Shown: piece after piece, positions 1 through 64,000 of the stretch | Position numbering within the stretch: position 1 is the stretch's first letter | Layout of the letters: each line of letters begins with the position of its first letter | Origin: Escherichia phage JS98 | Reading direction: 5' to 3' (one strand) | Length of the DNA: 64,000 nt | Sequence record: NC_010105.1 | The notes under the pieces: generated by a model | Database searches by the model: none | The model's input: only the letters and a program-made list of their open reading frames with translations | What the model was told of the DNA's origin: nothing | Program-made: the position numbers and the translations under genes

Positions 1-147
1 AGAGACTAGGATAATGTTAGGGATTAGGCCCTTATTAACAATAGCTTGGAGAGTTTCTTTATCATGAGCAGGCAGAATACATTCAGATAAAGTACCTGGA
101 CGATATTTCTGTTCCCACATGAATTCATTATTATTTACTGTAAGCAT
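1..147 (-). CDS. 44: clamp-loader large subunit gp44, N-terminal fragment (gene runs off window start)
   Basis: RC of 1-147 reads MLTVNNNEFMWEQKYRPGTLSECILPAHDKETLQAIVNKGLIPNIILVS, matching T4 gp44 N-terminus; directly downstream of gene 45. Confidence 0.8.
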   Translation of the reverse strand, partial: MLTVNNNEFMWEQKYRPGTLSECILPAHDKETLQAIVNKGLIPNIILVS

Positions 148-208
148 ATTAATTTCCTCAGGTTTGTTTTTACATTATACTCCAAGGGAGGAAATTCCTC
201 CCTATGCT

Positions 209-907
209 TTAGAACGAGTGGCTTGAGCCTGCTTCCATAGCTAATACATAAGAAGCTTGTGTACCTTCAAACTTAGCTGCAAATCGAGCATCCTGACCTT
301 CACCGCGTGCCCATAACAACACATGATAATCGGCTGGCATCATTTTCATATTGGTTTTGTTAATGATGAACTTAAAGTCAGGACCATCATGGTCAGCCAC
401 GACCAGAGAATACAATGGACGAGTTAATTCTTTATCGTCGACTTGTTTATAACCATTGATAACAATTTTACCATCGTCTACAGTGATTGCAAATGTATCA
501 ATACTCAGACCAGAGGACACACGCATCAACTGTTGATAATCTTCGGCTTTCAAATCGAAAATAACTTCAGCCACAGGGAACGGAATAGCTTTACTTGGGA
601 ATGCGATTGTGCTTGGGTCAGCAATAGGCCACTTAATTGTTGAACGTTGGTCTTTAATAATTAATGTGGTTTGGTCTTCACTTACCGAAACTTCAGCACT
701 TTCTGATACCAAAGACAGAATACTTAAGAAGCCATTCAAATCATAGATTGCCGCTTCGATATCGAAGGTATCACTTACAGTGGCTTCACCATAACTTGCA
801 CCGGTAACAGATCGGGTCAGAATGGTGTTACCTGGTTTAAGCATAATGCCTGGGTTAATACCGGAGAAGTTTTTAAGAATGTTCAGGGTTTCTTTAGAGA
901 ATTTCAT
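209..907 (-). CDS. 45: sliding clamp gp45
   Basis: 232 aa, colinear with T4 gp45 (MK.SK.T...LKNF...GIMLK...DLNGFL..LSLV); size and position match. Confidence 0.9.
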   Translation of the reverse strand: MKFSKETLNILKNFSGINPGIMLKPGNTILTRSVTGASYGEATVSDTFDIEAAIYDLNGFLSILSLVSESAEVSVSEDQTTLIIKDQRSTIKWPIADPSTIAFPSKAIPFPVAEVIFDLKAEDYQQLMRVSSGLSIDTFAITVDDGKIVINGYKQVDDKELTRPLYSLVVADHDGPDFKFIINKTNMKMMPADYHVLLWARGEGQDARFAAKFEGTQASYVLAMEAGSSHSF

Positions 908-931
908 AATGTTTCCTTATCAAGTCAAAAA

Positions 932-1393
932 TTAAGCAATAACGATCATTTGTTTACGAATGGATTCAGGCAGAGATTCAATATACTCTGGAATCTGGGA
1001 AGCAACAATAGCACCGGCTTCAAGCAACTGCTCATCAGGGTCGACGCAATAATCATCTTCTAAACGTTCAGAACCGTCGCGGTCGATAACAAGTTTAGCA
1101 CCTGCAGCCAGTGAATCATTATAATGGCGACGCATAATTTCTACCCACTTATCAGATACGTCGTTATCAATAATACCGTAGAGCATGAACTTAGTTTCTT
1201 GTGGAAGAGACTGCAATCGACGTGCGGAGTTGGTATCAATATTCAGTACCCATGATTTACGGATACGGTTCTGATTATGTGGGTTGGAATCAGTACGGAT
1301 GGTTTTAACTTGGATATCTTTAACGGTAACGCCATTAGAAGTAGCAAACATAATATTTTCTCTCATTTGGTTGGTAAATGTATTATAAATCAA
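932..1393 (-). CDS. hypothetical protein at the rpbA position (RNA polymerase-binding protein-like); start may be internal Met
   Basis: 153-aa ORF between 45 and 45.2 as rpbA is in T4; identity positional only. Confidence 0.4.
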   Translation of the reverse strand: MIYNTFTNQMRENIMFATSNGVTVKDIQVKTIRTDSNPHNQNRIRKSWVLNIDTNSARRLQSLPQETKFMLYGIIDNDVSDKWVEIMRRHYNDSLAAGAKLVIDRDGSERLEDDYCVDPDEQLLEAGAIVASQIPEYIESLPESIRKQMIVIA

Positions 1394-1407
1394 TATTTTA
1401 AAGCAAT

Positions 1408-1599
1408 TTAATCAAAGTACTCGTAGACAAACCATGCTGGATTTCTATTTGACATGATTGTAACATATTCTGACTTAAAAGCATTTTGGAGATAATCTTC
1501 AGTAACAAGATGTTCGTCTCCAGAGAAGTTGTTAACTAAAACATATCTCTTTATTTCCGGGGCGGCCAACAAATGCTGGCCTGTTATAAAATCACTCAT
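1408..1599 (-). CDS. small conserved protein at the 45.2 position
   Basis: 63-aa ORF, stop overlaps start region of gene 46 array; positional. Confidence 0.45.
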   Translation of the reverse strand: MSDFITGQHLLAAPEIKRYVLVNNFSGDEHLVTEDYLQNAFKSEYVTIMSNRNPAWFVYEYFD

Positions 1600-3278
1600 T
1601 CCATCACCGTGAATCGTCCAACTTTCTTCATTTGAAGATGTTGGCCATAAGCTTGTGGGTCATGGTCTCGGTGAGAGATAATGAACACGTTCGTATCCTC
1701 AAGGCTATTCAAGATGGTTGCAATGCTCTTAACGCCTTCAGCGTCAGTTGCACTGTCAAATACCTCATCAAGAATCAGTGTGGATATATTAACACCTGAT
1801 ACCCTAGAAGCAATATCACGCCATGTAAAAAGAAGTGCGATATCAATACGTGCTTTCTCACCCTGTGAAAATGAAGCATAACTAAAGTCTTCACGTCCAC
1901 GTGATTTAATCGTCTCATTGAATTCTTCGTCTAGGGTAAAGACGTAGTCCGCTTCCATAATCTTCAAATAAGAATTAATCTGCTTATTAAAGATAGGAAT
2001 GTATTTCTTAATAATGGAACCTTTAATACCGGTATCCTTCAACATTTCTGTCAGAATTCCACGATGATATTTTTCCATTACCAAGGACGATTTGGTAGAG
2101 ACGATTTTATCAAGCTCTGCTTGAAGCGCAGCAATCTCTTCGGCATTACTTACGAACTCAGCTGCTGCCTGGTCAATTAATACCTTAACCTTTTTAGCTT
2201 TCTCTACAGCAGTAATGGCTTGCTGTTTATGAGTAGCTATCTGAGATTTAATAGCCAACGCTTTATTGCGTTGTTCTGCTACTTGGTCTTTAATGAGCTT
2301 GAGCTCTTGGTACTGCTCATTAATCTTATCCAAAGATTTTTGAAGCTCAAAGTTTTTATCCTTAATTTTAGTAAGGATATTACCATGCTCTTCTAACCCT
2401 TGCATACACGTAGGGCAGTGACCACCGGTTTCGTATAACTTAACTACCTTTGTAAAGGTTGCCATATCATTTTTGATTGCAAATCCTTTATTACTCAGGT
2501 CACTCATGGAGTCGCTAGGGTCATCATCTACGATAACATTGAGTAATTCATCAGTCAGGGATTCTATGCTCGCCTTCGCAGTCCTGGCTTCTTTAACGAG
2601 CTCATCATACATTAATTGTAGACGGGCTGCGTTCTCACCAGATAATTTACGTTGACGTTCTTCGTTGTCGTTATAAATTTTAATTTGTTGGGTAATAGAA
2701 TCTTGCTTAACGTCTATTACTTGGATTTGGCTATTAGTCTCACGAATCAAAGATTTATTCAACTTATCCATATCCGCTAATACAGAAACCTCTAAGAGGT
2801 CTTCGACGAGTTTTCTTCTTGCAGGAGTGGATAGGCCCATAAAAGGGGTATATCCAGCTGTGCCGAGTACGACAATTTGTTTGAAGCTTGCATAGGACAT
2901 TCCGATAAGCTGTTCAAATTCCGCTTGGAAGTCTTTACTGCTGGCAGATTCATCAAGACGTTCACCGTCACAAGAGATTTCAAAAACGTTGGGTTTTTGC
3001 CCGCGTTTGATATAGTATTCTTTGCCATCATATTCCATCCACAGTTCGACCAAAAGGTCTTTCTTGTTACTTGAGTTAATCAACTGCCCTTTCTTAACAT
3101 CGCGAAAAGGCTTACCAAACAGAGCAAATGTTACAGCTTCAAGGAATGTTGATTTCCCTGCACCATTTTTACCAGTGACTAAGGTCTTTTGGACCTTGTC
3201 AAGTTGGATTGTAATAGGCTGCTGCCCTACCGACATAATATTTTTATACGTTACTTTCTTAAGCTTAAACGTTTTCAT
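1596..3278 (-). CDS. 46: recombination endonuclease subunit gp46 (Rad50/SbcC-like ATPase)
   Basis: 560 aa; Walker A GKNGAGKST near N-terminus, long coiled-coil middle, C-terminal ATPase signature; same length as T4 gp46. Confidence 0.9.
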   Translation of the reverse strand: MKTFKLKKVTYKNIMSVGQQPITIQLDKVQKTLVTGKNGAGKSTFLEAVTFALFGKPFRDVKKGQLINSSNKKDLLVELWMEYDGKEYYIKRGQKPNVFEISCDGERLDESASSKDFQAEFEQLIGMSYASFKQIVVLGTAGYTPFMGLSTPARRKLVEDLLEVSVLADMDKLNKSLIRETNSQIQVIDVKQDSITQQIKIYNDNEERQRKLSGENAARLQLMYDELVKEARTAKASIESLTDELLNVIVDDDPSDSMSDLSNKGFAIKNDMATFTKVVKLYETGGHCPTCMQGLEEHGNILTKIKDKNFELQKSLDKINEQYQELKLIKDQVAEQRNKALAIKSQIATHKQQAITAVEKAKKVKVLIDQAAAEFVSNAEEIAALQAELDKIVSTKSSLVMEKYHRGILTEMLKDTGIKGSIIKKYIPIFNKQINSYLKIMEADYVFTLDEEFNETIKSRGREDFSYASFSQGEKARIDIALLFTWRDIASRVSGVNISTLILDEVFDSATDAEGVKSIATILNSLEDTNVFIISHRDHDPQAYGQHLQMKKVGRFTVME

Positions 3279-3499
3279 GTATTGTTCTCACGAATTGTTT
3301 GTTCAGCATATTCTAGCATTTCTTCGGAAGAAGCAAACACGTCGTCAAGTTCCATGGCCCATGAAACACCTTCAGAATATTCAGAAGTGACATACATAGT
3401 TCCGGTATACCAAGAACCATCCACGTCCCATTCTACATTACCGAACCAGCCATCGCCAATATGAAAATCATGTTTATACATTTTCATCATTATAAGCAT
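3275..3499 (-). CDS. hypothetical protein (46.1 position)
   Basis: 74-aa ORF packed between 46 and 47. Confidence 0.45.
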   Translation of the reverse strand: MLIMMKMYKHDFHIGDGWFGNVEWDVDGSWYTGTMYVTSEYSEGVSWAMELDDVFASSEEMLEYAEQTIRENNT

Positions 3500-3737
3500 C
3501 CTTGATGCATGATTCAGCCATATGAATTAATGTTTCTGGAGTATCATCTACCATTACATTAAAGCTAAATTCTACAGCCCAATCGGTAGCAACATAAACT
3601 TTAATAAGCTCGCAGGTATCACGAGTGCTCACGGCTTCAAACCAGAACTTAATTGTACTAGGTTGGCCATCATCGTCAATAACTATACAGTCGTGTTCCA
3701 GTTCAAGTCCTGATTTTTTGAATTCATCTAAAGTCAT
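3474..3737 (-). CDS. hypothetical protein (46.2 position)
   Basis: 87-aa ORF packed between 46 and 47. Confidence 0.45.
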   Translation of the reverse strand: MTLDEFKKSGLELEHDCIVIDDDGQPSTIKFWFEAVSTRDTCELIKVYVATDWAVEFSFNVMVDDTPETLIHMAESCIKDAYNDENV

Positions 3738-4756
3738 CGTGTAACCTCATTATAAAGTTGTGCGGTCATAGTCTTAAGGGCTTTAACATCTTCTTCAGTG
3801 TGGCCATCAGGAAGGGCGTCGATATAATCATACATCATATCCAAGAGGGATTTAACTTCATCTTCCTCTTCAGAATCATCGATATCAACACTATTATCTA
3901 CCTTAGACACGATACGTAAAGAGTGAACAACCTTTTCAAGCTCTGATTCGAACTTAGTAAGGCCGTCATCGATTTTATCGACTATAACACGAACTGCGAT
4001 ATTTGTAAAATCTTTGTAATCGATAGTCGCATTAGGATAATGAATCTTACGATGCCAACAGGTTTCATTAATGATGAAATCCATTTTATGAGTTTCGGTA
4101 TCGAAAATCCAGAAACCACGAGGGTCGTTCTCATCACCTGCAGTCAGGGTCCATGGAGTACCAATGTACTTAACGTTTGCTGCATCAGAAATAGTGTGGA
4201 AGTGGCCTGACCAAACTTGCTTATACTTTTTAAGGAAATCAGGTTCTAAACCATGGGATTTCATTCCTTTATAGAAATAGAAACCATTTAATTCCCAATG
4301 ACCAACACAGAAATCTGCTGTAGTATTTTTGATATGGTCCATGATATCAGTCGTGTTTTCTTCACACATCCATGGAATCAAATCAATTTCGGTGCCATCA
4401 AAGTTAACCGTAGTAGGTTTTTCAATAACCTTGATATGGTCATATTTACCCAGAACTTCAGAAGCTGCGTTAGGAGTCAAGGTATTTTTGTAGTGCATAT
4501 CATGATTACCAACAATGGTATACATGGTAATGCCATTAGCTTTAAGCAAATCAGAGATTTCGCGAGCGAATTCCATACACTTATGGGTAATTGCTTTACG
4601 AACGTCAAAGATATCGCCGTATTGAATCCATACGGTAATACCATTTGCTTTAGAATAATCAATAGCGTCTTGGATACCTTGACGTTGGATATTTTGTACC
4701 CACACATCATCGGCCTTCACTCCAAGGTGCCAGTCACCTGTGTTTAATATTTTCAT
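3734..4756 (-). CDS. 47: recombination endonuclease subunit gp47 (Mre11/SbcD-like phosphoesterase)
   Basis: Start taken at MKILNTGDWHLG (ATG at 4754-4756), not the upstream in-frame Met of the ORF track; GDWH and GNHD phosphoesterase motifs; colinear with T4 gp47. Confidence 0.9.
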   Translation of the reverse strand: MKILNTGDWHLGVKADDVWVQNIQRQGIQDAIDYSKANGITVWIQYGDIFDVRKAITHKCMEFAREISDLLKANGITMYTIVGNHDMHYKNTLTPNAASEVLGKYDHIKVIEKPTTVNFDGTEIDLIPWMCEENTTDIMDHIKNTTADFCVGHWELNGFYFYKGMKSHGLEPDFLKKYKQVWSGHFHTISDAANVKYIGTPWTLTAGDENDPRGFWIFDTETHKMDFIINETCWHRKIHYPNATIDYKDFTNIAVRVIVDKIDDGLTKFESELEKVVHSLRIVSKVDNSVDIDDSEEEDEVKSLLDMMYDYIDALPDGHTEEDVKALKTMTAQLYNEVTR

Positions 4757-4896
4757 AAGCCGAGCACCGTTATCGCAATGCAAAATAAAATTATTGAGAT
4801 GAACCCATCAGGAGTAGAAAAGAATCCTATCCAACAGGCTCGTGTGAATGTGTAGAATGCCATGAATAACACGACATATCCTAAAAGTAATTCCAT
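4753..4896 (-). CDS. small hydrophobic protein (47 aa)
   Basis: MELLLGYVVLFMAFYTF... preceded by GAGGAGAA RBS; stop TGA overlaps gp47 ATG (ATGA coupling). Confidence 0.35.
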   Translation of the reverse strand: MELLLGYVVLFMAFYTFTRACWIGFFSTPDGFISIILFCIAITVLGL

Positions 4897-4939
4897 ATGT
4901 TCTCCTCAGTTGGTTCATTTTATCATCCGAATATAAAGC

Positions 4940-4960
4940 AAAAAAGGAGCCTAAGCTCCT
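4940..4960 (-). terminator. rho-independent terminator (palindrome GGAGC-CTAA-GCTCC with flanking A/T runs)
   Basis: Perfect 5-bp stem, 4-nt loop, T-run on the minus strand immediately after the 4951-5124 ORF. Confidence 0.5.
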
Positions 4961-5124
4961 TTACCAATTAATACACCATACAGAGGTTCATGAGAAGACC
5001 TGAACTTGATAGGCTTATAGGTAATAGTACCTTCATTTTCCGCTTTAATACGAGCAGCTTCAAATTTAAGTATCATCTCATTTTTGTCAGATTTAATCTT
5101 ATCAAAATCCATCGAATTCGTCAT
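4951..5124 (-). CDS. hypothetical small protein (57 aa)
   Basis: MTNSMDFDKIKSDKNEMILKFEAARIKAENEGTITYKPIKFRSSHEPLYGVLIGKGA, GAGG RBS upstream; below ORF-track cutoff. Confidence 0.3.
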   Translation of the reverse strand: MTNSMDFDKIKSDKNEMILKFEAARIKAENEGTITYKPIKFRSSHEPLYGVLIGKGA

Positions 5125-5396
5125 TCATAAAACCTCTTAAACTTTTTCGTATTCGTCATTCATAGCTTAAAAATCCGGATGTTCGTCTTTCATTAGCCAC
5201 CTGTCCATGTTATCATCGTTGCCACCACTTCTTAAGTTGATGTGAATCCACCCAAACCTTGGCTACAGGCTCAATCCGAAAAATTTCATCGGAATACTGC
5301 CCAACCATTTTATATTCGGTTTCAGTCTGCTTAATACAAATATTACCGTATGAGCGAAGTCTGAAGGCGGCTCCAATAAGAAGCCGTTTAAAGGGT

Positions 5397-5708
5397 TTAT
5401 TTACTAGCGCCATTGATAATTTCCCAAATCTGTTTACGCGTAGTTTCCCACATAACTCTAACGATTTCGTCAGTAGTTGGTTGACGGTAAATACCACGTA
5501 ATTTAATTATAGCATATTTGTAAGCTTCGAAATTGTTTTCGAGAACAGCGCCCTGAGCATGTGTATTAAGACGCTTAATTTCACGGGCATTCTTTTTAAG
5601 AATTTTGGCAGCTTGAGAAGCGGCTTCTTTAGCATTATTCTCTTCTAAACGCTTCTGGGCTTCTTCAATTTGCTCTTCGGTCAATTGAGAAATGTCGGTG
5701 CTTTGCAT
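5397..5708 (-). CDS. hypothetical protein (103 aa)
   Basis: Coherent ORF with AAGGA RBS before ATG. Confidence 0.5.
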   Translation of the reverse strand: MQSTDISQLTEEQIEEAQKRLEENNAKEAASQAAKILKKNAREIKRLNTHAQGAVLENNFEAYKYAIIKLRGIYRQPTTDEIVRVMWETTRKQIWEIINGASK

Positions 5709-5709
5709 A

Positions 5710-5937
5710 TTAATCCTTGTAATTCAGTTTTATATAAAAATCTTCGTCGGTAACGTGATAGTTATAAGTTAATGTTCCTTTTTCAGCTTTAATTTCTACC
5801 GAATCAGGGTGTTTTGGGTCTATTACAATAGGAAGCTTGGCAATATCCTTAAGATACATTTTAAGAACATAAGGAATTGCCGAATACTCTCCATCTACTT
5901 CTTCTAAAAGGCCTACCAGGTTAATCTTGAGTTCCAT
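5710..5937 (-). CDS. hypothetical protein (about 75 aa)
   Basis: ORF immediately downstream of gene 55; start set at internal Met to avoid long overlap. Confidence 0.4.
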
Positions 5938-6478
5938 ATAAAAAATCCAGCTCACCAACTTTAGATTCAGCGCTCTTATCAGACCCTGGCGCTTTAACTA
6001 AAGAGGTTTCATACTGAGTCATTTTGTCGTAAATATCCTGGATAAAAGTTTCATCTGCGATACCTACCATGTCGTCGTCATTGGCGTCATAAACGTTATG
6101 GACGAAGTAGCTGTATTTCTTTGCCATTTCTTTACGTTCTTTCTTGATACGCTGAACAAAGGCATTAAAACAAGCCATAGTGATATATGCATGTGGGTTG
6201 TCGTATTTTGTTTCGTCGAAGTTATGAAGACCTTTAATAGAGGCTTCGATTCCATCAGCAATCATTTCTTGCTTCCAAGATTGGGTATATCCGGAGAAGT
6301 TGAACCGCTTAGAAAGGCCTTCAGCAATGAGCATAATAGCCAAGCCGATAACGTCGTTCTGACGAACTATTTTATTAGGGTCGGTATTTTCTCGGAGTTC
6401 CGTTTTCCACTGGGTAATGGCTTTCAGAAGCTCCTTATTATTTACATAGTTATTTTTAGTCAGTTTAATTTCGGTCAT
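5921..6478 (-). CDS. 55: late-transcription sigma factor gp55
   Basis: 185 aa; NYVNNKELL...WKTEL...[58 protein letters not shown] matches T4 gp55 nearly residue for residue. Confidence 0.92.
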
Positions 6479-6544
6479 TGTTACCTCAGATAACTCAAAT
6501 CATAGGTCTATTATATCATAGTATTTGGAGACCCGTTTAAAGCA

Positions 6545-6808
6545 TCAACGGAGTAAGCAATAAGCCTGAAATACTGTTTCAAGGATTTGTATGAACTCGG
6601 GATAAGAAATTGTATCAGTACATCCATGTTCGGACATATATCCGCAAAATTCTTTAAAAAGTTCCGGATAATCCCGATGGTTGTATTTGGAAATATGAGA
6701 CTTCCATACTAAAGAAGTCTCACCACAAACAAACTCAACATCCATACAGTTATCTATTAAGAAAAATCCGAGACCTTCATAAGCGAGGGTGGTGGATATG
6801 GGTTTCAT
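6545..6808 (-). CDS. hypothetical protein (87 aa, Cys-containing)
   Basis: Intact ORF in leftward array. Confidence 0.4.
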   Translation of the reverse strand: MKPISTTLAYEGLGFFLIDNCMDVEFVCGETSLVWKSHISKYNHRDYPELFKEFCGYMSEHGCTDTISYPEFIQILETVFQAYCLLR

Positions 6809-7071
6809 TGTAGGAATCGAGCTCCTTCTAATGCATCATCAAGATTATCAAACTCATCGACGTAATCAATACCGCCAACTTCATCTTTAGCGTATAGCCA
6901 GTACCGTTTAAATTCATATTCGATAATAAAGTGGTCACCTTCAATCTGGAGAGCCCCATCACCATTAAATTGGACTGCATAACCTGTAAAGCGGACATCA
7001 TTCAGGAGTTCTTCTTTCATAGCAATCATTTCCAAGTTTTTATCGTAATTAGAGAGTTTTATTTTAATCAT
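6805..7071 (-). CDS. hypothetical acidic protein (88 aa)
   Basis: Intact ORF, stop/start overlap with neighbours. Confidence 0.4.
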   Translation of the reverse strand: MIKIKLSNYDKNLEMIAMKEELLNDVRFTGYAVQFNGDGALQIEGDHFIIEYEFKRYWLYAKDEVGGIDYVDEFDNLDDALEGARFLQ

Positions 7072-7397
7072 TTCGCAGCCTTAACAATTTTCAGGTCAAC
7101 GAATTTTTTCTTACGCTGGTTCTTCATACGACGGATGGTTTTGTCTGTGATTTCACCTGGGTGCCAAGCTTTAGATTCAACACCGAAGGCAGCAACATCA
7201 AACTCATCAAGAATATATTGAACCAGGATTTCACGAATACCGTTCTTACCAATTTTTTGGTCTTTAGAGTGCATGATTGGTAACAGTTCAGCAACCCATT
7301 GGTCAAGAACCTGAGGAGTTACAAAGCCAGTTTTCATCAGTTCATTAACTTTATCGAAAGCGAAAGAGTTCAGTACGTTTTTAATAGCTTGTGACAT
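7068..7397 (-). CDS. hypothetical protein (109 aa), starts MSQAIKN
   Basis: ORF with GAGGAAATT RBS; 5' leader and first codons identical to those of the 14377-15222 gene. Confidence 0.5.
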   Translation of the reverse strand: MSQAIKNVLNSFAFDKVNELMKTGFVTPQVLDQWVAELLPIMHSKDQKIGKNGIREILVQYILDEFDVAAFGVESKAWHPGEITDKTIRRMKNQRKKKFVDLKIVKAAK

Positions 7398-7436
7398 AAT
7401 AATTTCCTCAGTTTAAAATTTATAATCCGTGGGACC

Positions 7437-7466
7437 ATTATACTCTGGTCCCAAGAGTTTGTAAAC
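7437..7466 (-). promoter_or_regulatory. sigma70-type early promoter (GTTTACA -35, 17-bp spacer, TATAAT -10) with inverted repeat GGGACC/GGTCCC flanking the -10
   Basis: Read on minus strand: GTTTACAAACTCTTGGGACCAGAGTATAATGGTCCC upstream of 7068-7397. Confidence 0.55.
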
Positions 7467-7666
7467 TATTTTTGTGCTAGTGCGCCTTTCCAACCTTCAT
7501 ACATCGCGGCGGCTGATATTAATATTGCTCCTGCGCATTTTGAATATTTGTTATTCCAAAACCAGTTTAGAAAAACTTCGTCATCAATACCTTGAGCTAC
7601 CATATTTTCAAAGAACTGACGACGGGCTTCAGCAATTCGTTGTGATAATTTAGATTCAGGATTCAT
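7466..7666 (-). CDS. hypothetical protein (66 aa)
   Basis: Intact ORF. Confidence 0.4.
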   Translation of the reverse strand: MNPESKLSQRIAEARRQFFENMVAQGIDDEVFLNWFWNNKYSKCAGAILISAAAMYEGWKGALAQK

Positions 7667-7805
7667 TTAAATTTTCCAGTTGCCGTTTTCATCAATAAAT
7701 TCAATCCAGTCATTTACTGACCACTTAGTCGTATCGCCTTTTGGAGCAACATTTAAGGTGTATAATCCTTGTTTAAAAAGCATACGTTTGATATTCATAT
7801 TTTCC

Positions 7806-8099
7806 TCAGCTGTAACGATAGCACTCGTTTGATTTACGTTTTGCAACTCGATGAGAAGTATTGTAATCAGGTTCATCGTCGTTGTAAACATCTTTTTTCA
7901 GCTTTCTCACTTCTTTACGAAGTTGGCGATTCATTTCATTCTTAACTTCAGAATCAACGCCACGCATACGTTTCCACTTGTCAGAACGGAAGATATTTTC
8001 TTCAACTCGTTCCTGACTTACGCCGTCTGGTGCTTTACGACGTCCGGAATAATAAAAATCTTTTACAGACAATTCTTTACGACGGATAGTTTTACCCAT
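7806..8099 (-). CDS. hypothetical basic protein (97 aa)
   Basis: Lys/Arg-rich ORF. Confidence 0.4.
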   Translation of the reverse strand: MGKTIRRKELSVKDFYYSGRRKAPDGVSQERVEENIFRSDKWKRMRGVDSEVKNEMNRQLRKEVRKLKKDVYNDDEPDYNTSHRVAKRKSNECYRYS

Positions 8100-8101
8100 A
8101 G

Positions 8102-8356
8102 TTACCTCAACAGTTTGTATCCAATAAGGTTTTTAATGTACTGGATGTCTTTGATATCCAAATCCAACTTAAGGTCTTTCAGACGGTCGGCCAGGGTCAA
8201 AAAGGTTACATGCTTCCAATTCTTCACTGGGCAGCAATAAGTCTTAGGACCATTTGCAATTTCAATATTCTTATCAGTGACGGTGAGAAAAATTAGGCGC
8301 TCATCATCCAGATTAAGGGTGACGACATTTTTCATTGAATGCAATTTCAGGCTCAT
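8102..8356 (-). CDS. hypothetical protein (84 aa)
   Basis: Intact ORF. Confidence 0.4.
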   Translation of the reverse strand: MSLKLHSMKNVVTLNLDDERLIFLTVTDKNIEIANGPKTYCCPVKNWKHVTFLTLADRLKDLKLDLDIKDIQYIKNLIGYKLLR

Positions 8357-8558
8357 AATTTAATTTCCTTAGCTATCGAACAAAACACACCGCGGTCACA
8401 AATCATTTTAATATTAAGGTCAATTATGGTATACCACACGTCCAGGCTAGATATTTCAGTTACTAGAACAGCTTTGCCGTTGATTGAATAATACTGGTTG
8501 ACTTTAATTTCTTTATCTTGGATAGTCATAATGTTCTCCTCATGTGTTGATAGGATAG

Positions 8559-8587
8559 ACTATAACACGTGAGGAGAGGAAGTAAAC
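8559..8587 (-). promoter_or_regulatory. early promoter (GTTTAC -35, 17-bp spacer, TATAGT -10)
   Basis: Minus-strand GTGTTTACTTCCTCTCCTCACGTGTTATAGTCTATCC, followed by GAGGAG RBS and a 53-aa ORF. Confidence 0.4.
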
Positions 8588-8588
8588 A

Positions 8589-8906
8589 CTAATCTTCAAT
8601 TAAATCTCGGTCATAGCCAAGTTCAATCAAAAGGGATTTGAAGGCAGGAATATTTTCTATTTTCTTATTATCAACAAAGATTACAGGATAGCGTATAGCT
8701 AAGCTCTTGAAGCCAGCACGTTTGGCCAATGATACTATAAGAGGCTTATCATATACTGCGCCTGACGGCGTCTGGTTAATTACAGGATAGAAAGTATATT
8801 GGATAGAAAGGGAATTTAGGAGCGATAGAACTGCAATGCACCCTGGACAGCGCATGACCGTCTCAGGGATACCGTAAATCTCAATTTTAGTTAACTTTTG
8901 GTCCAC
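8589..8906 (-). CDS. glutaredoxin/NrdH-like redoxin (CPGC active site)
   Basis: KIEIYG beta-strand then CPGC dithiol and C-terminal glutaredoxin-like region; start placed at GTG 8904-8906, 8 nt after an AAGGAG RBS (start uncertain). Confidence 0.5.
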   Translation of the reverse strand: MDQKLTKIEIYGIPETVMRCPGCIAVLSLLNSLSIQYTFYPVINQTPSGAVYDKPLIVSLAKRAGFKSLAIRYPVIFVDNKKIENIPAFKSLLIELGYDRDLIED

Positions 8907-9183
8907 AGGAAATAACTCCTTGGTAGTCCCAAGTTTTGATAACTTCGTCTTCATTAGTTCCATACGGGATGTAAATCTGGATAAGGAACCCAGTATCATC
9001 AAAAGAGAAGTAGACGGTAGGTTTAATACCGTGAATCTCTGAAAGAGCATAGATGTCCTTGAGGTCATCTTCCTTACCGATAAAGAATTCTGGGTTCAGG
9101 TCACAGTCATGGAAGTACCATTCTTGGCCAAACTTGTCCCAAGCCGCCCAATCAGTAGCTACATACTCTTCAAAACGTTTCAT
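8887..9183 (-). CDS. hypothetical protein (98 aa)
   Basis: Intact ORF; 20-nt overlap with glutaredoxin start. Confidence 0.4.
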   Translation of the reverse strand: MKRFEEYVATDWAAWDKFGQEWYFHDCDLNPEFFIGKEDDLKDIYALSEIHGIKPTVYFSFDDTGFLIQIYIPYGTNEDEVIKTWDYQGVISCGPKVN

Positions 9184-9407
9184 TCTTTCACCTTCATCAT
9201 TTTAGAAATAACACTATGAACAGACTGGATTCGTTTTTCGAACTCAGACTCTTCAAGACCCTTTTCAGTACTCAGCGCACCAATCATCACAAACAGCAAT
9301 CCAAATGGGATAACCAGGATTAAAAGGCACACAATAAACAGGACAAATGTAATATTGGCCAGGATATCAGAAGCAGCATTACGAAATTTATTCATACGAT
9401 AGTCCAT
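9180..9407 (-). CDS. small membrane protein (75 aa, one TM helix)
   Basis: Hydrophobic stretch ITFVLFIVCLLILVIPFGLLFVMIGAL. Confidence 0.4.
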   Translation of the reverse strand: MDYRMNKFRNAASDILANITFVLFIVCLLILVIPFGLLFVMIGALSTEKGLEESEFEKRIQSVHSVISKMMKVKE

Positions 9408-9501
9408 GTATTAGTTACAACAAATAACCATTGAGCAGGATACTCAACACCCATGCGCCGGATAATATCATTCATAGATTCGGTTAAGGCGTAAAAATTA
9501 A

Positions 9502-9975
9502 TCATTTAAGCGATTTCCTCAGTTGTTTTTTAAATGAATCAACCATTTGTTTCTTTGTGTCAGATTCATTATAAGTCATTCCATGTGAAAGCATTTCAGC
9601 AATCATTTCTTCCTTACCTAATCTACTGAACTCTTTGGTTTTATCAGGAACGAAATTAGGATGGATATTGTTTTCAGTGTAATCAGATTTCAGATAGACC
9701 AGCAAATTCTCTAACCATTCGAGGTAGTCAACGTTTTGACCTTTAAGACCAGAACGGTTGAACTTATGCTTCATTTGTCCTTCTGCAGCATTGCACAGGT
9801 TACATAGTAAACCACGAACCTTACCAGCTTTTGGCCCGCTCAATTCATGGTCGTGGTCAAGGTGGTTACTTTGAACATCAGGGTTTAATTCACGTTTACA
9901 AATCAAACACTTACCACATTGTGCATCATAAAGTTTTTGTTTTTCTTCTTTGTATAATTTGCCGGTCAACAACAT
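9502..9975 (-). CDS. 49: endonuclease VII (Holliday-junction resolvase) gp49
   Basis: 157 aa; MLLTGKLYKEEKQK.YDAQ.GKCLIC.RELNPDVQ.NHLDHDHEL.GPKAGKVRGLLCNLCNAAEG is essentially T4 endo VII. Confidence 0.93.
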   Translation of the reverse strand: MLLTGKLYKEEKQKLYDAQCGKCLICKRELNPDVQSNHLDHDHELSGPKAGKVRGLLCNLCNAAEGQMKHKFNRSGLKGQNVDYLEWLENLLVYLKSDYTENNIHPNFVPDKTKEFSRLGKEEMIAEMLSHGMTYNESDTKKQMVDSFKKQLRKSLK

Positions 9976-10010
9976 AATAAACCCTTACCATTATTAGATA
10001 AGGGTATTTA

Positions 10011-10196
10011 TTATTTTTCAAATGTGCTATAGAACGAACGGTGCAACCGTTTAAATTGACGAATCATCTTTTTGGTAGGACGAGTATACAATCCCACACA
10101 GGTGGCCATAAACTGGTCAGTAGGGCTTCCTTTGATAAGAAGTTTCCAGACCTTGTCACCGTTTAACTTTTCGGTATAGACTAATGCAGTTTTCAT
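10011..10196 (-). CDS. hypothetical protein (61 aa)
   Basis: Intact ORF. Confidence 0.35.
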   Translation of the reverse strand: MKTALVYTEKLNGDKVWKLLIKGSPTDQFMATCVGLYTRPTKKMIRQFKRLHRSFYSTFEK

Positions 10197-10495
10197 GCGA
10201 CCTCAAATTCATTATCATCGTTAGTCCAAAAACACCAGAATGAAGCTTTAGTATCTTCAAACATTTCTTTAGTGTATTCGTATACCTTACCATTGAATTC
10301 GATAGCAGTTACGCCAATGATTTCAGGATTGCCCCATGGAGAAATCTCCACCTTCAAGATTTTAACTTCAGCACCTTCACAGAGCTCGCCTGACTCAAAA
10401 CCGCGATTGCCGTTTAATTCAGGCCAGTCAACATAATGGTCGACATCTTCTTCAGTAATACGAACAGTTTTACCTTCAAATTCAAATAAATTCAT
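10193..10495 (-). CDS. hypothetical acidic protein (100 aa)
   Basis: Intact ORF. Confidence 0.4.
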   Translation of the reverse strand: MNLFEFEGKTVRITEEDVDHYVDWPELNGNRGFESGELCEGAEVKILKVEISPWGNPEIIGVTAIEFNGKVYEYTKEMFEDTKASFWCFWTNDDNEFEVA

Positions 10496-10708
10496 CAGAA
10501 GGCCTCATCAGAAAAGCGGAGTTGAGCTTCAAGCCAATGGATATAATCGGCTGCGGCTTTAATTAAATCAGACTCTAGGTCAGGTAAAGAACCCGAATCC
10601 GATAACTCGTAAAGCGAATGTTCAATCAGACGGCCTTTATGACGGCCAATTTCAATTTTGGTACTCATATCCAAACTCCATATCGATTAAATCATTGTTT
10701 GAAGGTTC

Positions 10709-10738
10709 ATTATACTCTATTTCGGAATCGTTGTAAAC
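10709..10738 (-). promoter_or_regulatory. early promoter (GTTTACA -35, 17-bp spacer, TATAAT -10)
   Basis: Minus-strand CGGTTTACAACGATTCCGAAATAGAGTATAATGAACC upstream of a 57-aa ORF (10497-10670). Confidence 0.5.
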
Positions 10739-10784
10739 CGGTTCCTCTGGCTCGGTAGTTTCCCACCGAGCGACATACCATGGC

Positions 10785-11093
10785 TTAATGGTCACGCCAC
10801 CAACTACTTACTTCAAAATCAGGCTCGCCGTCTTCCCAATACCAAGGGCCGATTGGATGCCAATCACCATGCTCATCTTCTTCAAATTCTTCGGATTCGA
10901 GCCCAACGTATTGCCATTGGACTTCATAAGCAATGTCACCGATTACAACGGTGTTCTCGCCATACGGATTAGCCACAACAAAGTCTATACCTTCTGCTTT
11001 AGCCAGCCAAACCATATATTCGTATAGTTTATATTCTAGGTCATCTTCGGTGCCATCACCTAGAAAAATGGTTTGTTCGTTTAATTCAATCAT
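10785..11093 (-). CDS. hypothetical acidic, Trp-rich protein (102 aa)
   Basis: Intact ORF. Confidence 0.4.
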   Translation of the reverse strand: MIELNEQTIFLGDGTEDDLEYKLYEYMVWLAKAEGIDFVVANPYGENTVVIGDIAYEVQWQYVGLESEEFEEDEHGDWHPIGPWYWEDGEPDFEVSSWWRDH

Positions 11094-11347
11094 AATTCCA
11101 CCATAAATTCAAATAGCTGGTCACGTACACAAGTATCAGTCCAACCCCATTCAGTGGCTTCTTCTTTTAACCAATCCGGGAGATTTACCAATACGGTTTC
11201 TTTACTAGGCGCGGGAGTATCAAACTCACTTGCAAACTCTCTTGCGCAGGTTTTATAGGCCATATCAAATTCGGTCATTTGAAGTTCCAGAATGAAGCAC
11301 CAACCAGAAATAAAGGCCAACAAATCATAGACGTCAGCCACCAACAA
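11090..11347 (-). CDS. hypothetical protein (85 aa)
   Basis: Intact ORF. Confidence 0.4.
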   Translation of the reverse strand: MLVADVYDLLAFISGWCFILELQMTEFDMAYKTCAREFASEFDTPAPSKETVLVNLPDWLKEEATEWGWTDTCVRDQLFEFMVEL

Positions 11348-11432
11348 AAGTCACCGGAATCATCTAATTTAGCTAGGGTCTTAGCATAACCAATACCGAT
11401 GATAAGATACAAAACACCCAACGATAATTCAA

Positions 11433-11696
11433 TCATTTGAAATATGCTCGCAGTTGGTCAAAGCCACCAATAGAAGTTCCGTCTGGAGCAAATACCTGAG
11501 GCATGGTCAAACCTACTTGAGATTCACGTCCAAGAGCAGCCAGGAGTTCAGCAATCTTCTCATCATCAAATACGCCTTTTTCCGGCATCACGTTAATGAA
11601 TTCGTAAGGTTGTTTCTTAACATCAAGCAGACGTTTGGCATTATCACAGAAAACACAACGGTGAATATTTGAATCGTAACCATAAACTTTAAACAT
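11433..11696 (-). CDS. nrdC: phage thioredoxin/glutaredoxin NrdC
   Basis: 87 aa; MFKVYGYDSNIH.CV.CDNAKRLL.VKKQP.EFIN.MPEKGVFDDEKIAELL matches T4 NrdC, CVxC active site. Confidence 0.9.
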   Translation of the reverse strand: MFKVYGYDSNIHRCVFCDNAKRLLDVKKQPYEFINVMPEKGVFDDEKIAELLAALGRESQVGLTMPQVFAPDGTSIGGFDQLRAYFK

Positions 11697-11697
11697 T

Positions 11698-11936
11698 TTA
11701 AATTCCTAATACTTGTTTGAATGCTTCAGAACGGTCAAGTTCTGTTCCATATTTTTCTAGGTGTTCGTATTTTAAATCATACACATCAGATAGTATATTA
11801 TTATACGAACGAGTTAAAGCAGATTTCAATACTGAATAACTGTCCGGGAATTTACCATGCTCTTTATAATAAGCCAGAGTAAGTTCGCGGACTGCCTTAT
11901 CGGCAGCCTCTACATATTCTTTACGCTTTGCCATTT
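11698..11936 (-). CDS. hypothetical protein (about 79 aa)
   Basis: ORF; start set at internal Met after upstream stop. Confidence 0.35.
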
Positions 11937-12142
11937 TCATCTCGCTCAAATCGGTGTTTACAATGACGGCATTTATACTGAAGCGGATTATGACGCCATT
12001 GAACCAACTGGACCTGTTCAGTTCCACATTCAGGACAGTTTGGAACATTCTTAGAAGCTTTTTCACGACGTTCGACAATTTTAATAACAGCATTCCAATC
12101 AGGAATAGTTTGGTCAATATCGTCAGCTAATTGGTATTTCAT
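11921..12142 (-). CDS. zinc-ribbon protein (73 aa)
   Basis: CPEC...CRHC four-Cys arrangement. Confidence 0.45.
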
Positions 12143-13146
12143 TTCAACAGCTCCAGGGCTTGTTCCAGTTTATCCAGACGATTGGTAGACTCTTCCCAAA
12201 GTTTCTTGGCAGCAGTATATTGTCCGGTCAGTTTTTTGTTAATAGCCAAGGCATCTTTATACGCTTTTTCTAAGGCAACGATTTCCGGTAACTTGGATTT
12301 AGTAATTGGTGTATGGGCCATGATAGGGCTGTTCAAGTCGTTAATCAAGTCTTCTAATGTAGCAGGCTCTTTATCAGTGTTCACAATTTCCTCACATTTT
12401 TCTTGGTAAATTTCAGCATCGGTTTTTGGAACAGGGCATTTGATTTCGCGAACTGTTACTAAAACTTCATATCCTTTCCAGCCTAAGTGGTGGTTGATTT
12501 CTTGAATCTCATATTTCTCTACTGTATCCATCAAAGCTAAAGCTTGTTCTACAATATTCAGGGTATTGTAGGAAATATCTTGGTATTTCGAAACTTCAAC
12601 TTCTTTAGGTTTCCAACTAGGCGACCAAATAATAGAAATAAGTACCTTCCCTTTATAGTTGTTTGTTTTAATCATGCCATCAGCCATAGGGTGGATAGTA
12701 CGACAATCACCCTTTACAAAGGTTTTGGTTGCTGCTTTTAGAATTAATGCGGAGTTAGCCTTAAATTCACCGGCCCAACGTAAAGGAAATAAGCCCTTAG
12801 GGTCGGTACCTTTCATTTTGATATAGCTTTTTAAAACATCACCAAACCATTGGTAGCTAACAACGTGGCTGGAACCTGGGTGTTTCTCTCTGCCAAACTC
12901 TGAAAGGATATCCTTATTAACCAGCCGCGAAAGCAGTCGAGAACCTTTAAATGTATCTATGATATCAGGGATAAACAAACGCCCTGCAATCTTTTCGATT
13001 TCATCTTTGAAACAACCGGATAAGGCTTTATCAATTTGGTCTACCCATTTATTGATATTGGAAACTATCACCTCATATGGGGTTAATGGAGGGGTATTGT
13101 CAGTGATATACTTAGTAAAGGCATTGATGTATTCAGTACGGGTCAT
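12139..13146 (-). CDS. hypothetical protein (335 aa) with C-terminal coiled coil
   Basis: Start at MTRTEYINAF (ATG 13144-13146) after GAGGAGAATATC RBS; no motif recognised. Confidence 0.5.
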   Translation of the reverse strand: MTRTEYINAFTKYITDNTPPLTPYEVIVSNINKWVDQIDKALSGCFKDEIEKIAGRLFIPDIIDTFKGSRLLSRLVNKDILSEFGREKHPGSSHVVSYQWFGDVLKSYIKMKGTDPKGLFPLRWAGEFKANSALILKAATKTFVKGDCRTIHPMADGMIKTNNYKGKVLISIIWSPSWKPKEVEVSKYQDISYNTLNIVEQALALMDTVEKYEIQEINHHLGWKGYEVLVTVREIKCPVPKTDAEIYQEKCEEIVNTDKEPATLEDLINDLNSPIMAHTPITKSKLPEIVALEKAYKDALAINKKLTGQYTAAKKLWEESTNRLDKLEQALELLK

Positions 13147-13174
13147 GATATTCTCCTCAGTAGTTGATAAAAGG

Positions 13175-13204
13175 ATTATACTCCATCCGTCCTTGGATGT
13201 AAAC
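13175..13204 (-). promoter_or_regulatory. early promoter (GTTTACA -35, 17-bp spacer, TATAAT -10)
   Basis: Minus-strand GTGTTTACATCCAAGGACGGATGGAGTATAATCC upstream of 12139-13146. Confidence 0.55.
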
Positions 13205-13205
13205 A

Positions 13206-14099
13206 CTATTTTAGAGCTAATAGTGCCGCGCTGAGCTTGTCACGCTGGTTTTCCATATTCTTGATGCGAATCAATACGTCTTGAATGCTCTTTTTCTCAT
13301 CTTCAATCTGACCATTTAAACGGTGGATTGATTCCTGAATGCTATCTGCATAATAGGTCTCAATAGGTTTCATCGTAGGGTTAGTAACAACCAAAGAATT
13401 ATCAGGTTTAATTTTCCAATGATATGGTTTGGAATTGAATGGACTAGGCACAGCAGTGGTTTTGAATTTATCATAGGCTGCATACTGGCCTACGCTGTCA
13501 CATGATACTGCAGAGATACGACGTTCCATTTGTGGGTCCTTTTGTTGGGATTGATAAGGGGCATAAGACAAAAGATATTCACGAGTTAGTTTAACATTAA
13601 AATACACTGCATCGGCTCGCCCAGAACAATCAGCGTATTCATCGGTTGTAACTTTATATGATTCTACGGCCTTAATACGAGTCATTGCTTCTCTGAATAA
13701 GGTTTCGAATGCTTCACGAAGGGCCTTATTACCTTTTGAGGTAGGACGGAAACGAACTTGAATACCGTCAGCCAGAATATTAATGACTAGGTTACGAGCC
13801 GTAAAATTAATACTTTTGATATTAACAGGAACCGTAGAAATACGCCCTGCAGTGGCCAAGAGGTCTTTGATATTAGCCCGCAATGTTGCACCAAACAGGT
13901 GGGCTGGGCAACGGCAATAATCGTTCAAAGAACCGATATAAGTTCCTTTACGGCCTACACCATAAGTATAATTACCATTACAAATATGACCAAAGTCAGC
14001 TAGCCGATCGATAGCGATACGACGAGTCGTGTCATGGTCGTATATAGAGTATTCTTTACGTGTTTTAATGTTCATATTAAAGTCCAAATAATTTTTCAT
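13206..14099 (-). CDS. hypothetical protein (297 aa) with C-terminal coiled coil
   Basis: Intact ORF; no motif recognised. Confidence 0.5.
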   Translation of the reverse strand: MKNYLDFNMNIKTRKEYSIYDHDTTRRIAIDRLADFGHICNGNYTYGVGRKGTYIGSLNDYCRCPAHLFGATLRANIKDLLATAGRISTVPVNIKSINFTARNLVINILADGIQVRFRPTSKGNKALREAFETLFREAMTRIKAVESYKVTTDEYADCSGRADAVYFNVKLTREYLLSYAPYQSQQKDPQMERRISAVSCDSVGQYAAYDKFKTTAVPSPFNSKPYHWKIKPDNSLVVTNPTMKPIETYYADSIQESIHRLNGQIEDEKKSIQDVLIRIKNMENQRDKLSAALLALK

Positions 14100-14292
14100 A
14101 GAATTTAGCGAAAGGCCATGCGATACACATTATAATGCCCACTATCCAAAACATAGGCCATACTAGTGTAATGAATACTGCATCATAGCTTGATTCAATT
14201 TCGATTGGATTCCAATCACCTGATTTATGAATGATAAAGGTCGTCATAAATCCTAGCACAAAGTAAAGGAGAATAAAACCTAAGATTTCCAT
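14077..14292 (-). CDS. small membrane protein (71 aa, two TM helices)
   Basis: Hydrophobic segments ILGFILLYFVLGFMTTFII and FITLVWPMFWIVGIIMCIAW. Confidence 0.4.
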   Translation of the reverse strand: MEILGFILLYFVLGFMTTFIIHKSGDWNPIEIESSYDAVFITLVWPMFWIVGIIMCIAWPFAKFYEKLFGL

Positions 14293-14376
14293 ATTAACCT
14301 ATAATGTTTGAGAAAATTAGCCACAGAACACCCGTGGCTACGATTACATATCCAAGAACGGCGAGCCATTCCATAA

Positions 14377-15222
14377 TTAATCCTTAAGAAGATTTAGGAT
14401 ATCGATATATTTCTGGCGTTCAGCCTTAGCTTTGGCATTTAGACCAGAGAGTCGGAAAATCTCATCATCTTGTTGTTGGATTGTAACATTCAAGCAAGTA
14501 AGCAAATTGCTAAAATACTCAATTTGGGCTTGATGTTTCTCATTGCTGCGCACTGGTGCAGGTTCCATTTTAGGAGCTTGTTCTGAATGCTCTTCAGCCA
14601 GGTCTTTAATTTTATAAAGTTTAATACGCTGACCTACTCCAGTTTCAGCATCACCAAAACTAAGAACACCGTGCTGTTCTAATTCAGACAGGGCCAAGCG
14701 CAGATGGAACTTCCAGTTGTCGTATTGACACCCACTGTAATGGGAAATAGTATACTCGTTTTCATTTCTTGGATGATTAACAATATTAAAGATAATCCAA
14801 TCACCTGAACCGTTAGTCTTAAAGGTCATTTGTTTATCTTGACCTTTTGCAAGGCGAGCACCAAGGGCCAGTAGACGACGTTGATTAGTATTAAGGTCTT
14901 TAACAACTTCATCAAATGTCATCGCCGGGATTAAACGACCATAAAGGTCGTAGCCTTTGTTATAATTTTTAAGAATAATTTTGGCATTAGCACGAGACAA
15001 CATACCTGTTTTACGAAGAGTTTTCATGACTCGGTCTTCTAAGGTAAACGAACCTTTAGTCTTGTCAAAGATTTTAATGAAGTCATCTTTAACAGTACAA
15101 ACATTGAACTTGTCCCACATCATATATAGGACCTTTTCAACTACTTCTTTAGAACTAGGAATACGACCAAATTTAACAACTTTTTTAACTTCAGAACGAA
15201 TTTGATTAATTGCTTGTGACAT
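14377..15222 (-). CDS. hypothetical protein (281 aa), starts MSQAINQ, C-terminal coiled coil
   Basis: Intact ORF with GAGGAAATT RBS; 5' end identical to that of 7068-7397. Confidence 0.5.
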   Translation of the reverse strand: MSQAINQIRSEVKKVVKFGRIPSSKEVVEKVLYMMWDKFNVCTVKDDFIKIFDKTKGSFTLEDRVMKTLRKTGMLSRANAKIILKNYNKGYDLYGRLIPAMTFDEVVKDLNTNQRRLLALGARLAKGQDKQMTFKTNGSGDWIIFNIVNHPRNENEYTISHYSGCQYDNWKFHLRLALSELEQHGVLSFGDAETGVGQRIKLYKIKDLAEEHSEQAPKMEPAPVRSNEKHQAQIEYFSNLLTCLNVTIQQQDDEIFRLSGLNAKAKAERQKYIDILNLLKD

Positions 15223-15259
15223 AATAATTTCCTCAGTAAGTAATTAAGAACCTAGAACC

Positions 15260-15288
15260 ATTATACCATCCTTGGTATAAAGCGTTTA
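15260..15288 (-). promoter_or_regulatory. candidate extended -10 promoter (TGGTATAAT) inside palindrome TTATACCA-TCCT-TGGTATAA; weak -35
   Basis: Minus-strand CCAAGGATGGTATAATGG upstream of 14377-15222. Confidence 0.3.
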
Positions 15289-15810
15289 TGCGAGAACCGT
15301 CTTTAAACGCTCTTCAAATTTCTGAAGCAGAGCTTGGCGTTCAGCTCGTTGTGATTTGTACTGCTCGATACGACCTGAAGTGAGGGCGTACTGTTCGTTT
15401 ACTGATTCCCGCATGAATTCAGGAATCTCTTTACAAGCTTTGATTTCGTCAAACTTATCAATAACCGCTTGTTGTTCAGCAATCAAGTTATCAAAATAAG
15501 CGATATCTGATTTAATGTTTGCCAGGTCAGATTCAGTAGGCATTAAACGTTTATTACGCTCAGCTTGATAAGCTTGGTTGGTTTCACGACTCCAGTGAAG
15601 AGTACGTTTTTTGTTAGTGTTTTTATAGAGCTCTACAATACCAACTGAATCGATGATAACAATCCAGTTCCAACGGCTTTTGTAAATCTCTCCTCCAGAT
15701 ATGGTAATCTCATTACCACAAGCAACGTCGTTAAAGAACTTGCTTTGTTTTTCAGATTTGAAATTACCATTGTTAAAATTAATCAGTGAAAAAATATCTT
15801 TAGCGTTCAT
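15286..15810 (-). CDS. hypothetical protein (174 aa) with C-terminal coiled coil
   Basis: Intact ORF. Confidence 0.45.
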   Translation of the reverse strand: MNAKDIFSLINFNNGNFKSEKQSKFFNDVACGNEITISGGEIYKSRWNWIVIIDSVGIVELYKNTNKKRTLHWSRETNQAYQAERNKRLMPTESDLANIKSDIAYFDNLIAEQQAVIDKFDEIKACKEIPEFMRESVNEQYALTSGRIEQYKSQRAERQALLQKFEERLKTVLA

Positions 15811-15824
15811 GATAACCTCCAGTA

Positions 15825-15866
15825 GTTGATAGGTCTATAGTATCATGTCTAATGGAGATGTAAACA
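15825..15866 (-). promoter_or_regulatory. conserved early-promoter cassette (PeSL-like): GTTTACA -35, extended -10 TGaTACTAT, conserved AGACCTATCAA downstream
   Basis: Minus-strand GTTTACATCTCCATTAGACATGATACTATAGACCTATCAACTACTGG; one of at least 11 near-identical copies. Confidence 0.55.
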
Positions 15867-15867
15867 A

Positions 15868-16209
15868 CTAATAGAAACTTTTTTCACCGGCTTGCCCACT
15901 AAACCAGGCGGATTGTGTGTTCTCTTTCCGTTGGTGTTTAATACGAATAAGGTATTCGTTCCTGATGGCGCAGAGTTCATCTCTGAAGTCGCCTGCCAAC
16001 TTAACCTGCTTACGGTCTAGATTTATTAAGGCTTGGGTCTTAGCTGCCAAGAGCAGTCTCCTGTAGTCTCCTTCTTCGCAATCCGTTTTATAAACCTTCT
16101 CAGCGAATTTGTGTTTAGATTCATTATCATAGTCTTCAATAGACTGTTTCATGGCATTAGAGTATTTCAACTCTGCTTTTACAAGGTCATAACTAAATTG
16201 TTCAAACAT
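15868..16209 (-). CDS. hypothetical protein (113 aa)
   Basis: Intact ORF. Confidence 0.4.
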   Translation of the reverse strand: MFEQFSYDLVKAELKYSNAMKQSIEDYDNESKHKFAEKVYKTDCEEGDYRRLLLAAKTQALINLDRKQVKLAGDFRDELCAIRNEYLIRIKHQRKENTQSAWFSGQAGEKSFY

Positions 16210-16219
16210 AATTTCACCT

Positions 16220-17200
16220 TTATTTCAGAAGGGTAACTTCAGCGATTTCGCTCCAGTCATTTTTATCGGTGGCAATGAAGTCCGCCAGATAAAGAGCTGT
16301 ACGTAATGATACGTTACGAAGACGAGATACATTGGCCTTCATCCATGCTAGAGCTTGATAAGTCTCAGCATCAGTCAGACCTCGGTTTTGCATCATATCG
16401 GTGGACAGGATAACGTCTTCAACACGAACCATAATCTCTTCATTCGAGTGAACTCCGAGGTCTAAGTAAACTGAACGAGATACTAAAGCTTGGAGGTGTG
16501 GAGCAAGTTTAGTTCCACGCTCTAATTCACGGTCAATATCAACGTTGGTGATGAACACGATGGTGCCTTCGTATTCGAATTCTTTATCGATATTTTTATC
16601 ATCGAGATAAGAACTTGAAGTGCTCCAGCATACCTTACGTTTCTCACCGGTATCCAATGCCGCTTTCAGAAGGTTCAGGATATCCATGTCAGAGAATACA
16701 TCAACATCATCAATAAGAAGAACACTATTAGGGCCGCGGTTATTCCAAAGTTGCTCGTAAAGACCGATTCCACTAATCTTTCCGTTGATTGATTTATATT
16801 CGATAGTTTCATTTTCGTGGGCATTTTGTAATGCTTTATCCAAAGAGTATGTTTTACCAATACCTGCGGCACCAGAGATGATAAGGGAACGAATTTTACC
16901 ATCGATGATTCCGTTAGTCATCATGTTCATTACTTTAAAACGTTTGTTGATGCGATGTTTCATTTCTTCAGCGGATTCAGTAACCGTTGCAGGTGCTTCA
17001 GCGCCTTCCATTTCAACGTCACATTTGAACACCCATACACCACGTTCAACACCATCAATCTGCACGAATACCTTGCCGTCACCGAGGTGAGCTTCAGATT
17101 CATGAATTTTATTAGGGAACCAGGTTTTACCTGAACTCATGAACGTACCAGAGATTTCATTACCGCGATAGATACCTTTGTTGATTTTGATAGTTAACAT
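16220..17200 (-). CDS. AAA+ family ATPase
   Basis: Walker A GAAGIGKT, Walker B LLIDDVD, sensor-1-like TIVFITN; start at MLTIKINKG (ATG 17198-17200) after GAAGGAG RBS. Confidence 0.6.
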   Translation of the reverse strand: MLTIKINKGIYRGNEISGTFMSSGKTWFPNKIHESEAHLGDGKVFVQIDGVERGVWVFKCDVEMEGAEAPATVTESAEEMKHRINKRFKVMNMMTNGIIDGKIRSLIISGAAGIGKTYSLDKALQNAHENETIEYKSINGKISGIGLYEQLWNNRGPNSVLLIDDVDVFSDMDILNLLKAALDTGEKRKVCWSTSSSYLDDKNIDKEFEYEGTIVFITNVDIDRELERGTKLAPHLQALVSRSVYLDLGVHSNEEIMVRVEDVILSTDMMQNRGLTDAETYQALAWMKANVSRLRNVSLRTALYLADFIATDKNDWSEIAEVTLLK

Positions 17201-17225
17201 TTTATTCTCCTTCACTCAGTAGATT

Positions 17226-17263
17226 TGATAGGTCTATAATAACATGTTTAAAGCAGATGTACA
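17226..17263 (-). promoter_or_regulatory. conserved promoter cassette variant containing TGCTTTA (MotA-box-like) upstream of TATTAT
   Basis: Minus-strand GTGTGTACATCTGCTTTAAACATGTTATTATAGACCTATCAAATC upstream of AAA+ gene. Confidence 0.45.
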
Positions 17264-17266
17264 CAC

Positions 17267-17497
17267 TTATTTTGCAATAATTTCACAGAAGCCATCTTTA
17301 TAGCGGGCCCATGTTTCACCATTTACTGTATAAAGAGCAGCTTTACGGCCATTAGGCATAACAACTTGTTTACCTTTGTTTTTAGTTACAGCTTCAATAA
17401 TTTCGTATTCTTCAGCACGATCAGCTTTAAAGGTATCTTCCAGAGCGATCAAGTTAGTAGTGTAAGAACCGTATTTGTAATTTTTGATAGCGTACAT
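17267..17497 (-). CDS. hypothetical protein (76 aa)
   Basis: Intact ORF. Confidence 0.4.
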   Translation of the reverse strand: MYAIKNYKYGSYTTNLIALEDTFKADRAEEYEIIEAVTKNKGKQVVMPNGRKAALYTVNGETWARYKDGFCEIIAK

Positions 17498-17538
17498 TTT
17501 TATATCTCCGTTTGGTTTAAGTTTTCAGCTCTTTAGCT

Positions 17539-17576
17539 GATAGGTCTATAATAACATGTTTAAAGCAGATGTACAC
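17539..17576 (-). promoter_or_regulatory. conserved promoter cassette variant with TGCTTTA element (near-identical copy of 17226-17263)
   Basis: Minus-strand GTAGTGTACATCTGCTTTAAACATGTTATTATAGACCTATCAGC upstream of 17267-17497. Confidence 0.45.
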
Positions 17577-17591
17577 TACTTTTTTGCACTA

Positions 17592-17618
17592 AACCCAAAA
17601 AAGGCCCGAAGGCCTTTT
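17592..17618 (-). terminator. rho-independent terminator
   Basis: Minus strand: stop codon then AAAAGGCC-TTCG-GGCCTTTT hairpin followed by TTGGGTTT. Confidence 0.6.
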
Positions 17619-17619
17619 A

Positions 17620-18630
17620 TCATTTATAATACGAGTTATGGTTTTCTAGGTAAACCTGCTCAACGAACTTGTCCCAGAACTTCATGTCTACCTTATCAGG
17701 CATACCGTTCTTAGCGGCCCAGATAGCATTAGTTTCGACTTCATCAACGATAGCTTCAAGTTCGGCCTGTACATCTTTAAAAGCATGTAGCCCTTGTTTG
17801 ATTTCAAGGATAAATGGTGCTGTTCGTAAAGGATATTGAAGGTCACCGGTCATATAGATTTCCTTCAACTGATATCCAGCACGATAAGCATGGCTCAGAG
17901 CTTTCCAATCAATGCCTTCATTAGCTTCGGCCTTACGAGCACGTTCACCATATTCAGCATCAAGTTTATTCAGAGATTGCTTGAGCTCGATTAATGACAA
18001 AGTAGTTTGGTATTTACGACCTAGAACAGTATAGAACGTTTGAGGACCTGTTTTCTCGTGGTTATGGAACACCCATTCACAGAACTCGTTTTCAGGGAGT
18101 CGGTGCTTAATATCTTCTACCTTAGTACGACGTTGCTTAGTAGAACCATCTTCTTGATAATCAACCCACTGTTCAGGAATCTGGTTAACAATTGCCAGCA
18201 CACCACGTAAAGCGGCCAGTCGAGAACCCTTAACACCATATTTAGAAGCTTGCTTACGGACGTACCCTAAATAGGCTTTCATGTTAGTTGTATAGAAACG
18301 CGAACGGTTATCTTGGATAAATTTCCATACATCAGGTAAATCAGATTTAACCACCATTTCGGGTGGAGTGTGGAGCATATCTAGAGCAACGGTTTCGCCA
18401 TCAGCAGCCAGTTTAAAGAAATATTTCAGACTGTAAAGCTCATGGTCAACATCATCTTTAGTGTTTTTGGAAGCAGTGTTATTCGTGTTCAGGTTGGTAT
18501 GGTTCATAGCCGTACCTAACAGAATATCACGCGGATGCGGAACAAAGATTTCTTTAAAATCGACATCAGATTCCGGAGTACTTGTTCCATAAAGATGGCT
18601 ACCGAAGTAGCCTTTCATAACTGTTCTCAT
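17620..18630 (-). CDS. nucleotidyltransferase-fold protein (Pol-beta-like GS...DxD motif)
   Basis: N-terminal GSHLYGTSTPESDVDF fits hG[GS]x9-13Dh[DE]h; ATG overlaps upstream stop (ATGA). Confidence 0.5.
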   Translation of the reverse strand: MRTVMKGYFGSHLYGTSTPESDVDFKEIFVPHPRDILLGTAMNHTNLNTNNTASKNTKDDVDHELYSLKYFFKLAADGETVALDMLHTPPEMVVKSDLPDVWKFIQDNRSRFYTTNMKAYLGYVRKQASKYGVKGSRLAALRGVLAIVNQIPEQWVDYQEDGSTKQRRTKVEDIKHRLPENEFCEWVFHNHEKTGPQTFYTVLGRKYQTTLSLIELKQSLNKLDAEYGERARKAEANEGIDWKALSHAYRAGYQLKEIYMTGDLQYPLRTAPFILEIKQGLHAFKDVQAELEAIVDEVETNAIWAAKNGMPDKVDMKFWDKFVEQVYLENHNSYYK

Positions 18631-19079
18631 TCTTTATTCTCGAAGTGAATTACAGGACACATCTTAGATTTACGAGCTTTAATGTATTGGACGACGATAT
18701 TTTCTTTAGTTTCTCGGCCTTCACGCTCAGCTTGAATACGTTGCCATTCCTTTTCTTCTCTACGTGCATCATACCACGCGTGTAAATTCATCGCACCTAA
18801 TGCCAAACCAATGGATAGAGCAATAATAAGAGCTATTGCAATCAACCCTAAAACAAACCCTAGACTCAACAGAACAGGAGTACTTAATACAAAGAAATGC
18901 TCTAATACACCAGCTCCTGCAACAGTTAATCCAAAAAGCGTACTACCTGCAACAACAGCACAAGCAAAACAAGCCCAAACCATTTTCCAGAAATAAGCAC
19001 ACAAAGAGTGTGGTCGAGAATGACGGTCATAAAAACGGTCGTGTAATTTAACGTGCCAAGAGTTTGAATTGATAATCAT
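18627..19079 (-). CDS. membrane protein (150 aa, 3-4 TM helices, charged C-terminal tail)
   Basis: Hydrophobic segments WACFACAVVAGSTLFGLTVAGAGVL and LLSLGFVLGLIAIALIIALSIGLALGAM. Confidence 0.5.
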   Translation of the reverse strand: MIINSNSWHVKLHDRFYDRHSRPHSLCAYFWKMVWACFACAVVAGSTLFGLTVAGAGVLEHFFVLSTPVLLSLGFVLGLIAIALIIALSIGLALGAMNLHAWYDARREEKEWQRIQAEREGRETKENIVVQYIKARKSKMCPVIHFENKE

Positions 19080-19089
19080 AATATTTTCC

Positions 19090-19650
19090 TTAAGGGTTCA
19101 TAGTTGGGATAACAGAGTTCAGATAAGAGACTAAAACTTTTAGCTCGTCTTTAGTAAATACCACTTCATTTTCACCATCGTGTCTTTGGGTCAAGGATAG
19201 CAAATCACGACCCTGGTGTTGATACACGGATAATTCGGTATCATAATCCAGTTCTTCTTCATCACCTTCAAATGTTTCACTAGAACGAATCACCGCATCT
19301 TGGCCTGGAACTTTCCATTCAACTTCTGGCTTGCATTCTTCCTGGAACAGTTTAAAAATACATTTAAAGAAATTACTAGAATTCCTAATGCTTAGACATT
19401 CAGTATCAGTTTCGATATTAAATCCGTCTTCATTTTTATAAATCTGGGCCCATACATCGTCGTTAATATCAAACGATGCTCTATGGCGTCCATCAAGATA
19501 CCCATCTTTATCCAAAACCTTTAAATCATAAAGTGGTTTAATATCTTGGATAGTTAGTACGATTTTATCGTCTTCTTGACAAAGCTCAATTGCATTATTA
19601 ACTACTTCAGCGGTCAGTTCGCCAAACAATTCAGTTGTTTCAATAATCAT
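19090..19650 (-). CDS. hypothetical acidic protein (186 aa)
   Basis: Intact ORF. Confidence 0.45.
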   Translation of the reverse strand: MIIETTELFGELTAEVVNNAIELCQEDDKIVLTIQDIKPLYDLKVLDKDGYLDGRHRASFDINDDVWAQIYKNEDGFNIETDTECLSIRNSSNFFKCIFKLFQEECKPEVEWKVPGQDAVIRSSETFEGDEEELDYDTELSVYQHQGRDLLSLTQRHDGENEVVFTKDELKVLVSYLNSVIPTMNP

Positions 19651-19660
19651 TTTCTGTTCC

Positions 19661-19879
19661 TCAACGGTTGTGTTTTAAAATACTGTACAGTTCTTCGACT
19701 TGGCTCGCATTCAGACAAATCATATCATTTTCTTGCTGGATTGTGATTCCGCCTTTTTCTTCCCAATCTTTAACAAAAATGTCATCGTCAGACTCTTCAA
19801 CATCTGCCAAAAGGACAATAATACCGTCTTCAGAATTACCACTTGGGTCGTATAACATTACAGTTTCCTCGCTAGCCAT
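19661..19879 (-). CDS. hypothetical acidic protein (about 72 aa)
   Basis: ORF; start set at MASEETVMLYD. Confidence 0.35.
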   Translation of the reverse strand: MASEETVMLYDPSGNSEDGIIVLLADVEESDDDIFVKDWEEKGGITIQQENDMICLNASQVEELYSILKHNR

Positions 19880-19949
19880 GAAAAGAATAAACCTATTAAA
19901 ACTGGACCAATAAGCATTGTAAGCCAAGCCCAAGGTTCAAGATAGTAAA

Positions 19950-20207
19950 TCATCTCATGCTCCTGTGCCAACAGTTACGTGGCTCACGTTTAAAAATTTC
20001 ATCATGCATTGACTGACAACCTATACAATATATCACACCTTTGATAGCTTGACGTCGTGCTTCAGGAATCTCTTCATCACAATCAAAACAATATTTAGCC
20101 GATTCACGTTCAACTGCTACTTGCTTACGGGCGTGTACTATAGCGGCCTGAACGACCGCTTCCATTTCGAGCTGTTCGGCTCCGTCCTTAGCAAATCCAA
20201 CAGCCAT
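19950..20207 (-). CDS. DksA/TraR-like C4 zinc-finger protein
   Basis: C-x2-C-x17-C-x2-C (CFDCDEEIPEARRQAIKGVIYCIGC). Confidence 0.5.
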   Translation of the reverse strand: MAVGFAKDGAEQLEMEAVVQAAIVHARKQVAVERESAKYCFDCDEEIPEARRQAIKGVIYCIGCQSMHDEIFKREPRNCWHRSMR

Positions 20208-20389
20208 TATGCTTTCAACTCATTAAGATACTCAGCCAAGGCCGCTTTGGAGTTAGCCAAATCTCGTTTACACTGCTCTATTCCAGAATATGAATAACCT
20301 TCGCAATATTCAACAGCTAGGTCATTGGATGCGTTTTCAATATGCTGGGCGAGTTTAATAATTTTCTCAATCTGTTCGGTAGTTAACAT
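20207..20389 (-). CDS. hypothetical protein (60 aa)
   Basis: Intact ORF. Confidence 0.35.
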   Translation of the reverse strand: MLTTEQIEKIIKLAQHIENASNDLAVEYCEGYSYSGIEQCKRDLANSKAALAEYLNELKA

Positions 20390-20393
20390 AATA

Positions 20394-20630
20394 TCACCAG
20401 TATTTGTTGATAGTAGAAATTAATTCTTGGGCTTGAGTGGTCTTCAGCTTACACCCACAACCCTTTAATGTGTCTTTAAGGAGCCATGGTTCCTTGAGCT
20501 CGTCCTTTTCTAAGCGAATTCTGTACCCTCGGTAGTCGGCAAAGATACTTCGGTCGTCGAATATCTTAATCTCAAGGAGGCGATTATTGATTTCATATTC
20601 TAATGAAACCGTAGTACTTGTAAGTTTCAT
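20394..20630 (-). CDS. hypothetical protein (78 aa)
   Basis: Intact ORF just downstream of promoter cassette. Confidence 0.4.
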   Translation of the reverse strand: MKLTSTTVSLEYEINNRLLEIKIFDDRSIFADYRGYRIRLEKDELKEPWLLKDTLKGCGCKLKTTQAQELISTINKYW

Positions 20631-20649
20631 ACTGTTCTCCTCATTAGTT

Positions 20650-20686
20650 GATAGGTCTATAGTATCACGTTCCTAGAGGATGTAAA
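20650..20686 (-). promoter_or_regulatory. conserved early-promoter cassette (PeSL-like)
   Basis: Minus-strand ATTTACATCCTCTAGGAACGTGATACTATAGACCTATCAACTAATGAGG. Confidence 0.5.
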
Positions 20687-20727
20687 TACTAAAACGAAAA
20701 AAGGTCCCACCGAAGTGAGACCTTTGA

Positions 20728-21114
20728 TTATTCTAACGTTAACAAATACTTAGTCTGGTAAAAGACACCAGTGATGTCGTCCAAAGTCGATTGGATGGCC
20801 TTAGGAAGATTTTTGTAGATTTTATCAGACGCTTTAATAAGTTCATCAAGAAAATCTATGGGGTCTTTAGGCAGTTCTGAAGCAGATGGTAGTGATGCTT
20901 TATATTCTTTGCCACTAAATCCTAAATACTGTTCACTGAACTGGTCTAGTGGTCCTTGAACTTCTGTATAATAGAAGTCATATGCTTTGTGTCTTGCATA
21001 GCTTTTGGTTTCCAAATGGGCTGACTTAAAATAGGCTAAAGAAACCAACAGCCAACCAATATAAGAATCTACTTCAGTCCCTCGACTAAGTACGAAATCA
21101 TTGAATTTCATCAT
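20728..21114 (-). CDS. hypothetical protein (128 aa)
   Basis: Intact ORF. Confidence 0.4.
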   Translation of the reverse strand: MMKFNDFVLSRGTEVDSYIGWLLVSLAYFKSAHLETKSYARHKAYDFYYTEVQGPLDQFSEQYLGFSGKEYKASLPSASELPKDPIDFLDELIKASDKIYKNLPKAIQSTLDDITGVFYQTKYLLTLE

Positions 21115-21391
21115 CTACCTTCATTAGTTTAGCGTATCGTTCTCCGATAGCCCGACCTTCAATCGAGCAAGACTCTATTGTATTGCAATTTGAAATTTTC
21201 CAAGAAGCAGTTACATAAGCCCAGTAGTCTTCGGAGGCCTTTACACTAGGTTTACTCATTTGCGCATAAACTGGCATCGCACTACTAGCAAAGGCGTCCA
21301 TCAATTTAGGGTCGGATTTGTTTGCTAGTGAAGATGTTGGGCTTAAACATCCAATCATAAGGATACAAGCCACTGTACGGAAAATACCCAT
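21098..21391 (-). CDS. small secreted/periplasmic protein (signal peptide)
   Basis: N-terminal FRTVACILMIGCLSPTSSLA signal-like region. Confidence 0.4.
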   Translation of the reverse strand: MGIFRTVACILMIGCLSPTSSLANKSDPKLMDAFASSAMPVYAQMSKPSVKASEDYWAYVTASWKISNCNTIESCSIEGRAIGERYAKLMKVDDEIQ

Positions 21392-21478
21392 ACAAAAGTC
21401 CTTTGTTATTTTATACGAATTTGCCTTTCGGCCTTAACCGATAGCGATTACCAAAAGCTCTACGGTTAGTATTACTAT

Positions 21479-21757
21479 TTATAGCTTTTTAAGCTTACGA
21501 CAATAAGAATAGAACACGTCGTTAAAATTATATTCAACCCAATTCCTCTGTATAGGCGAGGTAATGGAAAGCATATAATGTGCTTTAATTAAATCCATTC
21601 CATTTTTATTAGGGCATTCTTTATTATTAGCATTATACGTCGCTGCTACAACTTCTATCTCTCTTTTGTAAGCCGCATCATCCATGATGGGCGAAAGAAC
21701 AATATAAGAGATGGCCACAGCGAACGCTAGAATTAAAATCTTTGAATTTAGGTCCAT
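21479..21757 (-). CDS. small secreted/periplasmic protein (signal peptide)
   Basis: N-terminal KILILAFAVAISYIVLSPI hydrophobic leader. Confidence 0.4.
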   Translation of the reverse strand: MDLNSKILILAFAVAISYIVLSPIMDDAAYKREIEVVAATYNANNKECPNKNGMDLIKAHYMLSITSPIQRNWVEYNFNDVFYSYCRKLKKL

Positions 21758-21764
21758 AGTACCC

Positions 21765-22337
21765 TCAACTCGTTATTTCTATCCAGTGCTTCCTGCACAA
21801 TGACACGTAAGAATCGTTGCCACCTATAGAAACTTGGGCTCCGTCCTTAATTGCGACACCATCTTGGACCCTAGCAGTCATAGTAGCTTTACGGCCGCAA
21901 TGGCACACACCTTTGTACTCAACGAGTTTATCTGCCGTAGCGAGTAATTCAGCAGAACCAGGAAACAGTTTACCCTGAAAATCAGTTCTTAGCCCGTAAC
22001 ACATAACCGGAACATTATAATTGTCTACTATCTTTGCCAGTTGTTTTATCTGTGCAGGTTCTAAGAACTGTGCTTCATCCACAAACACACAGTGGATATC
22101 TTTTTGAGATTCAGCCCAACGATAGAACTCGTATAGGTCCATATCCGGAGTCACTGCATTAGCCTCTTGACTAATCCCTATACGAGACGAAATGGTATGG
22201 CTTGATTCTCTATTGTCTATCGCAGGCTTTAAAAGGAGCACGCCCATACCATGTTCTTTGTAGTTATGAGCTGCCGTTAGCAATGAAGCGGTCTTACCTG
22301 AGTTCATTGCCGCATAATGAAAATAAAGTTGAGCCAT
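21765..22337 (-). CDS. tk: thymidine kinase
   Basis: 190 aa; P-loop AAMNSGKTASLL, VFVDEAQFL and C-terminal Cys cluster; colinear with T4 Tk. Confidence 0.93.
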   Translation of the reverse strand: MAQLYFHYAAMNSGKTASLLTAAHNYKEHGMGVLLLKPAIDNRESSHTISSRIGISQEANAVTPDMDLYEFYRWAESQKDIHCVFVDEAQFLEPAQIKQLAKIVDNYNVPVMCYGLRTDFQGKLFPGSAELLATADKLVEYKGVCHCGRKATMTARVQDGVAIKDGAQVSIGGNDSYVSLCRKHWIEITS

Positions 22338-22346
22338 ATTACCTTC

Positions 22347-22532
22347 TTAAAGCGTATTCACATAAGCTATTAATTCGTTTTCTTTCTCATCAAACCGATC
22401 AGCAAATTCTTCTTGCTGTTCAGGAGATAGCGGACCATATTCATCGTAAAAAGCGTTTGCTTCGGTATGTTCATCCAAAAGCTCGTGAATAAGCTCAAAC
22501 AATCTACTTTTCTGACTAATACTTAAACTCAT
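22347..22532 (-). CDS. hypothetical acidic protein (61 aa)
   Basis: Intact ORF. Confidence 0.4.
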   Translation of the reverse strand: MSLSISQKSRLFELIHELLDEHTEANAFYDEYGPLSPEQQEEFADRFDEKENELIAYVNTL

Positions 22533-22735
22533 TTAGGTTCACCATATCGCACAAATTTAGGATGTTCGCAATAACCAGAATGAAAACCTTCACCCTTATG
22601 ATTGGAACATCCTTTATTAGAACAGTACCACCAGTAATCAAATTCGCATTCCATTCCATCGTTGCATAAAGCTGCGATTACTGGCCATTCGCATTTTTCA
22701 CATTTAGCCGTTTTAAGAATTCTGGCTTGGCTCAT
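22529..22735 (-). CDS. Cys-rich small protein (about 68 aa)
   Basis: Start at MSQARILK with ATGA overlap to upstream stop; eight Cys. Confidence 0.4.
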   Translation of the reverse strand: MSQARILKTAKCEKCEWPVIAALCNDGMECEFDYWWYCSNKGCSNHKGEGFHSGYCEHPKFVRYGEPK

Positions 22736-22944
22736 AACCATTGCACCTTTAAGCAATATTCTTCTACATGCTGTTTACGTTTATTTTTATCTATAAAAGT
22801 ATATTCAACGTATTCACCAATATACCATTTATCGGTGTTATGCTGACTTTTTATAGGGCATTTAGTTACTCGAGTTTCGGTCCAGCGCCGAATAATTTCC
22901 GCTTTGTTTTTAGGGTCAAACGGATGTGGGTAATGTGCTTTCAT
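22732..22944 (-). CDS. hypothetical protein (70 aa)
   Basis: Intact ORF. Confidence 0.35.
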   Translation of the reverse strand: MKAHYPHPFDPKNKAEIIRRWTETRVTKCPIKSQHNTDKWYIGEYVEYTFIDKNKRKQHVEEYCLKVQWL

Positions 22945-23395
22945 AATCCACCACTATTAAATCAATATCAGGGGTAAACATATCAATTAATTGAGAAACC
23001 TTGTCCCAATCACCACCAGCAATACCACAACCAATGCGAGGAATATAAATTCTTGGTTTAAACAAAAGGTCATTTGCTTGTAGATTTAATTCTATCATAC
23101 AGTTTACTAAAGCACCGTAATCAAGATTAGGGCCTGGTTCGTATTGGGTGTATAAATTATAGCACATTGCAAATCCATTAGGCTTATGTTTAAAAACAAT
23201 AGACATATCACCTAATTTATCACGAGAGCCGTATTCGGTAGTAGTCTTATCAATTTCTAAAATTTTAGGATAAGCTCTTGCTAATTGACCCGCTACACCT
23301 GAACCCATAGTGTGAAAACAATTACACCCATGTGCAATAATATTACCTTGGAGAAACAGGGCGACGATATCGCCCTTAATATAATCAATAATCAT
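22916..23395 (-). CDS. macro-domain protein (ADP-ribose binding/processing fold)
   Basis: N-terminal IIAHGCNCFHTMGSGVAGQL and later IPRIGCGIAGGDW match the two glycine-rich macro-domain motifs. Confidence 0.55.
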   Translation of the reverse strand: MIIDYIKGDIVALFLQGNIIAHGCNCFHTMGSGVAGQLARAYPKILEIDKTTTEYGSRDKLGDMSIVFKHKPNGFAMCYNLYTQYEPGPNLDYGALVNCMIELNLQANDLLFKPRIYIPRIGCGIAGGDWDKVSQLIDMFTPDIDLIVVDYESTLPTSV

Positions 23396-23748
23396 TTAGA
23401 GTTTAGCCCTCGGTTGTAAGAGTCAACGAGTCTGTCTACCATAGACGCGCACATTTCTTTGTACTTTTTATCAGATGGAACACATTCAGTAACGTTTAGA
23501 CGTTGCTCGTATCTTTTAGAAAGAGTTTTCTCTTTCATTCGGCGATGCTCGACGTCGTTCTGCCCATCTTTAAAAGCAGCTGTTATTTTTGAACTGAATT
23601 CAATAACACATTCAGTATTACTCGGATGACAATAATCTTTTGCTGTACGGGTGGCATACTCGACAATTGAATTATTTGTATCATCAACCTGTGATGCTAA
23701 TACTCCCGGAGCAATCAACATAAGCGCTATAGTCATCTGTTTAATCAT
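23392..23748 (-). CDS. hypothetical secreted protein (118 aa)
   Basis: Signal-like MIKQMTIALMLIAPGVLASQ. Confidence 0.4.
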   Translation of the reverse strand: MIKQMTIALMLIAPGVLASQVDDTNNSIVEYATRTAKDYCHPSNTECVIEFSSKITAAFKDGQNDVEHRRMKEKTLSKRYEQRLNVTECVPSDKKYKEMCASMVDRLVDSYNRGLNSK

Positions 23749-24288
23749 TTAATATACCGCCTCAAACATCTTTTTAGATTTTAGGTAATTGGCCTTTTCT
23801 AGAACTTCGGAAGCATATTTACTGCCTGCTTTGACATTCCAGCCCGCATTATAAGAAGCAATCGCTTTTCTCAGGTCACCTTTGTGAACATTAATCCAAT
23901 AAGACAGCTCAATGTAGGCCCAAGAGGCACTGTTCTGTCGTTTTTGGACCATACGAATTATTTCTTTGTCTGACATCTTCCAACCTACCTGTTGAACACG
24001 ACTTCTTAACGTAGGCAAGTAATTTTGGAACATGCCATAAGCATGGTGCTTATCTTTATTTAAACCTTGATTAATTCCAGCAGATGATTCCTGCCATAAT
24101 AATCCGGCCATTATATATCCTAATCCTTTTTGATTAGGGTTTTCTTTGAACTTTCCCGACTTTTGGTATTGTTCACCGAAAGCATACGCATAATGTAAAT
24201 TATCGAGTTGTTCATTACTGAAAGTAGGCTCTACGCTATAGGCAGACATACTAACTGTCAATAGTAAAGTGGCTAATACTTTTTTCAT
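23749..24288 (-). CDS. secreted lytic-transglycosylase-like protein
   Basis: Signal peptide MKKVLATLLLTVSMSAYS; WQESS and AYNAG motifs resemble SLT-domain catalytic and substrate-binding motifs. Confidence 0.45.
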   Translation of the reverse strand: MKKVLATLLLTVSMSAYSVEPTFSNEQLDNLHYAYAFGEQYQKSGKFKENPNQKGLGYIMAGLLWQESSAGINQGLNKDKHHAYGMFQNYLPTLRSRVQQVGWKMSDKEIIRMVQKRQNSASWAYIELSYWINVHKGDLRKAIASYNAGWNVKAGSKYASEVLEKANYLKSKKMFEAVY

Positions 24289-24300
24289 GAGACCTCATTA

Positions 24301-24759
24301 TTAAAGATAGATTACTTTCGTGCTGGTTTTACCTTCTAAACGTTTAGAGTTAACAAATGCCATACGACATTTTAATGAATATCCTTTATCAGGATGTTTA
24401 CGATCTACGGTCATACCCAACCATAAGGTTTTATCGGTAATCTCGAGACGCAGTGGACGATACACTTTACCTGGGACAATTTCAGATTCTACGTCAGGAA
24501 GAGGCTCCTGGATTAAAAATTCATGGATTTCTTTAACATGATTGTGGAGCTTCTTGAACAAAGAGAAAACATATTTTTCGTCAATTTCACGTTGGATAGC
24601 ACGGTCCAACAAGTGATTAGAGTACTTAATAAAGAAAGCTGGGACACCGCTCTTAATGGCGGCTTTTTTGATGGACGCGTTAAGTTCACGAAATTCGGTT
24701 TCGAACTGACGACGTAATTTGTTGCGGCGGATGAATACTTCTGAATTAATTTCTGACAT
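24301..24759 (-). CDS. regB: endoribonuclease RegB
   Basis: Start at MSEINSEVFIRRNKLRR (ATG 24757-24759); colinear with T4 RegB. Confidence 0.88.
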   Translation of the reverse strand: MSEINSEVFIRRNKLRRQFETEFRELNASIKKAAIKSGVPAFFIKYSNHLLDRAIQREIDEKYVFSLFKKLHNHVKEIHEFLIQEPLPDVESEIVPGKVYRPLRLEITDKTLWLGMTVDRKHPDKGYSLKCRMAFVNSKRLEGKTSTKVIYL

Positions 24760-24778
24760 TTTGTAATCTCCTGTAGTT

Positions 24779-24816
24779 GATAGGTCTATAGTACCATGTC
24801 TACAGGAGATGTAAAC
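24779..24816 (-). promoter_or_regulatory. conserved early-promoter cassette (PeSL-like) with inverted repeat TCCTGTAG/CTACAGGA
   Basis: Minus-strand GTTTACATCTCCTGTAGACATGGTACTATAGACCTATCAACTACAGGAG upstream of regB. Confidence 0.55.
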
Positions 24817-24821
24817 TGCTT

Positions 24822-25100
24822 TTAGTATTTTTCTTCGGGTTGGAAAACAGAACGACAGGCCCACATGGAGGCTTCTTTCAAGCGTTCTATTGCCGTACGA
24901 ATCTGGGCGAGACGTTCATGAGTGAGGTCGAATTCTTCATCACTCATTTTATCAACACCTGAGCATGTAAAGGCTTCAACGTATTCTTCTTCTAATGCTT
25001 TAAAGATTAAGCCTAATCGAACTTCAGCATCTTTAATGGCATTCACTTTACTGATTTTATCGTCGGTATGTGGCTTGTAACCCTTGATATCTTCAATCAT
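24822..25100 (-). CDS. hypothetical small protein (92 aa)
   Basis: Intact ORF between denV and regB. Confidence 0.4.
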   Translation of the reverse strand: MIEDIKGYKPHTDDKISKVNAIKDAEVRLGLIFKALEEEYVEAFTCSGVDKMSDEEFDLTHERLAQIRTAIERLKEASMWACRSVFQPEEKY

Positions 25101-25315
25101 TTCACTTCCTCATCAGATGCAATATCATATTCTACAAAACGAAGGCCATCGTATCCACCACTAACAGAGATATACGTAGTCGGGTAAACAATTTCTTTAC
25201 CATTCCATTGGCCACCGTCCCAACATTCCATAAAGCCTTGTTCGCCCTGTTCGTGGAACCAGTCAACAAACATCTTCAGGGCTTCATCAGAGCCTTCAAT
25301 TGTCAATTTAGACAT
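25097..25315 (-). CDS. hypothetical protein (72 aa)
   Basis: Intact ORF. Confidence 0.35.
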   Translation of the reverse strand: MSKLTIEGSDEALKMFVDWFHEQGEQGFMECWDGGQWNGKEIVYPTTYISVSGGYDGLRFVEYDIASDEEVK

Positions 25316-25604
25316 ATTTTTTCCAGTCAGAAATCATATGAATCTCTTGGTCATACGTCAAGAGACTGCGAGTTATAATACCCTTACAAGGCCCAGAGAT
25401 GAACTCGAGGGTGAAGTAAGGAACCTGTTTCATTAATCGGATACTAGGAGCGTGGCATCTAAAACGAGAGCCCTTAAAGGGCCCTGACATGAATACGTAT
25501 TCTAATGGATAGAAATAAGCATATTCGAAATTTGCAGTAAGGTCCTCTCTTCGAACCTTACGTGAGAAATAACAGAACTCAAAAAGTTCTTCATCGGTCA
25601 TCAT
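25308..25604 (-). CDS. hypothetical protein (98 aa)
   Basis: Intact ORF. Confidence 0.35.
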   Translation of the reverse strand: MMTDEELFEFCYFSRKVRREDLTANFEYAYFYPLEYVFMSGPFKGSRFRCHAPSIRLMKQVPYFTLEFISGPCKGIITRSLLTYDQEIHMISDWKKYV

Positions 25605-26197
25605 TGCATTCCTATCACAAAGAACAGAGGGCGAGTAGTTTGATTGCTTTCTTCACATGATGCACGACAGCAATGTTGCACCACCTTTATATGGGCATCA
25701 TAAATCTTATCCATATCAGGTGTTTTAACAGGCTCATCAATTATATACAGAACCCGTGAAAGTGATAATCCACGGAATTTGCATGCAGTGTTACCAATAA
25801 AACTACGAACAGAATCAGTGTACAAACGGTACTTAATACTTTCTGTATGGTTATTAAAATATTCCTTTCGGATTGCAGCAGCCGAAACATTAGCATACGC
25901 GGCGCAATTAGACAAAATAATTACAGTCCCGCCACCTGCGAGCCAATCAGACGCAAAAATGGATACTGCCCTTGTTTTACCAGATTGGCGTCCACCATCA
26001 AGTTTTAGGGTGCAGCATTCTTTAAACAGGGTTTGTGAATCAGGTACATAAAACCCACTATTACAAATGTGTTCTACTCTAGCATCAGAATGGTTTGCAA
26101 AAGCATTCATCAGGGATAGATAACTACCGGTTAAAAACGTTTTCATAATTGTCTCTTTTTTAAGTTGGGGCCATTCCTTGGCACATAATTCATCCAT
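25601..26197 (-). CDS. P-loop NTPase-like protein
   Basis: Walker A-like GGRQSGKT and Walker B-like VLYIIDE. Confidence 0.45.
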   Translation of the reverse strand: MDELCAKEWPQLKKETIMKTFLTGSYLSLMNAFANHSDARVEHICNSGFYVPDSQTLFKECCTLKLDGGRQSGKTRAVSIFASDWLAGGGTVIILSNCAAYANVSAAAIRKEYFNNHTESIKYRLYTDSVRSFIGNTACKFRGLSLSRVLYIIDEPVKTPDMDKIYDAHIKVVQHCCRASCEESNQTTRPLFFVIGMQ

Positions 26198-26309
26198 GTA
26201 TCCGTATGTAAACCCTTTACCGCACTTGGGCTCGACCTTATTACAGGTAGGGAAAGGTCCATCACTCAGAGGACGCGACGTTCATGAGGAGAGGGCCGGC
26301 TTGCCTTTA

Positions 26310-26609
26310 TTAGAAAGAACCAGAACCTTTAATTGTGTTCTGGCGACCTTTATTTTCCAATTCGGAGTGGTCGATTTCGTATGCTTGGGCTACACCAAAG
26401 GCTTTTTTAACTTTAGCTAAAGAGCCTTTAGATGTAACAATATTAAAAGTATTACCTTTAGTAAAATCAACCAAATCCACTTGTACGCCCTGTTTACCGA
26501 GGCTTGCTACAATAGCATCAACATATTCTTGGTCTAAGGTGCCTTGGACACCTATTTGGAATGCTTTAGGAGCTTTGGCTTCTGTAATAAATTCTTGATA
26601 AGTTTTCAT
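26310..26609 (-). CDS. internal-protein-like (capsid-targeted) protein
   Basis: N-terminal MKTYQEFITEA matches the T4 internal-protein capsid-targeting leader. Confidence 0.5.
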   Translation of the reverse strand: MKTYQEFITEAKAPKAFQIGVQGTLDQEYVDAIVASLGKQGVQVDLVDFTKGNTFNIVTSKGSLAKVKKAFGVAQAYEIDHSELENKGRQNTIKGSGSF

Positions 26610-26651
26610 ATTATTCCTTAAGTTGATAGAAGTATTCTATCACGGATTTAA

Positions 26652-27068
26652 TTAAGCGTAAATAGCCTTGCCGTAGTGTTTGTACCAGGTAGGACGTTGT
26701 GCAATTTTTTCGTCCAAACGAGCTTGTGAAATAGCGATAGAAGCTTCGTGAGGAACATAATCACCACGGAATTCCTGAGGAATATCACTAATGTCCTGGA
26801 CCGTAGTATCCTTGATATTAAAGCCACGTTTTAAACATTCGGCTATAAGCTCGATTTGACGCTTACGTAAAAATTCAAGCTTATCATAAAAGAATGTAAC
26901 GTGGCCTGTACCAAGGATAAAAGTAGGGCTGATTTTAAAATCACGAACACGTTTACCGTTAGCAACATGCTTACGAACTGCACCGAAAACACGTGGTAAT
27001 TCACGATATTCAGCCATTAAGTGTTGGTCAGCCAATTCAGATACTAAGGTAAGGTTGATACGAGTCAT
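26652..27068 (-). CDS. denV: endonuclease V (pyrimidine-dimer DNA glycosylase) DenV
   Basis: 138 aa, [41 protein letters not shown]..., near-identical to T4 DenV. Confidence 0.95.
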
Positions 27069-27086
27069 TTTTAATCTCCTGTAGTT

Positions 27087-27124
27087 GATAGGTCTATAGT
27101 ATCATGCCTACAGGAGAAGTAAAC
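27087..27124 (-). promoter_or_regulatory. conserved early-promoter cassette (PeSL-like); inverted repeat CTCCTGTAG/CTACAGGAG pairs the spacer with the denV RBS
   Basis: Minus-strand AAGTTTACTTCTCCTGTAGGCATGATACTATAGACCTATCAACTACAGGAGATTAAAAATG. Confidence 0.55.
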
Positions 27125-27523
27125 TTATTTGTAAGTTTTCATCCAATTCTTGAACAGAGCTGCAACGTCTTTCTCTTTAACGTTCAATTTAACGTCCAGC
27201 ATTTTGCCACCGGCGGCACGTGTCTGACGAATCTTGGCCGTACCGGTTTCGCCATTCCACTCAACATAATACTGCCCGGTGTTCATAGCGATACCATCGC
27301 CATAGTCTTCGTTCTTAGAAGTAGTGAATGCCAACTTCATGGTCTTAGAGACACGGGCCTGCATGCCTGTCTGCAGAGCGTTACGAACGCGAATAACCTG
27401 AGGAGTGGCCTGGGTTAGGTTCTCGTTCAGTTCTTCGGTGAACTCTTCTGATTCAAACATTGCCAAAAGTTCAGCGGGCGCCGGGATTACAGCTTCGGCG
27501 ATAAATTCATTATAAGTTTTCAT
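27125..27523 (-). CDS. ipII: internal protein II-like
   Basis: MKTYNEFIAEA leader; position between denV and ipIII as in T4. Confidence 0.6.
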   Translation of the reverse strand: MKTYNEFIAEAVIPAPAELLAMFESEEFTEELNENLTQATPQVIRVRNALQTGMQARVSKTMKLAFTTSKNEDYGDGIAMNTGQYYVEWNGETGTAKIRQTRAAGGKMLDVKLNVKEKDVAALFKNWMKTYK

Positions 27524-27563
27524 ATAGGTCCTTTAAAGGTAAATGTGTTTAAGTATAGGCTTA

Positions 27564-28160
27564 TTAATTACCACGGGCTGCATTAGCAACGGCGTAAGCG
27601 TACTGAATATTAGCGTCTTTAAACGTACCTTTAGAGGTATCTAGTTCTGCCTTAAAGCCGGCCTTAGTCATAACATCGGCAAATTCTTTACGGAAAGCCA
27701 TTGTATCAAGACCTTTCCATGCTGATTTATGCTTGGCAAATTCAAGACCAGCGAAGTTGACTGCTTTAGCCAATTTATTATCAATAGTCCATTTACCTGC
27801 TTTAGGTACAAATACCGGACCTTTCTGTTTAGAGAACAGTTTTAAATTCCAGCGACGAAGGTCGCCGTCGGCTTTAACAAAAGCTGCGTCCAAGTTACTA
27901 GCAACAACATCTTGAATATGGCCAAATTTAAGCCCATCAGCTTCAATATTTAGGTCGTTACGCCAGCGAAGTCCTTCCCAGGCGAAAGCTTTAAAGTCGG
28001 AAGCTTTTGTAGCTAAATACCGTTCAATAGGAGCTGTTTTAGCGTCAAAGCCGTTTCCTGGGTTGTCAACGCCGTTTCCTCGGTAGGTCCACTCATCTTT
28101 ATTAATGCCTTTGACCTTTCCTGCAGTAGCTTCGGCGATAAATTCTTTATACGTTTTCAT
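27564..28160 (-). CDS. ipIII: internal protein III-like
   Basis: MKTYKEFIAEA leader, 198 aa basic protein, position next to e as in T4. Confidence 0.6.
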   Translation of the reverse strand: MKTYKEFIAEATAGKVKGINKDEWTYRGNGVDNPGNGFDAKTAPIERYLATKASDFKAFAWEGLRWRNDLNIEADGLKFGHIQDVVASNLDAAFVKADGDLRRWNLKLFSKQKGPVFVPKAGKWTIDNKLAKAVNFAGLEFAKHKSAWKGLDTMAFRKEFADVMTKAGFKAELDTSKGTFKDANIQYAYAVANAARGN

Positions 28161-28209
28161 ACGGGTCCTTCAAATGTAAATATTTAATTAGTCTGTTCAA
28201 GTAACTGTA

Positions 28210-28241
28210 GATATACTATCACAATTCTAGGAGATGTAAAC
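28210..28241 (-). promoter_or_regulatory. early promoter (GTTTACA -35, TGataGTATAT -10) of the conserved family
   Basis: Minus-strand AGTTTACATCTCCTAGAATTGTGATAGTATATC upstream of ipIII. Confidence 0.45.
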
Positions 28242-28246
28242 TGCTT

Positions 28247-28735
28247 TTATCTATAAGCAGCCCAAGTACCTGTTTTAAAGGTGGCAATAACACGCTTGGC
28301 ACGATTCGGGGTTTGCTTGTACCAACGAGACTGCGCCAGGTTAACTGCGGCATCATCCCAACGTTTCTGTTGGAGCATACGCAGAGAGTTGGTAAATCCT
28401 GCTACACCAGCTTCGCCCATTTGGAAGACCATATTAATCAATGCGCAACGACGAACTTCGTCCAACACATCATAAACCGGTTTCAATTTAGGATTGCGCA
28501 TTATAGCTCTACGAGCATTTTCCACTGAACGATTAAAGAGCTGTTCAGCTTCAGCCATAGTAATACGACCATTACAAACTCGACCCATAAGCTTATCAAG
28601 TTCAGCGCGAGCAACATCTTTAGATGGGTTCTTGGTAACTAACTGGCCTATACCAATAGTCCAATAACCTTCAGTGTCTTTATAAAGATTTAAATCAAGA
28701 CCTTCGTCTTGACGTAACATATCAAAAATATCCAT
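28247..28735 (-). CDS. e: lysozyme (endolysin) gpe
   Basis: 162 aa; [32 protein letters not shown]...; catalytic Glu11/Asp20 context conserved; colinear with T4 lysozyme. Confidence 0.95.
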
Positions 28736-28758
28736 AATTACCTCCTGATTATAGGAGG

Positions 28759-28766
28759 TATTTATA
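28759..28766 (-). promoter_or_regulatory. late promoter TATAAATA for gene e, inside an RBS-sequestering inverted repeat
   Basis: Minus-strand GATATAAATACCTCCTATAATCAGGAGGTAATTATG; CCTCC...AGGAGG hairpin encloses the RBS. Confidence 0.6.
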
Positions 28767-29216
28767 TCAAAAGAGCGAATCTAAAACCTTAAACATCGAC
28801 GGGCCCATGACATATTCCCATTGCGGACGTTTAATCAAAGCGAAAGCGTCGAATTCCGGAATCGTACGACCATCAGGGAACGTATGGTAAGCTGTACATT
28901 TGCAATTCTTGAACTGCTCGTGTTCGACAGGCACAGTATATAAGAACAGGTGTAGATTCTTATTGCTTGAATATTTGAACTCACCTAGGTCTTTCAGGAA
29001 CGCAGGGTCGTATGCCGTGAATCCAATCTCTTCTTCGGTTTCACGCATTGCTGCTTGAATAGGCTCTTCACCTGGTTCGACATGACCTTTAGGAATGTCC
29101 CATTTATGACGCATGTTCTCTGGATTACGAGAGCCTGTTACACGACCCATAACCAATTCTTTATCGGCGGTCATGAACAAAATACCAGCAGATAGTTCTT
29201 TCACTTTCTTACTCAT
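28767..29216 (-). CDS. nudE: Nudix hydrolase NudE
   Basis: Start at MSKKVKELS (ATG 29214-29216); Nudix box [22 protein letters not shown]. Confidence 0.75.
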
Positions 29217-29445
29217 CGTCTCGTTCCCATGATTGTTTAAAGATATCTCGTATAATAATTTCAACACATGTTTCTGTTGACGGACTTTCACTATCAGATA
29301 TTTGGACCATATAATCAGAAATAGGTCGGAACAAATCCAAGTCACTTTCTAAATCTTCTTTGATTTTCTCTTCTGATGTCCCGGTGTCATAGGAATACAG
29401 ATAAGAATCGCATGACTCGGATTTAATATAAATCGCAATACTCAT
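29209..29445 (-). CDS. hypothetical acidic protein (78 aa)
   Basis: Intact ORF. Confidence 0.4.
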   Translation of the reverse strand: MSIAIYIKSESCDSYLYSYDTGTSEEKIKEDLESDLDLFRPISDYMVQISDSESPSTETCVEIIIRDIFKQSWERDDE

Positions 29446-30029
29446 TTACGGCATTCCTCAATAAAAGAGTTTAATGTATTTTTCTTAGTGATATCGTCAT
29501 ATACCTTTTTAACTTTAGAAATACGAAAAGGTACTTCAATAACTGCAGTCCATAAAAATGATGCGATAAGTCCTAAGATAGCCGCAGACATCGCTGAAGC
29601 AAATAGCGTAATAGGCAGGTCATTATCCGTTGTCAGGAAAAACCCTAGGAGTGGGAAAAATAATATCCCCATCCAAACATAGAACCTAGAACTCACTAAT
29701 TTGTCGTATTCATCACTCCATGTACGAAAGCCGTATTTTTTGCTATAACAAATCAATGGGTCTGGTGTCTGTTCTTTATGGGGTTCCGGTTGCCAACCAT
29801 TTACGATATAGCCCATTTTATATTCCTCAATTAAAAGTTGTTTCATTTCAGCAGTACAACCCGACCAATCTATTGTACTGGCTGAAATTCCTTCATCGCC
29901 ATCATCAATATTTCGCCATGACTTTTTAATAATCATATTCTCACCACTTGGGATAATGATTCCGGCATTTTCGGGCCGACGGATGAAGTTTACATCAACA
30001 CCCATACAACCCGGTTCATAAAGGGCCAT
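29442..30029 (-). CDS. membrane protein (195 aa; soluble N-domain, C-terminal TM helices)
   Basis: Hydrophobic segments FYVWMGILFFPLLGFFL and LFASAMSAAILGLIASFLWTAVI. Confidence 0.45.
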   Translation of the reverse strand: MALYEPGCMGVDVNFIRRPENAGIIIPSGENMIIKKSWRNIDDGDEGISASTIDWSGCTAEMKQLLIEEYKMGYIVNGWQPEPHKEQTPDPLICYSKKYGFRTWSDEYDKLVSSRFYVWMGILFFPLLGFFLTTDNDLPITLFASAMSAAILGLIASFLWTAVIEVPFRISKVKKVYDDITKKNTLNSFIEECRK

Positions 30030-30715
30030 TACCAGCCCTCCATAGGGAATTCCAGATATACTTGGGCATTAACGCGGATTTCATTTGTAATCTTTTTAAC
30101 ACGGTCTGTATTACGAGACACACGACCAAACCAGCGCCAGCCATTACTTACTGCACGAGAACCTGTATGCCATGTCTGCCAATCAAACTGGAGCAATGTG
30201 CGGTCAGGAGCATCCCACTTGGTTAATTCATTAGACTCAATTTTTTCCAGAACTTCTTTATGCCACTGGCGATAGATAAGTTCGCCTTCAGGAATCTGGC
30301 TAAATTGTACAGTTCCGGTTGCAAAATAAGTAGGACACACATCAGCGTTAACAAGACCAAGAATATGTTCAGAATGGTATCGAGGATTATCATAATCAGG
30401 TTGCCCTGCAGTAATAAAGTGTTGACCAACTGGAATATCCGGACGCGGTACATCATCATGGTGATAACCTGGGATAGCAGGATACCAACCAGGCATAAGC
30501 ATATGAACTCGAGAATCAAATACAACCTGGTCGGTGTTCCAATCGTCCGGCAGGTTCATGATGAAGCTGCGAGTAATAGGACCACCGTTATCAAAAGCGA
30601 AGGCCAACGAACTGTTGAAGAACATAGTTTCGTTTTTGATTTTATCGTTAGAAATTTTACCGGCAAAACTACCTACTGCACGAGCTTGAGAATTAAAAGT
30701 TTTCGGGCTGTTCAT
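30029..30715 (-). CDS. hypothetical protein (228 aa); possible Fe(II)/2-oxoglutarate oxygenase-like (HxD...H...R)
   Basis: GYHHDD then about 100 aa later WHTGSRAVS...R; motif-level guess only. Confidence 0.45.
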   Translation of the reverse strand: MNSPKTFNSQARAVGSFAGKISNDKIKNETMFFNSSLAFAFDNGGPITRSFIMNLPDDWNTDQVVFDSRVHMLMPGWYPAIPGYHHDDVPRPDIPVGQHFITAGQPDYDNPRYHSEHILGLVNADVCPTYFATGTVQFSQIPEGELIYRQWHKEVLEKIESNELTKWDAPDRTLLQFDWQTWHTGSRAVSNGWRWFGRVSRNTDRVKKITNEIRVNAQVYLEFPMEGW

Positions 30716-30729
30716 AATATTTTCCTCAA

Positions 30730-30942
30730 TTACTTTTTGTTGAAAAAGTACATTTTACCTTTAGGGGATAAGGATACACGAAGTGCGTTACCGATACCAA
30801 CTGAACATTTAACCAGGTCAGCAGATTTCAATTCACCAAATGCTTGACGAAGGTCACCGTCACGAGTGTTAACCATCAGGCATTTAGCACCAGCTGCACG
30901 AACTTCGTTTAACATGTTGATTGCTTGGTTAGAAAGTTTCAT
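30730..30942 (-). CDS. hypothetical protein (70 aa)
   Basis: Start at MKLSNQAIN (ATG 30940-30942) after GGAGAA RBS; ORF-track N-extension runs through the promoter. Confidence 0.4.
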   Translation of the reverse strand: MKLSNQAINMLNEVRAAGAKCLMVNTRDGDLRQAFGELKSADLVKCSVGIGNALRVSLSPKGKMYFFNKK

Positions 30943-30970
30943 TTTATTCTCCATTTCACTCTGTTGTTTT

Positions 30971-31008
30971 GATAGGTCTATAGTATCACACCTATAGACC
31001 TTGTATAC
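30971..31008 (-). promoter_or_regulatory. conserved early-promoter cassette (PeSL-like)
   Basis: Minus-strand GTATACAAGGTCTATAGGTGTGATACTATAGACCTATCAAAACAACAG. Confidence 0.5.
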
Positions 31009-31020
31009 TGTTTTATGCAA

Positions 31021-31980
31021 TTATTTTGTGAAAGGACGAATTAAATGTTGGTTATCTTGGAACCGCTTGATGTAGTCATTTTCACCTAGCGTCTTATACA
31101 TATTCACTACAGCTTGGTAGTTTTCCCAGGCATACTCGCGGAACCAGCCTGAAGTGATTGAGGTACACACTTTCTCAAGAGCCATATAGAAACTTAACGA
31201 TGGTGAAATATTGAAGTCATTAGGAACCTGTGAACGTTCTAGGGCCAACACACAAGTTTCTTCATATACGCCAGCCAGTTTAATAGCTTCAGGCAAAGCT
31301 TCAAACTTCTCGCGTGAGGTCATGACTTCAGAACCGTCTTTCATATAAAAGGTATACGCTGGGCGTCCAGCCAATGCCACAGCTTCATGGATAGAGTCAT
31401 GGTCTAATGTATAAATGGTATCATTAAAGAACGATGATTTGTTTACATCCAATTTAGGATGAGAATAGCTCAACGTTTCTTTCTGGCGTTGCAGCATGAT
31501 TTCTTGGAGCTCTTCATTCAAGGTTACACCTTTATTACGAAGATATTTGATGTGGGACATCGTCTTCAAAAAGAACGGGTTGTTCTTCAAATAACGATGG
31601 CTCATTTTGATGGCCAGACAGATATCAGGTGTGGCCCAATAGAAACCCGTAAGACGGTCCTTTTTAATATGATTTTCGGCATATTTCAGGAGACGATAAC
31701 TTGAGGTGAAATCTTCGTCCTGAAGCTCGCCGGTGATTTCTCGTACGTTAGTCAGGGCACGGACGATATAAGCTTCAAAATAGGTTTCTTTACCATTGTA
31801 CATACATTTAAAGGCCTGGACATCAGGATTATCCACAGGAACATGGGCACCGAACATCCGAGCTTTAAAGTGATTCCACGAGCCTTGGTCGGCAATAAAA
31901 TCCCAATCAGAATTTTCGATATACTTACTTTCAATCAGACCAGCGTGGTGCAGTGCACGAGAACCAATAACTAGCATCAT
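31021..31980 (-). CDS. hypothetical protein (319 aa) with N-terminal GS...DxD nucleotidyltransferase-like motif
   Basis: GSRALHHAGLIESKYIENSDWDF near N-terminus; GAGGAAAAT RBS. Confidence 0.45.
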   Translation of the reverse strand: MMLVIGSRALHHAGLIESKYIENSDWDFIADQGSWNHFKARMFGAHVPVDNPDVQAFKCMYNGKETYFEAYIVRALTNVREITGELQDEDFTSSYRLLKYAENHIKKDRLTGFYWATPDICLAIKMSHRYLKNNPFFLKTMSHIKYLRNKGVTLNEELQEIMLQRQKETLSYSHPKLDVNKSSFFNDTIYTLDHDSIHEAVALAGRPAYTFYMKDGSEVMTSREKFEALPEAIKLAGVYEETCVLALERSQVPNDFNISPSLSFYMALEKVCTSITSGWFREYAWENYQAVVNMYKTLGENDYIKRFQDNQHLIRPFTK

Positions 31981-31992
31981 AATATTTTCCTC

Positions 31993-32162
31993 ATTAATAA
32001 AGACGAGTTACTTCATATTTACCCAGTTCAGATTTTTTTGCTTCAATACGCGTTGCGGCTAGATTAGCAGCCTCTAGTGAAGAAAATTGGACCACTTGGG
32101 AAGTATTCTGCCTTACACCACCTTGTGGGTGAGTAACAAAAACAATAAGAACATTATACATA
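31993..32162 (-). CDS. hypothetical small protein (56 aa)
   Basis: MYNVLIVFVTHPQGGVRQ... with GAGGAAAATATT RBS; below ORF-track cutoff. Confidence 0.3.
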
Positions 32163-32182
32163 ATATTTTCCTCAGAGTAAAC

Positions 32183-32422
32183 TTAAATTTCAGCAACGTA
32201 ATCGTTATGCAATTCCCACATATCATCAGAATTATTCTTAATGATAGGAATTATCTCATTAGAGATTTCTTCTGCATAAGGGTCATTGATACAGTGGGCA
32301 TCTTCAAAACGAACACCGTAATCAGACTTCTTATAGGCAAAGCCATAAATCTTTTTAAACTTAGCACGACTAATTCGTACCGGCTCATCAGACTTATCAG
32401 ACAGCGGAGAGTAATACCACAT
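32183..32422 (-). CDS. hypothetical protein (79 aa)
   Basis: Intact ORF. Confidence 0.4.
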   Translation of the reverse strand: MWYYSPLSDKSDEPVRISRAKFKKIYGFAYKKSDYGVRFEDAHCINDPYAEEISNEIIPIIKNNSDDMWELHNDYVAEI

Positions 32423-32466
32423 AGTGTTCTCCTCATGTTGGTGTACGGTAATAGTATCACGGTTTT

Positions 32467-32811
32467 CTAGAGTTGTACATCACTTCTACAATATTCTAAA
32501 AATAATTTATCGTTGTCTACTGTATCCCAACGTCGCCAAGATGGATTCCAGACCAAAGCGTTGTCACCACAATCATTGAGCTTAAAATGGTCATAGTACA
32601 TAGCTATGTGTCTAGTCTCGTCACCAGAGAACCCTAGTATAGGCTCGCCGTGGGTATGATACATATGATGGTGCATTGAGAGGTCGCATTTATAAAACAT
32701 CTCACGTTTACCACGGACGAACAAGAAAGCTTGCCCATTCATATAGAATTCTTTATCCGTTTTCAAAAGGTATTTGAATACTGAATCTTTATGCATAAGT
32801 CCTCCTACCAC
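32467..32811 (-). CDS. hypothetical His-rich protein (114 aa)
   Basis: HHHMYHTH cluster. Confidence 0.4.
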   Translation of the reverse strand: MVGGLMHKDSVFKYLLKTDKEFYMNGQAFLFVRGKREMFYKCDLSMHHHMYHTHGEPILGFSGDETRHIAMYYDHFKLNDCGDNALVWNPSWRRWDTVDNDKLFLEYCRSDVQL

Positions 32812-32826
32812 ATCCTTGTGGTTAAA

Positions 32827-33054
32827 TTATTTTCCTAACGAAATACGAGTAGGTTTTTTGCCAAAATATTCTTCATAAGAACCATCTAAACGACCTGCTT
32901 TAGACCGACAATACGAATCGTACTTTTTGTAATAAGTCATCTCAGTATTATAACGCGGGTGTCTATCGGCCATAATAATACTTAACGGCCAACCTTTGGC
33001 ATAATCACGAAGACCGTTTATTTTACGAATGTATCTTTTCTTTAATTTTAGCAT
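32827..33054 (-). CDS. hypothetical basic protein (75 aa)
   Basis: Intact ORF. Confidence 0.4.
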   Translation of the reverse strand: MLKLKKRYIRKINGLRDYAKGWPLSIIMADRHPRYNTEMTYYKKYDSYCRSKAGRLDGSYEEYFGKKPTRISLGK

Positions 33055-33272
33055 GAGCTCGGGTACCAGATTTTACCATCGGGACGAGCAACGAAGGTGC
33101 GACCAGCTTCTTCGCCGTAACAAGAGCTATTCAGCCAATCTTCAAGACGAACTTCACCATCGTAATCGTCTAACTCAACACCAAAACTTTGAGCAGAAGC
33201 CATATCTTTTACTTTCTTATACAGGGCAGCCAGTTCAAGAGCAGCTTTTTCTAATTCATCAATATCAGTCAT
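33048..33272 (-). CDS. WSSS-C tail family paralog 1 (74 aa), ends WYPSSC
   Basis: Acidic helical protein; internal WLNSSC and terminal WYPSSC. Confidence 0.5.
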   Translation of the reverse strand: MTDIDELEKAALELAALYKKVKDMASAQSFGVELDDYDGEVRLEDWLNSSCYGEEAGRTFVARPDGKIWYPSSC

Positions 33273-33282
33273 TTTTTATTCC

Positions 33283-33492
33283 TTAGCAAGACATAGAGGA
33301 GCTAAACCAGAAACCTTCACCTTCTGGGATACCGTAGTCATCACGGACCCATTCGTAATCATCATATTCCGGACTAGAAGCCGGAATATATTCTTCGCCA
33401 CCAGCGTGGAAGTGCTGACCTGTTTCGTCAGCCACGGACTGGCCTTTACGTACTAATTCACGGATTTGTTTTTCGATTTCATCAATAGTCAT
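33283..33492 (-). CDS. WSSS-C tail family paralog 2 (69 aa), ends WFSSSMSC
   Basis: Shared C-terminal motif. Confidence 0.5.
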   Translation of the reverse strand: MTIDEIEKQIRELVRKGQSVADETGQHFHAGGEEYIPASSPEYDDYEWVRDDYGIPEGEGFWFSSSMSC

Positions 33493-33501
33493 TTTATTAC
33501 C

Positions 33502-33699
33502 TTAGCATTCGTAAGAGGATGATACCCAAGAGGTACCACTAATAGTAATACAACCGTTATAAAGCGTGATATGTCGTTCTAAGTCACGAACACCATCGAT
33601 ATAGATATCAGCTTCTTCGCGTTCTTCTTTACAAATCTGGATAACGTTTTCAATAGCTGCGGCGGCAGTACGGATTGCACAATCTAATTCACGAGACAT
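33502..33699 (-). CDS. WSSS-C tail family paralog 3 (65 aa), ends WVSSSYEC
   Basis: Shared C-terminal motif. Confidence 0.5.
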   Translation of the reverse strand: MSRELDCAIRTAAAAIENVIQICKEEREEADIYIDGVRDLERHITLYNGCITISGTSWVSSSYEC

Positions 33700-33708
33700 A
33701 ATATTTCC

Positions 33709-33990
33709 TTAACATTCAGAAGAAGAGGACACCCAACCACCATTTTCCAGGTCAGTTGTATAGTCATGAGTATTAACAATAGCCCATTCAGGATGACCAT
33801 CTTCTTCCCAATGGGCAAGGTCAGCTTTCAAGGCACCAGGAGAATAATAGTCACCGCCCATACCGCGAGCAGGGTATATATTAAAATGAGTCTCATATTT
33901 GTCTGCAATTTCCTCGGCACGACGAATAGCTTCATGAATTTCTTTTACTGCGGCCAGAAGCTCTGGGTTGTTATGATTATCATTCATCAT
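33709..33990 (-). CDS. WSSS-C tail family paralog 4 (93 aa), ends GGWVSSSSEC
   Basis: Shared C-terminal motif. Confidence 0.5.
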   Translation of the reverse strand: MMNDNHNNPELLAAVKEIHEAIRRAEEIADKYETHFNIYPARGMGGDYYSPGALKADLAHWEEDGHPEWAIVNTHDYTTDLENGGWVSSSSEC

Positions 33991-33999
33991 AGCTTTTCC

Positions 34000-34290
34000 T
34001 TAGCACATTGCTGAAGAGGAGACCCAGGCACCAACTGTAACGACACCGTTTTCAACTTCACCGCCATTGTTTTCAATTTCATCTTTAAACCACTGGGAGC
34101 ATTCATAACCAACAGGGTAGTATGTACGTCCTGAGCCATAATCACCTGTTCCGAATTGAATACCATACTTATCGGCAATAGCTTCACATTTGTGTTCGAT
34201 GATATCCACTTTATTCAGAAGAGCATAGATAGCCTTTTCTGCAGATTTCTCGTCGTTGTATTCAGGGATTTCAATTTCAATTTTATTCAT
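34000..34290 (-). CDS. WSSS-C tail family paralog 5 (96 aa), ends GAWVSSSAMC
   Basis: Shared C-terminal motif plus internal YECSQWF. Confidence 0.5.
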   Translation of the reverse strand: MNKIEIEIPEYNDEKSAEKAIYALLNKVDIIEHKCEAIADKYGIQFGTGDYGSGRTYYPVGYECSQWFKDEIENNGGEVENGVVTVGAWVSSSAMC

Positions 34291-34640
34291 GATTTACATT
34301 CCTTAATAAAGGTTTCAAGGTCATTACGGTTGGTTTGTTTTACATACTCATTATAATTAGCCATCTCTAAAGCATATCTCTTACGGATGGGAGCATTCAA
34401 AGCATTTGTATGGCAAATATCATACACGAGAGGGATAAAATAAGCCACGACGGCCGGAGCGATTATCATATAGAAACCCATCTCAATAGGCATGACTCCT
34501 TCGATTGCAGCCATAACTGTGGTCATTACCAGACCAACCAGACCGCCGAGCATACCTGTGACAATTCCCGTGAATAAGGAAATAGCAATATCATATTCAG
34601 CCAATTGATAAACATGCGATGAAAGACTAGGCCGTTCCAT
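34287..34640 (-). CDS. membrane protein (about 117 aa, 2-3 TM helices)
   Basis: Hydrophobic segments GIVTGMLGGLVGLVMTTVMAAI and FYMIIAPAVVAYFIPLV. Confidence 0.45.
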   Translation of the reverse strand: MERPSLSSHVYQLAEYDIAISLFTGIVTGMLGGLVGLVMTTVMAAIEGVMPIEMGFYMIIAPAVVAYFIPLVYDICHTNALNAPIRKRYALEMANYNEYVKQTNRNDLETFIKECKS

Positions 34641-35169
34641 TTTGAACCTCTTTAGCGTATTCACGGCATTCAGCAATAAAACGATTAAGCTTCCGTTGTT
34701 GTTTACGACTTTCTAATGTGTACTCAGCAGTTAAGATACCAAGCTCGGCTTTATCATAATTTTTAATATCGGTGTAAGATGGCCGACGGTCGACCATTCC
34801 AAATACATCACCATTTTCTAAAGCCACATAGCATACTAAATGGTAATCATCGTCTGCCATATTAAGAAGCACACAATCATTGCTCTCATTTAAAGAATAT
34901 ACTGAATAACGTAGTCCAGCGAATTCCACTCGTTGAATAGCCAGATTTACGTCAATAATTTCCAAAGCATCTTCAAAAGAAAGGTCTTCAGCTAAAGCAA
35001 AAATAAAAGGTAATTTGGTAGTATCGCCACGGCTAGATGTTCTGCTTAAGAAATCGTTTGAATAGCCTAGGTCTTGGCGAATTCTATAAAGAACTGAATT
35101 GGTTTCATGGGAAAGACCACTATTTTTAAACCAATCAATATTTGATATAAGGTTATCATATAAACTCAT
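34627..35169 (-). CDS. hypothetical protein (180 aa)
   Basis: Intact ORF; first gene after terminator hairpin. Confidence 0.45.
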   Translation of the reverse strand: MSLYDNLISNIDWFKNSGLSHETNSVLYRIRQDLGYSNDFLSRTSSRGDTTKLPFIFALAEDLSFEDALEIIDVNLAIQRVEFAGLRYSVYSLNESNDCVLLNMADDDYHLVCYVALENGDVFGMVDRRPSYTDIKNYDKAELGILTAEYTLESRKQQRKLNRFIAECREYAKEVQNGTA

Positions 35170-35193
35170 AATATTCTCCTCTCCTCCAAATAG

Positions 35194-35210
35194 GGAGACC
35201 GAAGTCTCCC
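35194..35210 (-). terminator. terminator-like hairpin GGGAGAC-TTCG-GTCTCCC (weak U-run)
   Basis: Perfect 7-bp stem directly after the stop of 35218-35811. Confidence 0.4.
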
Positions 35211-35217
35211 GGTAACA

Positions 35218-35811
35218 TTACTTAAGTGAATTAATGTAGTCTTCGATATCGGCTGAAGTCGTGTCCATTCCAACTTGTGGGCCTTTAAACGTTTCTACAC
35301 GCAGCAGAGTATCTTCAATATCAATCTTAGTCAGTGCAGCTATTTCAACCACATCATCGGCAGTAGCAATACCAAGGGCGGCCATATTACGAGTTTCACG
35401 GATGTACTCGAGCTTAACAGCCAGTTCCTGACGAGAGTCATCAAGTTCCTTGACCTTCAGTTTAATTTCATTACGCATTTCGATATAATCGTCAGCTTTC
35501 TTACGAAGTTGAGTGGCTGTACGACGATAAAGGAGGCCGAGTTTAGCATGTACCTGAACATCGGCGCCTTCGGCAATCAGTTTACGAATTTCGCGTTCTT
35601 TAGAAGCAGCCAGTTGGTCTTTTTCATTTGCCAATGCACGAATGCGTTTTTCTTCATTCACAGACTTAACATGAGCAGTCTGGAGTTCGGTAATTTTATC
35701 AATCAGGGTAGAAGCAGCTTTAGTATACTGGTCTTCGATTGACAGGTTCTGAGTCATTGCGGTACCCAGTTTAGAACGGATGAACTCAACAATTTTCTTT
35801 AAAGTATTCAT
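35218..35811 (-). CDS. coiled-coil protein (about 197 aa); possible PspA/IM30-like
   Basis: Start at [14 protein letters not shown] (ATG 35809-35811); long heptad-like helices; PspA likeness is impressionistic. Confidence 0.45.
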
Positions 35812-35854
35812 AGTATTTCCTTCAGTCGGTTGGTATTTTGTAATCCATGAGGAC

Positions 35855-35884
35855 ATTATACCCTGTCCTCTGAGGGTTGTAAAC
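35855..35884 (-). promoter_or_regulatory. early promoter (GTTTACA -35, 17-bp spacer, TATAAT -10) with inverted repeat GAGGAC/GTCCTC around the -10
   Basis: Minus-strand TGTTTACAACCCTCAGAGGACAGGGTATAATGTCCTCATGG. Confidence 0.55.
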
Positions 35885-35887
35885 ATT

Positions 35888-36286
35888 TTATTTCATTTTA
35901 GCGAGGCAGATTTCATTGGCTTCCCATTGAGCTTGCTTAATAATAGCTTTGGATACAGGAACCTTTTGACCATAAGTTTTTGACGTTGAGAGAACAATAT
36001 ATTTGTTTGCCTCATTATGCCAACCTAGTGATTTTTCGCCATGACTACCTTTAACCACAGCTGACACCTCAACAGAGCAACCACCATCAGAAATCTTGGT
36101 TTCTACAATCCATTCATTTCTCTCGGCAGCTTCAATTTCCGATCTCCTTTTTTCTTCATACATGGTGGCCCAATCGGTTTTTGCCAAGTTGAAAGCAAGA
36201 GCTTTCTCTAATTCTTTGGCAGCTTTTTGTTGTTCAGGTGTTAATGAATTATATAACTCTTGCATTTCTTTATCTTCGATATTCAT
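35888..36286 (-). CDS. hypothetical protein (132 aa)
   Basis: Intact ORF. Confidence 0.4.
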
Positions 36287-36343
36287 TATGTTCTCCTCAA
36301 ATTACGGGCTCATAATATCTCAATCATGGGCCCATGTAAACAA

Positions 36344-36607
36344 TTATTTCATATTATTGAAATAATCTTCTGCATTAAAATCGTTATCATGGTAAACTTT
36401 GGTAGACGTTTTGGCGTAGCCTTCAGCTGAGAACATATTAATCACAACTTTAATTGTATACCACTGTCCATCTTCGTTACCCATTACTGCATAGGTTTCA
36501 TACACTGGGTGTTCAGGACCGATAACCTTAATATCGTTAACAGTAGCACCAAATTCTTCAGGAACGCATTTCATAAAGAAATTAAACAATTCACCATAAT
36601 TATCCAT
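36344..36607 (-). CDS. hypothetical protein (about 87 aa)
   Basis: Start at MDNYGELF (ATG 36605-36607) after GAAGGAGAG RBS. Confidence 0.4.
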   Translation of the reverse strand: MDNYGELFNFFMKCVPEEFGATVNDIKVIGPEHPVYETYAVMGNEDGQWYTIKVVINMFSAEGYAKTSTKVYHDNDFNAEDYFNNMK

Positions 36608-36633
36608 TTTACTCTCCTTCACACTGTTGTTTT

Positions 36634-36671
36634 GATAGGTCTATAGTATCATGTTTAAAGGAGGTGTAAAC
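36634..36671 (-). promoter_or_regulatory. conserved early-promoter cassette (PeSL-like)
   Basis: Minus-strand GTTTACACCTCCTTTAAACATGATACTATAGACCTATCAAAACAACAG. Confidence 0.5.
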
Positions 36672-36706
36672 AACTTTGTGAAATTATTTTTAGTTTAAAC
36701 CCCCTA

Positions 36707-36728
36707 AAAGGAGACCAAAGTCTCCTTT
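36707..36728 (-). terminator. rho-independent terminator (AAAGGAGAC-CAAA-GTCTCCTTT palindrome)
   Basis: Hairpin immediately after stop of 36731-37348, followed by TTTAGGGGG on minus strand. Confidence 0.5.
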
Positions 36729-36730
36729 CA

Positions 36731-37348
36731 TTATTTACGGGTCTTTTCGAACTGTGCTGCGTCACCTGCAAGGCGGCGGGCTTGACGAAGTTTGTTATCA
36801 ATTTCTTCGTGCATAGGCTGGGTATACTTAAGGCCTTCAACCGTCAGGTAAAGACGATAGAGGTCCGGGGTATCTAGGTTGTTAATGTGCTGCCCATTAC
36901 GAAGGGCGTTGAATTCTCGAACGAGTTGTTTAGTTTCGGATTCGATTTCAGAAACCAAAGAAGCCAGCTGGTTATATTTTTTAACAATAGTGCTGGTGTC
37001 GAACTTGATTTTAGGTTTAGGAGCTTCTTTTACAGGCTCTGCTTTAGGTGTAGGTTTCGGCGCTGCAACTTTGGTCTGAGCCGCGGGTTTAGAAACAGGA
37101 GCTTTAGCTGGTTTAGCAGGCTTAGTAGAGCCACCGGCTACGATATCTTTAAAAGCTTTGGAAGCTTTGTAATATTCTTTCTGGCTACTAGTATCAAAAC
37201 CATACATATCATAAACGTTTTTAAAGAACTCGGTAGTGGTTTTAGTCCCGGAAATTTTATCATAAGCAGCTTGCCACATATCTTTAGTCATGCGCACGCC
37301 GGCTTCATTCAGAACGCTTTCGTTCAAAAATTCATTGTAAGTTTTCAT
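36731..37348 (-). CDS. internal-protein-like protein (205 aa) with Ala/Pro/Lys-rich linker
   Basis: MKTYNEFLNES capsid-targeting leader; KPAKPAKAPVSKPAAQTK low-complexity segment. Confidence 0.55.
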   Translation of the reverse strand: MKTYNEFLNESVLNEAGVRMTKDMWQAAYDKISGTKTTTEFFKNVYDMYGFDTSSQKEYYKASKAFKDIVAGGSTKPAKPAKAPVSKPAAQTKVAAPKPTPKAEPVKEAPKPKIKFDTSTIVKKYNQLASLVSEIESETKQLVREFNALRNGQHINNLDTPDLYRLYLTVEGLKYTQPMHEEIDNKLRQARRLAGDAAQFEKTRK

Positions 37349-37376
37349 TATTGTTTCCTGTGTTAATTAACTTATC

Positions 37377-37384
37377 TATTTATA
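37377..37384 (-). promoter_or_regulatory. late promoter TATAAATA
   Basis: Minus-strand TATAAATAG about 30 nt upstream of the 36731-37348 ATG. Confidence 0.55.
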
Positions 37385-37385
37385 C

Positions 37386-37412
37386 AAAAAGGCCCAACCT
37401 TTCGGAAGGGCC
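37386..37412 (-). terminator. rho-independent terminator (GGCCC...GGGCC stem followed by T-run)
   Basis: Minus-strand GGCCCTTCCGAAAGGTTGGGCCTTTTTGTATA right after stop of 37418-37972. Confidence 0.6.
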
Positions 37413-37417
37413 GTAAA

Positions 37418-37972
37418 TCAGTTCTTGTAGAACCGGAACGGGTTCACGTGGAAGGCCAACATAGCTTTAGGGATTTTACGAGACAAAAGACTCTTAAGCT
37501 TCCAGCCACAGTACACGCGAAGGTAAAATGTGATTCCGCCGACCTTAAGATAAGGAACTGAAGCAAATACACCCCAGGCGTCATCATTCCACATCCACAA
37601 CCAACCATGGTGAGCTTTATCAGGAGAACCTGATTCTACGTCAGGATTACCACGATAATGGAATTCCGAGCTACAATCACGGCCTAGTTTATGATAAGCA
37701 AAGTTATAAGCTTTATTTCGCCATAGCCAAGCTACTCTCTGGAGATAAACACCACCAGGCATTTTCCTGATTTTAGCCCAACGTTTAATATGACCTTTAT
37801 CGCCGTCAATTGGATTATCGTATGTCATCATCCAATCAAAACCGTATGGCAATTTACCAGTCTTTTTATTATGAAAAGGAACCACAAAAGGCGCAAGGAT
37901 AACGGCTAGAACCATAGAGATAAAATCTAGTGGGACCAACAGAATCCAACTCAAATATTTTAAAAGTTTCAT
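37418..37972 (-). CDS. membrane-anchored Trp-rich protein (184 aa; N-terminal TM helix)
   Basis: N-terminal LKYLSWILLVPLDFISMVLAVILAPFVV; bracketed by two copies of the same promoter/terminator repeat. Confidence 0.5.
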   Translation of the reverse strand: MKLLKYLSWILLVPLDFISMVLAVILAPFVVPFHNKKTGKLPYGFDWMMTYDNPIDGDKGHIKRWAKIRKMPGGVYLQRVAWLWRNKAYNFAYHKLGRDCSSEFHYRGNPDVESGSPDKAHHGWLWMWNDDAWGVFASVPYLKVGGITFYLRVYCGWKLKSLLSRKIPKAMLAFHVNPFRFYKN

Positions 37973-37998
37973 ATTATTTCCTAAGTTAGTTTACTGTA

Positions 37999-38006
37999 TA
38001 TTTATA
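37999..38006 (-). promoter_or_regulatory. late promoter TATAAATA
   Basis: Minus-strand TATAAATATACAGTAAACTAACTTAGGAAATAATATG upstream of 37418-37972. Confidence 0.55.
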
Positions 38007-38035
38007 CAAAAAAGGCCCAACCTTTCGGAAGGGCC
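38007..38035 (-). terminator. rho-independent terminator closing the tRNA/small-RNA transcription unit
   Basis: Same GGCCCTTCCGAAAGGTTGGGCC hairpin plus T-run as at 37386-37412. Confidence 0.6.
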
Positions 38036-38040
38036 TTTAA

Positions 38041-38205
38041 CCTAGGGTAACCTTGTCGGGGTTCCACCTGCTAGGCAAGTGTTCTGTGCGCCGTTTCAGC
38101 TGTGAGATAAGGGACTTTAAGAGGAACTCATGTACTCCTTAAAGTCGGGTCTTATTCAGGGAACTTCAGTCCGACGACTTACCGGTAGCGACCCGGTTTC
38201 TTGTT
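38041..38205 (-). ncRNA. candidate structured small RNA downstream of the tRNA cluster
   Basis: Non-coding interval between tRNA-Arg and the terminator with a 9-bp inverted repeat (GACTTTAAG...CTTAAAGTC); no cloverleaf found. Confidence 0.25.
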
Positions 38206-38281
38206 TGGTCGAGACAGTAGGGATCGAACCTACGACCTACGGTTTAGAAGACCGTTGCTCTTCCTTCTGAGCTATGCCTCG
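38206..38281 (-). tRNA. tRNA-Arg (anticodon UCU)
   Basis: Hand-folded cloverleaf: acceptor CGAGGCA/TGTCTCG, D-arm GCTC..GAGC, anticodon loop CTTCTAA, T-arm GTAGG-TTCGATC-CCTAC, encoded CCA. Confidence 0.7.
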
Positions 38282-38285
38282 TATT

Positions 38286-38360
38286 TGGCGGACATGCATG
38301 GATTCGAACCATGGACCAATTGATTAACAGTCAACTGCTCTACCGCTGAGCTACACATCC
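38286..38360 (-). tRNA. tRNA-Asn (anticodon GUU)
   Basis: Hand-folded: acceptor GGATGTG/CATGTCC (two G-U pairs), D-arm GCTC..GAGC, anticodon loop CTGTTAA, T-arm CATGG-TTCGAAT-CCATG, encoded CCA. Confidence 0.65.
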
Positions 38361-38364
38361 AAAT

Positions 38365-38438
38365 TGGTGGCCCTGGGTGGAATCGAACCACCATCCAGCG
38401 ATTATGAGTCGCTCGCTTGACCGTCCAGCTACAGGGCC
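38365..38438 (-). tRNA. tRNA with CAU anticodon (Ile-lysidine type or Met)
   Basis: Hand-folded: acceptor GGCCCTG/CAGGGCC, anticodon stem AGCGA/TCGCT with loop CTCATAA, T-arm GGTGG-TTCGATT-CCACC, encoded CCA; short D-stem. Confidence 0.6.
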
Positions 38439-38443
38439 TTAAT

Positions 38444-38716
38444 TTAAATTACAAATCCAGCAGGAGCATTATCGTCTTTAGCCATGTGCTGAATTGTATG
38501 ATAAGTCATTTCTTCAGGAGCAACCAGATAAGCCGCAGCATTAACTAGTGGAATTATTTTTGGTTTAGCGAATGTGCTATCGGCAATTGCCATAAAGGGC
38601 TCGCCGTCGGTCTCAACTTCGCCAAATTGGCATTCATATGAAATAGAACAACGTTTAGTAGTTGTTGTCTTGGTTTCTGGGTCATAAAAAGCTAATTTTA
38701 ATACTAACATAAACAC
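38444..38716 (-). CDS. hypothetical protein (90 aa)
   Basis: Intact ORF just upstream of tRNAs. Confidence 0.4.
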   Translation of the reverse strand: MFMLVLKLAFYDPETKTTTTKRCSISYECQFGEVETDGEPFMAIADSTFAKPKIIPLVNAAAYLVAPEEMTYHTIQHMAKDDNAPAGFVI

Positions 38717-38839
38717 CTCAAATAAAATTAAGTAAAGTAAGTTTGATTAATAGACCTTGTCTATTATGAAAGGCTCTTTGAGGGAAGAACCTTTGGTAAT
38801 AGAGGGTATTAATGATAGAGTAATAATATCACATAATTC

Positions 38840-39325
38840 TTAAAGCATATCAAGTGCTTTCACATCAGGGATTTTAATTTCTTCTTCAATAATATACAGC
38901 TTAACGTAAGAAATTACACGGATGAAATCACCATCATATTCACAAGCCATACCAAGGAGCTCAGTAAGGGCTTCATTCAAGTAGTATTCTTCTTCGTCAT
39001 CGTTCAGCAAGGCTTCTAAGTCTTGGATACCGAGGACTTTATCTAAAAATTCAGGAGTCAATTGGCCTGATTTTACACCAGATTCAATGTGGGCAATAAC
39101 CAGATGCTTAACTACGTCCCATTCCGAATTACCACATTTATCCGGGTTGTTGCAATGAGAACCATGGAAAAGTTCTAGGATATATTTGTACTGTTGGATT
39201 TCATGTTCTTCTACGCCAAATACAGTCTGGGTTTTATAGTTATCGCCATCATTTTCCCAGGTTTCAATTTCAATTGCATAACCTTTAGGGATAATTTGTC
39301 CGAATTTAATATTCATTGTGGCCAC
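38840..39325 (-). CDS. hypothetical acidic protein (161 aa)
   Basis: Intact ORF. Confidence 0.45.
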   Translation of the reverse strand: MATMNIKFGQIIPKGYAIEIETWENDGDNYKTQTVFGVEEHEIQQYKYILELFHGSHCNNPDKCGNSEWDVVKHLVIAHIESGVKSGQLTPEFLDKVLGIQDLEALLNDDEEEYYLNEALTELLGMACEYDGDFIRVISYVKLYIIEEEIKIPDVKALDML

Positions 39326-39603
39326 ATATTAATGTAATCAAGTTTAATAGAAGCAATTTTCAAAGGATTTTTAAAGATGTCATATTCGACCAACCCATTT
39401 TCATTTGCCGTATAAAAAGTAAAGTTAACAGAATTATAGCGTTGGCTGTTAACTTTGAGTTTAACATCGCTTGAACTACGGCCAATATTAACCTGTTGAA
39501 CATCAAGCACAGCATCTTTGCCGTAATTTCGAATCAACAACTCAGCTGCAACCTGATCGGATTTATAGCCATTCTCTGGATTAGTAACCTTAACGTATAA
39601 CAT
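39313..39603 (-). CDS. hypothetical protein (96 aa)
   Basis: Intact ORF. Confidence 0.4.
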   Translation of the reverse strand: MLYVKVTNPENGYKSDQVAAELLIRNYGKDAVLDVQQVNIGRSSSDVKLKVNSQRYNSVNFTFYTANENGLVEYDIFKNPLKIASIKLDYINMWPQ

Positions 39604-40005
39604 TTAACCCTCGTCTACAATAGTGTGGGTATTGGCATTAACAATCTGCCACCAGCCAAAACGATTAGAACCGTAAAGAGGCTTATTCTCGTTTTCTTTA
39701 ATGATATCGCGCAGTTCATCTTCAGAGAAGGCTTTAGCGATTAAATCAGTATACCCACCGCGTGGATAATAATTATCACCCGCAAACAAAAGGAAATTTA
39801 CCTTTCCGGAAGGAACATATGCTTCCTTAGGATACTTGTTTCCTGCGTGGTCGACAACTTCAATATAACGGTAAGGAATATCAGTACTTTCAACCCATTG
39901 CCATGCTGCTGCAGGGGATTCAAAAGCATCAACACCTAAACGATTATCTTCATCTTTAGACGGATTATTTTCGTAATCCGCATATACATAATATTCAACG
40001 TTCAT
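39604..40005 (-). CDS. hypothetical protein (133 aa)
   Basis: Intact ORF. Confidence 0.45.
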   Translation of the reverse strand: MNVEYYVYADYENNPSKDEDNRLGVDAFESPAAAWQWVESTDIPYRYIEVVDHAGNKYPKEAYVPSGKVNFLLFAGDNYYPRGGYTDLIAKAFSEDELRDIIKENENKPLYGSNRFGWWQIVNANTHTIVDEG

Positions 40006-40202
40006 TATTCACCTTTAGAGATTTTATCCATAACGAAAGAGATTGAACCAATTAAGAATGCCACTACTAAAGAGATTGTATTCTCGGAAGTTGTAAGCAA
40101 ATCCAACATGAATCCTGCAAACATACTAAAGCCAAAAGCAGTAACGGCGGTCAGTGCAGTAACATTTCTAATTAATTCACAACGTTTCATTTTATTCTCC
40201 AA
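40005..40202 (-). CDS. small membrane protein (65 aa)
   Basis: TM-like VTALTAVTAFGFSMFAGFML and LVVAFLIGSISFV. Confidence 0.4.
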   Translation of the reverse strand: MENKMKRCELIRNVTALTAVTAFGFSMFAGFMLDLLTTSENTISLVVAFLIGSISFVMDKISKGE

Positions 40203-40217
40203 TCACTCATTTGTTTT

Positions 40218-40257
40218 GATAGGGCTATAGTATCATCAACTAAAGCCCGTTGTAAAC
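40218..40257 (-). promoter_or_regulatory. conserved early-promoter cassette (PeSL-like, GGGCT variant)
   Basis: Minus-strand TTGTTTACAACGGGCTTTAGTTGATGATACTATAGCCCTATCAAAACAAATG. Confidence 0.5.
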
Positions 40258-40259
40258 AA

Positions 40260-40553
40260 TTATTTTGTAATTTCTTTGATTTTAGAAACTACTTTATCTT
40301 TGGTAAGACCGGAAAAAGTCTTATATTTTGTAAAGTGGATATCATCACCAAGATTAATATAATATTTCTTTTTAACCGTATTGAATGCTATACTAACAGG
40401 TTTACCATTTACTGTAATAGTAATTTGCTGAGCCTTATCAACATCACCTGAGCCAAAGGCTCTTTTAATATCGCTACTAATATCGGCCATAGCCGCTTTG
40501 TTAATGGAATACAAATCTGTCGATTCTTTGATAAATTCTTGATAAGTTTTCAT
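40260..40553 (-). CDS. ipI: internal protein I-like
   Basis: MKTYQEFIKES capsid-targeting leader, 97 aa, located next to 57B as ipI is in T4. Confidence 0.55.
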   Translation of the reverse strand: MKTYQEFIKESTDLYSINKAAMADISSDIKRAFGSGDVDKAQQITITVNGKPVSIAFNTVKKKYYINLGDDIHFTKYKTFSGLTKDKVVSKIKEITK

Positions 40554-40583
40554 TTTTTGTTTCCGTTAGGTTGGGTTTGTTTT

Positions 40584-40621
40584 GATAGGGCTATAGTATC
40601 ATGCCTATAGACCTTGTAAAC
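40584..40621 (-). promoter_or_regulatory. conserved early-promoter cassette (PeSL-like)
   Basis: Minus-strand GTTTACAAGGTCTATAGGCATGATACTATAGCCCTATCAAAACAAACCC. Confidence 0.5.
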
Positions 40622-40632
40622 ATCTTTTTAAA

Positions 40633-41516
<884 letters not shown>

Positions 41517-41524
<8 letters not shown>

Positions 41525-42278
41525 TTTTATTTCCTAATAATTTATCAATAGTAGTGTATAGTTCAGAAAGAGTGCCGTTATTTTCAACAACAACGTCACC
41601 AGGTAAAATTGGTAGACCCGCTTCAGTGATGTGCGAGTCTTGTACTTGACCGGTTTCAGCGCGAACTACATGAATAATCGTAGCACCCATCGCTCTGAGC
41701 GAATCAATTTCATGTGTTTGACGAACATCAGGTACGACATAGTATTTCGCATCAGAGTATATTTTATCAAAATAGTCTAAAGCGAACAACTTAACCCAAT
41801 ACATCTTATCAAATTGGTTAACAATAATATCAGTCCCAAGGGTCTGCATGAGACGACGTACTGACCAATTGTTATTTTTATTTATTACTTCAAATAGCTG
41901 GTCTTTTGTTTCTTCAGACAGATACTGGACCGGGGTAAGACCATAATGATATGCGGTAAGAACATCAATTCCTGGAATAGGAAGGATATTATTCAGTTTA
42001 ACAATAGCATGTTCAAAAATATCAACCACATCATATGGTTTTAAAGGAAGGATTTCTTCACGGTCGTAACCGATACCTTCAAAACAGTTAAAATCAAGTT
42101 TAGGCATATAACTACGGTCGAATACAGGGTCATCAGATATGTATTCATAAGCTTCAGCCAGATACTTTTTAATAGGACCAGCGAGTTGGAATTTTACGGA
42201 ATCCATATTCTCAATTACATAGTTAGCAACGGTATCCTTACCGCTACGTTTGATTCCTACAATTGATATTAGTTTCAT
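41517..42278 (-). CDS. 1: deoxynucleoside monophosphate kinase gp1
   Basis: P-loop GIKRSGKDT, WSVRRLMQ.LGTD, MYWVKLFALDY, RAMGAT.IHVVR colinear with T4 gp1. Confidence 0.9.
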
Positions 42279-42868
42279 TATTTTCTCATAGATGGATGCA
42301 TAGACATACGAGCCACACGTTGTTCGGCATACGAATCAATTTGTGGACGACCTGTAACTATTGTACCATCTATTTCTACAGCAAACGATTTGAAGTTGAA
42401 TGTTGCTGTAGCGATTATCGCAGGGTCGGAATCTTCTTTATAAGAGTACTGAATCTCGGAAAGGTCGGATGGCCAACCGCCGTAGTAATGAATGCTCATT
42501 ACGATTTTCTGTTTGTTGTTATCAAGAATGTGGAGGGTGATAGCCTCAGGCTGGCCTTTAGGATGCCAGGCTTCTGAATCATGGGTTACATAGTTGTTTA
42601 ATGACAGCATCCACTTATAAACGTCAAGCCATGATTTCAATTCACGGTCTACAAGAAAGTTCACAATCAACGGGTCGAATTCTACTGTAGAACCTGGCAT
42701 CTTAGCACGGTGTATGCCCTGGGTCGATCCTGGGACGTCTGAGACCGGAATATGGATACCAGGTAGTGTTACATCTTGCACGTTTAATTTGAATGCCTGC
42801 GTCATTCCTGCGTCACTAACCTCTAAGATAAAGTTGGTAGTGTTAGTTTGGTTAAATAAACCGTTCAT
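42278..42868 (-). CDS. 3: tail completion / sheath stabiliser gp3
   Basis: Position between genes 1 and 2; start set at MNGLFNQT (ATG 42866-42868). Confidence 0.65.
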   Translation of the reverse strand: MNGLFNQTNTTNFILEVSDAGMTQAFKLNVQDVTLPGIHIPVSDVPGSTQGIHRAKMPGSTVEFDPLIVNFLVDRELKSWLDVYKWMLSLNNYVTHDSEAWHPKGQPEAITLHILDNNKQKIVMSIHYYGGWPSDLSEIQYSYKEDSDPAIIATATFNFKSFAVEIDGTIVTGRPQIDSYAEQRVARMSMHPSMRK

Positions 42869-42953
42869 ATGATTCCTATATTGCTTAAGTCCTAGCCAGT
42901 GTATAATGGTCCTAGGTCTGTTCCATTCAATAACTGGCTGGGATAATAGATTA

Positions 42954-43781
42954 TTATGCGTTCTTCCATACTTTCTGAGCTGAGTAACGCTTACCTTTAG
43001 ATACAAATTGCTGAAGCGGAAGCATGACTACATTAGCCCAATCAGAAGGTTTTATCTCTACTAAAGGACCCTTGATATTTCCAGGGATATAAGCCTTAAT
43101 CATCACGTCAGCGCCAGCGAATCCTTTTACCTTACTCCAATCGATTTTTAATTTAGTCGAGTTCGTAATGGTAGGCGTACTCGCGTATTGCTTCAGCAAT
43201 TCTTCTAGAAATTGCTGGCGTGCTTTAGGCGGAATATAGTGTAAGTTCAACCCGTACATCAGATTATGCTTACCAAGCCCAAGATAAATGATTAAAGGAT
43301 ATTTGTCCCAGTAGGGTAATGTGTCCTTGTGTTTAGCATCATAGATATAAGCATAAAGCTTACCAGGAGATGGTTTAGATACCTGGTGTCCACGAATTCC
43401 TTTCTTTAATGTTTCTGTAAACCATTTAGCTGATTTATTGTTTACAGCAGCGCCTTCGTTAGCAATCTTATCACGAATACTCTTTCTAAAACTATTCACC
43501 AAAATTAATTGACGCTCAGCTTTGGTTAATTTATTGCCAGGTTTCTTCTGGAGTTTTTCGACCTGTACAGCAGTTTTAATTCGACTCGAGTATCGAGACA
43601 TCGCAGATGTAAAGCTAGAATACTTAATGCCTTTATCTTCAGCGAATTTCTTAGCCGAGACGCCTTTGGCCTTAGCTTTGGCATATTCAACACCTAAAGC
43701 TATCCATTGTTGCTCTGAACGAGTAGGCTTAGAACCTTTTGTGGTTTCAGTGGCCTCATTGATGTAGGAAAATATACTCAT
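42954..43781 (-). CDS. 2: DNA end protector gp2
   Basis: About 275 aa basic protein at the gene 2 position; ATGA overlap with gene 4 stop. Confidence 0.65.
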
Positions 43782-44227
43782 CCTTTCCATCCTAATTTTT
43801 TCAGTGAGTTTTCAGTTATCAATCTAAAATTGATTCCCATTTTATCTGCTGTAGCTTTAGCAGCTTTCCATTTATCTTTATTTACACTCCATGTATAATG
43901 TTCGTTGATATATCTCTTTTTAGCGGCTGTAGTCATTTTAGCAGGAGCCGCTGGAGGATGGGTTTCTTTAAAAGGTTTGACTTCAAAAAAGAATTGTTGG
44001 CCGTTATCAAACTTAACCCAGAAGTCCATAAAATATCGACGTTTCTTTCCATCAGCATTACTAAAATACGGAATAACTACCTCTTCAGAGTTCCATTGGA
44101 CTACGTTAGGATGATTGTCAAGCCAACGCATGAGCCATGCTTCCCATGAGGAACGATATTGGATTTTCTTCCAGTCACCTTTATATTTTTGTAAGTTGGT
44201 AGGTTTAAATTTCCCTGAGTAAGCCAT
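43778..44227 (-). CDS. 4: head completion protein gp4
   Basis: 149 aa at the gene 4 position, divergent from gene 53. Confidence 0.65.
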
Positions 44228-44238
44228 AGTTGCCTCCT

Positions 44239-44246
44239 TATAAATA
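44239..44246 (+). promoter_or_regulatory. late promoter TATAAATA for gene 53
   Basis: TATAAATA about 28 nt upstream of gene 53 ATG. Confidence 0.6.
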
Positions 44247-44253
44247 TTAATAT

Positions 44254-44261
44254 TATTTATA
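44254..44261 (-). promoter_or_regulatory. late promoter TATAAATA for gene 4 (divergent)
   Basis: Minus-strand TATAAATA about 27 nt upstream of gene 4 ATG. Confidence 0.55.
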
Positions 44262-44273
44262 CTCGGAGGCCCT

Positions 44274-44876
44274 ATGCTCTTCTCATTTTTCGATCCTATC
44301 GATTACGAATCAAAAACAGTCAAGCCAGATTCCGGCTCATTAACAAATGCCGATGTATTGAGCGTGCCGATGACTGATATATTTAGAAATTATAAAGAAT
44401 ACTTTGATAGAGTGGCTAAAAATTATACACTAAAAACTTATTATATCAATGGAGCCCCGCGTCCGGAAGAATTAGCCCATCTTCTTTATGGCAATGTCCA
44501 ATTATATTGGGTTCTACTGATGTGTAATAATATATACGACCCGTATTATGGATGGATTACCGGCCAAGAAGCCGCCTACCAAGCAGCCATCCAAAGATAT
44601 TCTACTGCTGGTGGAAACCAGGTCCTTTACCATGTAAACGAAAAAGGCGAGAAATTCTGGAATCTTGTCAACACACCGGAAAATCCGTATACTTGGTATG
44701 ATAAAGGCGATACAGAAAAACGCTATCCTCAATACGAAGGCCCATTGGCCGCAGTAGATATTTACGAGGATGCTATTCGCAAAAATGAATATAAGCGCGA
44801 AATAAAAATTATAGACCCTAATGATATTGAGTCTTTTATTTCTGCTCTTATTCGTGAAATGGAGAAAGCCCTCTAA
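44274..44876 (+). CDS. 53: baseplate wedge protein gp53
   Basis: 200 aa, first late gene, immediately followed by gene 5. Confidence 0.8.
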   Translation: MLFSFFDPIDYESKTVKPDSGSLTNADVLSVPMTDIFRNYKEYFDRVAKNYTLKTYYINGAPRPEELAHLLYGNVQLYWVLLMCNNIYDPYYGWITGQEAAYQAAIQRYSTAGGNQVLYHVNEKGEKFWNLVNTPENPYTWYDKGDTEKRYPQYEGPLAAVDIYEDAIRKNEYKREIKIIDPNDIESFISALIREMEKAL

Positions 44877-46618
44877 TGATTAACATGTCTGATAATTTAA
44901 GTTGGTTCGTCGGTGTAGTTGAAGACCGAATGGACCCACTCAAACAGGGCCGAGTACGCGTACGCGTCTGGGGTATGCATCCATATGAAAAAGTACAAGG
45001 TCCTGTAAAAGGCCTTCGTACAGAAGATTTACCATGGATGTCGGTATTAATGCCTACATCTTCTGCCTCTGTTTCAGGTATCCAAACCGCTATGACTGGT
45101 ATGGTCCCAGGTACACAAGTTTATGGCCATTTTCTTGATAAGTGGAAATTAAACGGGCTTGTCCTCGGCACATATGGTTCAGCTTCAAAACAAAAGGCAA
45201 ATCCAAACGAAGGTTTTAGTGACCCAACAGGACAGTATCCGCTTTATTTAGGTAATGATGCCGCTGCACTAAACCGAGGCGGTGAAGTTGGATATGATGC
45301 CACTTCTAACGTAATACAAGATGCAAACACTGATGTAGGTATTAATCCTGACGGTTTGGATTTAAGCCAAGTTAAGCCTGATGATAATCCTAATTTCACA
45401 ATAGAAAACATGCTTCATCGTGATGAGGGTCTTCGTCTGAAGGTATATTGGGATACCGAAGGATATCCTACCATAGGTATAGGTCACCTTATTACTCCAC
45501 AACCTATTAGAGATATGAATCAGATAAACAAAATATTATCTAATCAAATAGGTCGAGAAGTTAAAGGTAACCCTGGTGCAATATCAATGGACGAGGCTTC
45601 TAAGTTATTCCAAGAAGACCTTAAAAAAGTTCAAAACGATATAGGCCGGCATAGTGTTGTAGGTCCTGTTTACAATAAAGAAAACCGTTCAAGACAAATG
45701 GCTCTTGAAAACATGGCTTTCCAAATGGGTTTAGGTGGACTTGCTAAATTTAAAACGATGCTCGGTGCAATGTTAGTCGGAGATTATAAGAAAGCATTTG
45801 ATGCCGCTCGTGATTCTGTATGGTTTAACCAAACTAAAGGCCGTGCCTCAAGGGTATCAATGATTATCCTTACAGGTAATATGGAATCATACGGTATTAT
45901 GGCCCCTAAAGAAAGAGAATTTAATGGCCGTTCTTATAGGATGATTCAAACCTTTGCAGCCCCTACAAATTCTGACCCTGCCGACCCGTGGACTCCGGAA
46001 GATACAAGGATTCTTTTTAAAGAACCTGATTCTAGTTATAAAGGCGAATACCCATATGTCCAAACCATGCAAACTGAAGGCGGGCATATCCAAGAATTCG
46101 ATAACACCCCAGGGCAAGAACGTTACCGATTAATCCACCCTACAGGTAGTTATGAAGAAGTCGCTCCTGACGGACGTAAAACTTCTAAGACGGTAGCCGA
46201 CGGGTATTATATGACCCAAGGCGATTCTAATACTTATGTTGGTGGTAATAATAAAGTCAATATAGGTGGCGATGAAACCTATTATAATATGGCAAACGTT
46301 CGACGTCAAACTGACGGTTCTGAAAGCATCCATATTCGTGGTAATGAAACCAAAACGGTAGAAGGCGACGGGACCCTTATTGTTAAAGGAAATGTTACGG
46401 TTATTGTTGAAGGCAATGCTGATATAACTGTTAAAGGTGATGCAAAAACCTTAGTCGAAGGCAACCATGATTATACAGTAAATGGAAATGTTAAGTGGTC
46501 GGTAAACGGAAACGTCGATATGACTGTTGCCGGTAATTGGTCTGAAACTATGTCGACTATGAGTTCTATTGCGTCCGGTCAATATACTATTGATGGTTCG
46601 AGGATTGACATTGGCTAA
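44876..46618 (+). CDS. 5: baseplate hub / tail lysozyme gp5
   Basis: 580 aa; central lysozyme domain (MLHRDEGLRLKVYWDTEGYPTIGIGHLI) and C-terminal beta-helix repeats (VEGDGTLIVKGNVTVIVEGNADITVKGD). Confidence 0.92.
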   Translation: MINMSDNLSWFVGVVEDRMDPLKQGRVRVRVWGMHPYEKVQGPVKGLRTEDLPWMSVLMPTSSASVSGIQTAMTGMVPGTQVYGHFLDKWKLNGLVLGTYGSASKQKANPNEGFSDPTGQYPLYLGNDAAALNRGGEVGYDATSNVIQDANTDVGINPDGLDLSQVKPDDNPNFTIENMLHRDEGLRLKVYWDTEGYPTIGIGHLITPQPIRDMNQINKILSNQIGREVKGNPGAISMDEASKLFQEDLKKVQNDIGRHSVVGPVYNKENRSRQMALENMAFQMGLGGLAKFKTMLGAMLVGDYKKAFDAARDSVWFNQTKGRASRVSMIILTGNMESYGIMAPKEREFNGRSYRMIQTFAAPTNSDPADPWTPEDTRILFKEPDSSYKGEYPYVQTMQTEGGHIQEFDNTPGQERYRLIHPTGSYEEVAPDGRKTSKTVADGYYMTQGDSNTYVGGNNKVNIGGDETYYNMANVRRQTDGSESIHIRGNETKTVEGDGTLIVKGNVTVIVEGNADITVKGDAKTLVEGNHDYTVNGNVKWSVNGNVDMTVAGNWSETMSTMSSIASGQYTIDGSRIDIG

Positions 46619-46628
46619 TATTTTACCT

Positions 46629-47150
46629 ATGAGCACAGATTTAGGAGACTCCATGGAAGGAGCCTCAATCGATGTTACGTTTACCGCTCAATTAGAAACA
46701 AACGAAACATTAGTTGAAATAAATATAACAGAATATGAGCCAACAGAAGGCATTATTGTCGATGGGGCTCGTTTATACGGAACCTATGAATCGGTATTCG
46801 GATTTTCTGAAGATGCGTTAAAATATCGATTAGGCGATGAATTTAAAACAGCAGGTTCATGGAAAGATTTACCAGAGGACAAGAGCACTCAATTATACCT
46901 CTGGAAAGCCCCTGGTAATCTTCAGAAGACTTTTTCCTATACCGTCACATTAATCTATGACTTTCAGGAAGAGTCATCAGGAGGTGATACAGGGAGCTCA
47001 GGAGGAAGTAATTCTAGAGCCGGTAACGAAACAGACCCTCCTCCAGCACCAGTAAGAAAAACTCTTACTAAGGTTTATACCAAGGTTATAGTGGGTAATT
47101 GGAGCAAATGGGCTAATCAACTCAGAGAATATGTATATGCGAGGCCATAA
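46629..47150 (+). CDS. hypothetical baseplate-region protein (5.1 position)
   Basis: Start at MSTDLGDS; Gly/Ser-rich C-terminal segment. Confidence 0.45.
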
Positions 47151-47443
47151 TGTCGGGCTTAAGTTATAACCAATGCGTAACAGCAGGTCATGAAGCATGG
47201 CCTCCTACAGTAATAAATGCCACCCAGGGTAAAGTATTTACAGGCGGTATTCCTGTATTAGTCGATGGGGACCCAATAACTCCTCATACAGAAATTAAAA
47301 AACCATATGAAACCCACGGTGGGGTAACCCAACCTAGAACATCAAAGGTATATGTTACAGGCAAAAAGGCTGTCCAAATGGCAGACCCTATTTCGTGCGG
47401 AGATACAGTCGCACAAGCCTCATCTAAAGTATTCATAAAATAG
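47150..47443 (+). CDS. 5.4: PAAR-like spike tip protein gp5.4
   Basis: 97 aa, same length and position as T4 gp5.4. Confidence 0.7.
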
Positions 47444-47451
47444 GAATTAAA

Positions 47452-49410
47452 ATGGCTACTCCTACGAATTACCAATTAACAAGAACCGTTAACGCTATCC
47501 CAAAAGTATTTGTGGGAGCTACGTTTGAAGAAATTAAAAAGAATATTATCGATTGGCTTTCCAGCCAGGAAGAATTTAAGGATTACGATTTCGTTGGTTC
47601 TCGAATGAATATCCTTATTGATATGCTTGCTTATAATACTCTTTATATACAGCAATTTGCTAACACAGCTTTATACGAGTCTTTTATAGGAACGGCAAAC
47701 CTTCGTTCTTCGGTTGTCCAAGCTGCACAAGATAACGGATATCTTCCTAGTTCTAAATCAGCGGCAAAAACAAGTATTATGTTGACCTGTACTCAGGCCC
47801 TGAATGAAAAGAATATTCGTATCCCACGTGGTACTAAATTCTTGGCCTATGCTCGTGATACTTCAGCAGACCCGTATGCTTTTGTTACCACGGAAAACGT
47901 TATTGCCGTACGTGATGTTAATAACCAATATCTCCCTATTGTATCTTTAGCACAAGGTCGTATTATTCGTACCGAACTTAAGTATGACCCTAAAACTCCT
48001 ATTCTTATTCGTGACCCGGATATTGATAGACAAGAAGTTAAACTTTATGTCGATGGTGCAGAATGGACTAACTGGACTAATAAATCCATGGTTCATGCTG
48101 GTAGTACATCAACCATTTACTATATGCGTGAAACCGTAGATGGTAATACTGAATTCTTCTTTGGTGAAGGCGTTGCCGAAAAATCAGTTGCGGGTGGTGT
48201 ATTAGAAGCTAACTATATTGGTGGTTTAAAACCTGTTAAAGATGCTACCATTGTTATAGAATATCTTCGTACCGACGGTGAAGTTGCTAACGGAGCAGTG
48301 GACTTTAGTTATGCGGATTCTTTGGCATATATTACGGTTGAAAAAATTACAGAAAACTATGATGGGAACCCGGATTATGTAGGTGCTGATGGTGGTGGTG
48401 ACCCTGAAGATATCGAACGTATTCGTGAACTGGCTGTAGTTAAACGCGAAGCCCAGATGCGTGCCGTAACTGGTACGGATTATGATACATTCGTTTCAGA
48501 ACGATTTGGTTCTATTGTACAAGCAGTACAAACATTTACAGACCCAAATAAACCAGGTTACGCCTTTGTTACTATTAAACCTAAATCAGGATTGTATTTG
48601 ACTGCGGTTCAACGTGAAGATATCCAAAATTATCTTTCAGAATTTAACTTGGCGCCTATTACTCCTTCGGTTATTTCTCCAGACTACTTGTTCTTAAAGC
48701 ATAAAATTAAGGTTTCATATGCACTGAACAAATTACAGGAATCCGAACAATGGCTAACGGCTCAAATCCTTTCCCAAATAGACCGTTATTATATTAACGA
48801 AGTTGAAATATTCAACCATGGATTTGCCAAGTCTAAAATGCTGACTTATATTGATAATGCAGACCACAGTATCCTTGGCTCTTCGGCTACGGTAACAATG
48901 GTTCGCGAGGTATTAAACTTCTTCAAAACACCTGAAGCGGGTATTAAATACTATAATCAATACACCAACCGTTCTGTAACTTCTAGTGAATTTGAGTTCG
49001 TCCCAACAAACGTATCGGATGATATTAAATCTTATAACGTACGTATTGTTGCCACAGATAAAGACGAACGAGGCGATGGTAAAATGGTTATAGGTCCTTT
49101 CCGTCCAGGTGATGTAATTGAAAACCAATACATCCAACCTTATACCGGAGATGACTTCGATAAAATGGCAGCTCCTGCAGACCAATCGGTCTACTATGTT
49201 ATTGGCGAAATTGATTATTACTCAGACTTTATTTTCTGGGATATCGCCGCAATAGGCCTTACTTCCGACCGTTTTGAAGTCCAGTCTATTGAACTTTATG
49301 CAGGACCAGACCAAGACAACATCTTTACCAAAGACGGTTCTTTAATCGTATTTGAAGATGACCTTCGTCCTCAGTACACAACTATAGAGTTGGAACCAAT
49401 TACAATATAA
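47452..49410 (+). CDS. 6: baseplate wedge protein gp6
   Basis: 652 aa, order and size as T4 gp6. Confidence 0.85.
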   Translation: MATPTNYQLTRTVNAIPKVFVGATFEEIKKNIIDWLSSQEEFKDYDFVGSRMNILIDMLAYNTLYIQQFANTALYESFIGTANLRSSVVQAAQDNGYLPSSKSAAKTSIMLTCTQALNEKNIRIPRGTKFLAYARDTSADPYAFVTTENVIAVRDVNNQYLPIVSLAQGRIIRTELKYDPKTPILIRDPDIDRQEVKLYVDGAEWTNWTNKSMVHAGSTSTIYYMRETVDGNTEFFFGEGVAEKSVAGGVLEANYIGGLKPVKDATIVIEYLRTDGEVANGAVDFSYADSLAYITVEKITENYDGNPDYVGADGGGDPEDIERIRELAVVKREAQMRAVTGTDYDTFVSERFGSIVQAVQTFTDPNKPGYAFVTIKPKSGLYLTAVQREDIQNYLSEFNLAPITPSVISPDYLFLKHKIKVSYALNKLQESEQWLTAQILSQIDRYYINEVEIFNHGFAKSKMLTYIDNADHSILGSSATVTMVREVLNFFKTPEAGIKYYNQYTNRSVTSSEFEFVPTNVSDDIKSYNVRIVATDKDERGDGKMVIGPFRPGDVIENQYIQPYTGDDFDKMAAPADQSVYYVIGEIDYYSDFIFWDIAAIGLTSDRFEVQSIELYAGPDQDNIFTKDGSLIVFEDDLRPQYTTIELEPITI

Positions 49411-49437
49411 GCCTCTTCGGAGGTTTAAGGAGATTTA

Positions 49438-52400
49438 ATGTCTGTACAAGCGCCTTATGTTACTAGTCTGAGAATTGATAAGCTCTCGGCTAACCATGTG
49501 AGCATTCTTTGGGATGACGTAGGCGCCAACTTCTATTATTTCGTAGAACTGGCCCAAACGAAGGATGCGGGTGTAGAAATTCCCGACGATAGATTATTTT
49601 GGAGAAATTTAGGTTACACCCCTAATAACGAATGGTTTGAAGAGGCATTCATTTCTCCTAATTCATTTTATAAAATGCGAGTTGCGGTAGCTGCTCAGGG
49701 GTTTGAGCAGTCTGAGTGGGTTTACACTGAAGAATTTGAAACTTTCTCTACCAACGCATATACATTTGAGCATATGCGCGAATTCACGTTGTCTAATAAA
49801 TTTATTGAAGAAAAATTCACAAAAAATAATCAGAATTATGTGAACTTTAATACTGATGCCATTATGGCTTCCTTAATGACGGAAGATTTTAACTTTACGC
49901 CGGCGTATTCGCATTTGTCATCTATATCAAATTATGTTTTAAAAGCCGACCGATTCCATGAAATCCAAGGAAGCATTCAAGCAGTTTGTAAAGACCCTAG
50001 ACGTTCTATTTTAATGGAACTTGGTGGAGTTCTGTATCTTTTAGAAAGATTCCAAAGCACAGCTAAAGTTTCTAATGATAAAGGACAAAACTGGCACTAT
50101 ATTAGATTGTTTAACGATAGAGTGGGTAATCCAGTATCTAGAACGGCTCATTACCAAACAGAAACTACTACATACGTACTAGGTTATGACCAAATATTTT
50201 ACGGGCGTAAATCAAGTGATATTAGATGGTCTGCTGATGACGTTCGCTTTAGTTCTCAGGACGTAACATTTGCTAAAATCGGTAGTGATATAGACCTTCC
50301 GTTTGAAATAGAAATATTTGGGTCATACGCAAAACTCCCATTGCCTATTTCCACTATTGCCGAAGCTATGTGTGCTTCTGACGATTTCATTTATGTTGCG
50401 GGTAGAGACAGAGTTTATAAAGCAAAAACATCAGAGGCCCCTATAGACACTGACCCTAGCTCACCAACTTACGGCGAGAAGATATTTGAAAGCGGATATT
50501 CAACTATAACAGGGAACCCTAAAGCTGTTTGCTATAAATTAGATTCTATCCAAGGGCATACGTTTGCTTTAATTACAGGTGAAGTTAAAGAAGAAAAAAT
50601 GGACCCTACAGTAGAGGCTAATGTAATTGATTCTGAATCTAAAGGTGTCTATTGGTTGGATGTAGAAACAGATACTTGGACTCGCGTATTCGGAAATACT
50701 GAAGAAGAACGTCGTCGTATAGAGCATGGTTATACTAGCATGTCTACAGATGGCGAAGAGTTATTTTTCAGTTCAAGCAACTTTAGATATGAAGTAGAGG
50801 TTGATTCTGAACTTCCTTGGAAATATCCTGAAATTGTTACTTCGGCTGTTAAATACGTTAAAGACGAACAGTGGATTCATAATAAGCATTATTTGATGAT
50901 GAGCTTTAGGTCTAACTCTAAATCAGATTTTAAAGAATTTAAACCAGGTCGTATGGCTTATTATGCTGAACCATTCTTCAGTTGGTCACGTCGTGATGGA
51001 ACCCGTTCTTGGATTACTACAGGTGACCATGCGATGGTTGTTTATAACGATGCTTTGTATCAGAAAATAATCGACCTTAATAGTGGTTCATCGCCGGAAC
51101 GTATTGTTCACGAGATTTGGAATAAAGGATTTTGCAAAGTTACATCCCCTAATATCGAATTTAATGGCTTTAAAAAATATTCCTCTGGTATGATGATTCA
51201 CAAATCTACAGGTGAATTAGTTGGTTATTTTGAATTCGACTATCGTGTGCGTGATGAAGTCCGTGTTATTTGGAAGCCTAAAGAAATTATGTTTACGGCA
51301 GAGCTCCAAAACCAAGAGCATGAAATTCCATGGGCCCCTAAAGAAGAGACCGGCGAACAAGACCCTGATTTGAAACCGTTATTGGTCAAAATGGTTCCGG
51401 ATAGTTATTTACTCCAAGATTCCAATTTTGAAAAATTCTGCGAATATTATCTACAGTTTATTAGTGATGGTTCTGGCACTCATTATAATAATTTGTTAAA
51501 CCTTATTCGTAATCAGTATCCTCGTGAAGAAGACTCATGGGAATACCTATGGTCTGAAATTTATAAACGTAATATCTATTTGTCAAAAGAAAAACGCGAC
51601 GAAGTTGTTAGATTTTTCCAAGCTCGTCAGTCTGATTTTTGGTCAACTAAAGGTACTGAGGCTTCATATAAATTCCTGTTTAAATTGCTTTATAATGAAG
51701 ATGTCGAAATTGATATCGAGTCCAAGAACTCTATCGAATATGATATCATCGTAGAATCCGACAATATCAGTGAAGATATCGTAGGCCAAACAATTTATAC
51801 TCCTACAGGAAGAAGTAATGTTACTTATATAGAACGAAATTACAAAGATGGTAAATTGCAATGGCGTTTAACCATTCATAATCTTTTAGGTCGTTTTATA
51901 GTCGGTCAGGAAATCAAATCTGAACGTACTTCATTTAAGGGTATGATTGTTCAAGGCGTTCGTGGTAAAGAGCTTTTGAGTAACAATATCGATTATATCA
52001 ACCGTAACCGTTCTTACTATGTGATGACTATCAAGTCTAATCTCCCGACCTCTCGTTATCGCAATGACGTTTTGAGATTTGTTCATCCGGTAGGTTTCGG
52101 CTTTATAGGTATAACTTTGCTTTCTATGTTTGTTAACGTTGGTTTAACACTAAAACATACAGAAACCATTATTAATATCCTTAAGAACTATAAATGGGAC
52201 TCAGGTTTGCCATCTGAATGGTACGATAGAGTTGCTGTAATAGGTTTTGATGGTAATATAGAACGAGACCCTCGTACAGGTGCTCCGATGTACAACGTTG
52301 GACCTAAAGCAGGTGAACCGTTTGATATTCCTGCCGATTATGATGCAGAAAATGATTTCTCTGTATTCCAAGGTCAATTACCACACGAACGTATTAAAAA

Positions 52401-52533
52401 GCATAGTCCATTGTTTGACCAAAGTGCTGTGACTTTTGCCAATTGGCGTGCACTGGTTGATAAGCGTCTTAAAGACGATATTGGAAATCCTAGAGACCCT
52501 AAAGTTCCAACTCAGGTAAAAATTAATGATTAA
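49438..52533 (+). CDS. 7: baseplate wedge protein gp7
   Basis: 1031 aa, order and size as T4 gp7. Confidence 0.85.
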   Translation: MSVQAPYVTSLRIDKLSANHVSILWDDVGANFYYFVELAQTKDAGVEIPDDRLFWRNLGYTPNNEWFEEAFISPNSFYKMRVAVAAQGFEQSEWVYTEEFETFSTNAYTFEHMREFTLSNKFIEEKFTKNNQNYVNFNTDAIMASLMTEDFNFTPAYSHLSSISNYVLKADRFHEIQGSIQAVCKDPRRSILMELGGVLYLLERFQSTAKVSNDKGQNWHYIRLFNDRVGNPVSRTAHYQTETTTYVLGYDQIFYGRKSSDIRWSADDVRFSSQDVTFAKIGSDIDLPFEIEIFGSYAKLPLPISTIAEAMCASDDFIYVAGRDRVYKAKTSEAPIDTDPSSPTYGEKIFESGYSTITGNPKAVCYKLDSIQGHTFALITGEVKEEKMDPTVEANVIDSESKGVYWLDVETDTWTRVFGNTEEERRRIEHGYTSMSTDGEELFFSSSNFRYEVEVDSELPWKYPEIVTSAVKYVKDEQWIHNKHYLMMSFRSNSKSDFKEFKPGRMAYYAEPFFSWSRRDGTRSWITTGDHAMVVYNDALYQKIIDLNSGSSPERIVHEIWNKGFCKVTSPNIEFNGFKKYSSGMMIHKSTGELVGYFEFDYRVRDEVRVIWKPKEIMFTAELQNQEHEIPWAPKEETGEQDPDLKPLLVKMVPDSYLLQDSNFEKFCEYYLQFISDGSGTHYNNLLNLIRNQYPREEDSWEYLWSEIYKRNIYLSKEKRDEVVRFFQARQSDFWSTKGTEASYKFLFKLLYNEDVEIDIESKNSIEYDIIVESDNISEDIVGQTIYTPTGRSNVTYIERNYKDGKLQWRLTIHNLLGRFIVGQEIKSERTSFKGMIVQGVRGKELLSNNIDYINRNRSYYVMTIKSNLPTSRYRNDVLRFVHPVGFGFIGITLLSMFVNVGLTLKHTETIINILKNYKWDSGLPSEWYDRVAVIGFDGNIERDPRTGAPMYNVGPKAGEPFDIPADYDAENDFSVFQGQLPHERIKKHSPLFDQSAVTFANWRALVDKRLKDDIGNPRDPKVPTQVKIND

Positions 52534-53530
52534 TTCTACAGTAGTTTATCGTTCTATTGTTACTTCAAAATTTAGAACGGAAAAAATGTACAACTTTTAC
52601 AGAACAATAGGTGATGGCGAAGACCAGAACACTATGTATGTATCTTTCGGAAGGGCCCGACCATGGGCCGATAACGAAAATGACCCTGGTTTTGCACCAC
52701 CCTATCCTGTAGATGATTCTGAAGGCGTAGAAGACGTCTGGACCAACATGATGGGTTGTGTTAAGGTTTATAAGAGTATGCTGGATTGTGTTGTCCCACG
52801 CAAAGACTGGGGTGACACAACTTATCCTAACCCATTTACTTTCCAGATCGGCGAAATTGTGGTAGCGAATAGCCAGCCACAAAACCGTACTGATGTAGGT
52901 GCCGGGTGGATGGTTTATCGTTGTGTAGATATTCCTGAATCAGGTACATGTTCTATTTTGTCCCTTGATAATAAAACCGAGTGTATTAAACTTGGTGGCA
53001 AATGGACTTCAAATGTGCAATCAGTTAAAGCCCCAGCAGGACAGGGTGATACGGAAGGTATGGTGGATACTGGTGATGGATATCTCTGGGAATATTTGTA
53101 TGAGATTCCACCTGATGTAAGTATTAACCGATGCACTAATGAATATATTGTAGTTCCATGGCCAGAAGAAATTGCTGAGGACCCAGAACGTTGGGGATAT
53201 GAGAATAACCTCACTTGGCAACAAGACGATTATGGATTAATTTACCGTATTAAAGCCAATACTATTCGCTTTAAAGCATTCTTAGATTCGGTTTATTTCC
53301 CTGAATTTAGTTTGCCAGGCAACAAAGGTTTTAGACAGCTTTCGATAATTTCTAACCCGTTAGAAGCTAAAGCTCACCCATCCGATCCGATCATTAAAGC
53401 CGAAAAAGAGTATTATGATGTTATAGACCTCTCCCGCCACTCCGGTGAAATGATTTATATGGAAAACCGTCCTCCGGTTATTCGTTCCATGGACCAAACA
53501 GAAGAAATTAACATTGTCTTCGAATTCTAA
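52526..53530 (+). CDS. 8: baseplate wedge protein gp8
   Basis: 334 aa, order and size as T4 gp8. Confidence 0.85.
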   Translation: MINSTVVYRSIVTSKFRTEKMYNFYRTIGDGEDQNTMYVSFGRARPWADNENDPGFAPPYPVDDSEGVEDVWTNMMGCVKVYKSMLDCVVPRKDWGDTTYPNPFTFQIGEIVVANSQPQNRTDVGAGWMVYRCVDIPESGTCSILSLDNKTECIKLGGKWTSNVQSVKAPAGQGDTEGMVDTGDGYLWEYLYEIPPDVSINRCTNEYIVVPWPEEIAEDPERWGYENNLTWQQDDYGLIYRIKANTIRFKAFLDSVYFPEFSLPGNKGFRQLSIISNPLEAKAHPSDPIIKAEKEYYDVIDLSRHSGEMIYMENRPPVIRSMDQTEEINIVFEF

Positions 53531-53533
53531 TAA

Positions 53534-53556
53534 GGGCCGCAAGGCCCTTTCGGGTT
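53534..53556 (+). terminator. terminator-like hairpin GGGCC-GCAA-GGCCC followed by TTTCGGGTTT
   Basis: Between gene 8 stop and gene 9 start. Confidence 0.45.
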
Positions 53557-53591
53557 TAATAAATACAGTATATCAATAATGAGGCATACCT

Positions 53592-54452
53592 ATGATTAAG
53601 CAAACTGGTAAAGAACTAATTGACGTCGGTGAAATTGGTAATGCCAGCACCGGCGACATTCTTTATGACGGCGGTGTTAAACTGAACACTGACTTAAACA
53701 ACATCTATAATACTTTCGGCGACCAACGTAAAACAGCTTTAACCGGCGAATTGACCGGCCAGAAATTACACGCTACAGGGTATTATCAAAAATTTGGTGA
53801 TATGGACCAAGCAAGCTCGGTTGATTTAGGCTCTTTGGTGGATATCGATGCTTCTAGCGGTTCTATCGTATTAACCACTGTAAAGGGTGCAGTTGGTGAA
53901 GGAATTGAGATTATCAACTCTAACGGAAGTATTTCATCTACTAACTATCTTGAAATCCGTATATTAGATACTTTTGCAAGTCATCCTACTTCAACCCTGC
54001 GTATTGTAACCCCTTATACCCGAGTTCTTTTATGGTGCGTATCGGATACAAACGGTGTTGCGGTATGGGATTATTCAATTGAAAGCATGTTTGGTGATAA
54101 ACGAGTTCCATTAAATAAGACATATAATATATCTTCTGTCGCTCGTGATATCCCGGTGGTTTATTCAGGTCAGTATTCATTGGTCAAACTTTTAGTTACT
54201 GCAGTGAATGCCAACGAAACCATTTACAAAGCTTCAGAATATCTTGTGTTTATCGACAACCAAGCTAAAAAGATTTATTCCACTGAATACGCAGTTATTA
54301 AACGTGGACAAACTTCAGATGATGACGAAATTTATTCTCTAGATTTTAAATTCGATACATCAAACTATATTATCGCGACCGCTTCTTCTGTCAATCCTAT
54401 GAGGCTTGCAATTAAGGTCGTAGAAACCCAAACTATTGGAGTTCCAGTATAA
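53592..54452 (+). CDS. 9: baseplate protein gp9 (long tail fibre socket)
   Basis: 286 aa, order and size as T4 gp9. Confidence 0.85.
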   Translation: MIKQTGKELIDVGEIGNASTGDILYDGGVKLNTDLNNIYNTFGDQRKTALTGELTGQKLHATGYYQKFGDMDQASSVDLGSLVDIDASSGSIVLTTVKGAVGEGIEIINSNGSISSTNYLEIRILDTFASHPTSTLRIVTPYTRVLLWCVSDTNGVAVWDYSIESMFGDKRVPLNKTYNISSVARDIPVVYSGQYSLVKLLVTAVNANETIYKASEYLVFIDNQAKKIYSTEYAVIKRGQTSDDDEIYSLDFKFDTSNYIIATASSVNPMRLAIKVVETQTIGVPV

Positions 54453-56263
54453 TGAAACAAGACTTAAAAGTAGGTTCCGCTGTTGATGACGGGTCCGGTG
54501 ATTACCTGCGTGCAGGTGGTCTTAAAATTAATAACAACTTCAATGAGCTTTATTACCAATTAGGCGACGGCAATAACCCACATGCCGCAGGCGCTTGGAA
54601 ACAACATTCTACTGAAGACGGTGCTTTGTTGAATGCCGTAATGGGCCATAGCTATACCCTTAATACCCAGGGTGGGCGTATTAACGTCCAGCTTCCTAAA
54701 GGCTCTCCTGAAGAATATAACTTTGTTATCCGTGTACGTGACGTGTATTCTTCATGGCAAGCTAACCCAGTAACCTTAATCCCTGCCACAGGTGATACCA
54801 TTAAGGGTTCAGCTACTCAAGTTGAAATTGCTCGCAACTTCTCTGACCTTGAATTGGTTTATTGTGCGCCTGGTCGTTGGGAATATGTTGAAAATAAGCA
54901 AGTAAACCGTATTCCAAATAACGACCTTGCTACCGTAGCAACTAAACAGTTTATTGCAACTGAAGGTCAAACAGATTTTCTAGATGTTTTCCCTGGCCTT
55001 TCTTACAACGTAGCAAGTTTAAGCGTTTCACAACGTGGTAACAATTTGTTCTATGGTGTTGATGATATTTTTGATGCTGCTACCGCAGAGTTTGGTTCTC
55101 CAGGTGCTCAACCAGGCGAATTGGTTGCCTTGAATGGTAAGGACATTCGTTTAAAATATCCATGCGAAGCAGGTGATACTGTTATTATCAAATCGTATAA
55201 TGACGGACTTGCCCAATGGCGCAGTTCTTATAACCGCCGTGATATAACAATCAAAAGTTCAGAATTGACTAAAGACGTTTCTGTTCCTGGCTCTTCTTTC
55301 GTGGGTGATTTGAGTACTTCACATGTTATATCAGCAGCTGATTTGAATATTTCCGTTAACAGTCCTATCAACCCAAATGCTTGCCAAGTCATGCTTAATA
55401 GCACATTACTTCATCAAGCTGGTACTGCTGGCCTTCCTTCGTTTTATTGTGAAGGTGCCGACGGACGTACTGCTACCGAGTGTTTTAATGCAGGTGGGCA
55501 ATGGACCCAATCTAAATCAGACTATATTTTTAATTTGACCCCTGAAGATAAGATTGAATCCATCGAATTTGGACGTGACTTTGAACATGGTGATATTCTT
55601 ACGGTAATTTGGTATAATAACGATATCGGCACCACCATGGAAATTGATGAGATTTTGGATTATACCAATAACATCTATATTTCTAAAGGCCCTTCTATTG
55701 ATATATCAGGCCAGGTTCGTATCACTGATGTAGATAATCCTTTTGCACCTAACGTTGAACCTGTCGCCCCATCTAATATTACAATAGATACAGCATCGAC
55801 ATTTTTTGATTTAATTTACCCTGTAGGAACCATCTATGAGAACACGGTGAACCCTAATAACCCTAAAACTTATATGGGCTTTGGTTCATGGAAGCGTTTA
55901 TCTGATGTGTTCTTGGTAGGTTGGTCTCCTGACGCTGGTTCTTTGTTTAATGCAAATAATAACGACCTGGATTCAGCGGGTGTTCCACAATCAACTGCAG
56001 GCGGGACTGGTGGTGCTCATGTGGCTAATTTGAAATATGAGAATATCCCAGAACTTAATACAGATGATAAAGTCCTTATTGCTGATAACGATGGCCCTAT
56101 TTTTGTAGGTGGATGTTTAGTTGACCCTGATTCACAAGGACCGGCTTATACAAAATATCGTGAAGATAAAGCCAGTATTAATAAGGCTCAAGGGACCACT
56201 CCTATCCCGGTTAATACTCTACCACCATACTTAACTGTTCATCGCTGGATGAGGATTGCATAA
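54452..56263 (+). CDS. 10: baseplate wedge protein gp10
   Basis: 603 aa, order and size as T4 gp10. Confidence 0.85.
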   Translation: MKQDLKVGSAVDDGSGDYLRAGGLKINNNFNELYYQLGDGNNPHAAGAWKQHSTEDGALLNAVMGHSYTLNTQGGRINVQLPKGSPEEYNFVIRVRDVYSSWQANPVTLIPATGDTIKGSATQVEIARNFSDLELVYCAPGRWEYVENKQVNRIPNNDLATVATKQFIATEGQTDFLDVFPGLSYNVASLSVSQRGNNLFYGVDDIFDAATAEFGSPGAQPGELVALNGKDIRLKYPCEAGDTVIIKSYNDGLAQWRSSYNRRDITIKSSELTKDVSVPGSSFVGDLSTSHVISAADLNISVNSPINPNACQVMLNSTLLHQAGTAGLPSFYCEGADGRTATECFNAGGQWTQSKSDYIFNLTPEDKIESIEFGRDFEHGDILTVIWYNNDIGTTMEIDEILDYTNNIYISKGPSIDISGQVRITDVDNPFAPNVEPVAPSNITIDTASTFFDLIYPVGTIYENTVNPNNPKTYMGFGSWKRLSDVFLVGWSPDAGSLFNANNNDLDSAGVPQSTAGGTGGAHVANLKYENIPELNTDDKVLIADNDGPIFVGGCLVDPDSQGPAYTKYREDKASINKAQGTTPIPVNTLPPYLTVHRWMRIA

Positions 56264-56928
56264 TGACTTTAACTGAAATGAAAAGCGGGTTAAAATCCCG
56301 CTTAGCTGACTATTTGGAATTATCTTACACCAGTGACAAGCCTACTGCTGTTGCTGACCAACGACCTATCGGTGGGCCTTCTGCAAACCAAACCCAGAAG
56401 GGTGTTTATTTTCCTACAGTCCAAAGTGCAATAGATGATATTGCATTTAGAACAGAGCTTCCTGTGAACTCTGTTATTATTACCACAGAAAACAGAGCAC
56501 CTGGATTTATCCAACAATCTGATAAAATTACATTCACCGGTTCTATTTCTTCAGGCGGCGAACTTGGAGACCCGGTTATTATTAAAGTGTTTGGACTTCC
56601 TGTAGAGGTCTTAGTTGGTGATTCATCTGTATTGGTTGCATCTAAAGTAAATGATGTATTTTTAGACGCCATTGCTAATAGCTATATTTTAGCCGAAACA
56701 GCTATTGACGCCTTAGACCAATCTACCTTGAATATTAAATACAATGACTATCAGAATCATATTTTTTCACCATATAAACAATCGGGTTGTACAATTTCCC
56801 ATACTATAGTCCAGCAGCCAAGGGCCGGATATGGTAAGTGGGAATACTTAGGTAACTCTACCCAATCGTTAGCAGGTGGTACAGTTAACGGCACGATTCC
56901 TTTATATTACTATAAGAGATTATATTAA
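56263..56928 (+). CDS. 11: baseplate wedge protein gp11
   Basis: 221 aa, order and size as T4 gp11. Confidence 0.85.
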   Translation: MTLTEMKSGLKSRLADYLELSYTSDKPTAVADQRPIGGPSANQTQKGVYFPTVQSAIDDIAFRTELPVNSVIITTENRAPGFIQQSDKITFTGSISSGGELGDPVIIKVFGLPVEVLVGDSSVLVASKVNDVFLDAIANSYILAETAIDALDQSTLNIKYNDYQNHIFSPYKQSGCTISHTIVQQPRAGYGKWEYLGNSTQSLAGGTVNGTIPLYYYKRLY

Positions 56929-58454
56929 TGTCAACAAACACACTAAAACACATTAGTGATAAATCGGAATTCAAATCATTCGACCCTACTGGGTCGAATT
57001 TCCCGCCTGATATTACTAATGTTCAAGAAGCATTGGCGGCTATTTCATTAATCGGTGTCACGGGTAATGTTCCTTCAGCCACAGAAACATCCCAAGGTAT
57101 TATTCGTCTTGCCACAACACAAGAAGTAATGGATGGGTTGGATGCTTATAGTGCAGTGACTCCAGCAACTTTAAAAGCACGTTTAGATATTCCTACTCAG
57201 GCAACAGAAACTTATGTAGGTATTACCCGTTATGCTACTAATGCTGAAGCTATAGCAGGCACAGAGCCCCAGGCTGCAATCGTAGCAACCTCTTTGAAAG
57301 CGGTAATGGATTATACATTTGAGAACCGTTTATCAACAGAGAACACTACAGGCGTTATCAAGATTTCAACTACACCTGCTGCATTAGCTGGTACCGATGA
57401 TACCACAGCAATGACCCCGCTTAAAGTATCTCAAGCAATTGGTGCGGCCACAGCAGCGTTACCGGTTTATTCTACGGCAACGACCACAAATGAAGGTTTG
57501 GTTCGTTTAGCTACTAATGCTGAAGTTGGCAATGGAAGTCTTTCGGTAGGTATTGCTATTTCTCCAGCCGGATTAGCCACATTAACTTCCACCGAAGCCA
57601 GAAGTGGTATTATTAAACTCGCAGGTTGGGATATGGTATCTAATGGTACTGACCATACTGCCGCTGTTACTCCGGCATCTTTGCTAGCTCGTACAGGTAA
57701 TACAGGACGAATTGGCTTGGTGCGTTTAACTACTACAGTAGGACAAGGCGATGGTAATACGGCCCTGGCTTATAATGCTAACGTTATTTCTACTTCAGGT
57801 GGTGAAATATGGGGTACTTTAAACGTTAATGGCGCATTACGTCGTAATGGTGTTGATGTTGTTACCCATGACCAATTATCAGATAGCGTTCCAGTAGGTA
57901 CTATTTGTATGTGGGGTGGACATGAAGGTAATATCCCAGGCAAATGGCGAGCTTGTGTAGGTGGGACTTATACTGGTGGTGCATATTTAAATGCTGTTGG
58001 TGGACGTTGGGGATGGTGGGGTGCTATTCCAGATTTCCGTGGATTGTATCCTCGCGGCGCTAACATGGTTGGTGGATATTCTGAAGGTGAAGTTAACCCA
58101 CATATTGCCGGTAACCGAGGAGAAGACGGTAAAGGTAAAGCCCGTTTAGGTAACGGTGTAGGTTCGTTCCCACAATCTTCTGTTCAAGCCCAAGCATTAC
58201 GTTATCATAAACACGCCGGTGGTTTTGGTGAACATGATAACTATGGTGCTTTTGGTAACACCGCTAACTCTGGGTATGTTGGTACTCGTAAAGGACTTGA
58301 CTGGGATAACCGTAGTTATTATACTAACGAAGGGTTTGAGACCACTGAACCTTGGAACCGTGATGGCCATACCACACTGAATAGTGAAGGACTTATTGCA
58401 AATGAAACACGTCCTTGGACAATGTCCGTTCTTTTTATTATTAAAGTAGAATAA
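56928..58454 (+). CDS. 12: short tail fibre gp12
   Basis: 508 aa with repeated VTPA(T/S)L-type fibre repeats, order as T4 gp12. Confidence 0.85.
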   Translation: MSTNTLKHISDKSEFKSFDPTGSNFPPDITNVQEALAAISLIGVTGNVPSATETSQGIIRLATTQEVMDGLDAYSAVTPATLKARLDIPTQATETYVGITRYATNAEAIAGTEPQAAIVATSLKAVMDYTFENRLSTENTTGVIKISTTPAALAGTDDTTAMTPLKVSQAIGAATAALPVYSTATTTNEGLVRLATNAEVGNGSLSVGIAISPAGLATLTSTEARSGIIKLAGWDMVSNGTDHTAAVTPASLLARTGNTGRIGLVRLTTTVGQGDGNTALAYNANVISTSGGEIWGTLNVNGALRRNGVDVVTHDQLSDSVPVGTICMWGGHEGNIPGKWRACVGGTYTGGAYLNAVGGRWGWWGAIPDFRGLYPRGANMVGGYSEGEVNPHIAGNRGEDGKGKARLGNGVGSFPQSSVQAQALRYHKHAGGFGEHDNYGAFGNTANSGYVGTRKGLDWDNRSYYTNEGFETTEPWNRDGHTTLNSEGLIANETRPWTMSVLFIIKVE

Positions 58455-58463
58455 GGGTAAAAA

Positions 58464-60719
58464 ATGATTAACAAATTGGAACTTAGTGAGTTACCATTTG
58501 TTGACGGCGTACCTGATGCTCCTCAAAAGCGTATCCAATGGATACGCGAGGGTGATTGTATGTCTGCAGCAAAAACAAAATACGGCAATGAAGGTAATTT
58601 GAACGCTGCTGCTTTAGGAGTTCAGAAAAACGTAGAAGCTCTTGATGCCAACGATTTAAAAACTGCTGATAAAGTTAATGAGCTTATAGAAAACGTTAAT
58701 AATATCAATGACGCTTTAGAAATGTCAACAGATATTTCTATCATTCAACAAATAGAGAAAAACCGTGTTGATATTGTAGACCTTAAAAAAGTCACCGAAG
58801 ATACAACAGAAAAATTAGACACCTTAACAACCAATTTTGATTTCTTGCGTGAAGATGTTGGATACCATGACCCTTTACAAGACGGCCCATATTTAACTGT
58901 ACGTGAAAATATTGTTCTTCTTAAAAATGAAATTGGTCACTATGAGGACCAGGATATAAACGGTAATCCTTTACCTCCGGGTGAAACTAGTGAAGCCACT
59001 GGTATAAAACGCCGCATCATGGATAATACCACTGAATTGGTGGACCACCGTCTTCGTATTGATACCCTTGAAAGAAACTATGAAGATTCTGATGTTGGGC
59101 AATTAGGTATTAAACTAAATGAAATTCGTGCCGAATTAGGACCACATTCTGATACGGTAGGTAAACAACCCGCTTACACCCGAATTTCAGTATTAGAAAC
59201 GGCTGCAGTTAATTTTAATACGGCTATTGACGAAATTAAGGATAATATTGATTTCTCTGGTATGCCTATAAAGGACCGAGTAACTACTTTAGAAAGCAAA
59301 ACCTTTACCTTAGAAAATTCAGTTAACGTTGATTTAAAACCTAGAGTAACTTCTATAGAAACTCAAATCGGTTCTGAGTCTGCACCAGCATCTATTAATG
59401 GACGTTTAAGTGGGCTTCGTACTGATGTAAATGATTTAAAAACCGTTGTTGGTAATAGTTCTAGTGAAGGGCTTCGTTTCCAGGTTTCCGATATTAATCG
59501 ACGCCTTGGTAGTGAAGTGTCTCCTGCAGCTGGCACTATTAATAAGCGTTTGAATGATGTTATTATTCAAGCAAACCAATCTACCTCATCCATCCAGGAT
59601 ATTCAGGTAGAAATTGGTAACAACCAATCCGGTATAAAAGGTACTTTGCTTAAGCTCACAAATAAGGTTGACGGAACGAACCCTAACGGAGCTACCGTAG
59701 AAGAACGTGGTCTTATTAATGCGGTTACTTCTTTAGAAACCCAGATGCAAGGTAAATTAGGTGACGCGCCTTCTGATGGTAAACTCTATGCACGTCGAAA
59801 TGCGGCATGGGCTGAAGTTGTTAATAATTCCACAGAAATAGAAACTGTTAAAGCCGATTTGGTTGTTACTAATGGTAAAGTGACCGCTTTAACTTCTAGA
59901 GTAGATGATAACGATACTTCTATTTCATCTCTTAATACTCGCACCACTGCTCTAAATACTTCGGTTGGTGAGATTAAAGCCGATATAGTTACTATAAAGG
60001 CCAAAGATGTTGAACAGGACGGTCGTTTAACTTCTTTGGAAGAGGCTGATGTTACTATTAACGGTAAAATTGCTGCTCTTGAAACTAAGACAGATACCAC
60101 TGATGATGATGTCACAGCACTGGCTTTAGACGTTTCTTCTTTAGAGAACCAATTGACTCCTATAAAAGCCGATATTACCAAAAACAAAGGTGATATTGTT
60201 GCCTTAACTGGTCGAGTGGCTTCTACTGAAGGTGAAATTACCGCAATTAAAGTTGATACAGCCAAAATTGCTCCTTTAACAACTAGAGTTACTACGGCAG
60301 AAGGTAAAATCACTACTTTAGAAACAGGGCTTGCCGCTGTTAAAGTCGAATCCGATAAAGTAGCAGGAATCAATACCCGCCTTGGCACTGCAGAAGGTGA
60401 CATCGGAACACTTAAAACAGGGTTGGCTGAAGTTAAGGGTGAATCCGATAAAGTAGCAGCTATAGATACCCGTTTGGGTGTTGTTGAAGGCGAAGTTGGT
60501 ACTCTTGAAACAGGTTTGGCTGCTGTTAAAGTTGAATCTGATAAAGTTGCTGACTTAGGAACCCGTTTAACCGCTGCCGAAGGTAAAATTACAGCCTTAG
60601 AAACAGAATTATCTAAACGTCCACCGGTGGCTCCTGCCGCAGACGGACTTCCGTATGTTCTGGTTGATAACGCATGGGTATTATTGTCTGATTTTGTGAC
60701 TTTAAACTCAGCACCATAA
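58464..60719 (+). CDS. wac: fibritin (neck whiskers) wac, extended form
   Basis: 751 aa; N-terminal LSELPFVDGVPDA as in T4 fibritin, long heptad coiled coil, C-terminal foldon-like PYVLVDNAWVLLSDF. Confidence 0.8.
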   Translation: MINKLELSELPFVDGVPDAPQKRIQWIREGDCMSAAKTKYGNEGNLNAAALGVQKNVEALDANDLKTADKVNELIENVNNINDALEMSTDISIIQQIEKNRVDIVDLKKVTEDTTEKLDTLTTNFDFLREDVGYHDPLQDGPYLTVRENIVLLKNEIGHYEDQDINGNPLPPGETSEATGIKRRIMDNTTELVDHRLRIDTLERNYEDSDVGQLGIKLNEIRAELGPHSDTVGKQPAYTRISVLETAAVNFNTAIDEIKDNIDFSGMPIKDRVTTLESKTFTLENSVNVDLKPRVTSIETQIGSESAPASINGRLSGLRTDVNDLKTVVGNSSSEGLRFQVSDINRRLGSEVSPAAGTINKRLNDVIIQANQSTSSIQDIQVEIGNNQSGIKGTLLKLTNKVDGTNPNGATVEERGLINAVTSLETQMQGKLGDAPSDGKLYARRNAAWAEVVNNSTEIETVKADLVVTNGKVTALTSRVDDNDTSISSLNTRTTALNTSVGEIKADIVTIKAKDVEQDGRLTSLEEADVTINGKIAALETKTDTTDDDVTALALDVSSLENQLTPIKADITKNKGDIVALTGRVASTEGEITAIKVDTAKIAPLTTRVTTAEGKITTLETGLAAVKVESDKVAGINTRLGTAEGDIGTLKTGLAEVKGESDKVAAIDTRLGVVEGEVGTLETGLAAVKVESDKVADLGTRLTAAEGKITALETELSKRPPVAPAADGLPYVLVDNAWVLLSDFVTLNSAP
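60322..60600 (+). repeat. three tandem 93-bp (31-aa) repeats inside wac coiled-coil region
   Basis: AAACAG repeat landmarks at 60322, 60415, 60508, 60601; units TGLAAVKVESDKVAGINTRLGTAEGDIGTLK / TGLAEVKGESDKVAAIDTRLGVVEGEVGTLE / TGLAAVKVESDKVADLGTRLTAAEGKITALE. Confidence 0.7.
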
Positions 60720-60720
60720 T

Positions 60721-60742
60721 AAAAGGGCTTCGGCCCTTTTTT
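60721..60742 (+). terminator. rho-independent terminator after wac
   Basis: AAAAGGGC-TTCG-GCCCTTTT hairpin plus T-run. Confidence 0.65.
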
Positions 60743-60744
60743 GC

Positions 60745-60752
60745 TATAAATA
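60745..60752 (+). promoter_or_regulatory. late promoter TATAAATA for gene 13
   Basis: TATAAATA about 22 nt upstream of gene 13 ATG. Confidence 0.6.
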
Positions 60753-60773
60753 CGGTTATTAGAGGAATAAAAC

Positions 60774-61709
60774 ATGGCAAGTGAATCATATAACCCTAAG
60801 CAACTCAAGGACGCTATTCTGCGCCGCCTGGGTGCACCGATTACAAATATTGAAGTAACTACTGACCAAGTATATGATTGCATCCAGAGGGCTCTAGAGC
60901 TCTACGGCGAATACCATTATAACGGGTATAACAAAGGTTATCAGGCTTTTTATATCGGCCATGACGATGAAGAAAAATTCCGTAATGGCGTATTCGACCT
61001 TAAAGGACGTAATATATTTGCAGTAACACAAATTTTGAGAACTAATGTAGGTTCTTTAACATCTATGGACGGGCAAGCAACTTATCCATGGTTTACAGAT
61101 TTTGTACTAGGTTTGGCAGGTATTAATGGTGGTCTTGGGTCTTCATGTAACAGCTTTGGACCTAATGCCTTCGGCGCTGACCTTGGTTATTTTACACAAT
61201 TAATGCAATATCGTTCTATGATGCAGGACCTTTTGGTTCCACTGCCTGATTATTGGTATAATGATGCCACTGAACAATTGAAGGTAATGGGCAACTTTGT
61301 TAAAGGCGACTTTATTGTAATTGAAGTTTATACCCGTTCATTTAATGGCGTTGATTCCATGGTCGGGAATACAGCAGGATATGGATACGCTTCCGGTGGC
61401 TGTGACGAAAATGAATGGAGTCCTGGGGCTATTTGGGACAATCCTGCACGTCGAATTTCAGGAATGAGAGCTGGTGAGGACCTTGGACTACAAGATGGTG
61501 CGTATAATAACCGTTGGGTCAAAGATTACGCTACGGCATTAGTTAAAGAGGTCAATGGTAATATTTTAGCCAAACACCAAGGTATGCAATTAGCTGGCGG
61601 AACCACTGTAGATGGCATTCGATTGATTGAAGAAGCTCGTTTAGAAAAAGAACGTCTTCGCGAAGAATTAGATTTGCTCGACCCACCAACACCTATTTTA
61701 ATTGGATAA
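60774..61709 (+). CDS. 13: neck protein gp13
   Basis: 311 aa, order and size as T4 gp13. Confidence 0.85.
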
Positions 61710-61711
61710 TT

Positions 61712-62485
61712 ATGGCTACTTTCGATTCGAGTTTATTTGCTAAGCTGGAAAATAACACCGGCTATGCTAACACGAACGAAACTGAAATAATGAACCCTTT
61801 CGTCAACTTTTATCGCCATGAGAACACTCAAACATTGGCTGATGCTTTAGTTGCTGAGTCTATTCAAATGCGTGGTATCGAGCTTTATTATATACCACGC
61901 GAATACGTTAATCCTGACCAGCTATTTGGCGAAGACCTTCAGAACAAATTTACTAAAGCCTGGAAGTTTGCGGGTTATTTGGATTCCTTTGAAGGTTATT
62001 CCGGTGACAATACTTATTTCAGTAAGTTCGGTATGATGGTTAATGATGAAGTAACAATCACAATTAACCCTAACCTTTTTAAACATCAATGCAACGGTAC
62101 TGAACCTGTTTCAGGTGATTTGATTTATTTCCCAATGGATAACAGCCTATTTGAAATTAACTGGGTTCAGCCTTATGACCCATTCTATCAAGTCGGTACA
62201 AACGTCCAGCGTCGCATTACTGCTACCAAGTTCATTTATAATGGTGAAGAACTTCGTCCTGAATTACAGAGAAATGAAGGCATTAATATTCCTGAATTCA
62301 GTGAGCTTGATTTAATGCCTGTTAAGAATATTGATGGGTTGGCTGATATCTCTGATATCCAATATGAAGAGGTTAATGAGATTAATGCTGAAGCGGCGGA
62401 ATTCGTACACCCTTATGTAGTGATTAACGGTAGAGGAGAAGATGCTCCTCCTACAGCATTTGATGATGCTTTTTTAGATGATTAA
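61712..62485 (+). CDS. 14: neck protein gp14
   Basis: 257 aa, order and size as T4 gp14. Confidence 0.85.
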
Positions 62486-62493
62486 ATAATACA

Positions 62494-62514
62494 TGGCGCA
62501 TCCCGCGCCATTTT
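62494..62514 (+). terminator. terminator-like hairpin TGGCGC-ATCCC-GCGCCA followed by TTTT
   Basis: Between gene 14 stop and gene 15 RBS. Confidence 0.5.
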
Positions 62515-62521
62515 AGGAGGT

Positions 62522-63391
62522 TTGATGTTTGGACATTGGTATAATAGTTCGCTACGTCGCTATATTGTTTTGATGGGTGATTTATTTTCCCATGTTCAAG
62601 TAGCACGTCAAAGAGAAGATACAGGGCTTAAATTTATTAAGGTTCCTATTACGTATGCTTCTAAAGAAAGATTTATGGCTAACTTAGGTAAATGGACGGC
62701 AGTACAGAATATCCCAAATCCTAATATGACGCCAAAAGAAAGGGCTGAACAAAAAGCTAAGGTGGAAACTGTTCTTCCACGTATGAACCTCCAAATGGTT
62801 GACATGCTTTATAACTCACAATACAAAACAGCTCTTCAAAATAGAACACAAATTCAATTTGAGAATGGGGACCCTCGTAAACGAGTCAGCCAATATTCTC
62901 CTACTCCAGTAAAAATGATTTTTGAACTGGGTATTTACACTAGAACTCAAGATGATATGTTCCAGATTGTGGAACAAATTATGCCGTATTTCCAACCTCA
63001 CTTTAATACAACAATTACCGAACTCTATACAAACGAAATTAAATTTGACCGTGATATTCGTATTGTGTTCCAATCTATAGCAATGGACGAACAATTAGAA
63101 GGCGATACCACTTCACGTCGTCGCTTAGAATGGTCTATGATGTTTGAGGTTAACGGATGGCTATATCCTCCTGTTAAAGAAATGGAAGGCGAAATCAAAA
63201 CCATTTATCTTGATTTCTTTGCCAACTCTAAAGAACTCGCTCCTGAAGGTAATTTTGAATCGGTTGATAGCGAAGTAGTTCCTAGAGGTGTAGAAGAAAA
63301 AGAATGGGACGGTAAGTCCATTCAAACGTATTCACAAGATATTCCGGTGCCTGTTGAACCAGAACCTCCAGCACCAAGGAGAAACCCATGA
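62522..63391 (+). CDS. 15: tail sheath stabiliser / tail terminator gp15
   Basis: 289 aa, order as T4 gp15. Confidence 0.85.
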
Positions 63392-63879
63392 GCGATTTAG
63401 ATATCAATAAATTAATGGATATTACCGACCTCCCTGGCTTGACCGGGGAGGAAGTTACAGCCTACGAACCAATAGTATTAAAAGAAGTGGAAAGTAATCC
63501 ACAGAACCGTACTCCTGATTTAGAAGACGACTATTCTGTGGTTCGTAGAAACCTCCATTTTCAACAGCAAATGTTAATGGATGCAGGTAAAATATTTTTA
63601 GAAGTTGCTAAGAACGCTGAATCGCCGCGTCATATGGAAGTATTTGCCACATTAATGGGGCAGATGACTACCACCAACAAAGAGCTTTTAAAACTTCATA
63701 AAGAAATGAAAGATATTACCGCTGAACAAATCGGTACTAAAGGTGGAGAGCCTAACCAAACTAATATCCAAAATGCTACTATTTTTATGGGTTCACCAAC
63801 CGATTTAATGGATGAAGTGGGCGATGCTTATGAAGCCCAGGAAGAACGTGAGAAGGTAATTAATGGAACAACCAGTTAA
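63388..63879 (+). CDS. 16: terminase small subunit gp16
   Basis: 163 aa, order and size as T4 gp16; ATGA overlap with gene 15. Confidence 0.85.
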
Positions 63880-64000
63880 CGTATTAAGCGATGACCATCC
63901 ACTAAACGAAGGCAAGACTATAGTCATTAAGCCACCGGGTTCGCTTGAACGTAAAACAGAAGAAGGTATCAATTGGATTAAATCCCAATGGGACGACAAA
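63863..64000 (+). CDS. 17: terminase large subunit gp17, N-terminal fragment (continues beyond window end)
   Basis: [46 protein letters not shown] matches T4 gp17 N-terminus. Confidence 0.85.

Follow-up and report, generated by a model that had tools for sequence, protein, structure and literature searches.

In bacteriophage T4 (NC_000866), genes 47 to 49 are arranged in the order 47, 47.1, a-gt, mobB, a-gt.2 to a-gt.5, 55, 55.1 to 55.6, nrdH, 55.8, nrdG, mobC, nrdD and 49, with nrdD containing an intron and I-TevII. Here a-gt is the gene for DNA glucosylation, mobB a homing endonuclease gene, and nrdD and nrdG the anaerobic ribonucleotide reductase genes. T4 possesses the glucosyl-hydroxymethylcytosine modification system of the genus Tequatrovirus. 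RB69 (Mosigvirus) is equipped with an arabinosyl-5-hydroxycytosine system, reportedly described by Thomas in 2018 and treated in Lee 2026. Its gene 47 leads directly into a-gt.2, leaving the a-gt slot empty as in JS98; unlike JS98, it retains nrdG–nrdD adjoining gene 49. JS98, the source of the DNA investigated here, is the type of the genus Dhakavirus and a relative of T4; together with another Dhakavirus, JS10, it is reportedly the subject of papers by Zuber in 2007 and Petrov in 2010.

The stretch analysed, referred to as the window, is 64 kb long and represents ∼38% of the 170.5-kb JS98 genome, with ∼106 kb lying outside. Four of its proteins have exact counterparts among the JS98 entries, and its gp46 falls in a singleton cluster containing JS98 alone. 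The complete JS10 genome is 96–99% identical to the window and collinear across the whole 64 kb, with 98.3% DNA identity over positions 3700–10000 and the same order of genes between 47 and 49. The window differs from JS10 in small indels: it has a 46.1 gene, 331 bp before nrdC and a 1.1-kb insert with a 205-aa ORF, lacks segC/mobE, and its wac is shorter. Compared with T4, the locus is very probably that of a Dhakavirus from which two cassettes, a-gt with mobB and nrdG–(mobC)–nrdD, are missing, and in which an RB69-type arabinosyl modification is likely to operate instead.

Gene content between genes 47 and 49

The 47–49 interval is a typical T-even block, in which small early and middle genes are tightly packed on the minus strand. 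Its left part is organized as follows:

3734..4756 (−): gene 47, SbcD-like recombination endonuclease subunit; left border of the interval
4753..4896 (−): gene 47.1, small predicted membrane protein, 47 aa; 80% identity to T4 gp47.1; phrog_6693, E = 1e-30
4897..4950 (−): empty a-gt slot, a 54-bp spacer separating 47.1 from a-gt.2; T4 has a-gt and mobB at this point (∼2.1 kb)
4951..5124 (−): a-gt.2 homologue, 57 aa; tblastn with T4 a-gt.2, E = 7e-18; phrog_2140
5213..5413 (−): a-gt.3 homologue, 66 aa; 45% identity to T4 a-gt.3; phrog_1648
5397..5708 (−): a-gt.4 homologue, 103 aa, DUF2654; 43% identity to T4 a-gt.4; PF10849, E = 1e-24
5710..5937 (−): a-gt.5 homologue, 75 aa; 51% identity to T4 a-gt.5; phrog_1169
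5921..6478 (−): gene 55, late sigma factor; 78% identity to T4 gp55 over the full length

The product of gene 47 is an exact match to JS98 YP_001595186.1 and aligns over its full length with T4 gp47 (71% identity); the gene's ATG at 4756 shares an ATGA with the 47.1 stop. An earlier note on this DNA had claimed that no ORF of a-gt size lies between genes 47 and 55, and this is indeed the case: the region contains nothing but 47.1 and a-gt.2 to a-gt.5, the longest ORF on either strand between gp47 (3734–4756) and gp55 (5921–6478) is 103 aa, compared with 400 aa for T4 a-gt, and none matches T4 a-gt. The spacer in the a-gt slot shows no similarity to a-gt or mobB in the comparison with T4. It accommodates instead a terminator-like hairpin at 4962–4943, overlapping the a-gt.2 stop, and a site resembling a MotA-box middle promoter (TGCTTTA-N11-TAAAAT, 4940–4917), a pattern with 13 matches in the window versus 4.7 expected. 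As the RB69 slot is equally empty, acquisition of a-gt in the Tequatrovirus lineage appears more likely than its loss from Dhakavirus.

The right part of the interval harbours the following features:

6545..6808 (−): 87-aa ORF, DUF7200; PF23830, E = 6e-33; absent from T4; RB69 ORF072c, 37% identity to RB69p072
6805..7020 (−): 55.1 homologue; 48% identity to T4 55.1; phrog_1662
7068..7397 (−): 55.2 homologue, 109 aa, DUF7570; 65% identity to T4 55.2; PF24454
7466..7666 (−): 55.3 homologue, 66 aa; 74% identity to T4 55.3; phrog_2084
7667..7798 (−): 55.4 homologue, 43 aa; 93% identity to T4 55.4
7806..8099 (−): 55.5 homologue, 97 aa, DUF5499; 75% identity to T4 55.5; PF17603
8102..8356 (−): 84-aa ORF, DUF7290; PF23962, E = 1e-41; absent from T4; RB69 ORF079c, 42% identity to RB69p079
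8353..8529 (−): 55.6 homologue, 58 aa; 57% identity to T4 55.6; phrog_2283
8589..8906 (−): nrdH, glutaredoxin/thioredoxin-fold protein, 105 aa, CPGC motif; 60% identity to T4 NrdH residues 2–102
8887..9183 (−): 98-aa ORF; phrog_2749, E = 7e-48; absent from T4; RB69 ORF082c, 46% identity to RB69p082
9180..9395 (−): 55.8 homologue, small membrane protein; 42% identity to T4 55.8, aligned from 9395
9392..9505 (−): empty nrdG–mobC–nrdD slot with one 37-aa ORF; phrog_3350, E = 8e-24, full length
9502..9975 (−): gene 49, endonuclease VII; right border; 88% identity to T4 gp49 over the full length

Eleven ORFs of 37–109 aa occupy the region from gene 55 to gene 49, and between gp55 and gp49 this length is exceeded only by the upstream extension of nrdH (159 aa) and by two ORFs in antisense orientation. 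The description in the earlier note, small ORFs plus a glutaredoxin-like gene with nrdD and nrdG missing, is thus accurate. Two starts deserve comment. That of 55.1 may instead be the ATG at 7071; in the long ORF, phrog_1662 is matched from residue 18. That of 55.8 is likely the ATG at 9395 (71 aa), joined by ATGA coupling to the ORF before it, and in the 55.8 ORF that opens at 9407 the match to phrog_1930 sets in at residue 5. The 98-aa ORF is an exact match to JS98 YP_001595202.1.

The backbone common to T4 and JS98 comprises 47.1, a-gt.2 to a-gt.5, 55, 55.1 to 55.6, nrdH, 55.8 and 49, in conserved order and at 43–95% amino acid identity. Beyond these, T4 possesses a-gt, mobB, nrdG, mobC and the intron-containing nrdD, and lacks three ORFs shared by RB69 and JS98 (072c, 079c and 082c); in both of the latter phages nrdH overlaps its upstream ORF.

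The nrdG–nrdD slot measures ∼4 kb in T4 and ∼2.3 kb in RB69. In the window, the 37-aa ORF occupies the 94 bp that separate gene 49 from 55.8, with ATGA coupling at each end; outside the flanks there is no local similarity to RB69 or T4 nrdG/nrdD DNA and no residual sequence. Because the cassette adjoins gene 49 not only in T4 and RB69 but also in several further genera, its absence reads as a loss specific to Dhakavirus. The contiguous arrangement of 55.8, ORF and gene 49 recurs in 46 phage records; in ∼1,050 other records, similarity sets in only at the gene 49 stop. The absences might in principle be an artefact, caused by a deletion that arose in a laboratory stock or by collapse of the assembly. 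This explanation is effectively refuted by the independent genomes, since the same junctions occur in those 46 independent records and in metagenome and SRA-derived contigs; both junctions are neat (terminator and promoter in one case, ATGA-coupled ORFs in the other), no nrdD/nrdG remnant persists, and nothing was found in its favour.

Genome-wide search for the missing genes

The absence from the entire genome was tested on the complete JS10 sequence and, for JS98, is taken from the literature. The tblastn queries were T4 a-gt, b-gt, NrdG, both NrdD exons, MobB and MobC, RB69 NrdD and NrdG, and the RB68 ba-gt homologue: none yielded a match below E = 0.06, whether in the window or across the complete JS10 genome. 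Flanking controls, in contrast, match at 57–95% identity (gp47 71%, gp55 78%, NrdH 60%, gp49 88%). The JS10 annotation names no a-gt, b-gt/ba-gt, nrdD or nrdG, and Pfam reveals no glycosyltransferase among the large unassigned ORFs of the window. The whole-genome search that the earlier note had proposed, run on JS10, returns none of these genes, and the T4 gene order that it had assumed agrees with NC_000866.

Since the window spans only ∼38% of the JS98 genome, a-gt (or b-gt/ba-gt) and nrdD/nrdG could conceivably have relocated beyond its limits. The collinearity and 96–99% identity of JS10, where neither tblastn at E < 0.06 nor annotation locates them, render relocation highly improbable, and published tables record the same absence for JS98 itself: the phage is devoid of glucosyltransferase genes (Petrov 2010; PMC2993671), and JS98 and JS10 have class I ribonucleotide reductase alone, nrdB–nrdA (Dwivedi 2013, Table S1; PMC3653736). 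The missing a-gt and nrdDG are normal, already published gene content for this genus (Petrov 2010, Dwivedi 2013, Lee 2026); neither the absences nor the inference on modification is novel.

As a separate observation, the main text of Dwivedi 2013 states that 'clusters 1, 2 and 3' share nrdGDBA, and a figure legend defines cluster 1 as JS98, JS10 and IME08 (PMC3653736). Table S1 of the same paper contradicts this sentence, as do the tblastn results reported here.

An RB69-type module with a probable role in DNA modification

Dhakavirus genomes carry homologues of the RB69 cluster for cytosine arabinosylation between uvsX and imm/43, outside the window, in place of b-gt and gene 42. T4 has at this point gene 42, with Asp169 and 25% identity to the Dhakavirus enzyme, followed by b-gt. 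JS10_0039 shares 80% identity with RB69 gp48, the 5-hydroxy-dCMP synthase, and matches Pfam Thymidylat_synt; JS10_0038 shares 65–70% identity with RB69 gp46:47, a putative arabinosyltransferase, and has no Pfam match; JS10_0040, 0041 and 0042 correspond to RB69 gp45, gp51 and gp52:53, respectively, the last with Pfam NTP_transferase and APH domains. RB69 gp48 makes 5-hydroxy-dCMP, an Asn at ThyA position 169 being diagnostic (PMC13326640); JS10 and three further Dhakavirus contigs all have N169, D177 and E143. In this module, a homologue of thymidylate synthase showing the Asn169/Asp177 signature of 5-hydroxy-dCMP synthases is accompanied by a nucleotide kinase, a phosphatase, a bifunctional enzyme (sugar-1-phosphate nucleotidyltransferase/kinase) and one putative arabinosyltransferase. 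The transferase role of JS10_0038 is putative and derives from homology to gp46:47, whose own role was assigned by structure prediction (PMC13326640). A further component may be located in the window:

41517..42278 (−): gene 1, dNMP kinase; collinear with JS10 gp1; the RB69 orthologue phosphorylates 5-hydroxy-dCMP (PMC13326640)

Because the lineage carries this RB69-type module, the virion cytosines are, judging from homology, most likely arabinosylated 5-hydroxycytosine, and JS98 would not glucosylate hydroxymethylcytosine. The suspicion that modification differs from that of T4 is supported by the cluster replacing b-gt and gene 42, and by the listing of Dhakaviruses among the genera whose syntenic clusters suggest 5-hydroxycytosine biosynthesis, a prediction (Lee 2026; PMC13326640).

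RB69, unlike JS10, possesses gp3 (a second arabinosyltransferase), gp50 and an arabinose-5-phosphate isomerase of its own (gp55); JS10 lacks homologues of all three. As the Dhakavirus cluster is the smaller of the two, the sugar, or the number of sugars, might differ. It is also conceivable, albeit unlikely, that the modified cytosine is left bare, as hydroxymethyl- or hydroxy-cytosine, or bears some sugar different from arabinose, and that the RB69-like genes serve another purpose. The missing isomerase and second transferase would fit such a scenario, as would the lack of a Pfam match in the sole candidate transferase; a literature search found no nucleoside analysis or other DNA chemistry for any Dhakavirus. 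Escherichia coli has arabinose-5-phosphate isomerases of its own, KdsD and GutQ, which could stand in for the phage enzyme, and four Dhakavirus genomes conserve the whole set, from synthase, kinase and phosphatase to nucleotidyltransferase/kinase and gp46:47 homologue. Petrov 2010 left non-glycosylated Hm-dCMP in JS98 possible (PMC2993671); Lee 2026, on the other hand, counts Dhakaviruses among the holders of 5-hydroxycytosine-suggestive clusters (PMC13326640).

Deoxynucleotide supply and the start of nrdH

One component of the aerobic ribonucleotide reductase system is retained close to the interval:

11433..11696 (−): nrdC, thioredoxin; 85% identity to T4 NrdC

Deoxynucleotides would be provided by the retained aerobic NrdAB, NrdC and NrdH and by breakdown of host DNA; without oxygen, host NrdDG would supply them.

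The glutaredoxin-like gene, nrdH, had been proposed to start at GTG and to overlap its upstream neighbour by about 20 nt, which proves exact: the GTG lies at 8906–8904, preceded by AAGGAG at 8921–8916 with a 9-nt spacer, and the TAA of the upstream ORF is at 8889–8887, giving an overlap of precisely 20 nt. The N-terminal KIEIYGIP strand is shared with T4 and RB69, and alignment with both requires the N-terminus that begins at the GTG. NrdH matches phrog_22 (E = 9e-14) and scores 18.6 bits against Pfam Glutaredoxin, under the 22.9-bit cut-off. In three other Dhakavirus contigs, automatic gene calling likewise yields a length of 105 aa.

Gene order between genes 47 and 49

Over its first 44 kb the window carries genes on the minus strand only, and the G+C content is ∼39%. 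Along the whole of segment 3700-10000 the identity to JS10 DNA is 98.3%, which places it in the genus Dhakavirus; a few indels excepted, the order of the entire 64-kb window follows positions 31,800-95,076 of JS10 collinearly. The complete genome of this relative is the proxy on which statements about whole-genome content rest. Exact matches to JS98 were obtained for four products, namely gp46, gp47, the 98-aa protein encoded at 8887-9183 and the 205-aa protein encoded at 36731-37348, gp46 forming a single-member cluster that holds the JS98 sequence alone. The DNA thus belongs to JS98 or to an isolate that cannot be told apart from it.

The T4 RefSeq record gives the order 47, 47.1, a-gt, mobB, a-gt.2 to a-gt.5, 55, 55.1 to 55.6, nrdH, 55.8, nrdG, mobC, nrdD and 49, with nrdD split by the I-TevII intron: the earlier note relied on this order and had it right. 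In the window the backbone from 47 to 49 is intact and follows T4, with identities between 43% and 95%. The interval in which a-gt, nrdD and nrdG had been reported missing, 4757 to 9501, runs exactly from the facing edge of gene 47 to that of gene 49.

Features of the gene 47 to gene 49 interval in the window
3734-4756, minus, gp47
4753-4896, minus, 47.1
4897-4950, 54-bp spacer between 47.1 and a-gt.2, where T4 carries a-gt
4951-5124, minus, a-gt.2
5213-5413, minus, a-gt.3
5397-5708, minus, a-gt.4
5710-5937, minus, a-gt.5
5921-6478, minus, gp55
6545-6808, minus, DUF7200 ORF shared with RB69, without T4 counterpart
within 6805-8529, minus, 55.1 to 55.6
8102-8356, minus, DUF7290 ORF shared with RB69, without T4 counterpart
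8589-8906, minus, nrdH
8887-9183, minus, phrog_2749 ORF shared with RB69, without T4 counterpart
9180-9395, minus, 55.8
9392-9505, minus, 37-aa ORF where T4 carries nrdG-mobC-nrdD (phrog_3350, E = 8e-24)
9502-9975, minus, gp49

The longest ORF between 47 and 55 on either strand is 103 aa. Genes between 55 and 49 span 37-109 aa, and the only ORFs there that exceed this size are antisense or extend nrdH upstream. In two other Dhakavirus contigs an extra 82-aa ORF, found neither in the window nor in JS10, lies between 55.2 and 55.1 (L011:3765-4013 and L012:3032-3280), which shows turnover of small genes within the 55-49 interval. The 13-nt direct repeat ATGAATGACGAAT is present in two copies (5116-5163), at the a-gt.2 start and immediately before it, and creates two overlapping ATG contexts; similarity to T4 a-gt.2 reaches position 5193, upstream of the annotated start. 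Beyond gene 49, no intact counterpart of T4 Pin, an inhibitor of the host Lon protease, is present at 10011-10674: three small ORFs in succession (10011-10196, 10193-10495 and 10495-10674) each bear weak similarity to a different part of Pin, and do not follow the Pin order.

Glucosyltransferase and anaerobic reductase genes

The window and the whole JS10 genome were searched by tblastn with T4 a-gt, b-gt, NrdG, both NrdD exons, MobB and MobC, RB69 NrdD and NrdG, and the RB68 ba-gt homologue, and nothing better than E = 0.06 was returned. The best values were 0.10 for a-gt, 6.4 for b-gt and 0.063 for ba-gt; T4 and RB69 NrdD and NrdG were without match. None of a-gt, b-gt, ba-gt, nrdD, nrdG, mobB or mobC appears in the JS10 annotation. 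A Pfam search of seven window ORFs of 228-355 aa that lack a functional assignment disclosed no glycosyltransferase, under conditions in which the T4 and RB68 enzymes match their own families (T4 a-gt to PF11440, AGT, with 862 bits). Both absences claimed in the earlier note are thus upheld: neither a-gt nor a second transferase (b-gt or ba-gt) of the T-even glucosyl-hydroxymethylcytosine system, nor a class III ribonucleotide reductase (NrdD/NrdG), is found in the window or in JS10.

The 54-bp spacer that occupies the a-gt position is a working regulatory region rather than a scar: a hairpin, AAAGGAGC-TTAG-GCTCCTTT (4962-4943), contains the a-gt.2 stop and leads into a T run, and directly thereafter TGCTTTA-N11-TAAAAT (4940-4917) fits the T4 middle-promoter (MotA-box) pattern, which has 13 matches in the window against 4.7 expected. 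This site is followed by a GAGGAGA Shine-Dalgarno sequence ahead of 47.1. As gene 47 of RB69 leads straight to a-gt.2, just as in the window, a-gt (with mobB) was probably added in the T4 lineage.

At the second position RB69, unlike the window, retains nrdG-nrdD between 55.8 and 49. The 37-aa ORF that lies there in the window shares an ATGA overlap with each neighbour, through its start codon with the stop of gene 49 and through its stop codon with the start of 55.8. It belongs to a recognised family and bears no visible trace of NrdD or NrdG. Local alignment of the gene 49-55.8 junction to the nrdG-nrdD DNA of RB69 and T4, carried out in search of a deletion scar, matched the flanks alone. 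NrdD occurs in 2,923 phage records and adjoins endonuclease VII in Tequatrovirus, Mosigvirus, Klebsiella JD18-like phages and EcS1. When the 55.8-to-49 segment was used as a query, the contiguous junction was recovered in 46 records, and in ∼1,050 others the match begins at the gene 49 stop and continues onward only. Taken together, these distributions suggest that nrdG-nrdD was lost specifically in Dhakavirus and that the loss is common to the whole genus. Table S1 of Dwivedi 2013 assigns nrdB-nrdA (class I) only to JS98, JS10, IME08 and VR7 (PMC3653736). One sentence of the main text of that paper appears contrary to the table (PMC3653736); the present searches side with the table.

The glutaredoxin-like gene, nrdH, is kept despite the disappearance of nrdD and nrdG, which shows its independence from the anaerobic enzyme. 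Its product belongs to phrog_22 (E = 9e-14) and scores 18.6 bits against the Pfam Glutaredoxin model, whose gathering cut-off is 22.9. The CPGC (CxxC) active site is aligned, T4 NrdH aligns from residue 2 on with 60% identity over residues 2-102, and the N-terminal KIE(I/V)YGIP strand preceding CPGC is kept in T4 and RB69. The proposed GTG start proved correct (8906-8904, with AAGGAG at 8921-8916, 9 nt upstream), and the overlap with the upstream ORF, estimated at about 20 nt, is exactly 20 nt, as the TAA of that ORF lies at 8889-8887. Other starts were rejected. The GenBank entry of JS10 (L002:40182-40448) begins at the ATG of Met72, which drops 17 N-terminal residues including KIEIYGIP; neither homology nor a good Shine-Dalgarno sequence supports the ATGs further upstream in the 159-aa ORF. 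The 105-aa form is called automatically in three other Dhakavirus contigs, and this GTG-initiated version is a better gene model than the JS10 entry.

A predicted cytosine modification module of the RB69 type

The modification locus is not part of the window; its analysis used JS10 and other Dhakavirus contigs. At the position between uvsX and imm/43, where T4 carries b-gt and gene 42, JS10 harbours six ORFs annotated as hypothetical, the first five of which have RB69 counterparts.

JS10 ORFs between uvsX and imm/43 with RB69 counterparts
JS10_0038, homologue of RB69 gp46:47, 65-70% identity
JS10_0039, thymidylate-synthase homologue (Pfam), 80% identity to RB69 gp48 and 25% to T4 gp42
JS10_0040, homologue of the gp45 kinase, 38% identity
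JS10_0041, homologue of gp51, 62% identity
JS10_0042, 557 aa, homologue of gp52:53, 41-44% identity, Pfam NTP_transferase and APH

JS10_0043 (L002:26103-26603) adjoins the module, starts with MKKLIIAMSMLLSGC, a signal sequence of the lipoprotein type, and is without RB69 counterpart. Inside the window the only representative of the pathway is gene 1 (dNMP kinase, 41517-42278, minus).

RB69 gp48 uses O2 to make 5-hydroxy-dCMP, and RB69 DNA contains mono- and poly-arabinosylated 5-hydroxycytosine (Lee et al. 2026, PMC13326640). The marker of such synthases is Asn at the position equivalent to E. coli ThyA 169, and Dhakaviruses are named among the predicted carriers (Lee et al. 2026, PMC13326640). 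An alignment with E. coli ThyA, T4 gp42 and RB69 gp48 assigns Asn169, Asp177, Glu143 and Cys146 to JS10_0039; T4 gp42 keeps Asp169. The orthologues on three further Dhakavirus contigs have the same four residues, are 79-80% identical to RB69 gp48 and are accompanied by the same set of module genes. Hence the sole homologue in JS10 and those on the three contigs carry Asn169, and no hydroxymethylase of the gene 42 type with Asp169 is found among them. The relatives of JS98 possess components of an RB69-type system: an Asn169/Asp177 synthase and, at 38-70% identity, homologues of gp46:47, gp45, gp51 and gp52:53, the set of RB69 proteins that comprises the first arabinosyltransferase and the enzymes forming the NDP-sugar. 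For gp46:47, structure prediction suggested a putative arabinosyltransferase role (Lee 2026, PMC13326640).

Homologues of RB69 gp3 (the second arabinosyltransferase), gp49, gp50 and gp55 (arabinose-5-phosphate isomerase) were not detected in JS10 at E < 1. Without gp3, gp50 and gp55, the predicted arabinosylation cluster of Dhakavirus is a reduced version of that of RB69. From such a pared-down cluster, with a single transferase and without a phage isomerase, gp3 or gp50, a simpler mono-arabinosyl base may follow, which would be distinct from the poly-arabinosylated form of RB69. Furthermore, as O2 supplies the oxygen atom that the synthase incorporates and the anaerobic reductase is lost, DNA synthesis in these phages might depend on oxygen, a dependence that would limit productive infection to oxygenated gut niches. 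A mono-arabinosyl-5-hydroxycytosine virion base combined with O2-dependent DNA synthesis is, on balance, an unlikely description of Dhakaviruses. A limit on anaerobic growth set by the O2 pathway and nrdDG loss is speculative because RB69 keeps nrdDG. Any general coupling of that loss to an O2-dependent cytosine pathway is rejected, since nrdD is kept both by RB69, a Mosigvirus, and by EcS1, which we take to be a member of Kagamiyamavirus. Mosigviruses and 'Kagamiyumaviruses' are on the list of predicted 5-hydroxycytosine producers (Lee et al. 2026, PMC13326640).

RB69 and JS98 were earlier described as encoding genes 42 and 56 without glucosyltransferase homologues, and the question of another modification in them was raised at that time (Petrov et al. 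2010, PMC2993671). The suggestion in the earlier note that DNA modification may differ from T4 gains support from gene content: a-gt, b-gt and ba-gt are missing from the window and from JS10, and an RB69-type module is present in JS10 and three contigs. The observation is confirmed, and it describes an established phage whose gene content was known before. Nothing in it is new: publications from 2007-2013 already cover gene content of the JS98 type, and studies of 2018-2026 elucidated how RB69-like lineages modify cytosine instead. Phages resembling JS98 have been considered for phage therapy. T4-type glucosyl-hydroxymethylcytosine should not be presumed for them in this setting, and the effect on them of restriction enzymes, type IV systems, glycosylase-based defences and CRISPR tools is likely to be different. 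In the literature searched, no nucleoside analysis of a Dhakavirus was found.

Differences between the window and JS10

Several indels interrupt the collinearity of the two genomes. A 204-bp segment of the window (3279-3482), not in JS10, yields a homologue of 46.1. An insertion of 331 bp relative to JS10 (11094-11424), between 49.3 and nrdC, carries two small ORFs, and 1,088 bp (36298-37385) stand in place of 77 bp of JS10.

ORFs in segments that differ from JS10
3275-3499, minus, 46.1 homologue between genes 46 and 46.2, 74 aa, DUF5487
11090-11347, minus, 85-aa ORF
11275-11436, minus, 53-aa ORF, full-length member of phrog_6756
36731-37348, minus, 205-aa ORF identical to JS98 gp135, phrog_2280, without Pfam match, in some Dhakaviruses only

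The match of the 85-aa ORF to phrog_9444, a profile of 310 positions, is confined to positions 207-295, and the ORF may be a gene fragment. A homing endonuclease gene of the segC/mobE type, located between 5.1 and 5.4 in JS10 (77414-78011), is missing at 47149-47150 of the window. Fibritin (wac, 58464-60719) is 751 aa long in the window and 799 aa in JS10, and blastn pieces that overlap at ∼60300-60570 indicate a different copy number of an internal repeat. The three tRNA genes of the window, Arg-TCT, Asn-GTT and Met-CAT (38206-38438, minus), agree with the JS10 annotation.

Follow-up and report, generated by a model that had tools for sequence, protein, structure and literature searches.

Four promoters of Escherichia phage JS98 had been noted to carry perfect inverted repeats at their −10 boxes, which raises the question of whether these repeats are operators for a DNA-binding protein or have another function. 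The window (the whole stretch of 64,000 nucleotides that we analyzed) comes from a JS98/JS10-like Dhakavirus, a T4-type phage. Its early genes lie on the minus strand, and the promoters of the four sites are therefore read on that strand (Table 1).

Inverted repeats at the promoters

The earlier note had presented all four as early promoters. Sites 1, 2, and 4 are indeed exact TTTACA-N17-TATAAT sequences with boxes 17 bp apart, but site 3 has no −35 box. The exact sequence occurs four times in the window (0.03 expected), the fourth copy (10709-10737) lying within coding DNA and having no palindrome. These promoters fit the early promoter consensus of phages PST/T4, TTTACW-N17-TAYWAT (PMC4122927). 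The four sites occupy short intergenic gaps of 59, 63, 68, and 76 bp; at site 1 the 68-bp gap runs from the gp55.3 stop (7466) to the gp55.2 start (7397). Flanks 5′ of the −35 box are A/T-rich and contain the upstream stop codon (CAAAAATAG-TTTACA, AAATAAAATG-TTTACA, and CTAAAATAGTG-TTTACA), and at the 3′ end a Shine-Dalgarno (SD) sequence (GAGGA, GGAG, or AAGGA) and the ATG of the next gene follow 35-45 nt past the −10.

Table 1. Promoters and inverted repeats in the window, with coordinates given as positions in the window.
Feature	Position	Strand	Remarks
Site 1, early promoter TTTACA-N17-TATAAT	7437..7465 (−35 7465-7460; −10 7442-7437)	minus	12/12 match
Site 1, stem-loop TGGGACCA-gagtataa-TGGTCCCA	7430..7453	minus	fold and covariation in orthologues
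Site 2, early promoter TTTACA-N17-TATAAT	13175..13203	minus	upstream of nrdC.4 homologue (ATG 13146)
Site 2, weak repeat CATCC-aaggac-GGATG, 5 bp	13184..13199	minus	in −35/−10 spacer, not over −10
Site 3, promoter without TTTACA −35	15260..15283 (−10 15265-15260)	minus	upstream of nrdC.6 homologue
Site 3, stem-loop TTATACCA-agga-TGGTATAA, 8 bp	15261..15280	minus	−10 within 3′ arm
Second perfect 8-bp inverted repeat AGCGTTTA-N15-TAAACGCT	15281..15311	minus	adjoins site 3; includes nrdC.8 stop codon
Further stem AGGTCTATAG-gtgtgata-CTATAGACCT, 10 bp	30974..31001	minus	TACTAT −10 enclosed; z = −4.36, P = 0.0005
Site 4, early promoter TTTACA-N17-TATAAT	35855..35883	minus	stop of 132-aa ORF (35888) to e.6 start (35811)
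Site 4, stem-loop GAGGACA-gggtataa-TGTCCTC, 7 bp	35849..35870	minus	−10 enclosed
Further stem, imperfect, 12 bp	36304..36335	minus	TATTAT −10 in 3′ arm; z = −4.35
Further stem GGGCTTTAGT-N6-ACTATAGCCC	40222..40247	minus	TACTAT −10 enclosed
Further stem AAGGTCTATAG...CTATAGCCCT	40587..40614	minus	TACTAT −10 enclosed; z = −3.85

All four palindromes are present, and those of sites 1, 3, and 4 overlap the −10 and exceed chance. The site 1 arms extend to 8 bp, longer than the GGGACC/GGTCCC (7431-7452) described before, the 5′ arm falling within the spacer and the 3′ arm ending at about +1; the −10 straddles the loop and 3′ arm. Folded as RNA, the site reaches −16 kcal/mol (z = −4.05), and an arm of at least 8 bp overlapping the −10 arises in shuffled flanks with P = 0.004. 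The corresponding values are z = −3.2 and P = 0.008 for site 3 and z = −2.6 and P = 0.0175 for site 4. The site 2 repeat, placed between the boxes, is at chance level (z = −0.67, with an equally good fold in 40 of 200 shuffles), as is an alternative repeat there, AAGGA-N14-TCCTT (P = 0.24). JS10 and two further relatives (L054 and L055) have a 6-bp CATCCA-agga-TGGATG at this place, the closing pair being A-T in the relatives versus A·C in the window, and no informative variation was seen among the site 2 orthologues.

Could all of these repeats be functionless, arising from AT/GC composition or from the copying of promoter cassettes? Site 2 fits this wholly, repeats with 6-bp arms are near shuffle expectation across the window (190 versus 165), and sites 1 and 4 are paralogous and hence not independent. 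Nevertheless, we consider the idea quite unlikely as a general explanation, given the z-scores of −2.6 to −4.4 and the excess of long repeats: perfect inverted repeats with arms of at least 8 bp number 26 in the window versus 10.5 in shuffles, and 14 of the 26 are intergenic, though intergenic DNA makes up 5.9% of the window (an enrichment of about 9-fold or more). For sites 1 and 4 it is refuted by the covariation of orthologues and paralogues, which keep their pairing through compensatory changes; for site 2 it stands.

Conservation of pairing across related phages

We compared the stems with those at more than 40 related phage loci and found the stem over the −10 retained while the arm sequences were altered by compensatory substitutions. 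At the site 1 slot, upstream of gp55.2 homologues (40 loci), the arms read GGGACC/GGTCCC, GGGAGC/GCTCTC, GAGAGA/TCTCTC, or GAGGAC/GTCCTC, with double changes in four of the eight pairs. In this alignment 89.8% of cells are paired versus 76.7% after shuffling (a value that 0 of 500 shuffles reached), and sliding the partner leaves only 39-59% paired. T4-like relatives have at the same slot a MotA-type promoter within a 15-17-bp hairpin whose center covaries (compensatory changes in 5 of 15 pairs). At site 4, e.6 orthologues change from GAGGACA/TGTCCTC to GGGAACAT/ATGTTCCC and to TGTGTAGGAGA/TCTCCTACACA. Under symmetric scoring, mismatches inside the stems comprised 13 G·T/T·G cells and no A·C on the sense strand. 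All cell counts in these comparisons exceed the number of independent events because the orthologous sequences share a phylogeny. As read from these substitution patterns, selection is shown to act on sense-strand base-pairing rather than on arm sequence.

This bears directly on the proposal that the palindromes are repressor operators marking a regulon, at which a dimeric phage or host protein bound to the DNA duplex would repress early promoters by occluding the −10. The repeats share with lac O1, lambda OR, and LexA boxes a dyad symmetry across the −10 hexamer, the usual place of repressor action, and sites 1 and 4 have an N8-N10 spacing in common. Furthermore, early transcription in T4-type phages ceases after a few minutes. 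However, we found neither a common half-site with fixed spacing nor a sequence conserved in orthologous promoters. The half-sites in the window differ (TGGGACCA, GAGGACA, TTATACCA, and CATCC), about 15 −10-overlapping stems in JS10 have none in common (a dozen other arm sequences), and orthologous loops range from 3 to 11 nt. Since arms, loop lengths, and registers all differ between sites, there is no shared operator. Tolerance of G·T together with absence of A·C would be meaningless for a double-stranded operator, and, unlike the known operators, these stems can persist without a promoter: one relative (L026) has lost both promoter hexamers at the site 1 slot and kept a GAGGAC-ctagt-GTCCTC stem with a 5-nt loop, and in another clade (L011-L017) an ordinary UUCG-loop terminator (AAGGGCttcgGCCCTTTTTT) takes its place. 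A CAAGGA[TC]GG core, said to be shared by three sites, is exact at sites 2 and 3 only, where its position with respect to the −10 differs, and with up to one mismatch it matches 19 times in the window versus 17.4 expected. In T4, early shut-off is known to run via AsiA, MotA, Mod, and Alt (Hinton, 2010, PMC2988021) and is not known to involve operator-binding repressors. Overall, the operator proposal is extremely improbable.

Selection for open-complex kinetics, as in stringent promoters, might instead favor a GC-rich discriminator or spacer, with the complementarity being incidental. The 3′ arms GGTCCC and GTCCTC do sit in the discriminator, and the 5′ arms end in a conserved (A/G)G right before the −10. 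We regard this as very unlikely, as it leaves unexplained the complementary covariation of spacer and discriminator, the stem that outlived its promoter in L026, and the rarity of stems at promoters behind a terminator.

Stem-loop cassettes and read-through transcripts

The best explanation, which we consider probable, is that these are composite cassettes of the kind described in T4-type phages as promoter-early stem-loops (PeSLs; phi1/RB49, PST/T4, and nt-1/KVP40; Arbiol 2010, PMC2839356; Comeau 2014, PMC4122927). On this reading, the stems over the −10 boxes are probably conserved RNA stem-loops that mark the ends of upstream transcription units. PeSLs likewise consist of an A/T-rich stretch containing the stop codon of the gene upstream, a −35/−10 early promoter, a stem-loop, and an SD with ATG; they have G-T pairs in their stems, occur as copies dispersed through hyperplastic regions, and bound ORF indels. 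Their stems have been described between the −35 and −10, overlapping either, upstream, or just before +1 (PMC2839356; PMC4122927). Unlike the GGGG...CCCC stems of phi1/RB49, those in the window are of mixed sequence (GGGACC, GAGGAC, and AGGTCTATAG), and whereas PST stems are drawn directly upstream of the promoter, many window stems overlap the −10. For JS98 itself, only 'PeSL-like sequences' near g43 were mentioned in 2010 (PMC2839356); the Dhakavirus cassettes are uncatalogued so far, although the PeSL kind has already been described.

Each short gap contains an A-rich stretch that includes the stop of the preceding gene, a strong early promoter of sigma70 type (TTTACA-N17-TATAAT, but of MotA or extended −10 type at site 3), the stem-loop, and the SD with ATG. 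The arms fall where the promoter is neutral in sequence, at about −22 to −15 (spacer) and about −7 to +1 (discriminator), so that the −10 comes to lie in the loop or 3′ arm. Because transcripts from the embedded promoter start just 3′ of the stem, the hairpin would form only in RNA reading through from an upstream promoter. That the repeats would fold in read-through RNA had been suggested before, and the compensatory pairing and G·T-only mismatches support it. There, the hairpin could mark a unit boundary by attenuating or pausing read-through or by shielding the preceding transcript against exonucleases at its 3′ end, the same job as that of the separate UUCG-loop terminators before other promoters of the genome. 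Attenuation or 3′-end protection in read-through RNA is thus the most likely role that we infer.

The relation to terminators is consistent with this. In JS10, a stem overlaps 1 of 8 promoters behind a canonical terminator but 19 of the 30 that have no such terminator before them (Fisher p = 0.016; n = 38, using our own promoter and terminator calls and pooling every stem that overlaps the promoter-to-ATG region, spacer-to-SD stems included). Like intrinsic terminators, the cassettes have a GC-containing hairpin straight after the stop codon, in a slot interchangeable with true UUCG-loop terminators (L011-L017 and the JS10 distribution). Unlike them, the site stems have loops of 8-10 nt and no U-tract: flanks 3′ of the −10-enclosing stems (CGGATTATAA, ATGGATTACA, and similar) contain no more than 3 T within 10 nt, so efficient intrinsic termination is not predicted by the standard rule. 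None of the four sites combines a GC-rich short-loop hairpin with an immediate U-rich tract, and none was returned by a terminator scan of the window, whose true terminators have UUCG loops and T5-6 tails. We looked for transcript 3′-end data for this phage group and found none. The only PeSLs with demonstrated promoter and terminator/attenuator activity are elements of phi1 assayed with lacZ reporters; terminator activity was tested for a single stem, which cut lacZ read-through as strongly as rrnB T1 (PMC2839356).

The four reported stems can be compared with another arrangement. Promoter-in-hairpin translational switches reportedly operate at T4 genes e, soc, 49, and I-TevI. In these, too, both arms are present only in read-through RNA, the 5′ arm being absent from transcripts that start at the embedded promoter; spacer-to-SD stems of the window at regB, denV, 55.6, and nrdC.8 follow the same logic. 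The four reported stems, by contrast, exclude the ribosome-binding site and therefore cannot act by translation block, and the promoters embedded in window stems are early or middle, not late.

Judged by their 79% identity over 86 nt (site 4 against 7395-7473), the site 1 and site 4 cassettes are dispersed paralogues, and family-II cassettes match eight further places in the window. In two relatives (L020 and L021) a site 4-type cassette precedes gp55.2 as its putative driver, and in another (L062) a different cassette stands at e.6. A further relative (L060) lacks window positions 35901-36334, an ORF together with a cassette, and the deletion junction falls within a repeat of about 24 nt common to the two cassettes. 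The copies are dispersed in hyperplastic regions with ORF insertion, deletion, or replacement, and the repeated cassettes probably serve as recombination points that insert and delete small ORFs.

Such cassette-bounded indels also fit the idea that the repeats act as DNA, extruding as a hairpin or cruciform in supercoiled or single-stranded phage DNA. There, they would show a single-stranded −10 to sigma70 or serve recombination, either in PeSL mini-circle formation or as the target of a structure-specific protein (endonuclease VII, for example). We consider this unlikely. In its favor, the authors of the PeSL work raised the possibility that a recombination protein targets the stem-loop and placed one crossover in the loop (PMC2839356), and single-stranded DNA also tolerates G·T, a point that applies to a non-template-strand hairpin. 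In a cruciform, however, both strands must pair, yet a sense-strand G·T is an A·C on the other strand, and from established DNA energetics 6-8-bp arms with 8-10-nt loops form cruciforms poorly. Moreover, the L060 junction lies in the A-rich/−35 repeat, outside the stem, and the complementary distribution with RNA terminators in JS10 suggests an RNA function.

Site 3 and further stems

The MotA box, (a/t)(a/t)(a/t)TGCTT(t/c)A, is centered around −30, with 11-13 bp between it and a TAnnnT −10 downstream. Site 3, between nrdC.8 and nrdC.6, has an extended −10 (TGgTATAAT) and, 12 nt upstream of the TATAAT, a MotA-box-like GCTTTA (15283-15278) within aaaCGCTTTA, which has C in place of the first T of TGCTT. 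With these motifs and no −35, site 3 departs from the standard early promoter type and resembles an extended −10 or MotA-type promoter; given the TG of its extended −10, it could need neither a −35 nor MotA. The Mot box has been given as TGCTT in phage nt-1 work that described promoter-middle stem-loops (PmSLs; Comeau 2014, PMC4122927), which site 3 resembles in its Mot-box-like GCTT, suitably spaced −10, and stem-loop, although its cGCTTTA is imperfect and the MotA box putative. The T4-like site 1 orthologues also combine a Mot-box-like motif, a −10, and a stem-loop, but there the Mot box itself makes up the outer portion of the stem. Among nine Dhakavirus loci the site 3 stem is unchanged in eight and broken in one (L051), with no informative variation seen.

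The window holds stems beyond the four of the earlier note (Table 1), which had caught part of a larger pattern. One of them, at 36304..36335, has perfect 13-bp counterparts, each containing one G·T, in two relatives (L061 and L065).

Inverted repeats at the four promoters

An earlier note on this DNA had described four early promoters (sites 1-4, Table) whose -10 lies in or against a perfect palindrome, and had interpreted the palindromes as repressor operators. We found all four inverted repeats. Because the region from gene 45 through gene 4 (window 1 to ~44,270) is entirely on the minus strand in the annotation of the related Dhakavirus JS10 and in ORF lists, the promoters are read on that strand. 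Each site occupies a gap of 59-76 bp that follows the stop codon of a small gene and leads to the Shine-Dalgarno sequence (SD) and ATG of the gene after it. Over 7000-9000 the window is 97-98% identical to Dhakavirus phages (JS10 and relatives), and the IMG/VR contig UViG_641509422 is identical at the four loci (matched gene plus ~100 nt upstream). The observation is real at three of the four sites, where it belongs to a genome-wide architecture, and at chance level at site 2, whose repeat sits in the promoter spacer, off the -10, and is not separable from chance within the window. The site 1 repeat exceeds the length first reported; an arm of such length overlaps the -10 with P=0.004 when the flanks are shuffled.

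The promoters of sites 1, 2 and 4 are three of the four TTTACA-N17-TATAAT sequences in the window (0.03 expected). The fourth (10709-10737), used as an internal control, lies within coding DNA (49.1 region) and has no palindrome; it might be a genuine internal promoter. Site 3 is not a standard early promoter, because it lacks TTTACA and has an extended -10 (TGgTATAAT) with a MotA-box-like cGCTTTA 12 bp upstream. A further inverted repeat with perfect 8-bp arms (AGCGTTTA-N15-TAAACGCT, 15281-15311) adjoins its palindrome, takes in the stop codon of nrdC.8 and overlaps the MotA-box-like stretch. We also rejected CAAGGA[TC]GG (CAAGGAYGG), proposed as a core common to three sites, as a shared operator motif: it is exact at just two, in differing registers, and matches with one mismatch occur at chance level. 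The string forms the apex of a hairpin in the spacer (CCA-AGGA-TGG) that ends in the extended -10 TG, and its recurrence is explained by small spacer hairpins of the form xxCCA-(A/T)GGA-TGGxx at several promoters. Such hairpins, with the 3' arm running into the extended -10 TG, are seen at sites 2 and 3 and in JS10 at 123880, 169399, 27017 and 44433. Rfam at gathering thresholds returned three tRNAs only, with no match at the sites.

Inspection of all minus-strand intergenic gaps of the window gave ~20 promoters, mostly tied to a hairpin, with four further stems enclosing a -10 (Table). Perfect repeats with arms of at least 8 number 26 across the window vs 10.5±2.7 in shuffled sequence, and 14 of them fall in intergenic DNA, which makes up 5.9% of the window. 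In JS10, surveyed over three stretches spanning early regions, ~15 of 38-43 candidate early promoters have a stem overlapping the -10, with a dozen unrelated arm sequences.

Table. Promoter-associated hairpins, terminators and a conserved motif (window coordinates unless another phage or locus is named)
Feature	Position	Strand	Sequence or structure	Score	Context
Site 1 stem	7430-7453	minus	TGGGACCA-gagtataa-TGGTCCCA	-16 kcal/mol, z=-4.05	gap 55.3 / 55.2
Site 2 repeat	13184-13199	minus	CATCC-N6-GGATG	z=-0.67, P=0.24	gap an ORF / nrdC.4
Site 3 stem	15261-15280	minus	TTATACCA-agga-TGGTATAA	z=-3.2, P=0.008	gap nrdC.8 / nrdC.6
Site 4 stem	35849-35870	minus	GAGGACA-gggtataa-TGTCCTC	z=-2.6, P=0.0175	gap 132-aa ORF / e.6
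Further stem enclosing -10	30974-31001	minus	10 perfect bp	z=-4.4	
Further stem enclosing -10	36304-36335	minus		z=-4.35	
Further stem enclosing -10	40222-40247	minus			
Further stem enclosing -10	40587-40614	minus			
Anti-SD hairpin	24777-24821				regB
Anti-SD hairpin	27085-27124				denV
Anti-SD hairpin	8545-8588				55.6
Anti-SD hairpin	15826-15867				nrdC.8
Anti-SD hairpins	7738, 56049, 58336, 138945, 168988				JS10
Anti-SD hairpin	~513				related locus L020
Canonical terminators	4943-4962, 17599-17618, 20700-20725, 35193-35210, 36707-36728				before promoters
3' motif	7418-7429, 35837-35847		GGAT(T/A)A(T/C)AAA		also related loci L008-L022, L063-L069

Pairing across related phages

To see what is conserved, we compared the site 1 slot across 40 loci upstream of gp55.2 homologues. 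Among early-type promoters the stem is kept in the same register and its arms differ (GGGACC/GGTCCC, GGGACC/GGTCCT with a G·U pair, GGGAGC/GCTCTC, GAGAGA/TCTCTC and GAGGAC/GTCCTC). In alignment A1, all 11 sequences keep the six core pairs intact and four of eight pairs show changes on both sides; 89.8% of cells are paired, vs 76.7% in shuffled alignments (0/500) and 39-59% with the partner slid. More distant T4-like phages have in this slot a MotA-type promoter (TTTGCTATAG...TAnnnT...CTATGTCAAA) within a 15-17-bp hairpin that shows covariation at its centre (GAGAT/ATCTC, GCCAT/ATGGC, GGCAT/ATGCC, GGGTTCT/AGAATCC), with compensatory changes in 5 of 15 pairs. T4 itself has a 55.3-55.2 gap of just 13 bp, so no orthologous element is available, and its RefSeq record has no promoter or terminator features in this gap. 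In site 4 orthologues the -10 is enclosed by the arms GAGGACA/TGTCCTC, GGGAACAT/ATGTTCCC or TGTGTAGGAGA/TCTCCTACACA. At site 2 the arms are invariant among the six Dhakavirus loci found, and JS10 and two related loci (L054, L055) form a better hairpin there, CATCCA-agga-TGGATG; at site 3 they are invariant among nine, except for one pair broken in locus L051.

Mismatches within the stems comprise 13 G·T or T·G cells and no A·C, under a scoring that treats every mismatch alike; eight T·C cells represent one conserved bulge. A·C was seen twice elsewhere, once in the 36304-36335 stem as present in the window and once in the closing pair of site 2. In related locus L026 both promoter hexamers are lost and GAGGAC-ctagt-GTCCTC is retained. 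Together, these observations argue against a duplex operator, because pairing is conserved with changing sequence, the loop varies in length, wobble is strand-asymmetric and the stem survives promoter loss. They argue for a hairpin in the sense strand, and therefore in RNA; the side remark of the earlier note that the palindromes would fold as hairpins in read-through RNA is the part that the evidence supports.

Hairpins, terminators and transcript ends

The 3' arm ends at about +1 of the embedded promoter, so the hairpin would form only in RNA from an upstream promoter. We rejected a canonical intrinsic terminator for the stems over the -10, since no U-tract lies 3' of them and none passes terminator scans. 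Canonical terminators before promoters in the window (Table) have UUCG-type tetraloops and T5-6 tails in nearly all instances, and some window promoters have a separate UUCG-loop terminator just upstream. In seven loci of another clade (L011-L017) the slot holds a canonical terminator, AAGGGCttcgGCCCTTTTTT, and the promoter is absent; stem and true terminator are interchangeable at this position. A stem is present in 1 of 8 JS10 promoters behind a canonical terminator vs 19 of 30 lacking such a terminator (Fisher p=0.016; stem score at least 7 overlapping the promoter-to-ATG region, small sample, promoter and terminator calls our own). This interchangeability and the JS10 distribution lead us to read the stem as a putative element that marks where the upstream transcription unit ends. 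The arms of the stem occupy the sequence-neutral spacer and discriminator, so that promoter and hairpin share the same ~24 bp.

Possible actions of the hairpin are pausing or attenuation, factor-dependent termination, or protection of the 3' end of the upstream message. We consider it improbable that the U-tract-less hairpins on the -10 represent a distinct, non-canonical mechanism that ends or processes read-through transcripts precisely where the embedded promoter has its +1. A factor of phage or host origin, for example Rho, NusA, RNase E or an early protein that binds RNA, might be required, and GGAT(T/A)A(T/C)AAA 3' of the stem could be its site. If it occurred, downstream-gene messages of any origin would share one 5' end, and hairpin plus promoter would form a self-contained insulator with which ORF cassettes move between genomes, leaving their neighbours undisturbed. 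The motif is conserved directly 3' of the hairpin (~+3 to +13 of the embedded promoter), persists where a plain terminator replaces the promoter (L011-L017: ...CCCTTTTTTGGATAATAAAAT), and could be a 5'-UTR element or processing site. Our literature search gave no usable map of transcript 3' ends or start sites (TSS) for T4 or JS98.

We also rejected sequestration of the ribosome-binding site at the four sites, because the SD lies 35-45 nt downstream of the stem. The idea that an SD-like 5' arm and the ATG of TATAATG start a mini-ORF was dropped too, since at site 1 such an ORF would be short and in the wrong frame, and the arrangement does not hold generally. In a second hairpin class (Table), an anti-SD (TCTCC...) in the promoter spacer pairs over 9-12 bp with the SD region of the downstream gene, and the ~23-nt loop holds the -10 and +1. 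The arms vary by locus (ATCTCCTGTAG/CTACAGGAGAT, CTCCATTTGTT/AACAAATGGAG, CATCTCCATTAG/CTAATGGAGATG), and these hairpins would hide the ribosome site in read-through RNA only.

Relation to PeSL cassettes and other hairpins

Promoter-early stem-loop cassettes (PeSLs) are known from phi1/RB49 and, by later extension, from PST/T4 and nt-1/KVP40; they consist of the upstream stop codon in an AT-rich stretch, -35 and -10 boxes, a stem-loop, and SD plus ATG, G-T pairs are indicated in their published stems, and their copies are dispersed in hyperplastic regions and linked to ORF indels (PMC2839356, PMC4122927). The JS98 cassettes have the same anatomy and are new members of this class. Sites 1, 2 and 4 conform to the PST/T4 consensus TTTACW-N17-TAYWAT, and site 3 and the T4-like orthologues resemble the promoter-middle variant with a Mot box (PmSL). 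In the 2010 paper, PeSL-like sequences of JS98 are noted near g43 only, and the terminator claim made there concerns a single GC-rich phi1 stem in a lacZ reporter (PMC2839356).

The shuffling typical of PeSLs is also present in JS98 and its relatives. The cassettes of sites 1 and 4 are paralogues with 79% identity across 86 nt, gp55.2 is driven by a site 4-type cassette in two related loci (L020, L021), and another (L062) has a different cassette at e.6. Locus L060 (IMGVR_UViG_2974741249) lacks window 35901-36334, that is, one ORF and one cassette, with the junction within a ~24-nt repeat, ATGAAATAA..TGTTTACA, common to two neighbouring cassettes; this difference is a PeSL-type deletion or insertion. 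L060 also lacks a second segment, window 36678-37385.

These findings remove a false lead, a hidden repressor regulon on these early promoters, and assign the early promoters of Dhakavirus (JS98/JS10) to the PeSL class. They add to the original papers comparative evidence that pairing rather than sequence is selected, that selection is strand-specific, fitting RNA, that the stem outlives promoter loss, and that overlapping stems and separate terminators are largely mutual alternatives. The PeSL question is thereby sharpened to the effect of a U-tract-less hairpin over the -10 on read-through transcripts in T4-type phages. The findings help with transcription-unit annotation and with the engineering of therapeutic T4-like phages, since the cassettes are recombination points.

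Another PeSL subclass is seen in other T4-like phages (loci L018, L019 and L032, the last at ~270 and ~820), where AGGGTG-tttacaa-CACCCT, followed by TTT, encloses the -35 box, with a T·G variant in L019. The lysozyme gene e has its ribosome-binding site covered by a perfect 8-bp repeat, TACCTCCT-N6-AGGAGGTA (28739-28760), which resembles the known hairpin that sequesters this site in the T4 gene e early transcript. Immediately before the ATG of gene 49 (endonuclease VII) is a hairpin, ACCCTTA-N11-TAAGGGT (9981-10005), probably the counterpart of the one that occludes the ribosome-binding site of T4 gene 49 in early RNA. The interval separating genes 45 and 44 contains a perfect 8-bp hairpin with an SD-like sequence, AGGGAGGA-aat-TCCTCCCT (185-203). 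In the divergent gap between gene 4 (minus) and gene 53 (plus), the repeat TATAAATA-N7-TATTTATA (44239-44261) consists of two late-promoter boxes in inverted orientation.

Follow-up and report, generated by a model that had tools for sequence, protein, structure and literature searches.

Gene shuffling at PeSL-type elements, in which a promoter is combined with a stem-loop, has been proposed for T4-type phages, the T-even phages among them (Arbiol et al. 2010, PMC2839356; Comeau, Arbiol & Krisch 2014, PMC4122927), and both papers summarise the same idea from Repoila et al. (1994, EMBO J 13:4181). The Dhakavirus genus lies outside the coverage of Comeau 2014, and Arbiol 2010 touches on JS98 only briefly, in connection with PeSL-like sequences close to gene 43. 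Early promoters of T4 are served by the unmodified host polymerase (Hinton 2010, PMC2988021). For T4 e, soc, 49 and I-TevI, the part of PMC3014915 that treats them (section 29; McPheeters et al. 1986) places a promoter within the 5' arm of a hairpin that masks the Shine-Dalgarno (SD) sequence. Here we describe a family of repeated early-promoter-like cassettes in a 64,000-nucleotide stretch of Escherichia phage JS98 (NC_010105.1; hereafter the window), which matches a 170,523-bp Dhakavirus (JS98-group) genome at 100% identity.

Results

Ten near-identical cassettes and their diverged relatives

A search of the 64-kb window with the pattern ATGATACTATAGACCTATCAA, allowing up to three mismatches, returned 10 near-identical copies exclusively on the minus strand, with the low coordinates of TATAGACCTATCAA at 15826, 17225, 17537, 20648, 24777, 27085, 30969, 36632, 40216 and 40582. 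No match to ATGATACTATAGACCTATCAA turned up in any of 100 dinucleotide shuffles. An HMM built from these copies re-detected all 10 (E 3e-9 to 3e-15) and placed two further sites as divergent relatives, 28211 (E 7e-5), which has the -35 and the start of the spacer in common but is without AGACCTATCAA, and 8547 (E 0.19). The family reported in the earlier note is therefore real, but its count of at least 11 near-identical copies and one divergent copy becomes 10 and two. With an independent repeat finder, the cassettes came out as families D1-D4, the largest groups of direct repeats in the window. The signature of a -10, N4 and YTATCAR gave 15 matches vs 1.1 expected and picked out diverged members at 13164 and 26623; with another at 32451, three members lie beyond the sites listed earlier. 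At least eight strict copies occur in the 170,523-bp genome beyond the window. Rfam, run over the window, identified three tRNAs only, and the cassettes matched no known RNA family.

A start codon lay 16-45 nt downstream of every near-identical copy (10/10). The genes that follow are mutually unrelated (RegB, DenV (Pyr_excise), an AAA-like NTPase and ORFs without a Pfam family), in agreement with the claim that the copies precede many unrelated early genes. True single-gene modules, which had been claimed in general, were limited to three intervals (17537 to 17225, 40582 to 40216, and 27085 to 26623); the remaining inter-cassette intervals contain 2-9 genes each.

Cassette anatomy

Read 5' to 3' on the minus strand, the cassette consists of an AT-rich UP-like region, the -35 GTTTACA, a 16-bp spacer, the extended -10 TGnTACTAT, the discriminator AGAC, the start-site block CTATCAA, a leader of 12-40 nt that comes in two types, a GGAG Shine-Dalgarno and ATG. 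The region upstream of the -35 was 59-86% AT, vs 60.7% for the window. The spacing given earlier, GTTTACA-N15/17, proved incorrect: a literal N14-18 pattern matched one copy only, and the real arrangement is GTTTACA-N13-TGATAC, so that the promoter spacer measures 16 bp, or 18 bp in the copy at 40216. Placed from promoter spacing alone, the predicted start site is the A of ATCAA, 7 nt past the -10 with T at -1, which would give +1 positions of 15830, 17229, 17541, 20652, 24781, 27089, 30973, 36636, 40220 and 40586 (minus strand). Conservation does continue past the -35 and extended -10 as had been noted, but by this spacing rule only ATCAA would reach into the transcript, AGACCT being untranscribed discriminator. 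In six of the 10 copies the ribosome site matched the strong RegB/S1 cleavage consensus GGAGRAYARAA (as quoted in PMC3014915) with 0-1 mismatch.

All members described below are on the minus strand. Cassette 1 (15811..15890) is upstream of the nrdC.8 homologue (15286-15810), with its -35 at 15864-15859, its -10 TACTAT at 15842-15837 and the predicted +1 at 15830; its spacer TCTCCATTAG pairs with the leader CTACTGGAGG in 9/10 pairs. Cassette 2 (17201..17289), upstream of the nrdC.10 homologue (AAA-like NTPase, 16220-17200), has a GTGTACA -35 and a TATTAT -10, and its leader carries GGAGAATAAAA, the exact strong RegB/S1 site consensus. It is identical across 39 bp to cassette 3 (17498..17618), which precedes a 76-aa ORF (17267-17497) and has an intrinsic-terminator-like hairpin in front (17618-17599). 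Terminator-like hairpins were also found in front of cassette 4 (20631..20725; hairpin 20725-20700), upstream of a 78-aa ORF (20394-20630), and directly upstream of cassette 8 (36608..36696; hairpin 36707-36728), which precedes the e.8 homologue (36344-36607). Cassettes 5 (24760..24841, upstream of regB, 24301-24759) and 6 (27069..27149, upstream of denV, 26652-27068) have the same 10-bp spacer::SD hairpin, TCTCCTGTAG/CTACAGGAGA (-18.3 kcal/mol and z=-4.2 in cassette 5; z=-4.65 in cassette 6). A hairpin AGGTCTATAG/CTATAGACCT surrounds the -10 of cassette 7 (30943..31033; z=-3.4), upstream of a 70-aa ORF (30730-30942), and the exact RegB/S1 consensus is present in its leader. Cassette 9 (40191..40282), with the 18-bp spacer, lies upstream of the trna.4 homologue (40005-40190), and its AGCCC variant is matched by a compensating spacer GGGCT. 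Cassette 10 (40554..40646) precedes an internal-protein (IP)-type gene (40260-40553) and has the ribosome site GGAA instead of GGAG.

Among the diverged members, that at 8530..8610 (TGTTATAGT...CTATCAAC) has a spacer CTCCTCACGTG complementary to its leader CACATGAGGAG. The divergent promoter of the IpIII homologue (28161..28265; gene 27564-28160) has GTTTACATCTCCT in common with the family and a TAGTAT -10, is without AGACCTATCAA, and is a recombination junction in relatives. The member at 26610..26690 (TTTACG-17-TAGAAT-ACTT-CTATCAAC) overlaps the denV stop codon with its -35, closes the denV module on its 3' side and precedes a 99-aa IP-type ORF (26310-26609), its predicted target. The others lie at 13147..13230 (TTTACA-17-TATAAT-CCTT-TTATCAACTAC), upstream of the nrdC.4 homologue, and at 32423..32505 (TGTACA-17-TGATACTAT, then TACCGTACACC), upstream of a 79-aa ORF (32183-32422).

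Spacer hairpins

The spacer of most copies was complementary to one of two downstream targets, either the leader with the ribosome site or the -10/start region. Folding z-scores ranged from -2.9 to -4.7 in five copies, and the hairpin was weak or missing at 17225, 17537 and 36632. Complementarity between spacer and downstream sequence reached p<0.05 in 8/18 early promoters (Fisher combined 5e-9), and five different perfectly paired stem variants were seen. The arms covaried, with a score of 0.272 over 82 distinct instances compared with 0.164±0.014 after shuffling (0/500 shuffles reached 0.272) and 0.13-0.18 in slid controls. In the T4 and RB69 orthologues complementarity was kept with different arm sequences, and among close relatives stem variation looked neutral (18 G.U, 16 A.C, 19 other mismatches, one compensated change).

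Given the spacer complementarity and the covariation of the arms, read-through RNA should mask the ribosome site. However, hairpins that pair with the -10/start region miss the ribosome site, and SD masking therefore cannot be a function common to all copies. Folding energies of the sense and antisense strands did not differ (-11.5 vs -11.7 kcal/mol, p=0.37) and thus do not distinguish an RNA-level from a DNA-level role. Complementarity also exists between TGATA in the extended -10 and TATCA at the start site. Four early promoters outside the family (7465, 7888, 35883, 36340) likewise have the -10 in a hairpin loop, with unrelated arms.

Orthologous cassettes and recombination

The same gene junctions hold homologous cassettes in five Dhakavirus relatives (IME08, MN04, ABTNLsp5, AnYang and Bp7), and clearly homologous elements are found in T4 and RB69 upstream of nrdC.8, nrdC.10, regB, denV, e.8, trna.4 and IP genes. 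Homologous cassettes at the same junctions in Dhakavirus, T4 and RB69 indicate that this is the T-even early-promoter/PeSL family and no new element. Together with the T4-type anatomy, the elements before T4/RB69 orthologues favour the early-promoter identity suggested in the earlier note. At nrdC.8, nrdC.10, e.8 and 20648/mobD.5, the window has a 16-bp spacer and AGAC, whereas T4 has a 17-bp spacer and ACAA. A Dhakavirus-type cassette occurs in T4 at denV alone, and DenV of the window and T4 share 97.8% aa identity, vs 32-88% for neighbouring proteins. The near-identity of the copies is best explained by shared T-even early-promoter ancestry and homogenisation among paralogues acting together, which we hold to be probable.

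The expected presence/absence polymorphism of flanked modules was found among the relatives. The 76-aa ORF between the 17225 and 17537 copies is precisely missing in IME08 and Bp7, where a single chimeric cassette joins the upstream flank from one copy to the leader from the other. The endpoints of this deletion (17281-17537) lie inside the two cassettes, and its 54-bp overlap is the cassette itself. The window and T4 have denV and its cassette in common, with homology beginning exactly at the -35 GTTTAC; this start recurs in four different contexts with unrelated upstream flanks. The IP gene flanked by the copies at 40216 and 40582 has been swapped among relatives, its body (40267-40530) being replaced in IME08, ABTNLsp5 and AnYang, and the 69-aa ORF just 5' of cassette 10 (40633-40842) is missing in two relatives. 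In IME08 the equivalent of cassette 4 precedes a different ORF. A 209-bp insertion is present in IME08 and AnYang at the upstream edge of cassette 5 (24823), and ABTNLsp5 diverges from the window exactly at the upstream edge of cassette 8 (36683-36691). The copy at 40582 is itself chimeric, with an AGGTCT spacer next to AGCCC and mismatched arms, and the nrdC.8 spacer in the window equals that of another cassette.

Ten of 65 breakpoint clusters fell inside cassette spans, which make up 2.9% of the region (~5-fold, p=2e-5). Association with indels per junction was modest (9/12 cassette junctions vs 36/85 others, odds ratio 4.1, p=0.06), and most small-ORF indels occurred at other repeats, namely ATGA start/stop microhomology and repeats of ribosome sites or terminators. 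Repeated in direct orientation, 40-100 bp of near-identical sequence makes the cassettes usable as homologous-recombination joints, and the comparisons support such a role for promoter-plus-gene modules. Of the mobile-cassette shuffling proposed earlier, the polymorphism of modules (76-aa ORF, denV, IP gene) is upheld, but the cassettes themselves are mainly stable at orthologous junctions and not freely mobile.

Discussion

Judged from their sequence, the repeats are most probably immediate-early sigma-70 promoter cassettes of a JS98-group T4-type coliphage that also act as recombination joints. Host RNA polymerase would fire these promoters right after injection. As six of the 10 ribosome sites match the RegB/S1 consensus, RegB would be expected to cut them, limiting cassette-driven expression to a short burst before shut-off. 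Recombination between cassettes could add, delete or swap promoter-plus-gene modules, as in the PeSL idea. A read-through transcript from upstream would contain both arms and could fold to mask the ribosome site, and a cassette-initiated transcript would lack the 5' arm and leave it open. The element type is already known in T4-type phages, and the idea of modular shuffling is not new.

The cassettes might instead be strong promoters only, without any particular role in recombination and alike through convergence on, or retention of, an optimal polymerase sequence, with module boundaries near them merely because genes start there. Their presence at the same orthologous junctions across three genera, the weak junction-level enrichment, the plentiful indels at ATGA overlaps and at repeats of ribosome sites or terminators, and the consensus of T4 early promoters beyond the -35 and -10 (PMC2988021) all fit such a view. 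Yet it does not account for a deletion that ends within both the 17225 and 17537 cassettes and leaves a chimeric copy, for denV homology starting exactly at the -35 under four unrelated flanks, for mismatched arms at 40582 and the borrowed nrdC.8 spacer, or for spacer length and discriminator shifting together at four orthologous promoters, and we consider it unlikely. A self-mobilising element, such as a miniature transposon or homing-endonuclease target, rather than regulatory DNA, is scarcely credible: similar scattered copies, the indel association and homing endonuclease genes in relatives would suit it, but the copies are co-oriented with genes at fixed start-codon distances and in orthologous positions across genera, no terminal inverted repeats or target-site duplications were seen, and Rfam found no RNA family at the cassettes.

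Other readings concern the hairpin. Stem-loops that insulate transcription units from upstream transcripts as terminators or attenuators, instead of masking ribosome sites, would be in keeping with their occurrence in most copies of the window, with the RB49 stem-loops similarly placed between -35 and -10 or over the -10, and with one RB49 PeSL stem-loop that cut downstream lacZ about as much as rrnB T1 (Arbiol 2010, PMC2839356). Here, however, the stems are AT-rich (e.g. AGGTCTATAG) and followed by ATCAAAAC or ATTAAAAATG with no U-run, and a terminator scan flagged none of the cassette hairpins but did flag separate GC-rich hairpins with T-runs upstream of 17537 and 20648; this function is therefore doubtful. 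Action of the inverted repeat in DNA seems less probable still, whether as a cruciform or hairpin that exposes the -10 as single-stranded DNA or draws a structure-specific nuclease or recombinase, or as a phage-factor site in which the GATA-N9-TATC symmetry and invariant CTATCAA are bound by, for example, an early-promoter shut-off agent. The strand-symmetric folding energies, G.U pairs no more frequent than A.C, the TGATA/TATCA complementarity, the looped -10 of the four non-family promoters and a T4 early-promoter shut-off mechanism stated to be unknown (PMC2988021, PMC3014915) speak for it. Against it, no candidate protein emerged, short AT-rich stems with 8-23 nt loops are poorly extruded, and the conserved core is sufficiently explained by shared ancestry together with polymerase contacts and the preference for Y-1/R+1 at the start.

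Comparison with known systems

The promoter-cassette and recombination-joint reading places the family closest to the T-even PeSLs of PST and T4 (PMC4122927), which have the same AT-rich region, TTTACW...TAYWAT promoter, stem-loop, Shine-Dalgarno and start codon and are also grouped in plastic early regions where they adjoin indels. T4 copies at nrdC.8, nrdC.10, regB, denV, e.8, trna.4 and ipI are directly homologous to those of the window. The spacer is 16 bp in the window and 17 bp in the T-even PeSLs, and the window discriminator AGAC differs from the ACAA of 4/8 T4 copies compared. The PST stem-loop is described just upstream of the promoter (PMC4122927), whereas that of the window is mostly within it; an upstream terminator-type hairpin occurs in 3/10 window copies. 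In RB49 and phi1, repeated early promoters with stem-loops likewise flank ORFs, indels arise by recombination of flanking copies, and the RB49 stem-loops also lie between -35 and -10 or overlap the -10 (PMC2839356). The RB49 elements differ in their TTGACA-N17-TATAAT promoters and polyG/polyC stems, without sequence homology to those of the window, and their terminator activity and mini-circles are experimental findings, whereas the window cassettes are known from sequence alone.

According to the summaries in PMC2839356 and PMC4122927, the IP-locus promoter repeats that Repoila et al. (1994) described in T-even phages occupy the same loci, denV-ip-e and ipI/57B, with IP-gene shuffling bounded by T4-type early promoters, weak AT-rich stem-loops and a shared N-terminal leader; the window family also serves the non-IP genes regB, nrdC.8, nrdC.10, e.8, trna.4 and small ORFs. 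T4 'uber' early promoters have a similar UP-like AT-rich region, GTTTAC, TGn, -10 and extra consensus (PMC2988021), and the cassettes represent a variant of them specific to this lineage, in which the spacer is 16 bp and the sequence from the -10 onward reads TACTAT-AGAC-CTATCAA. In T4 e, soc, 49 and I-TevI, as section 29 of PMC3014915 describes them, the 5' arm of the SD-masking helix is similarly upstream of the start site, so that read-through transcripts are masked and promoter-proximal ones open. Those internal promoters are late and delay expression, whereas that of the window is early, so translation is predicted to be limited to the cassette's own early transcripts.

Cassette copies in the window

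Searching the window with the 21-mer ATGATACTATAGACCTATCAA at up to three mismatches returned ten matches, all on the minus strand, and 100 dinucleotide-preserving shuffles returned none. Named by the low coordinate of the core block TATAGACCTATCAA, the minus-strand copies lie at 15826 (upstream of nrdC.8), 17225 (nrdC.10), 17537 (a 76-aa ORF), 20648 (a 78-aa ORF), 24777 (regB), 27085 (denV), 30969 (a 70-aa ORF), 36632 (e.8), 40216 (trna.4) and 40582 (an internal-protein-type gene). The repeat family described in an earlier note is thus real, but two of the sites listed there are only divergent relatives: a profile built from the ten copies recovered all ten with E values of 3e-9 to 3e-15, and scored 28211 at 7e-5 and 8547 at 0.19. 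The 28211 site lacks AGACCTATCAA. The spacing proposed in that note, searched literally as GTTTACA-N14..18-TGATACTATA, matches one copy only and is replaced here by GTTTACA-N13-TGATAC. Diverged members at 13164 and 26623 share a -10/N4/YTATCAR signature (15 hits vs 1.1 expected) and another lies at 32451, so that the window holds 10 near-identical copies and 5 diverged ones.

A general repeat finder returned the cassettes as families D1-D4, the largest direct-repeat families in the window. A separate repeat at 60294-60572 on the plus strand consists of three tandem 93-nt units, 65-72% identical and apparently in frame within a structural gene. At gathering thresholds no Rfam family overlapped the cassettes; the only Rfam matches in the window were three adjacent tRNA genes at 38209-38438 on the minus strand (bit scores 62-71), annotated as Arg, Asn and Met in relatives.

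The window comes from a T4-type coliphage of the genus Dhakavirus. Its minus strand carries genes 45, 46, 47, 55, nrdC, tk, vs, regB, denV, ip, e, the tRNAs, 57, 1, 3, 2 and 4, followed on the plus strand by genes 53 and 5. A 170,523-bp IMG/VR genome, 100% identical to the window over the stretches compared, holds at least 8 more strict copies outside it. Dhakavirus-size genomes contained 12-13 strict matches and T4-size genomes 1-3, because the T4 spacer is one base longer.

Anatomy of a T4-type early promoter

All ten copies combine a -35 of the TTTACA, TGTACA or TATACA type with a TACTAT or TATTAT -10 and an adjoining TGn. The -35 reads GTTTACA, with variants GTGTACA, GTATACA, ATTTACA and GTTTACT; the spacer is 16 bp (18 bp at 40216); and the -10 block, TGnTACTAT or TGnTATTAT, is followed by AGAC (AGCC in two copies) and then CTATCAA. 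A leader and ribosome site come next, with an ATG 16-45 nt past the core in every copy, and the leaders are of two types, CTAC(A/T)GGAG... and AACAACAGAGTGAA(AT)GGAGAATAAAATG. Upstream, the motif AAAATAATTTCACAAAG is common to the window copies and those of T4, and AT content at -38..-60 is 59-86% vs 60.7% window-wide. From the spacing, transcription is predicted to start at the A of ATCAA, 7 nt past the -10 and preceded by T, which puts the +1 of the ten copies at 15830, 17229, 17541, 20652, 24781, 27089, 30973, 36636, 40220 and 40586. Judged by sequence, the -35, -10, spacing, TGn and AT-rich, UP-like region are those of a T4-type early promoter. The architecture matches that of T4 early promoters, which are UP/-35/TGn/-10 promoters with additional consensus regions (PMC2988021).

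Mean pairwise identity, calculated for nine copies with 40216 omitted for its longer spacer, drops with distance from the core: 92% from TGn to +5, 81% in the -35, 61% in the spacer, 41% in the 22 nt upstream of the -35 and 26%, the background, further upstream. Conservation beyond the -35 and -10, as the earlier note had it, holds for the block from TGn to +5, but the spacing rule makes AGACCT the discriminator and leaves only ATCAA in the transcript. The downstream genes are mutually unrelated, encoding RegB, DenV, an AAA-like NTPase (the nrdC.10 homologue), an internal-protein-type protein and small ORFs that match no Pfam family.

Early-promoter identity, also claimed in that note, is supported both by this anatomy and by homologous elements at T4 and RB69 orthologues. 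A MotA-dependent middle promoter would have, instead of a -35, the box (a/t)(a/t)(a/t)TGCTT(t/c)A with its centre near -30. The spacer variant TCTGCTTTAAAC of 17225 and 17537 does contain TGCTTTA, but its centre at about -23 is too close to the -10 for MotA, and we rejected this reading since every copy has a GTTTACA-type -35 hexamer. A transposon-like element was rejected on anatomy. The GenBank and RefSeq records of T4, searched for experimentally determined 5' ends, contained no promoter features; a T4 dRNA-seq data set has been published (bioRxiv 10.1101/2024.04.04.588121; GSE255091).

Orthologous cassettes in other genera

The same cassettes stand upstream of the same genes in the Dhakaviruses IME08, MN04, ABTNLsp5, AnYang and Bp7. 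T4 has homologous elements, for example GTTTAC-N15-TGGTACTATACAACTATCAACTAC, upstream of nrdC.8, nrdC.10, mobD.5, regB, denV, e.8, trna.4 and ipI, and RB69 also carries them. The family is therefore old and mostly positionally stable. At the nrdC.8, nrdC.10, e.8 and 20648/mobD.5 junctions, the window has a 16-bp spacer with AGAC, whereas T4 has 17 bp with ACAA and RB69 a mixture of both types. Paralogous cassettes within one genome resemble each other. Since spacer and discriminator differ in parallel at several orthologous sites, these differences point to recombinational homogenisation or to a lineage-specific optimum.

Hairpins whose arms covary

Five copies fold much better than shuffled sequences: regB (-18.3 kcal/mol, z=-4.2), denV (z=-4.65), 30969 (-3.4), 40216 (-2.85) and 40582 (-2.9). 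The hairpins take two arrangements. The first has the spacer base-paired to the leader and ribosome site (TCTCCTGTAG with CTACAGGAGA); the second has it paired to the -10/start region (AGGTCTATAG with CTATAGACCT), looping out part of the extended -10. Compared with shuffled spacers, complementarity reached p<0.05 at 8 of 18 early promoters (Fisher combined 5e-9, with paralogues non-independent).

The pairing is maintained by different sequences. Five perfectly paired stem variants occur (...TGTAG/CTACA..., ...TCTAG/CTAGA..., ...TCATG/CATGA..., ...AGTAG/CTACT... and ...ATTAG/CTAAT...), and complementarity is kept with other sequences in T4 and RB69 orthologues: T4 regB (TCCTCTTGACTG/CAGTTAAGAGGA), T4 nrdC.8 (GTTCCTC/GAGGAAC), RB69 denV (TCCTCCAAG/CTTGGAGGA) and T4 ipI (TGATGAGGTA/TACCTCATCA). 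Across 82 distinct instances of spacer-leader pairing, 58% of cells were paired vs 50.2±1.1 in shuffles, and the covariation score was 0.272 vs 0.164±0.014, a value reached by 0 of 500 shuffles (slid controls 0.13-0.18). For covariation of the spacer with the -10/discriminator, the 3' arm within the family is nearly invariant. This analysis adds the observation that the spacer of each promoter appears to covary with the ribosome site or start region of that promoter.

Sense and antisense folding energies did not differ over 127 instances. Among close relatives (24 orthologue clusters), stem changes comprised 18 G.U, 16 A.C, 19 other and 1 compensated, and they look neutral. Because of both results, the hairpin may act in RNA or in DNA. 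We rejected an intrinsic terminator for the cassette-internal hairpins, which have AT-rich stems and no U-run and were unflagged by the terminator scan; the scan flagged only separate upstream hairpins, at 17618-17599 (copy 17537) and 20725-20700 (copy 20648). Terminator-like hairpins lie upstream of three of the ten copies (17537, 20648 and 36632), and elsewhere the stem-loop is within the promoter, without a U-run.

Four early-type promoters on the minus strand fall outside the family (7437-7465, 7860-7888, 35855-35883 and 36312-36340); they read TTTACA-17-TATAAT/TACAAT/TATTAT and have no AGACCTATCAA block. In each (7465, 7888, 35883, 36340), a 6-7 bp inverted repeat encloses the -10 in its loop, with unrelated arms: GGGACC/GGTCCC, CGATGA/TCATCG, GAGGAC/GTCCTC and GGGCCC/GAGCCC.

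RegB sites and a candidate ribosome-site mask

GGAG occurs in nine of the ten ribosome sites, the exception being GGAA at the internal-protein gene (40582). The RegB/S1 consensus GGAGRAYARAA is exact at 17225, 30969 and 40216, has one mismatch at 20648, 27085 and 36632 and two at regB. A strong RegB/S1 site is described as GGAGRAYARAA in an unstructured translation-initiation region of early mRNA (Durand 2006, as cited in PMC3014915), and secondary structure inhibits RegB (PMC3014915). The cassette ribosome sites thus include putative strong RegB/S1 sites.

From what is known of T4, host RNA polymerase would fire the cassettes at once and RegB would cut their GGAG sites, so that expression would be a short burst. 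By the anatomy, a read-through transcript from upstream would carry both arms and have its ribosome site masked, and since structure inhibits RegB it would also resist cleavage; a cassette-initiated transcript would lack the 5' arm. Hairpins that mask the Shine-Dalgarno (SD) sequence and contain an internal late promoter are known for T4 e, soc, 49 and I-TevI (PMC3014915, section 29). The cassettes have the same design, but with an early promoter instead of a late one.

SD-masking geometry with conserved pairing was found at regB, denV, nrdC.8 and 8547 and their T4/RB69 orthologues. It was absent from the copies that pair the spacer with the -10/start region, and from 17225, 17537 and 36632. 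Because the second-arrangement hairpins miss the ribosome site and three copies are weak-stemmed, SD masking is not the whole story. We regard as tentative, and rather doubtful, the idea that, as a rule, T-even immediate-early genes share a design in which spacer and leader/ribosome site are complementary and covary, forming an SD-masking hairpin split by the promoter. Were such a rule to apply, then, since the promoter splits the hairpin, only transcripts begun at their own early promoters would let genes such as regB, denV and nrdC.8 be translated and be exposed to RegB. Transcripts running in from early or middle promoters further upstream would stay untranslated and resist RegB, and expression would be confined to the first minutes of infection by a sequence-encoded, factor-independent means. 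Cassettes with mismatched arms would then be recent recombinants. If confirmed, the spacer covariation would partly explain early-gene shut-off.

The copy at 40582-40620 has the AGGTCTATAG spacer, complementary to AGACC, together with an AGCCC discriminator like that of its neighbour 40216; relatives have AGACC. A point change or a crossover within the conserved core accounts for this mismatch.

Modules exchanged at cassettes and at other repeats

The 76-aa ORF (17267-17497) lies between copies 17225 and 17537, which share an identical stretch of 39 bp. In IME08 and Bp7, 17281-17537 is missing and the junction shows an overlap of 54 bp; their single cassette joins the upstream flank of 17537 (the nrdC.11 end and terminator) to the leader of 17225. 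MN04 (16304-17059, plus strand) and AnYang (15304-16062) have an opposite-strand gene where the window has the 76-aa ORF along with one cassette. Annotation names the AnYang gene 'tail needle knob', and the product of the MN04 gene has a collagen-like repeat as well as a tail-needle-knob domain of the Sf6 type (Pfam E 5e-32). Such a gene is an unexpected cargo for the early region of a T4-type phage.

The denV module comprises promoter and gene, at 26652-27149 in the window and 36940-37433 in T4. The T4 denV promoter, at about T4 position 65,378, shows no difference from the window consensus and is of the Dhakavirus type, with the same hairpin, a 16-bp spacer and AGACC. When the window is aligned with T4, ABTNLsp5 and Bp7, denV homology starts exactly at GTTTAC, preceded by four unrelated upstream flanks, and stops at the stop codon, beyond which lies the next promoter or vs.8. 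DenV is 97.8% identical to its T4 counterpart at the amino-acid level, vs 32-88% for its neighbours, and MN04, the closest relative, has no denV. These two facts indicate that the module moved recently between genera. The 54-bp-overlap deletion and the denV module bounded at its -35 bear out the module presence/absence polymorphism expected in the earlier note.

IME08 has a different denV promoter (about 26960-27030), with an upstream flank resembling the ipII end of T4. The whole of its SD-masking helix, GTGTTCTC...GAGAACAC, is downstream of the -10, and the gene's own transcript would therefore carry the helix too.

Rearrangements also involve the internal-protein genes. In ABTNLsp5/AnYang, IpIII, a 132-aa ORF and denV follow one another in a different order from that in the window, and the junctions fall within GTTTACATCTCCT. 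Three relatives show a replacement of the internal-protein gene between 40216 and 40582, its limits running from the -35 side of one cassette to the shared N-terminal leader, and a 69-aa ORF just upstream of 40582 is missing in two. Six minus-strand genes share this coding leader of about 40 nt at their start (MKTYQEFI-type, as in T4 internal proteins), at 26573-26612, 27487-27526, 28124-28163, 37319-37361, 40517-40556 and 40806-40845; the leaders form a second repeat family (D6/D9/D10). As one swap boundary, 40531, falls inside it, the leader is the apparent downstream recombination joint of internal-protein modules.

Against five relatives, 10 of 65 breakpoint clusters fell within cassette spans, which cover 2.9% of the region (p=2e-5). 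The modular shuffling proposed for the cassettes gains support from this excess, but the association is looser per gene junction (9/12 vs 36/85; odds ratio 4.1, p=0.06). Many single-ORF indels occur at other repeats, namely five-base ATGA start/stop overlaps, the ribosome site TGAGGAAAATATTATG and a 32-bp terminator. Compared with other Dhakaviruses, ATGA overlaps (5-bp microhomology) mark indel endpoints at 3278/3483, 10196/10491 and 22532/22731, and an indel at 31997/32159 uses TGAGGAAAATATTATG, a repeat (family D8) present at 131, 7381, 15206 and 32145. Terminator-like repeats AAAAAGGCCCAACCTTTCGGAAGGGCC at 37386-37417 and 38009-38040, 94% identical, flank the ORF at 37418-37972; IME08 lacks this interval, with a junction overlap of about 90 bp, and a rearrangement affects the same place in ABTNLsp5. 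Here repeated terminators, not promoters, bound the module. Since other repeats are also used, the cassettes are the longest of several exchange signals, not the sole one.

Significance and comparison with known systems

At gene starts the window carries a repeated cassette of promoter shape and uniform orientation, orthologous across genera, with covarying arms and with polymorphic modules whose junctions lie in it. Our literature search found no paper describing the early promoters of JS98-group phages, which are used in phage-therapy work; the analysis yields a sequence-level catalogue of them. It also provides unusually explicit cases of promoter-bounded modules deleted, swapped and passed between T4-type genera, the denV cassette being the clearest. 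Beyond those points, the cassettes are an expected feature of a T4-type genome.

The concept of promoter/stem-loop cassettes (PeSLs) is described for RB49/phi1 in a study that mentions JS98 in passing only (Arbiol 2010, PMC2839356). The RB49 type has TTGACA-N17-TATAAT with a polyG/polyC stem and gives encapsidated mini-circles via recombination between neighbouring copies. The present cassettes have GTTTACA, a 16-bp spacer, TACTAT and AT-rich stems, and are by sequence an analogue or distant relative of the RB49 family, not a member. As cited by Arbiol 2010 (PMC2839356), the T-even IP-locus elements of Repoila 1994 are analogues based on T4 early promoters, with AT-rich stem-loops. For PST/T4, TTTACW-N17-TAYWAT PeSLs have been described (Comeau 2014, PMC4122927). 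Our cassettes match that T-even type in being composites of promoter, stem-loop, Shine-Dalgarno and start codon present many times per genome, and its stem-loop is described as lying just upstream of the promoter and acting as a terminator; here three of ten copies have a terminator-like hairpin in that place, and in the others the stem-loop lies within the promoter. As with PeSLs of either type, indels and replacements among close relatives are associated with them and have junctions within the repeat. We identify the element as the T-even form of the PeSL/early-promoter cassette.
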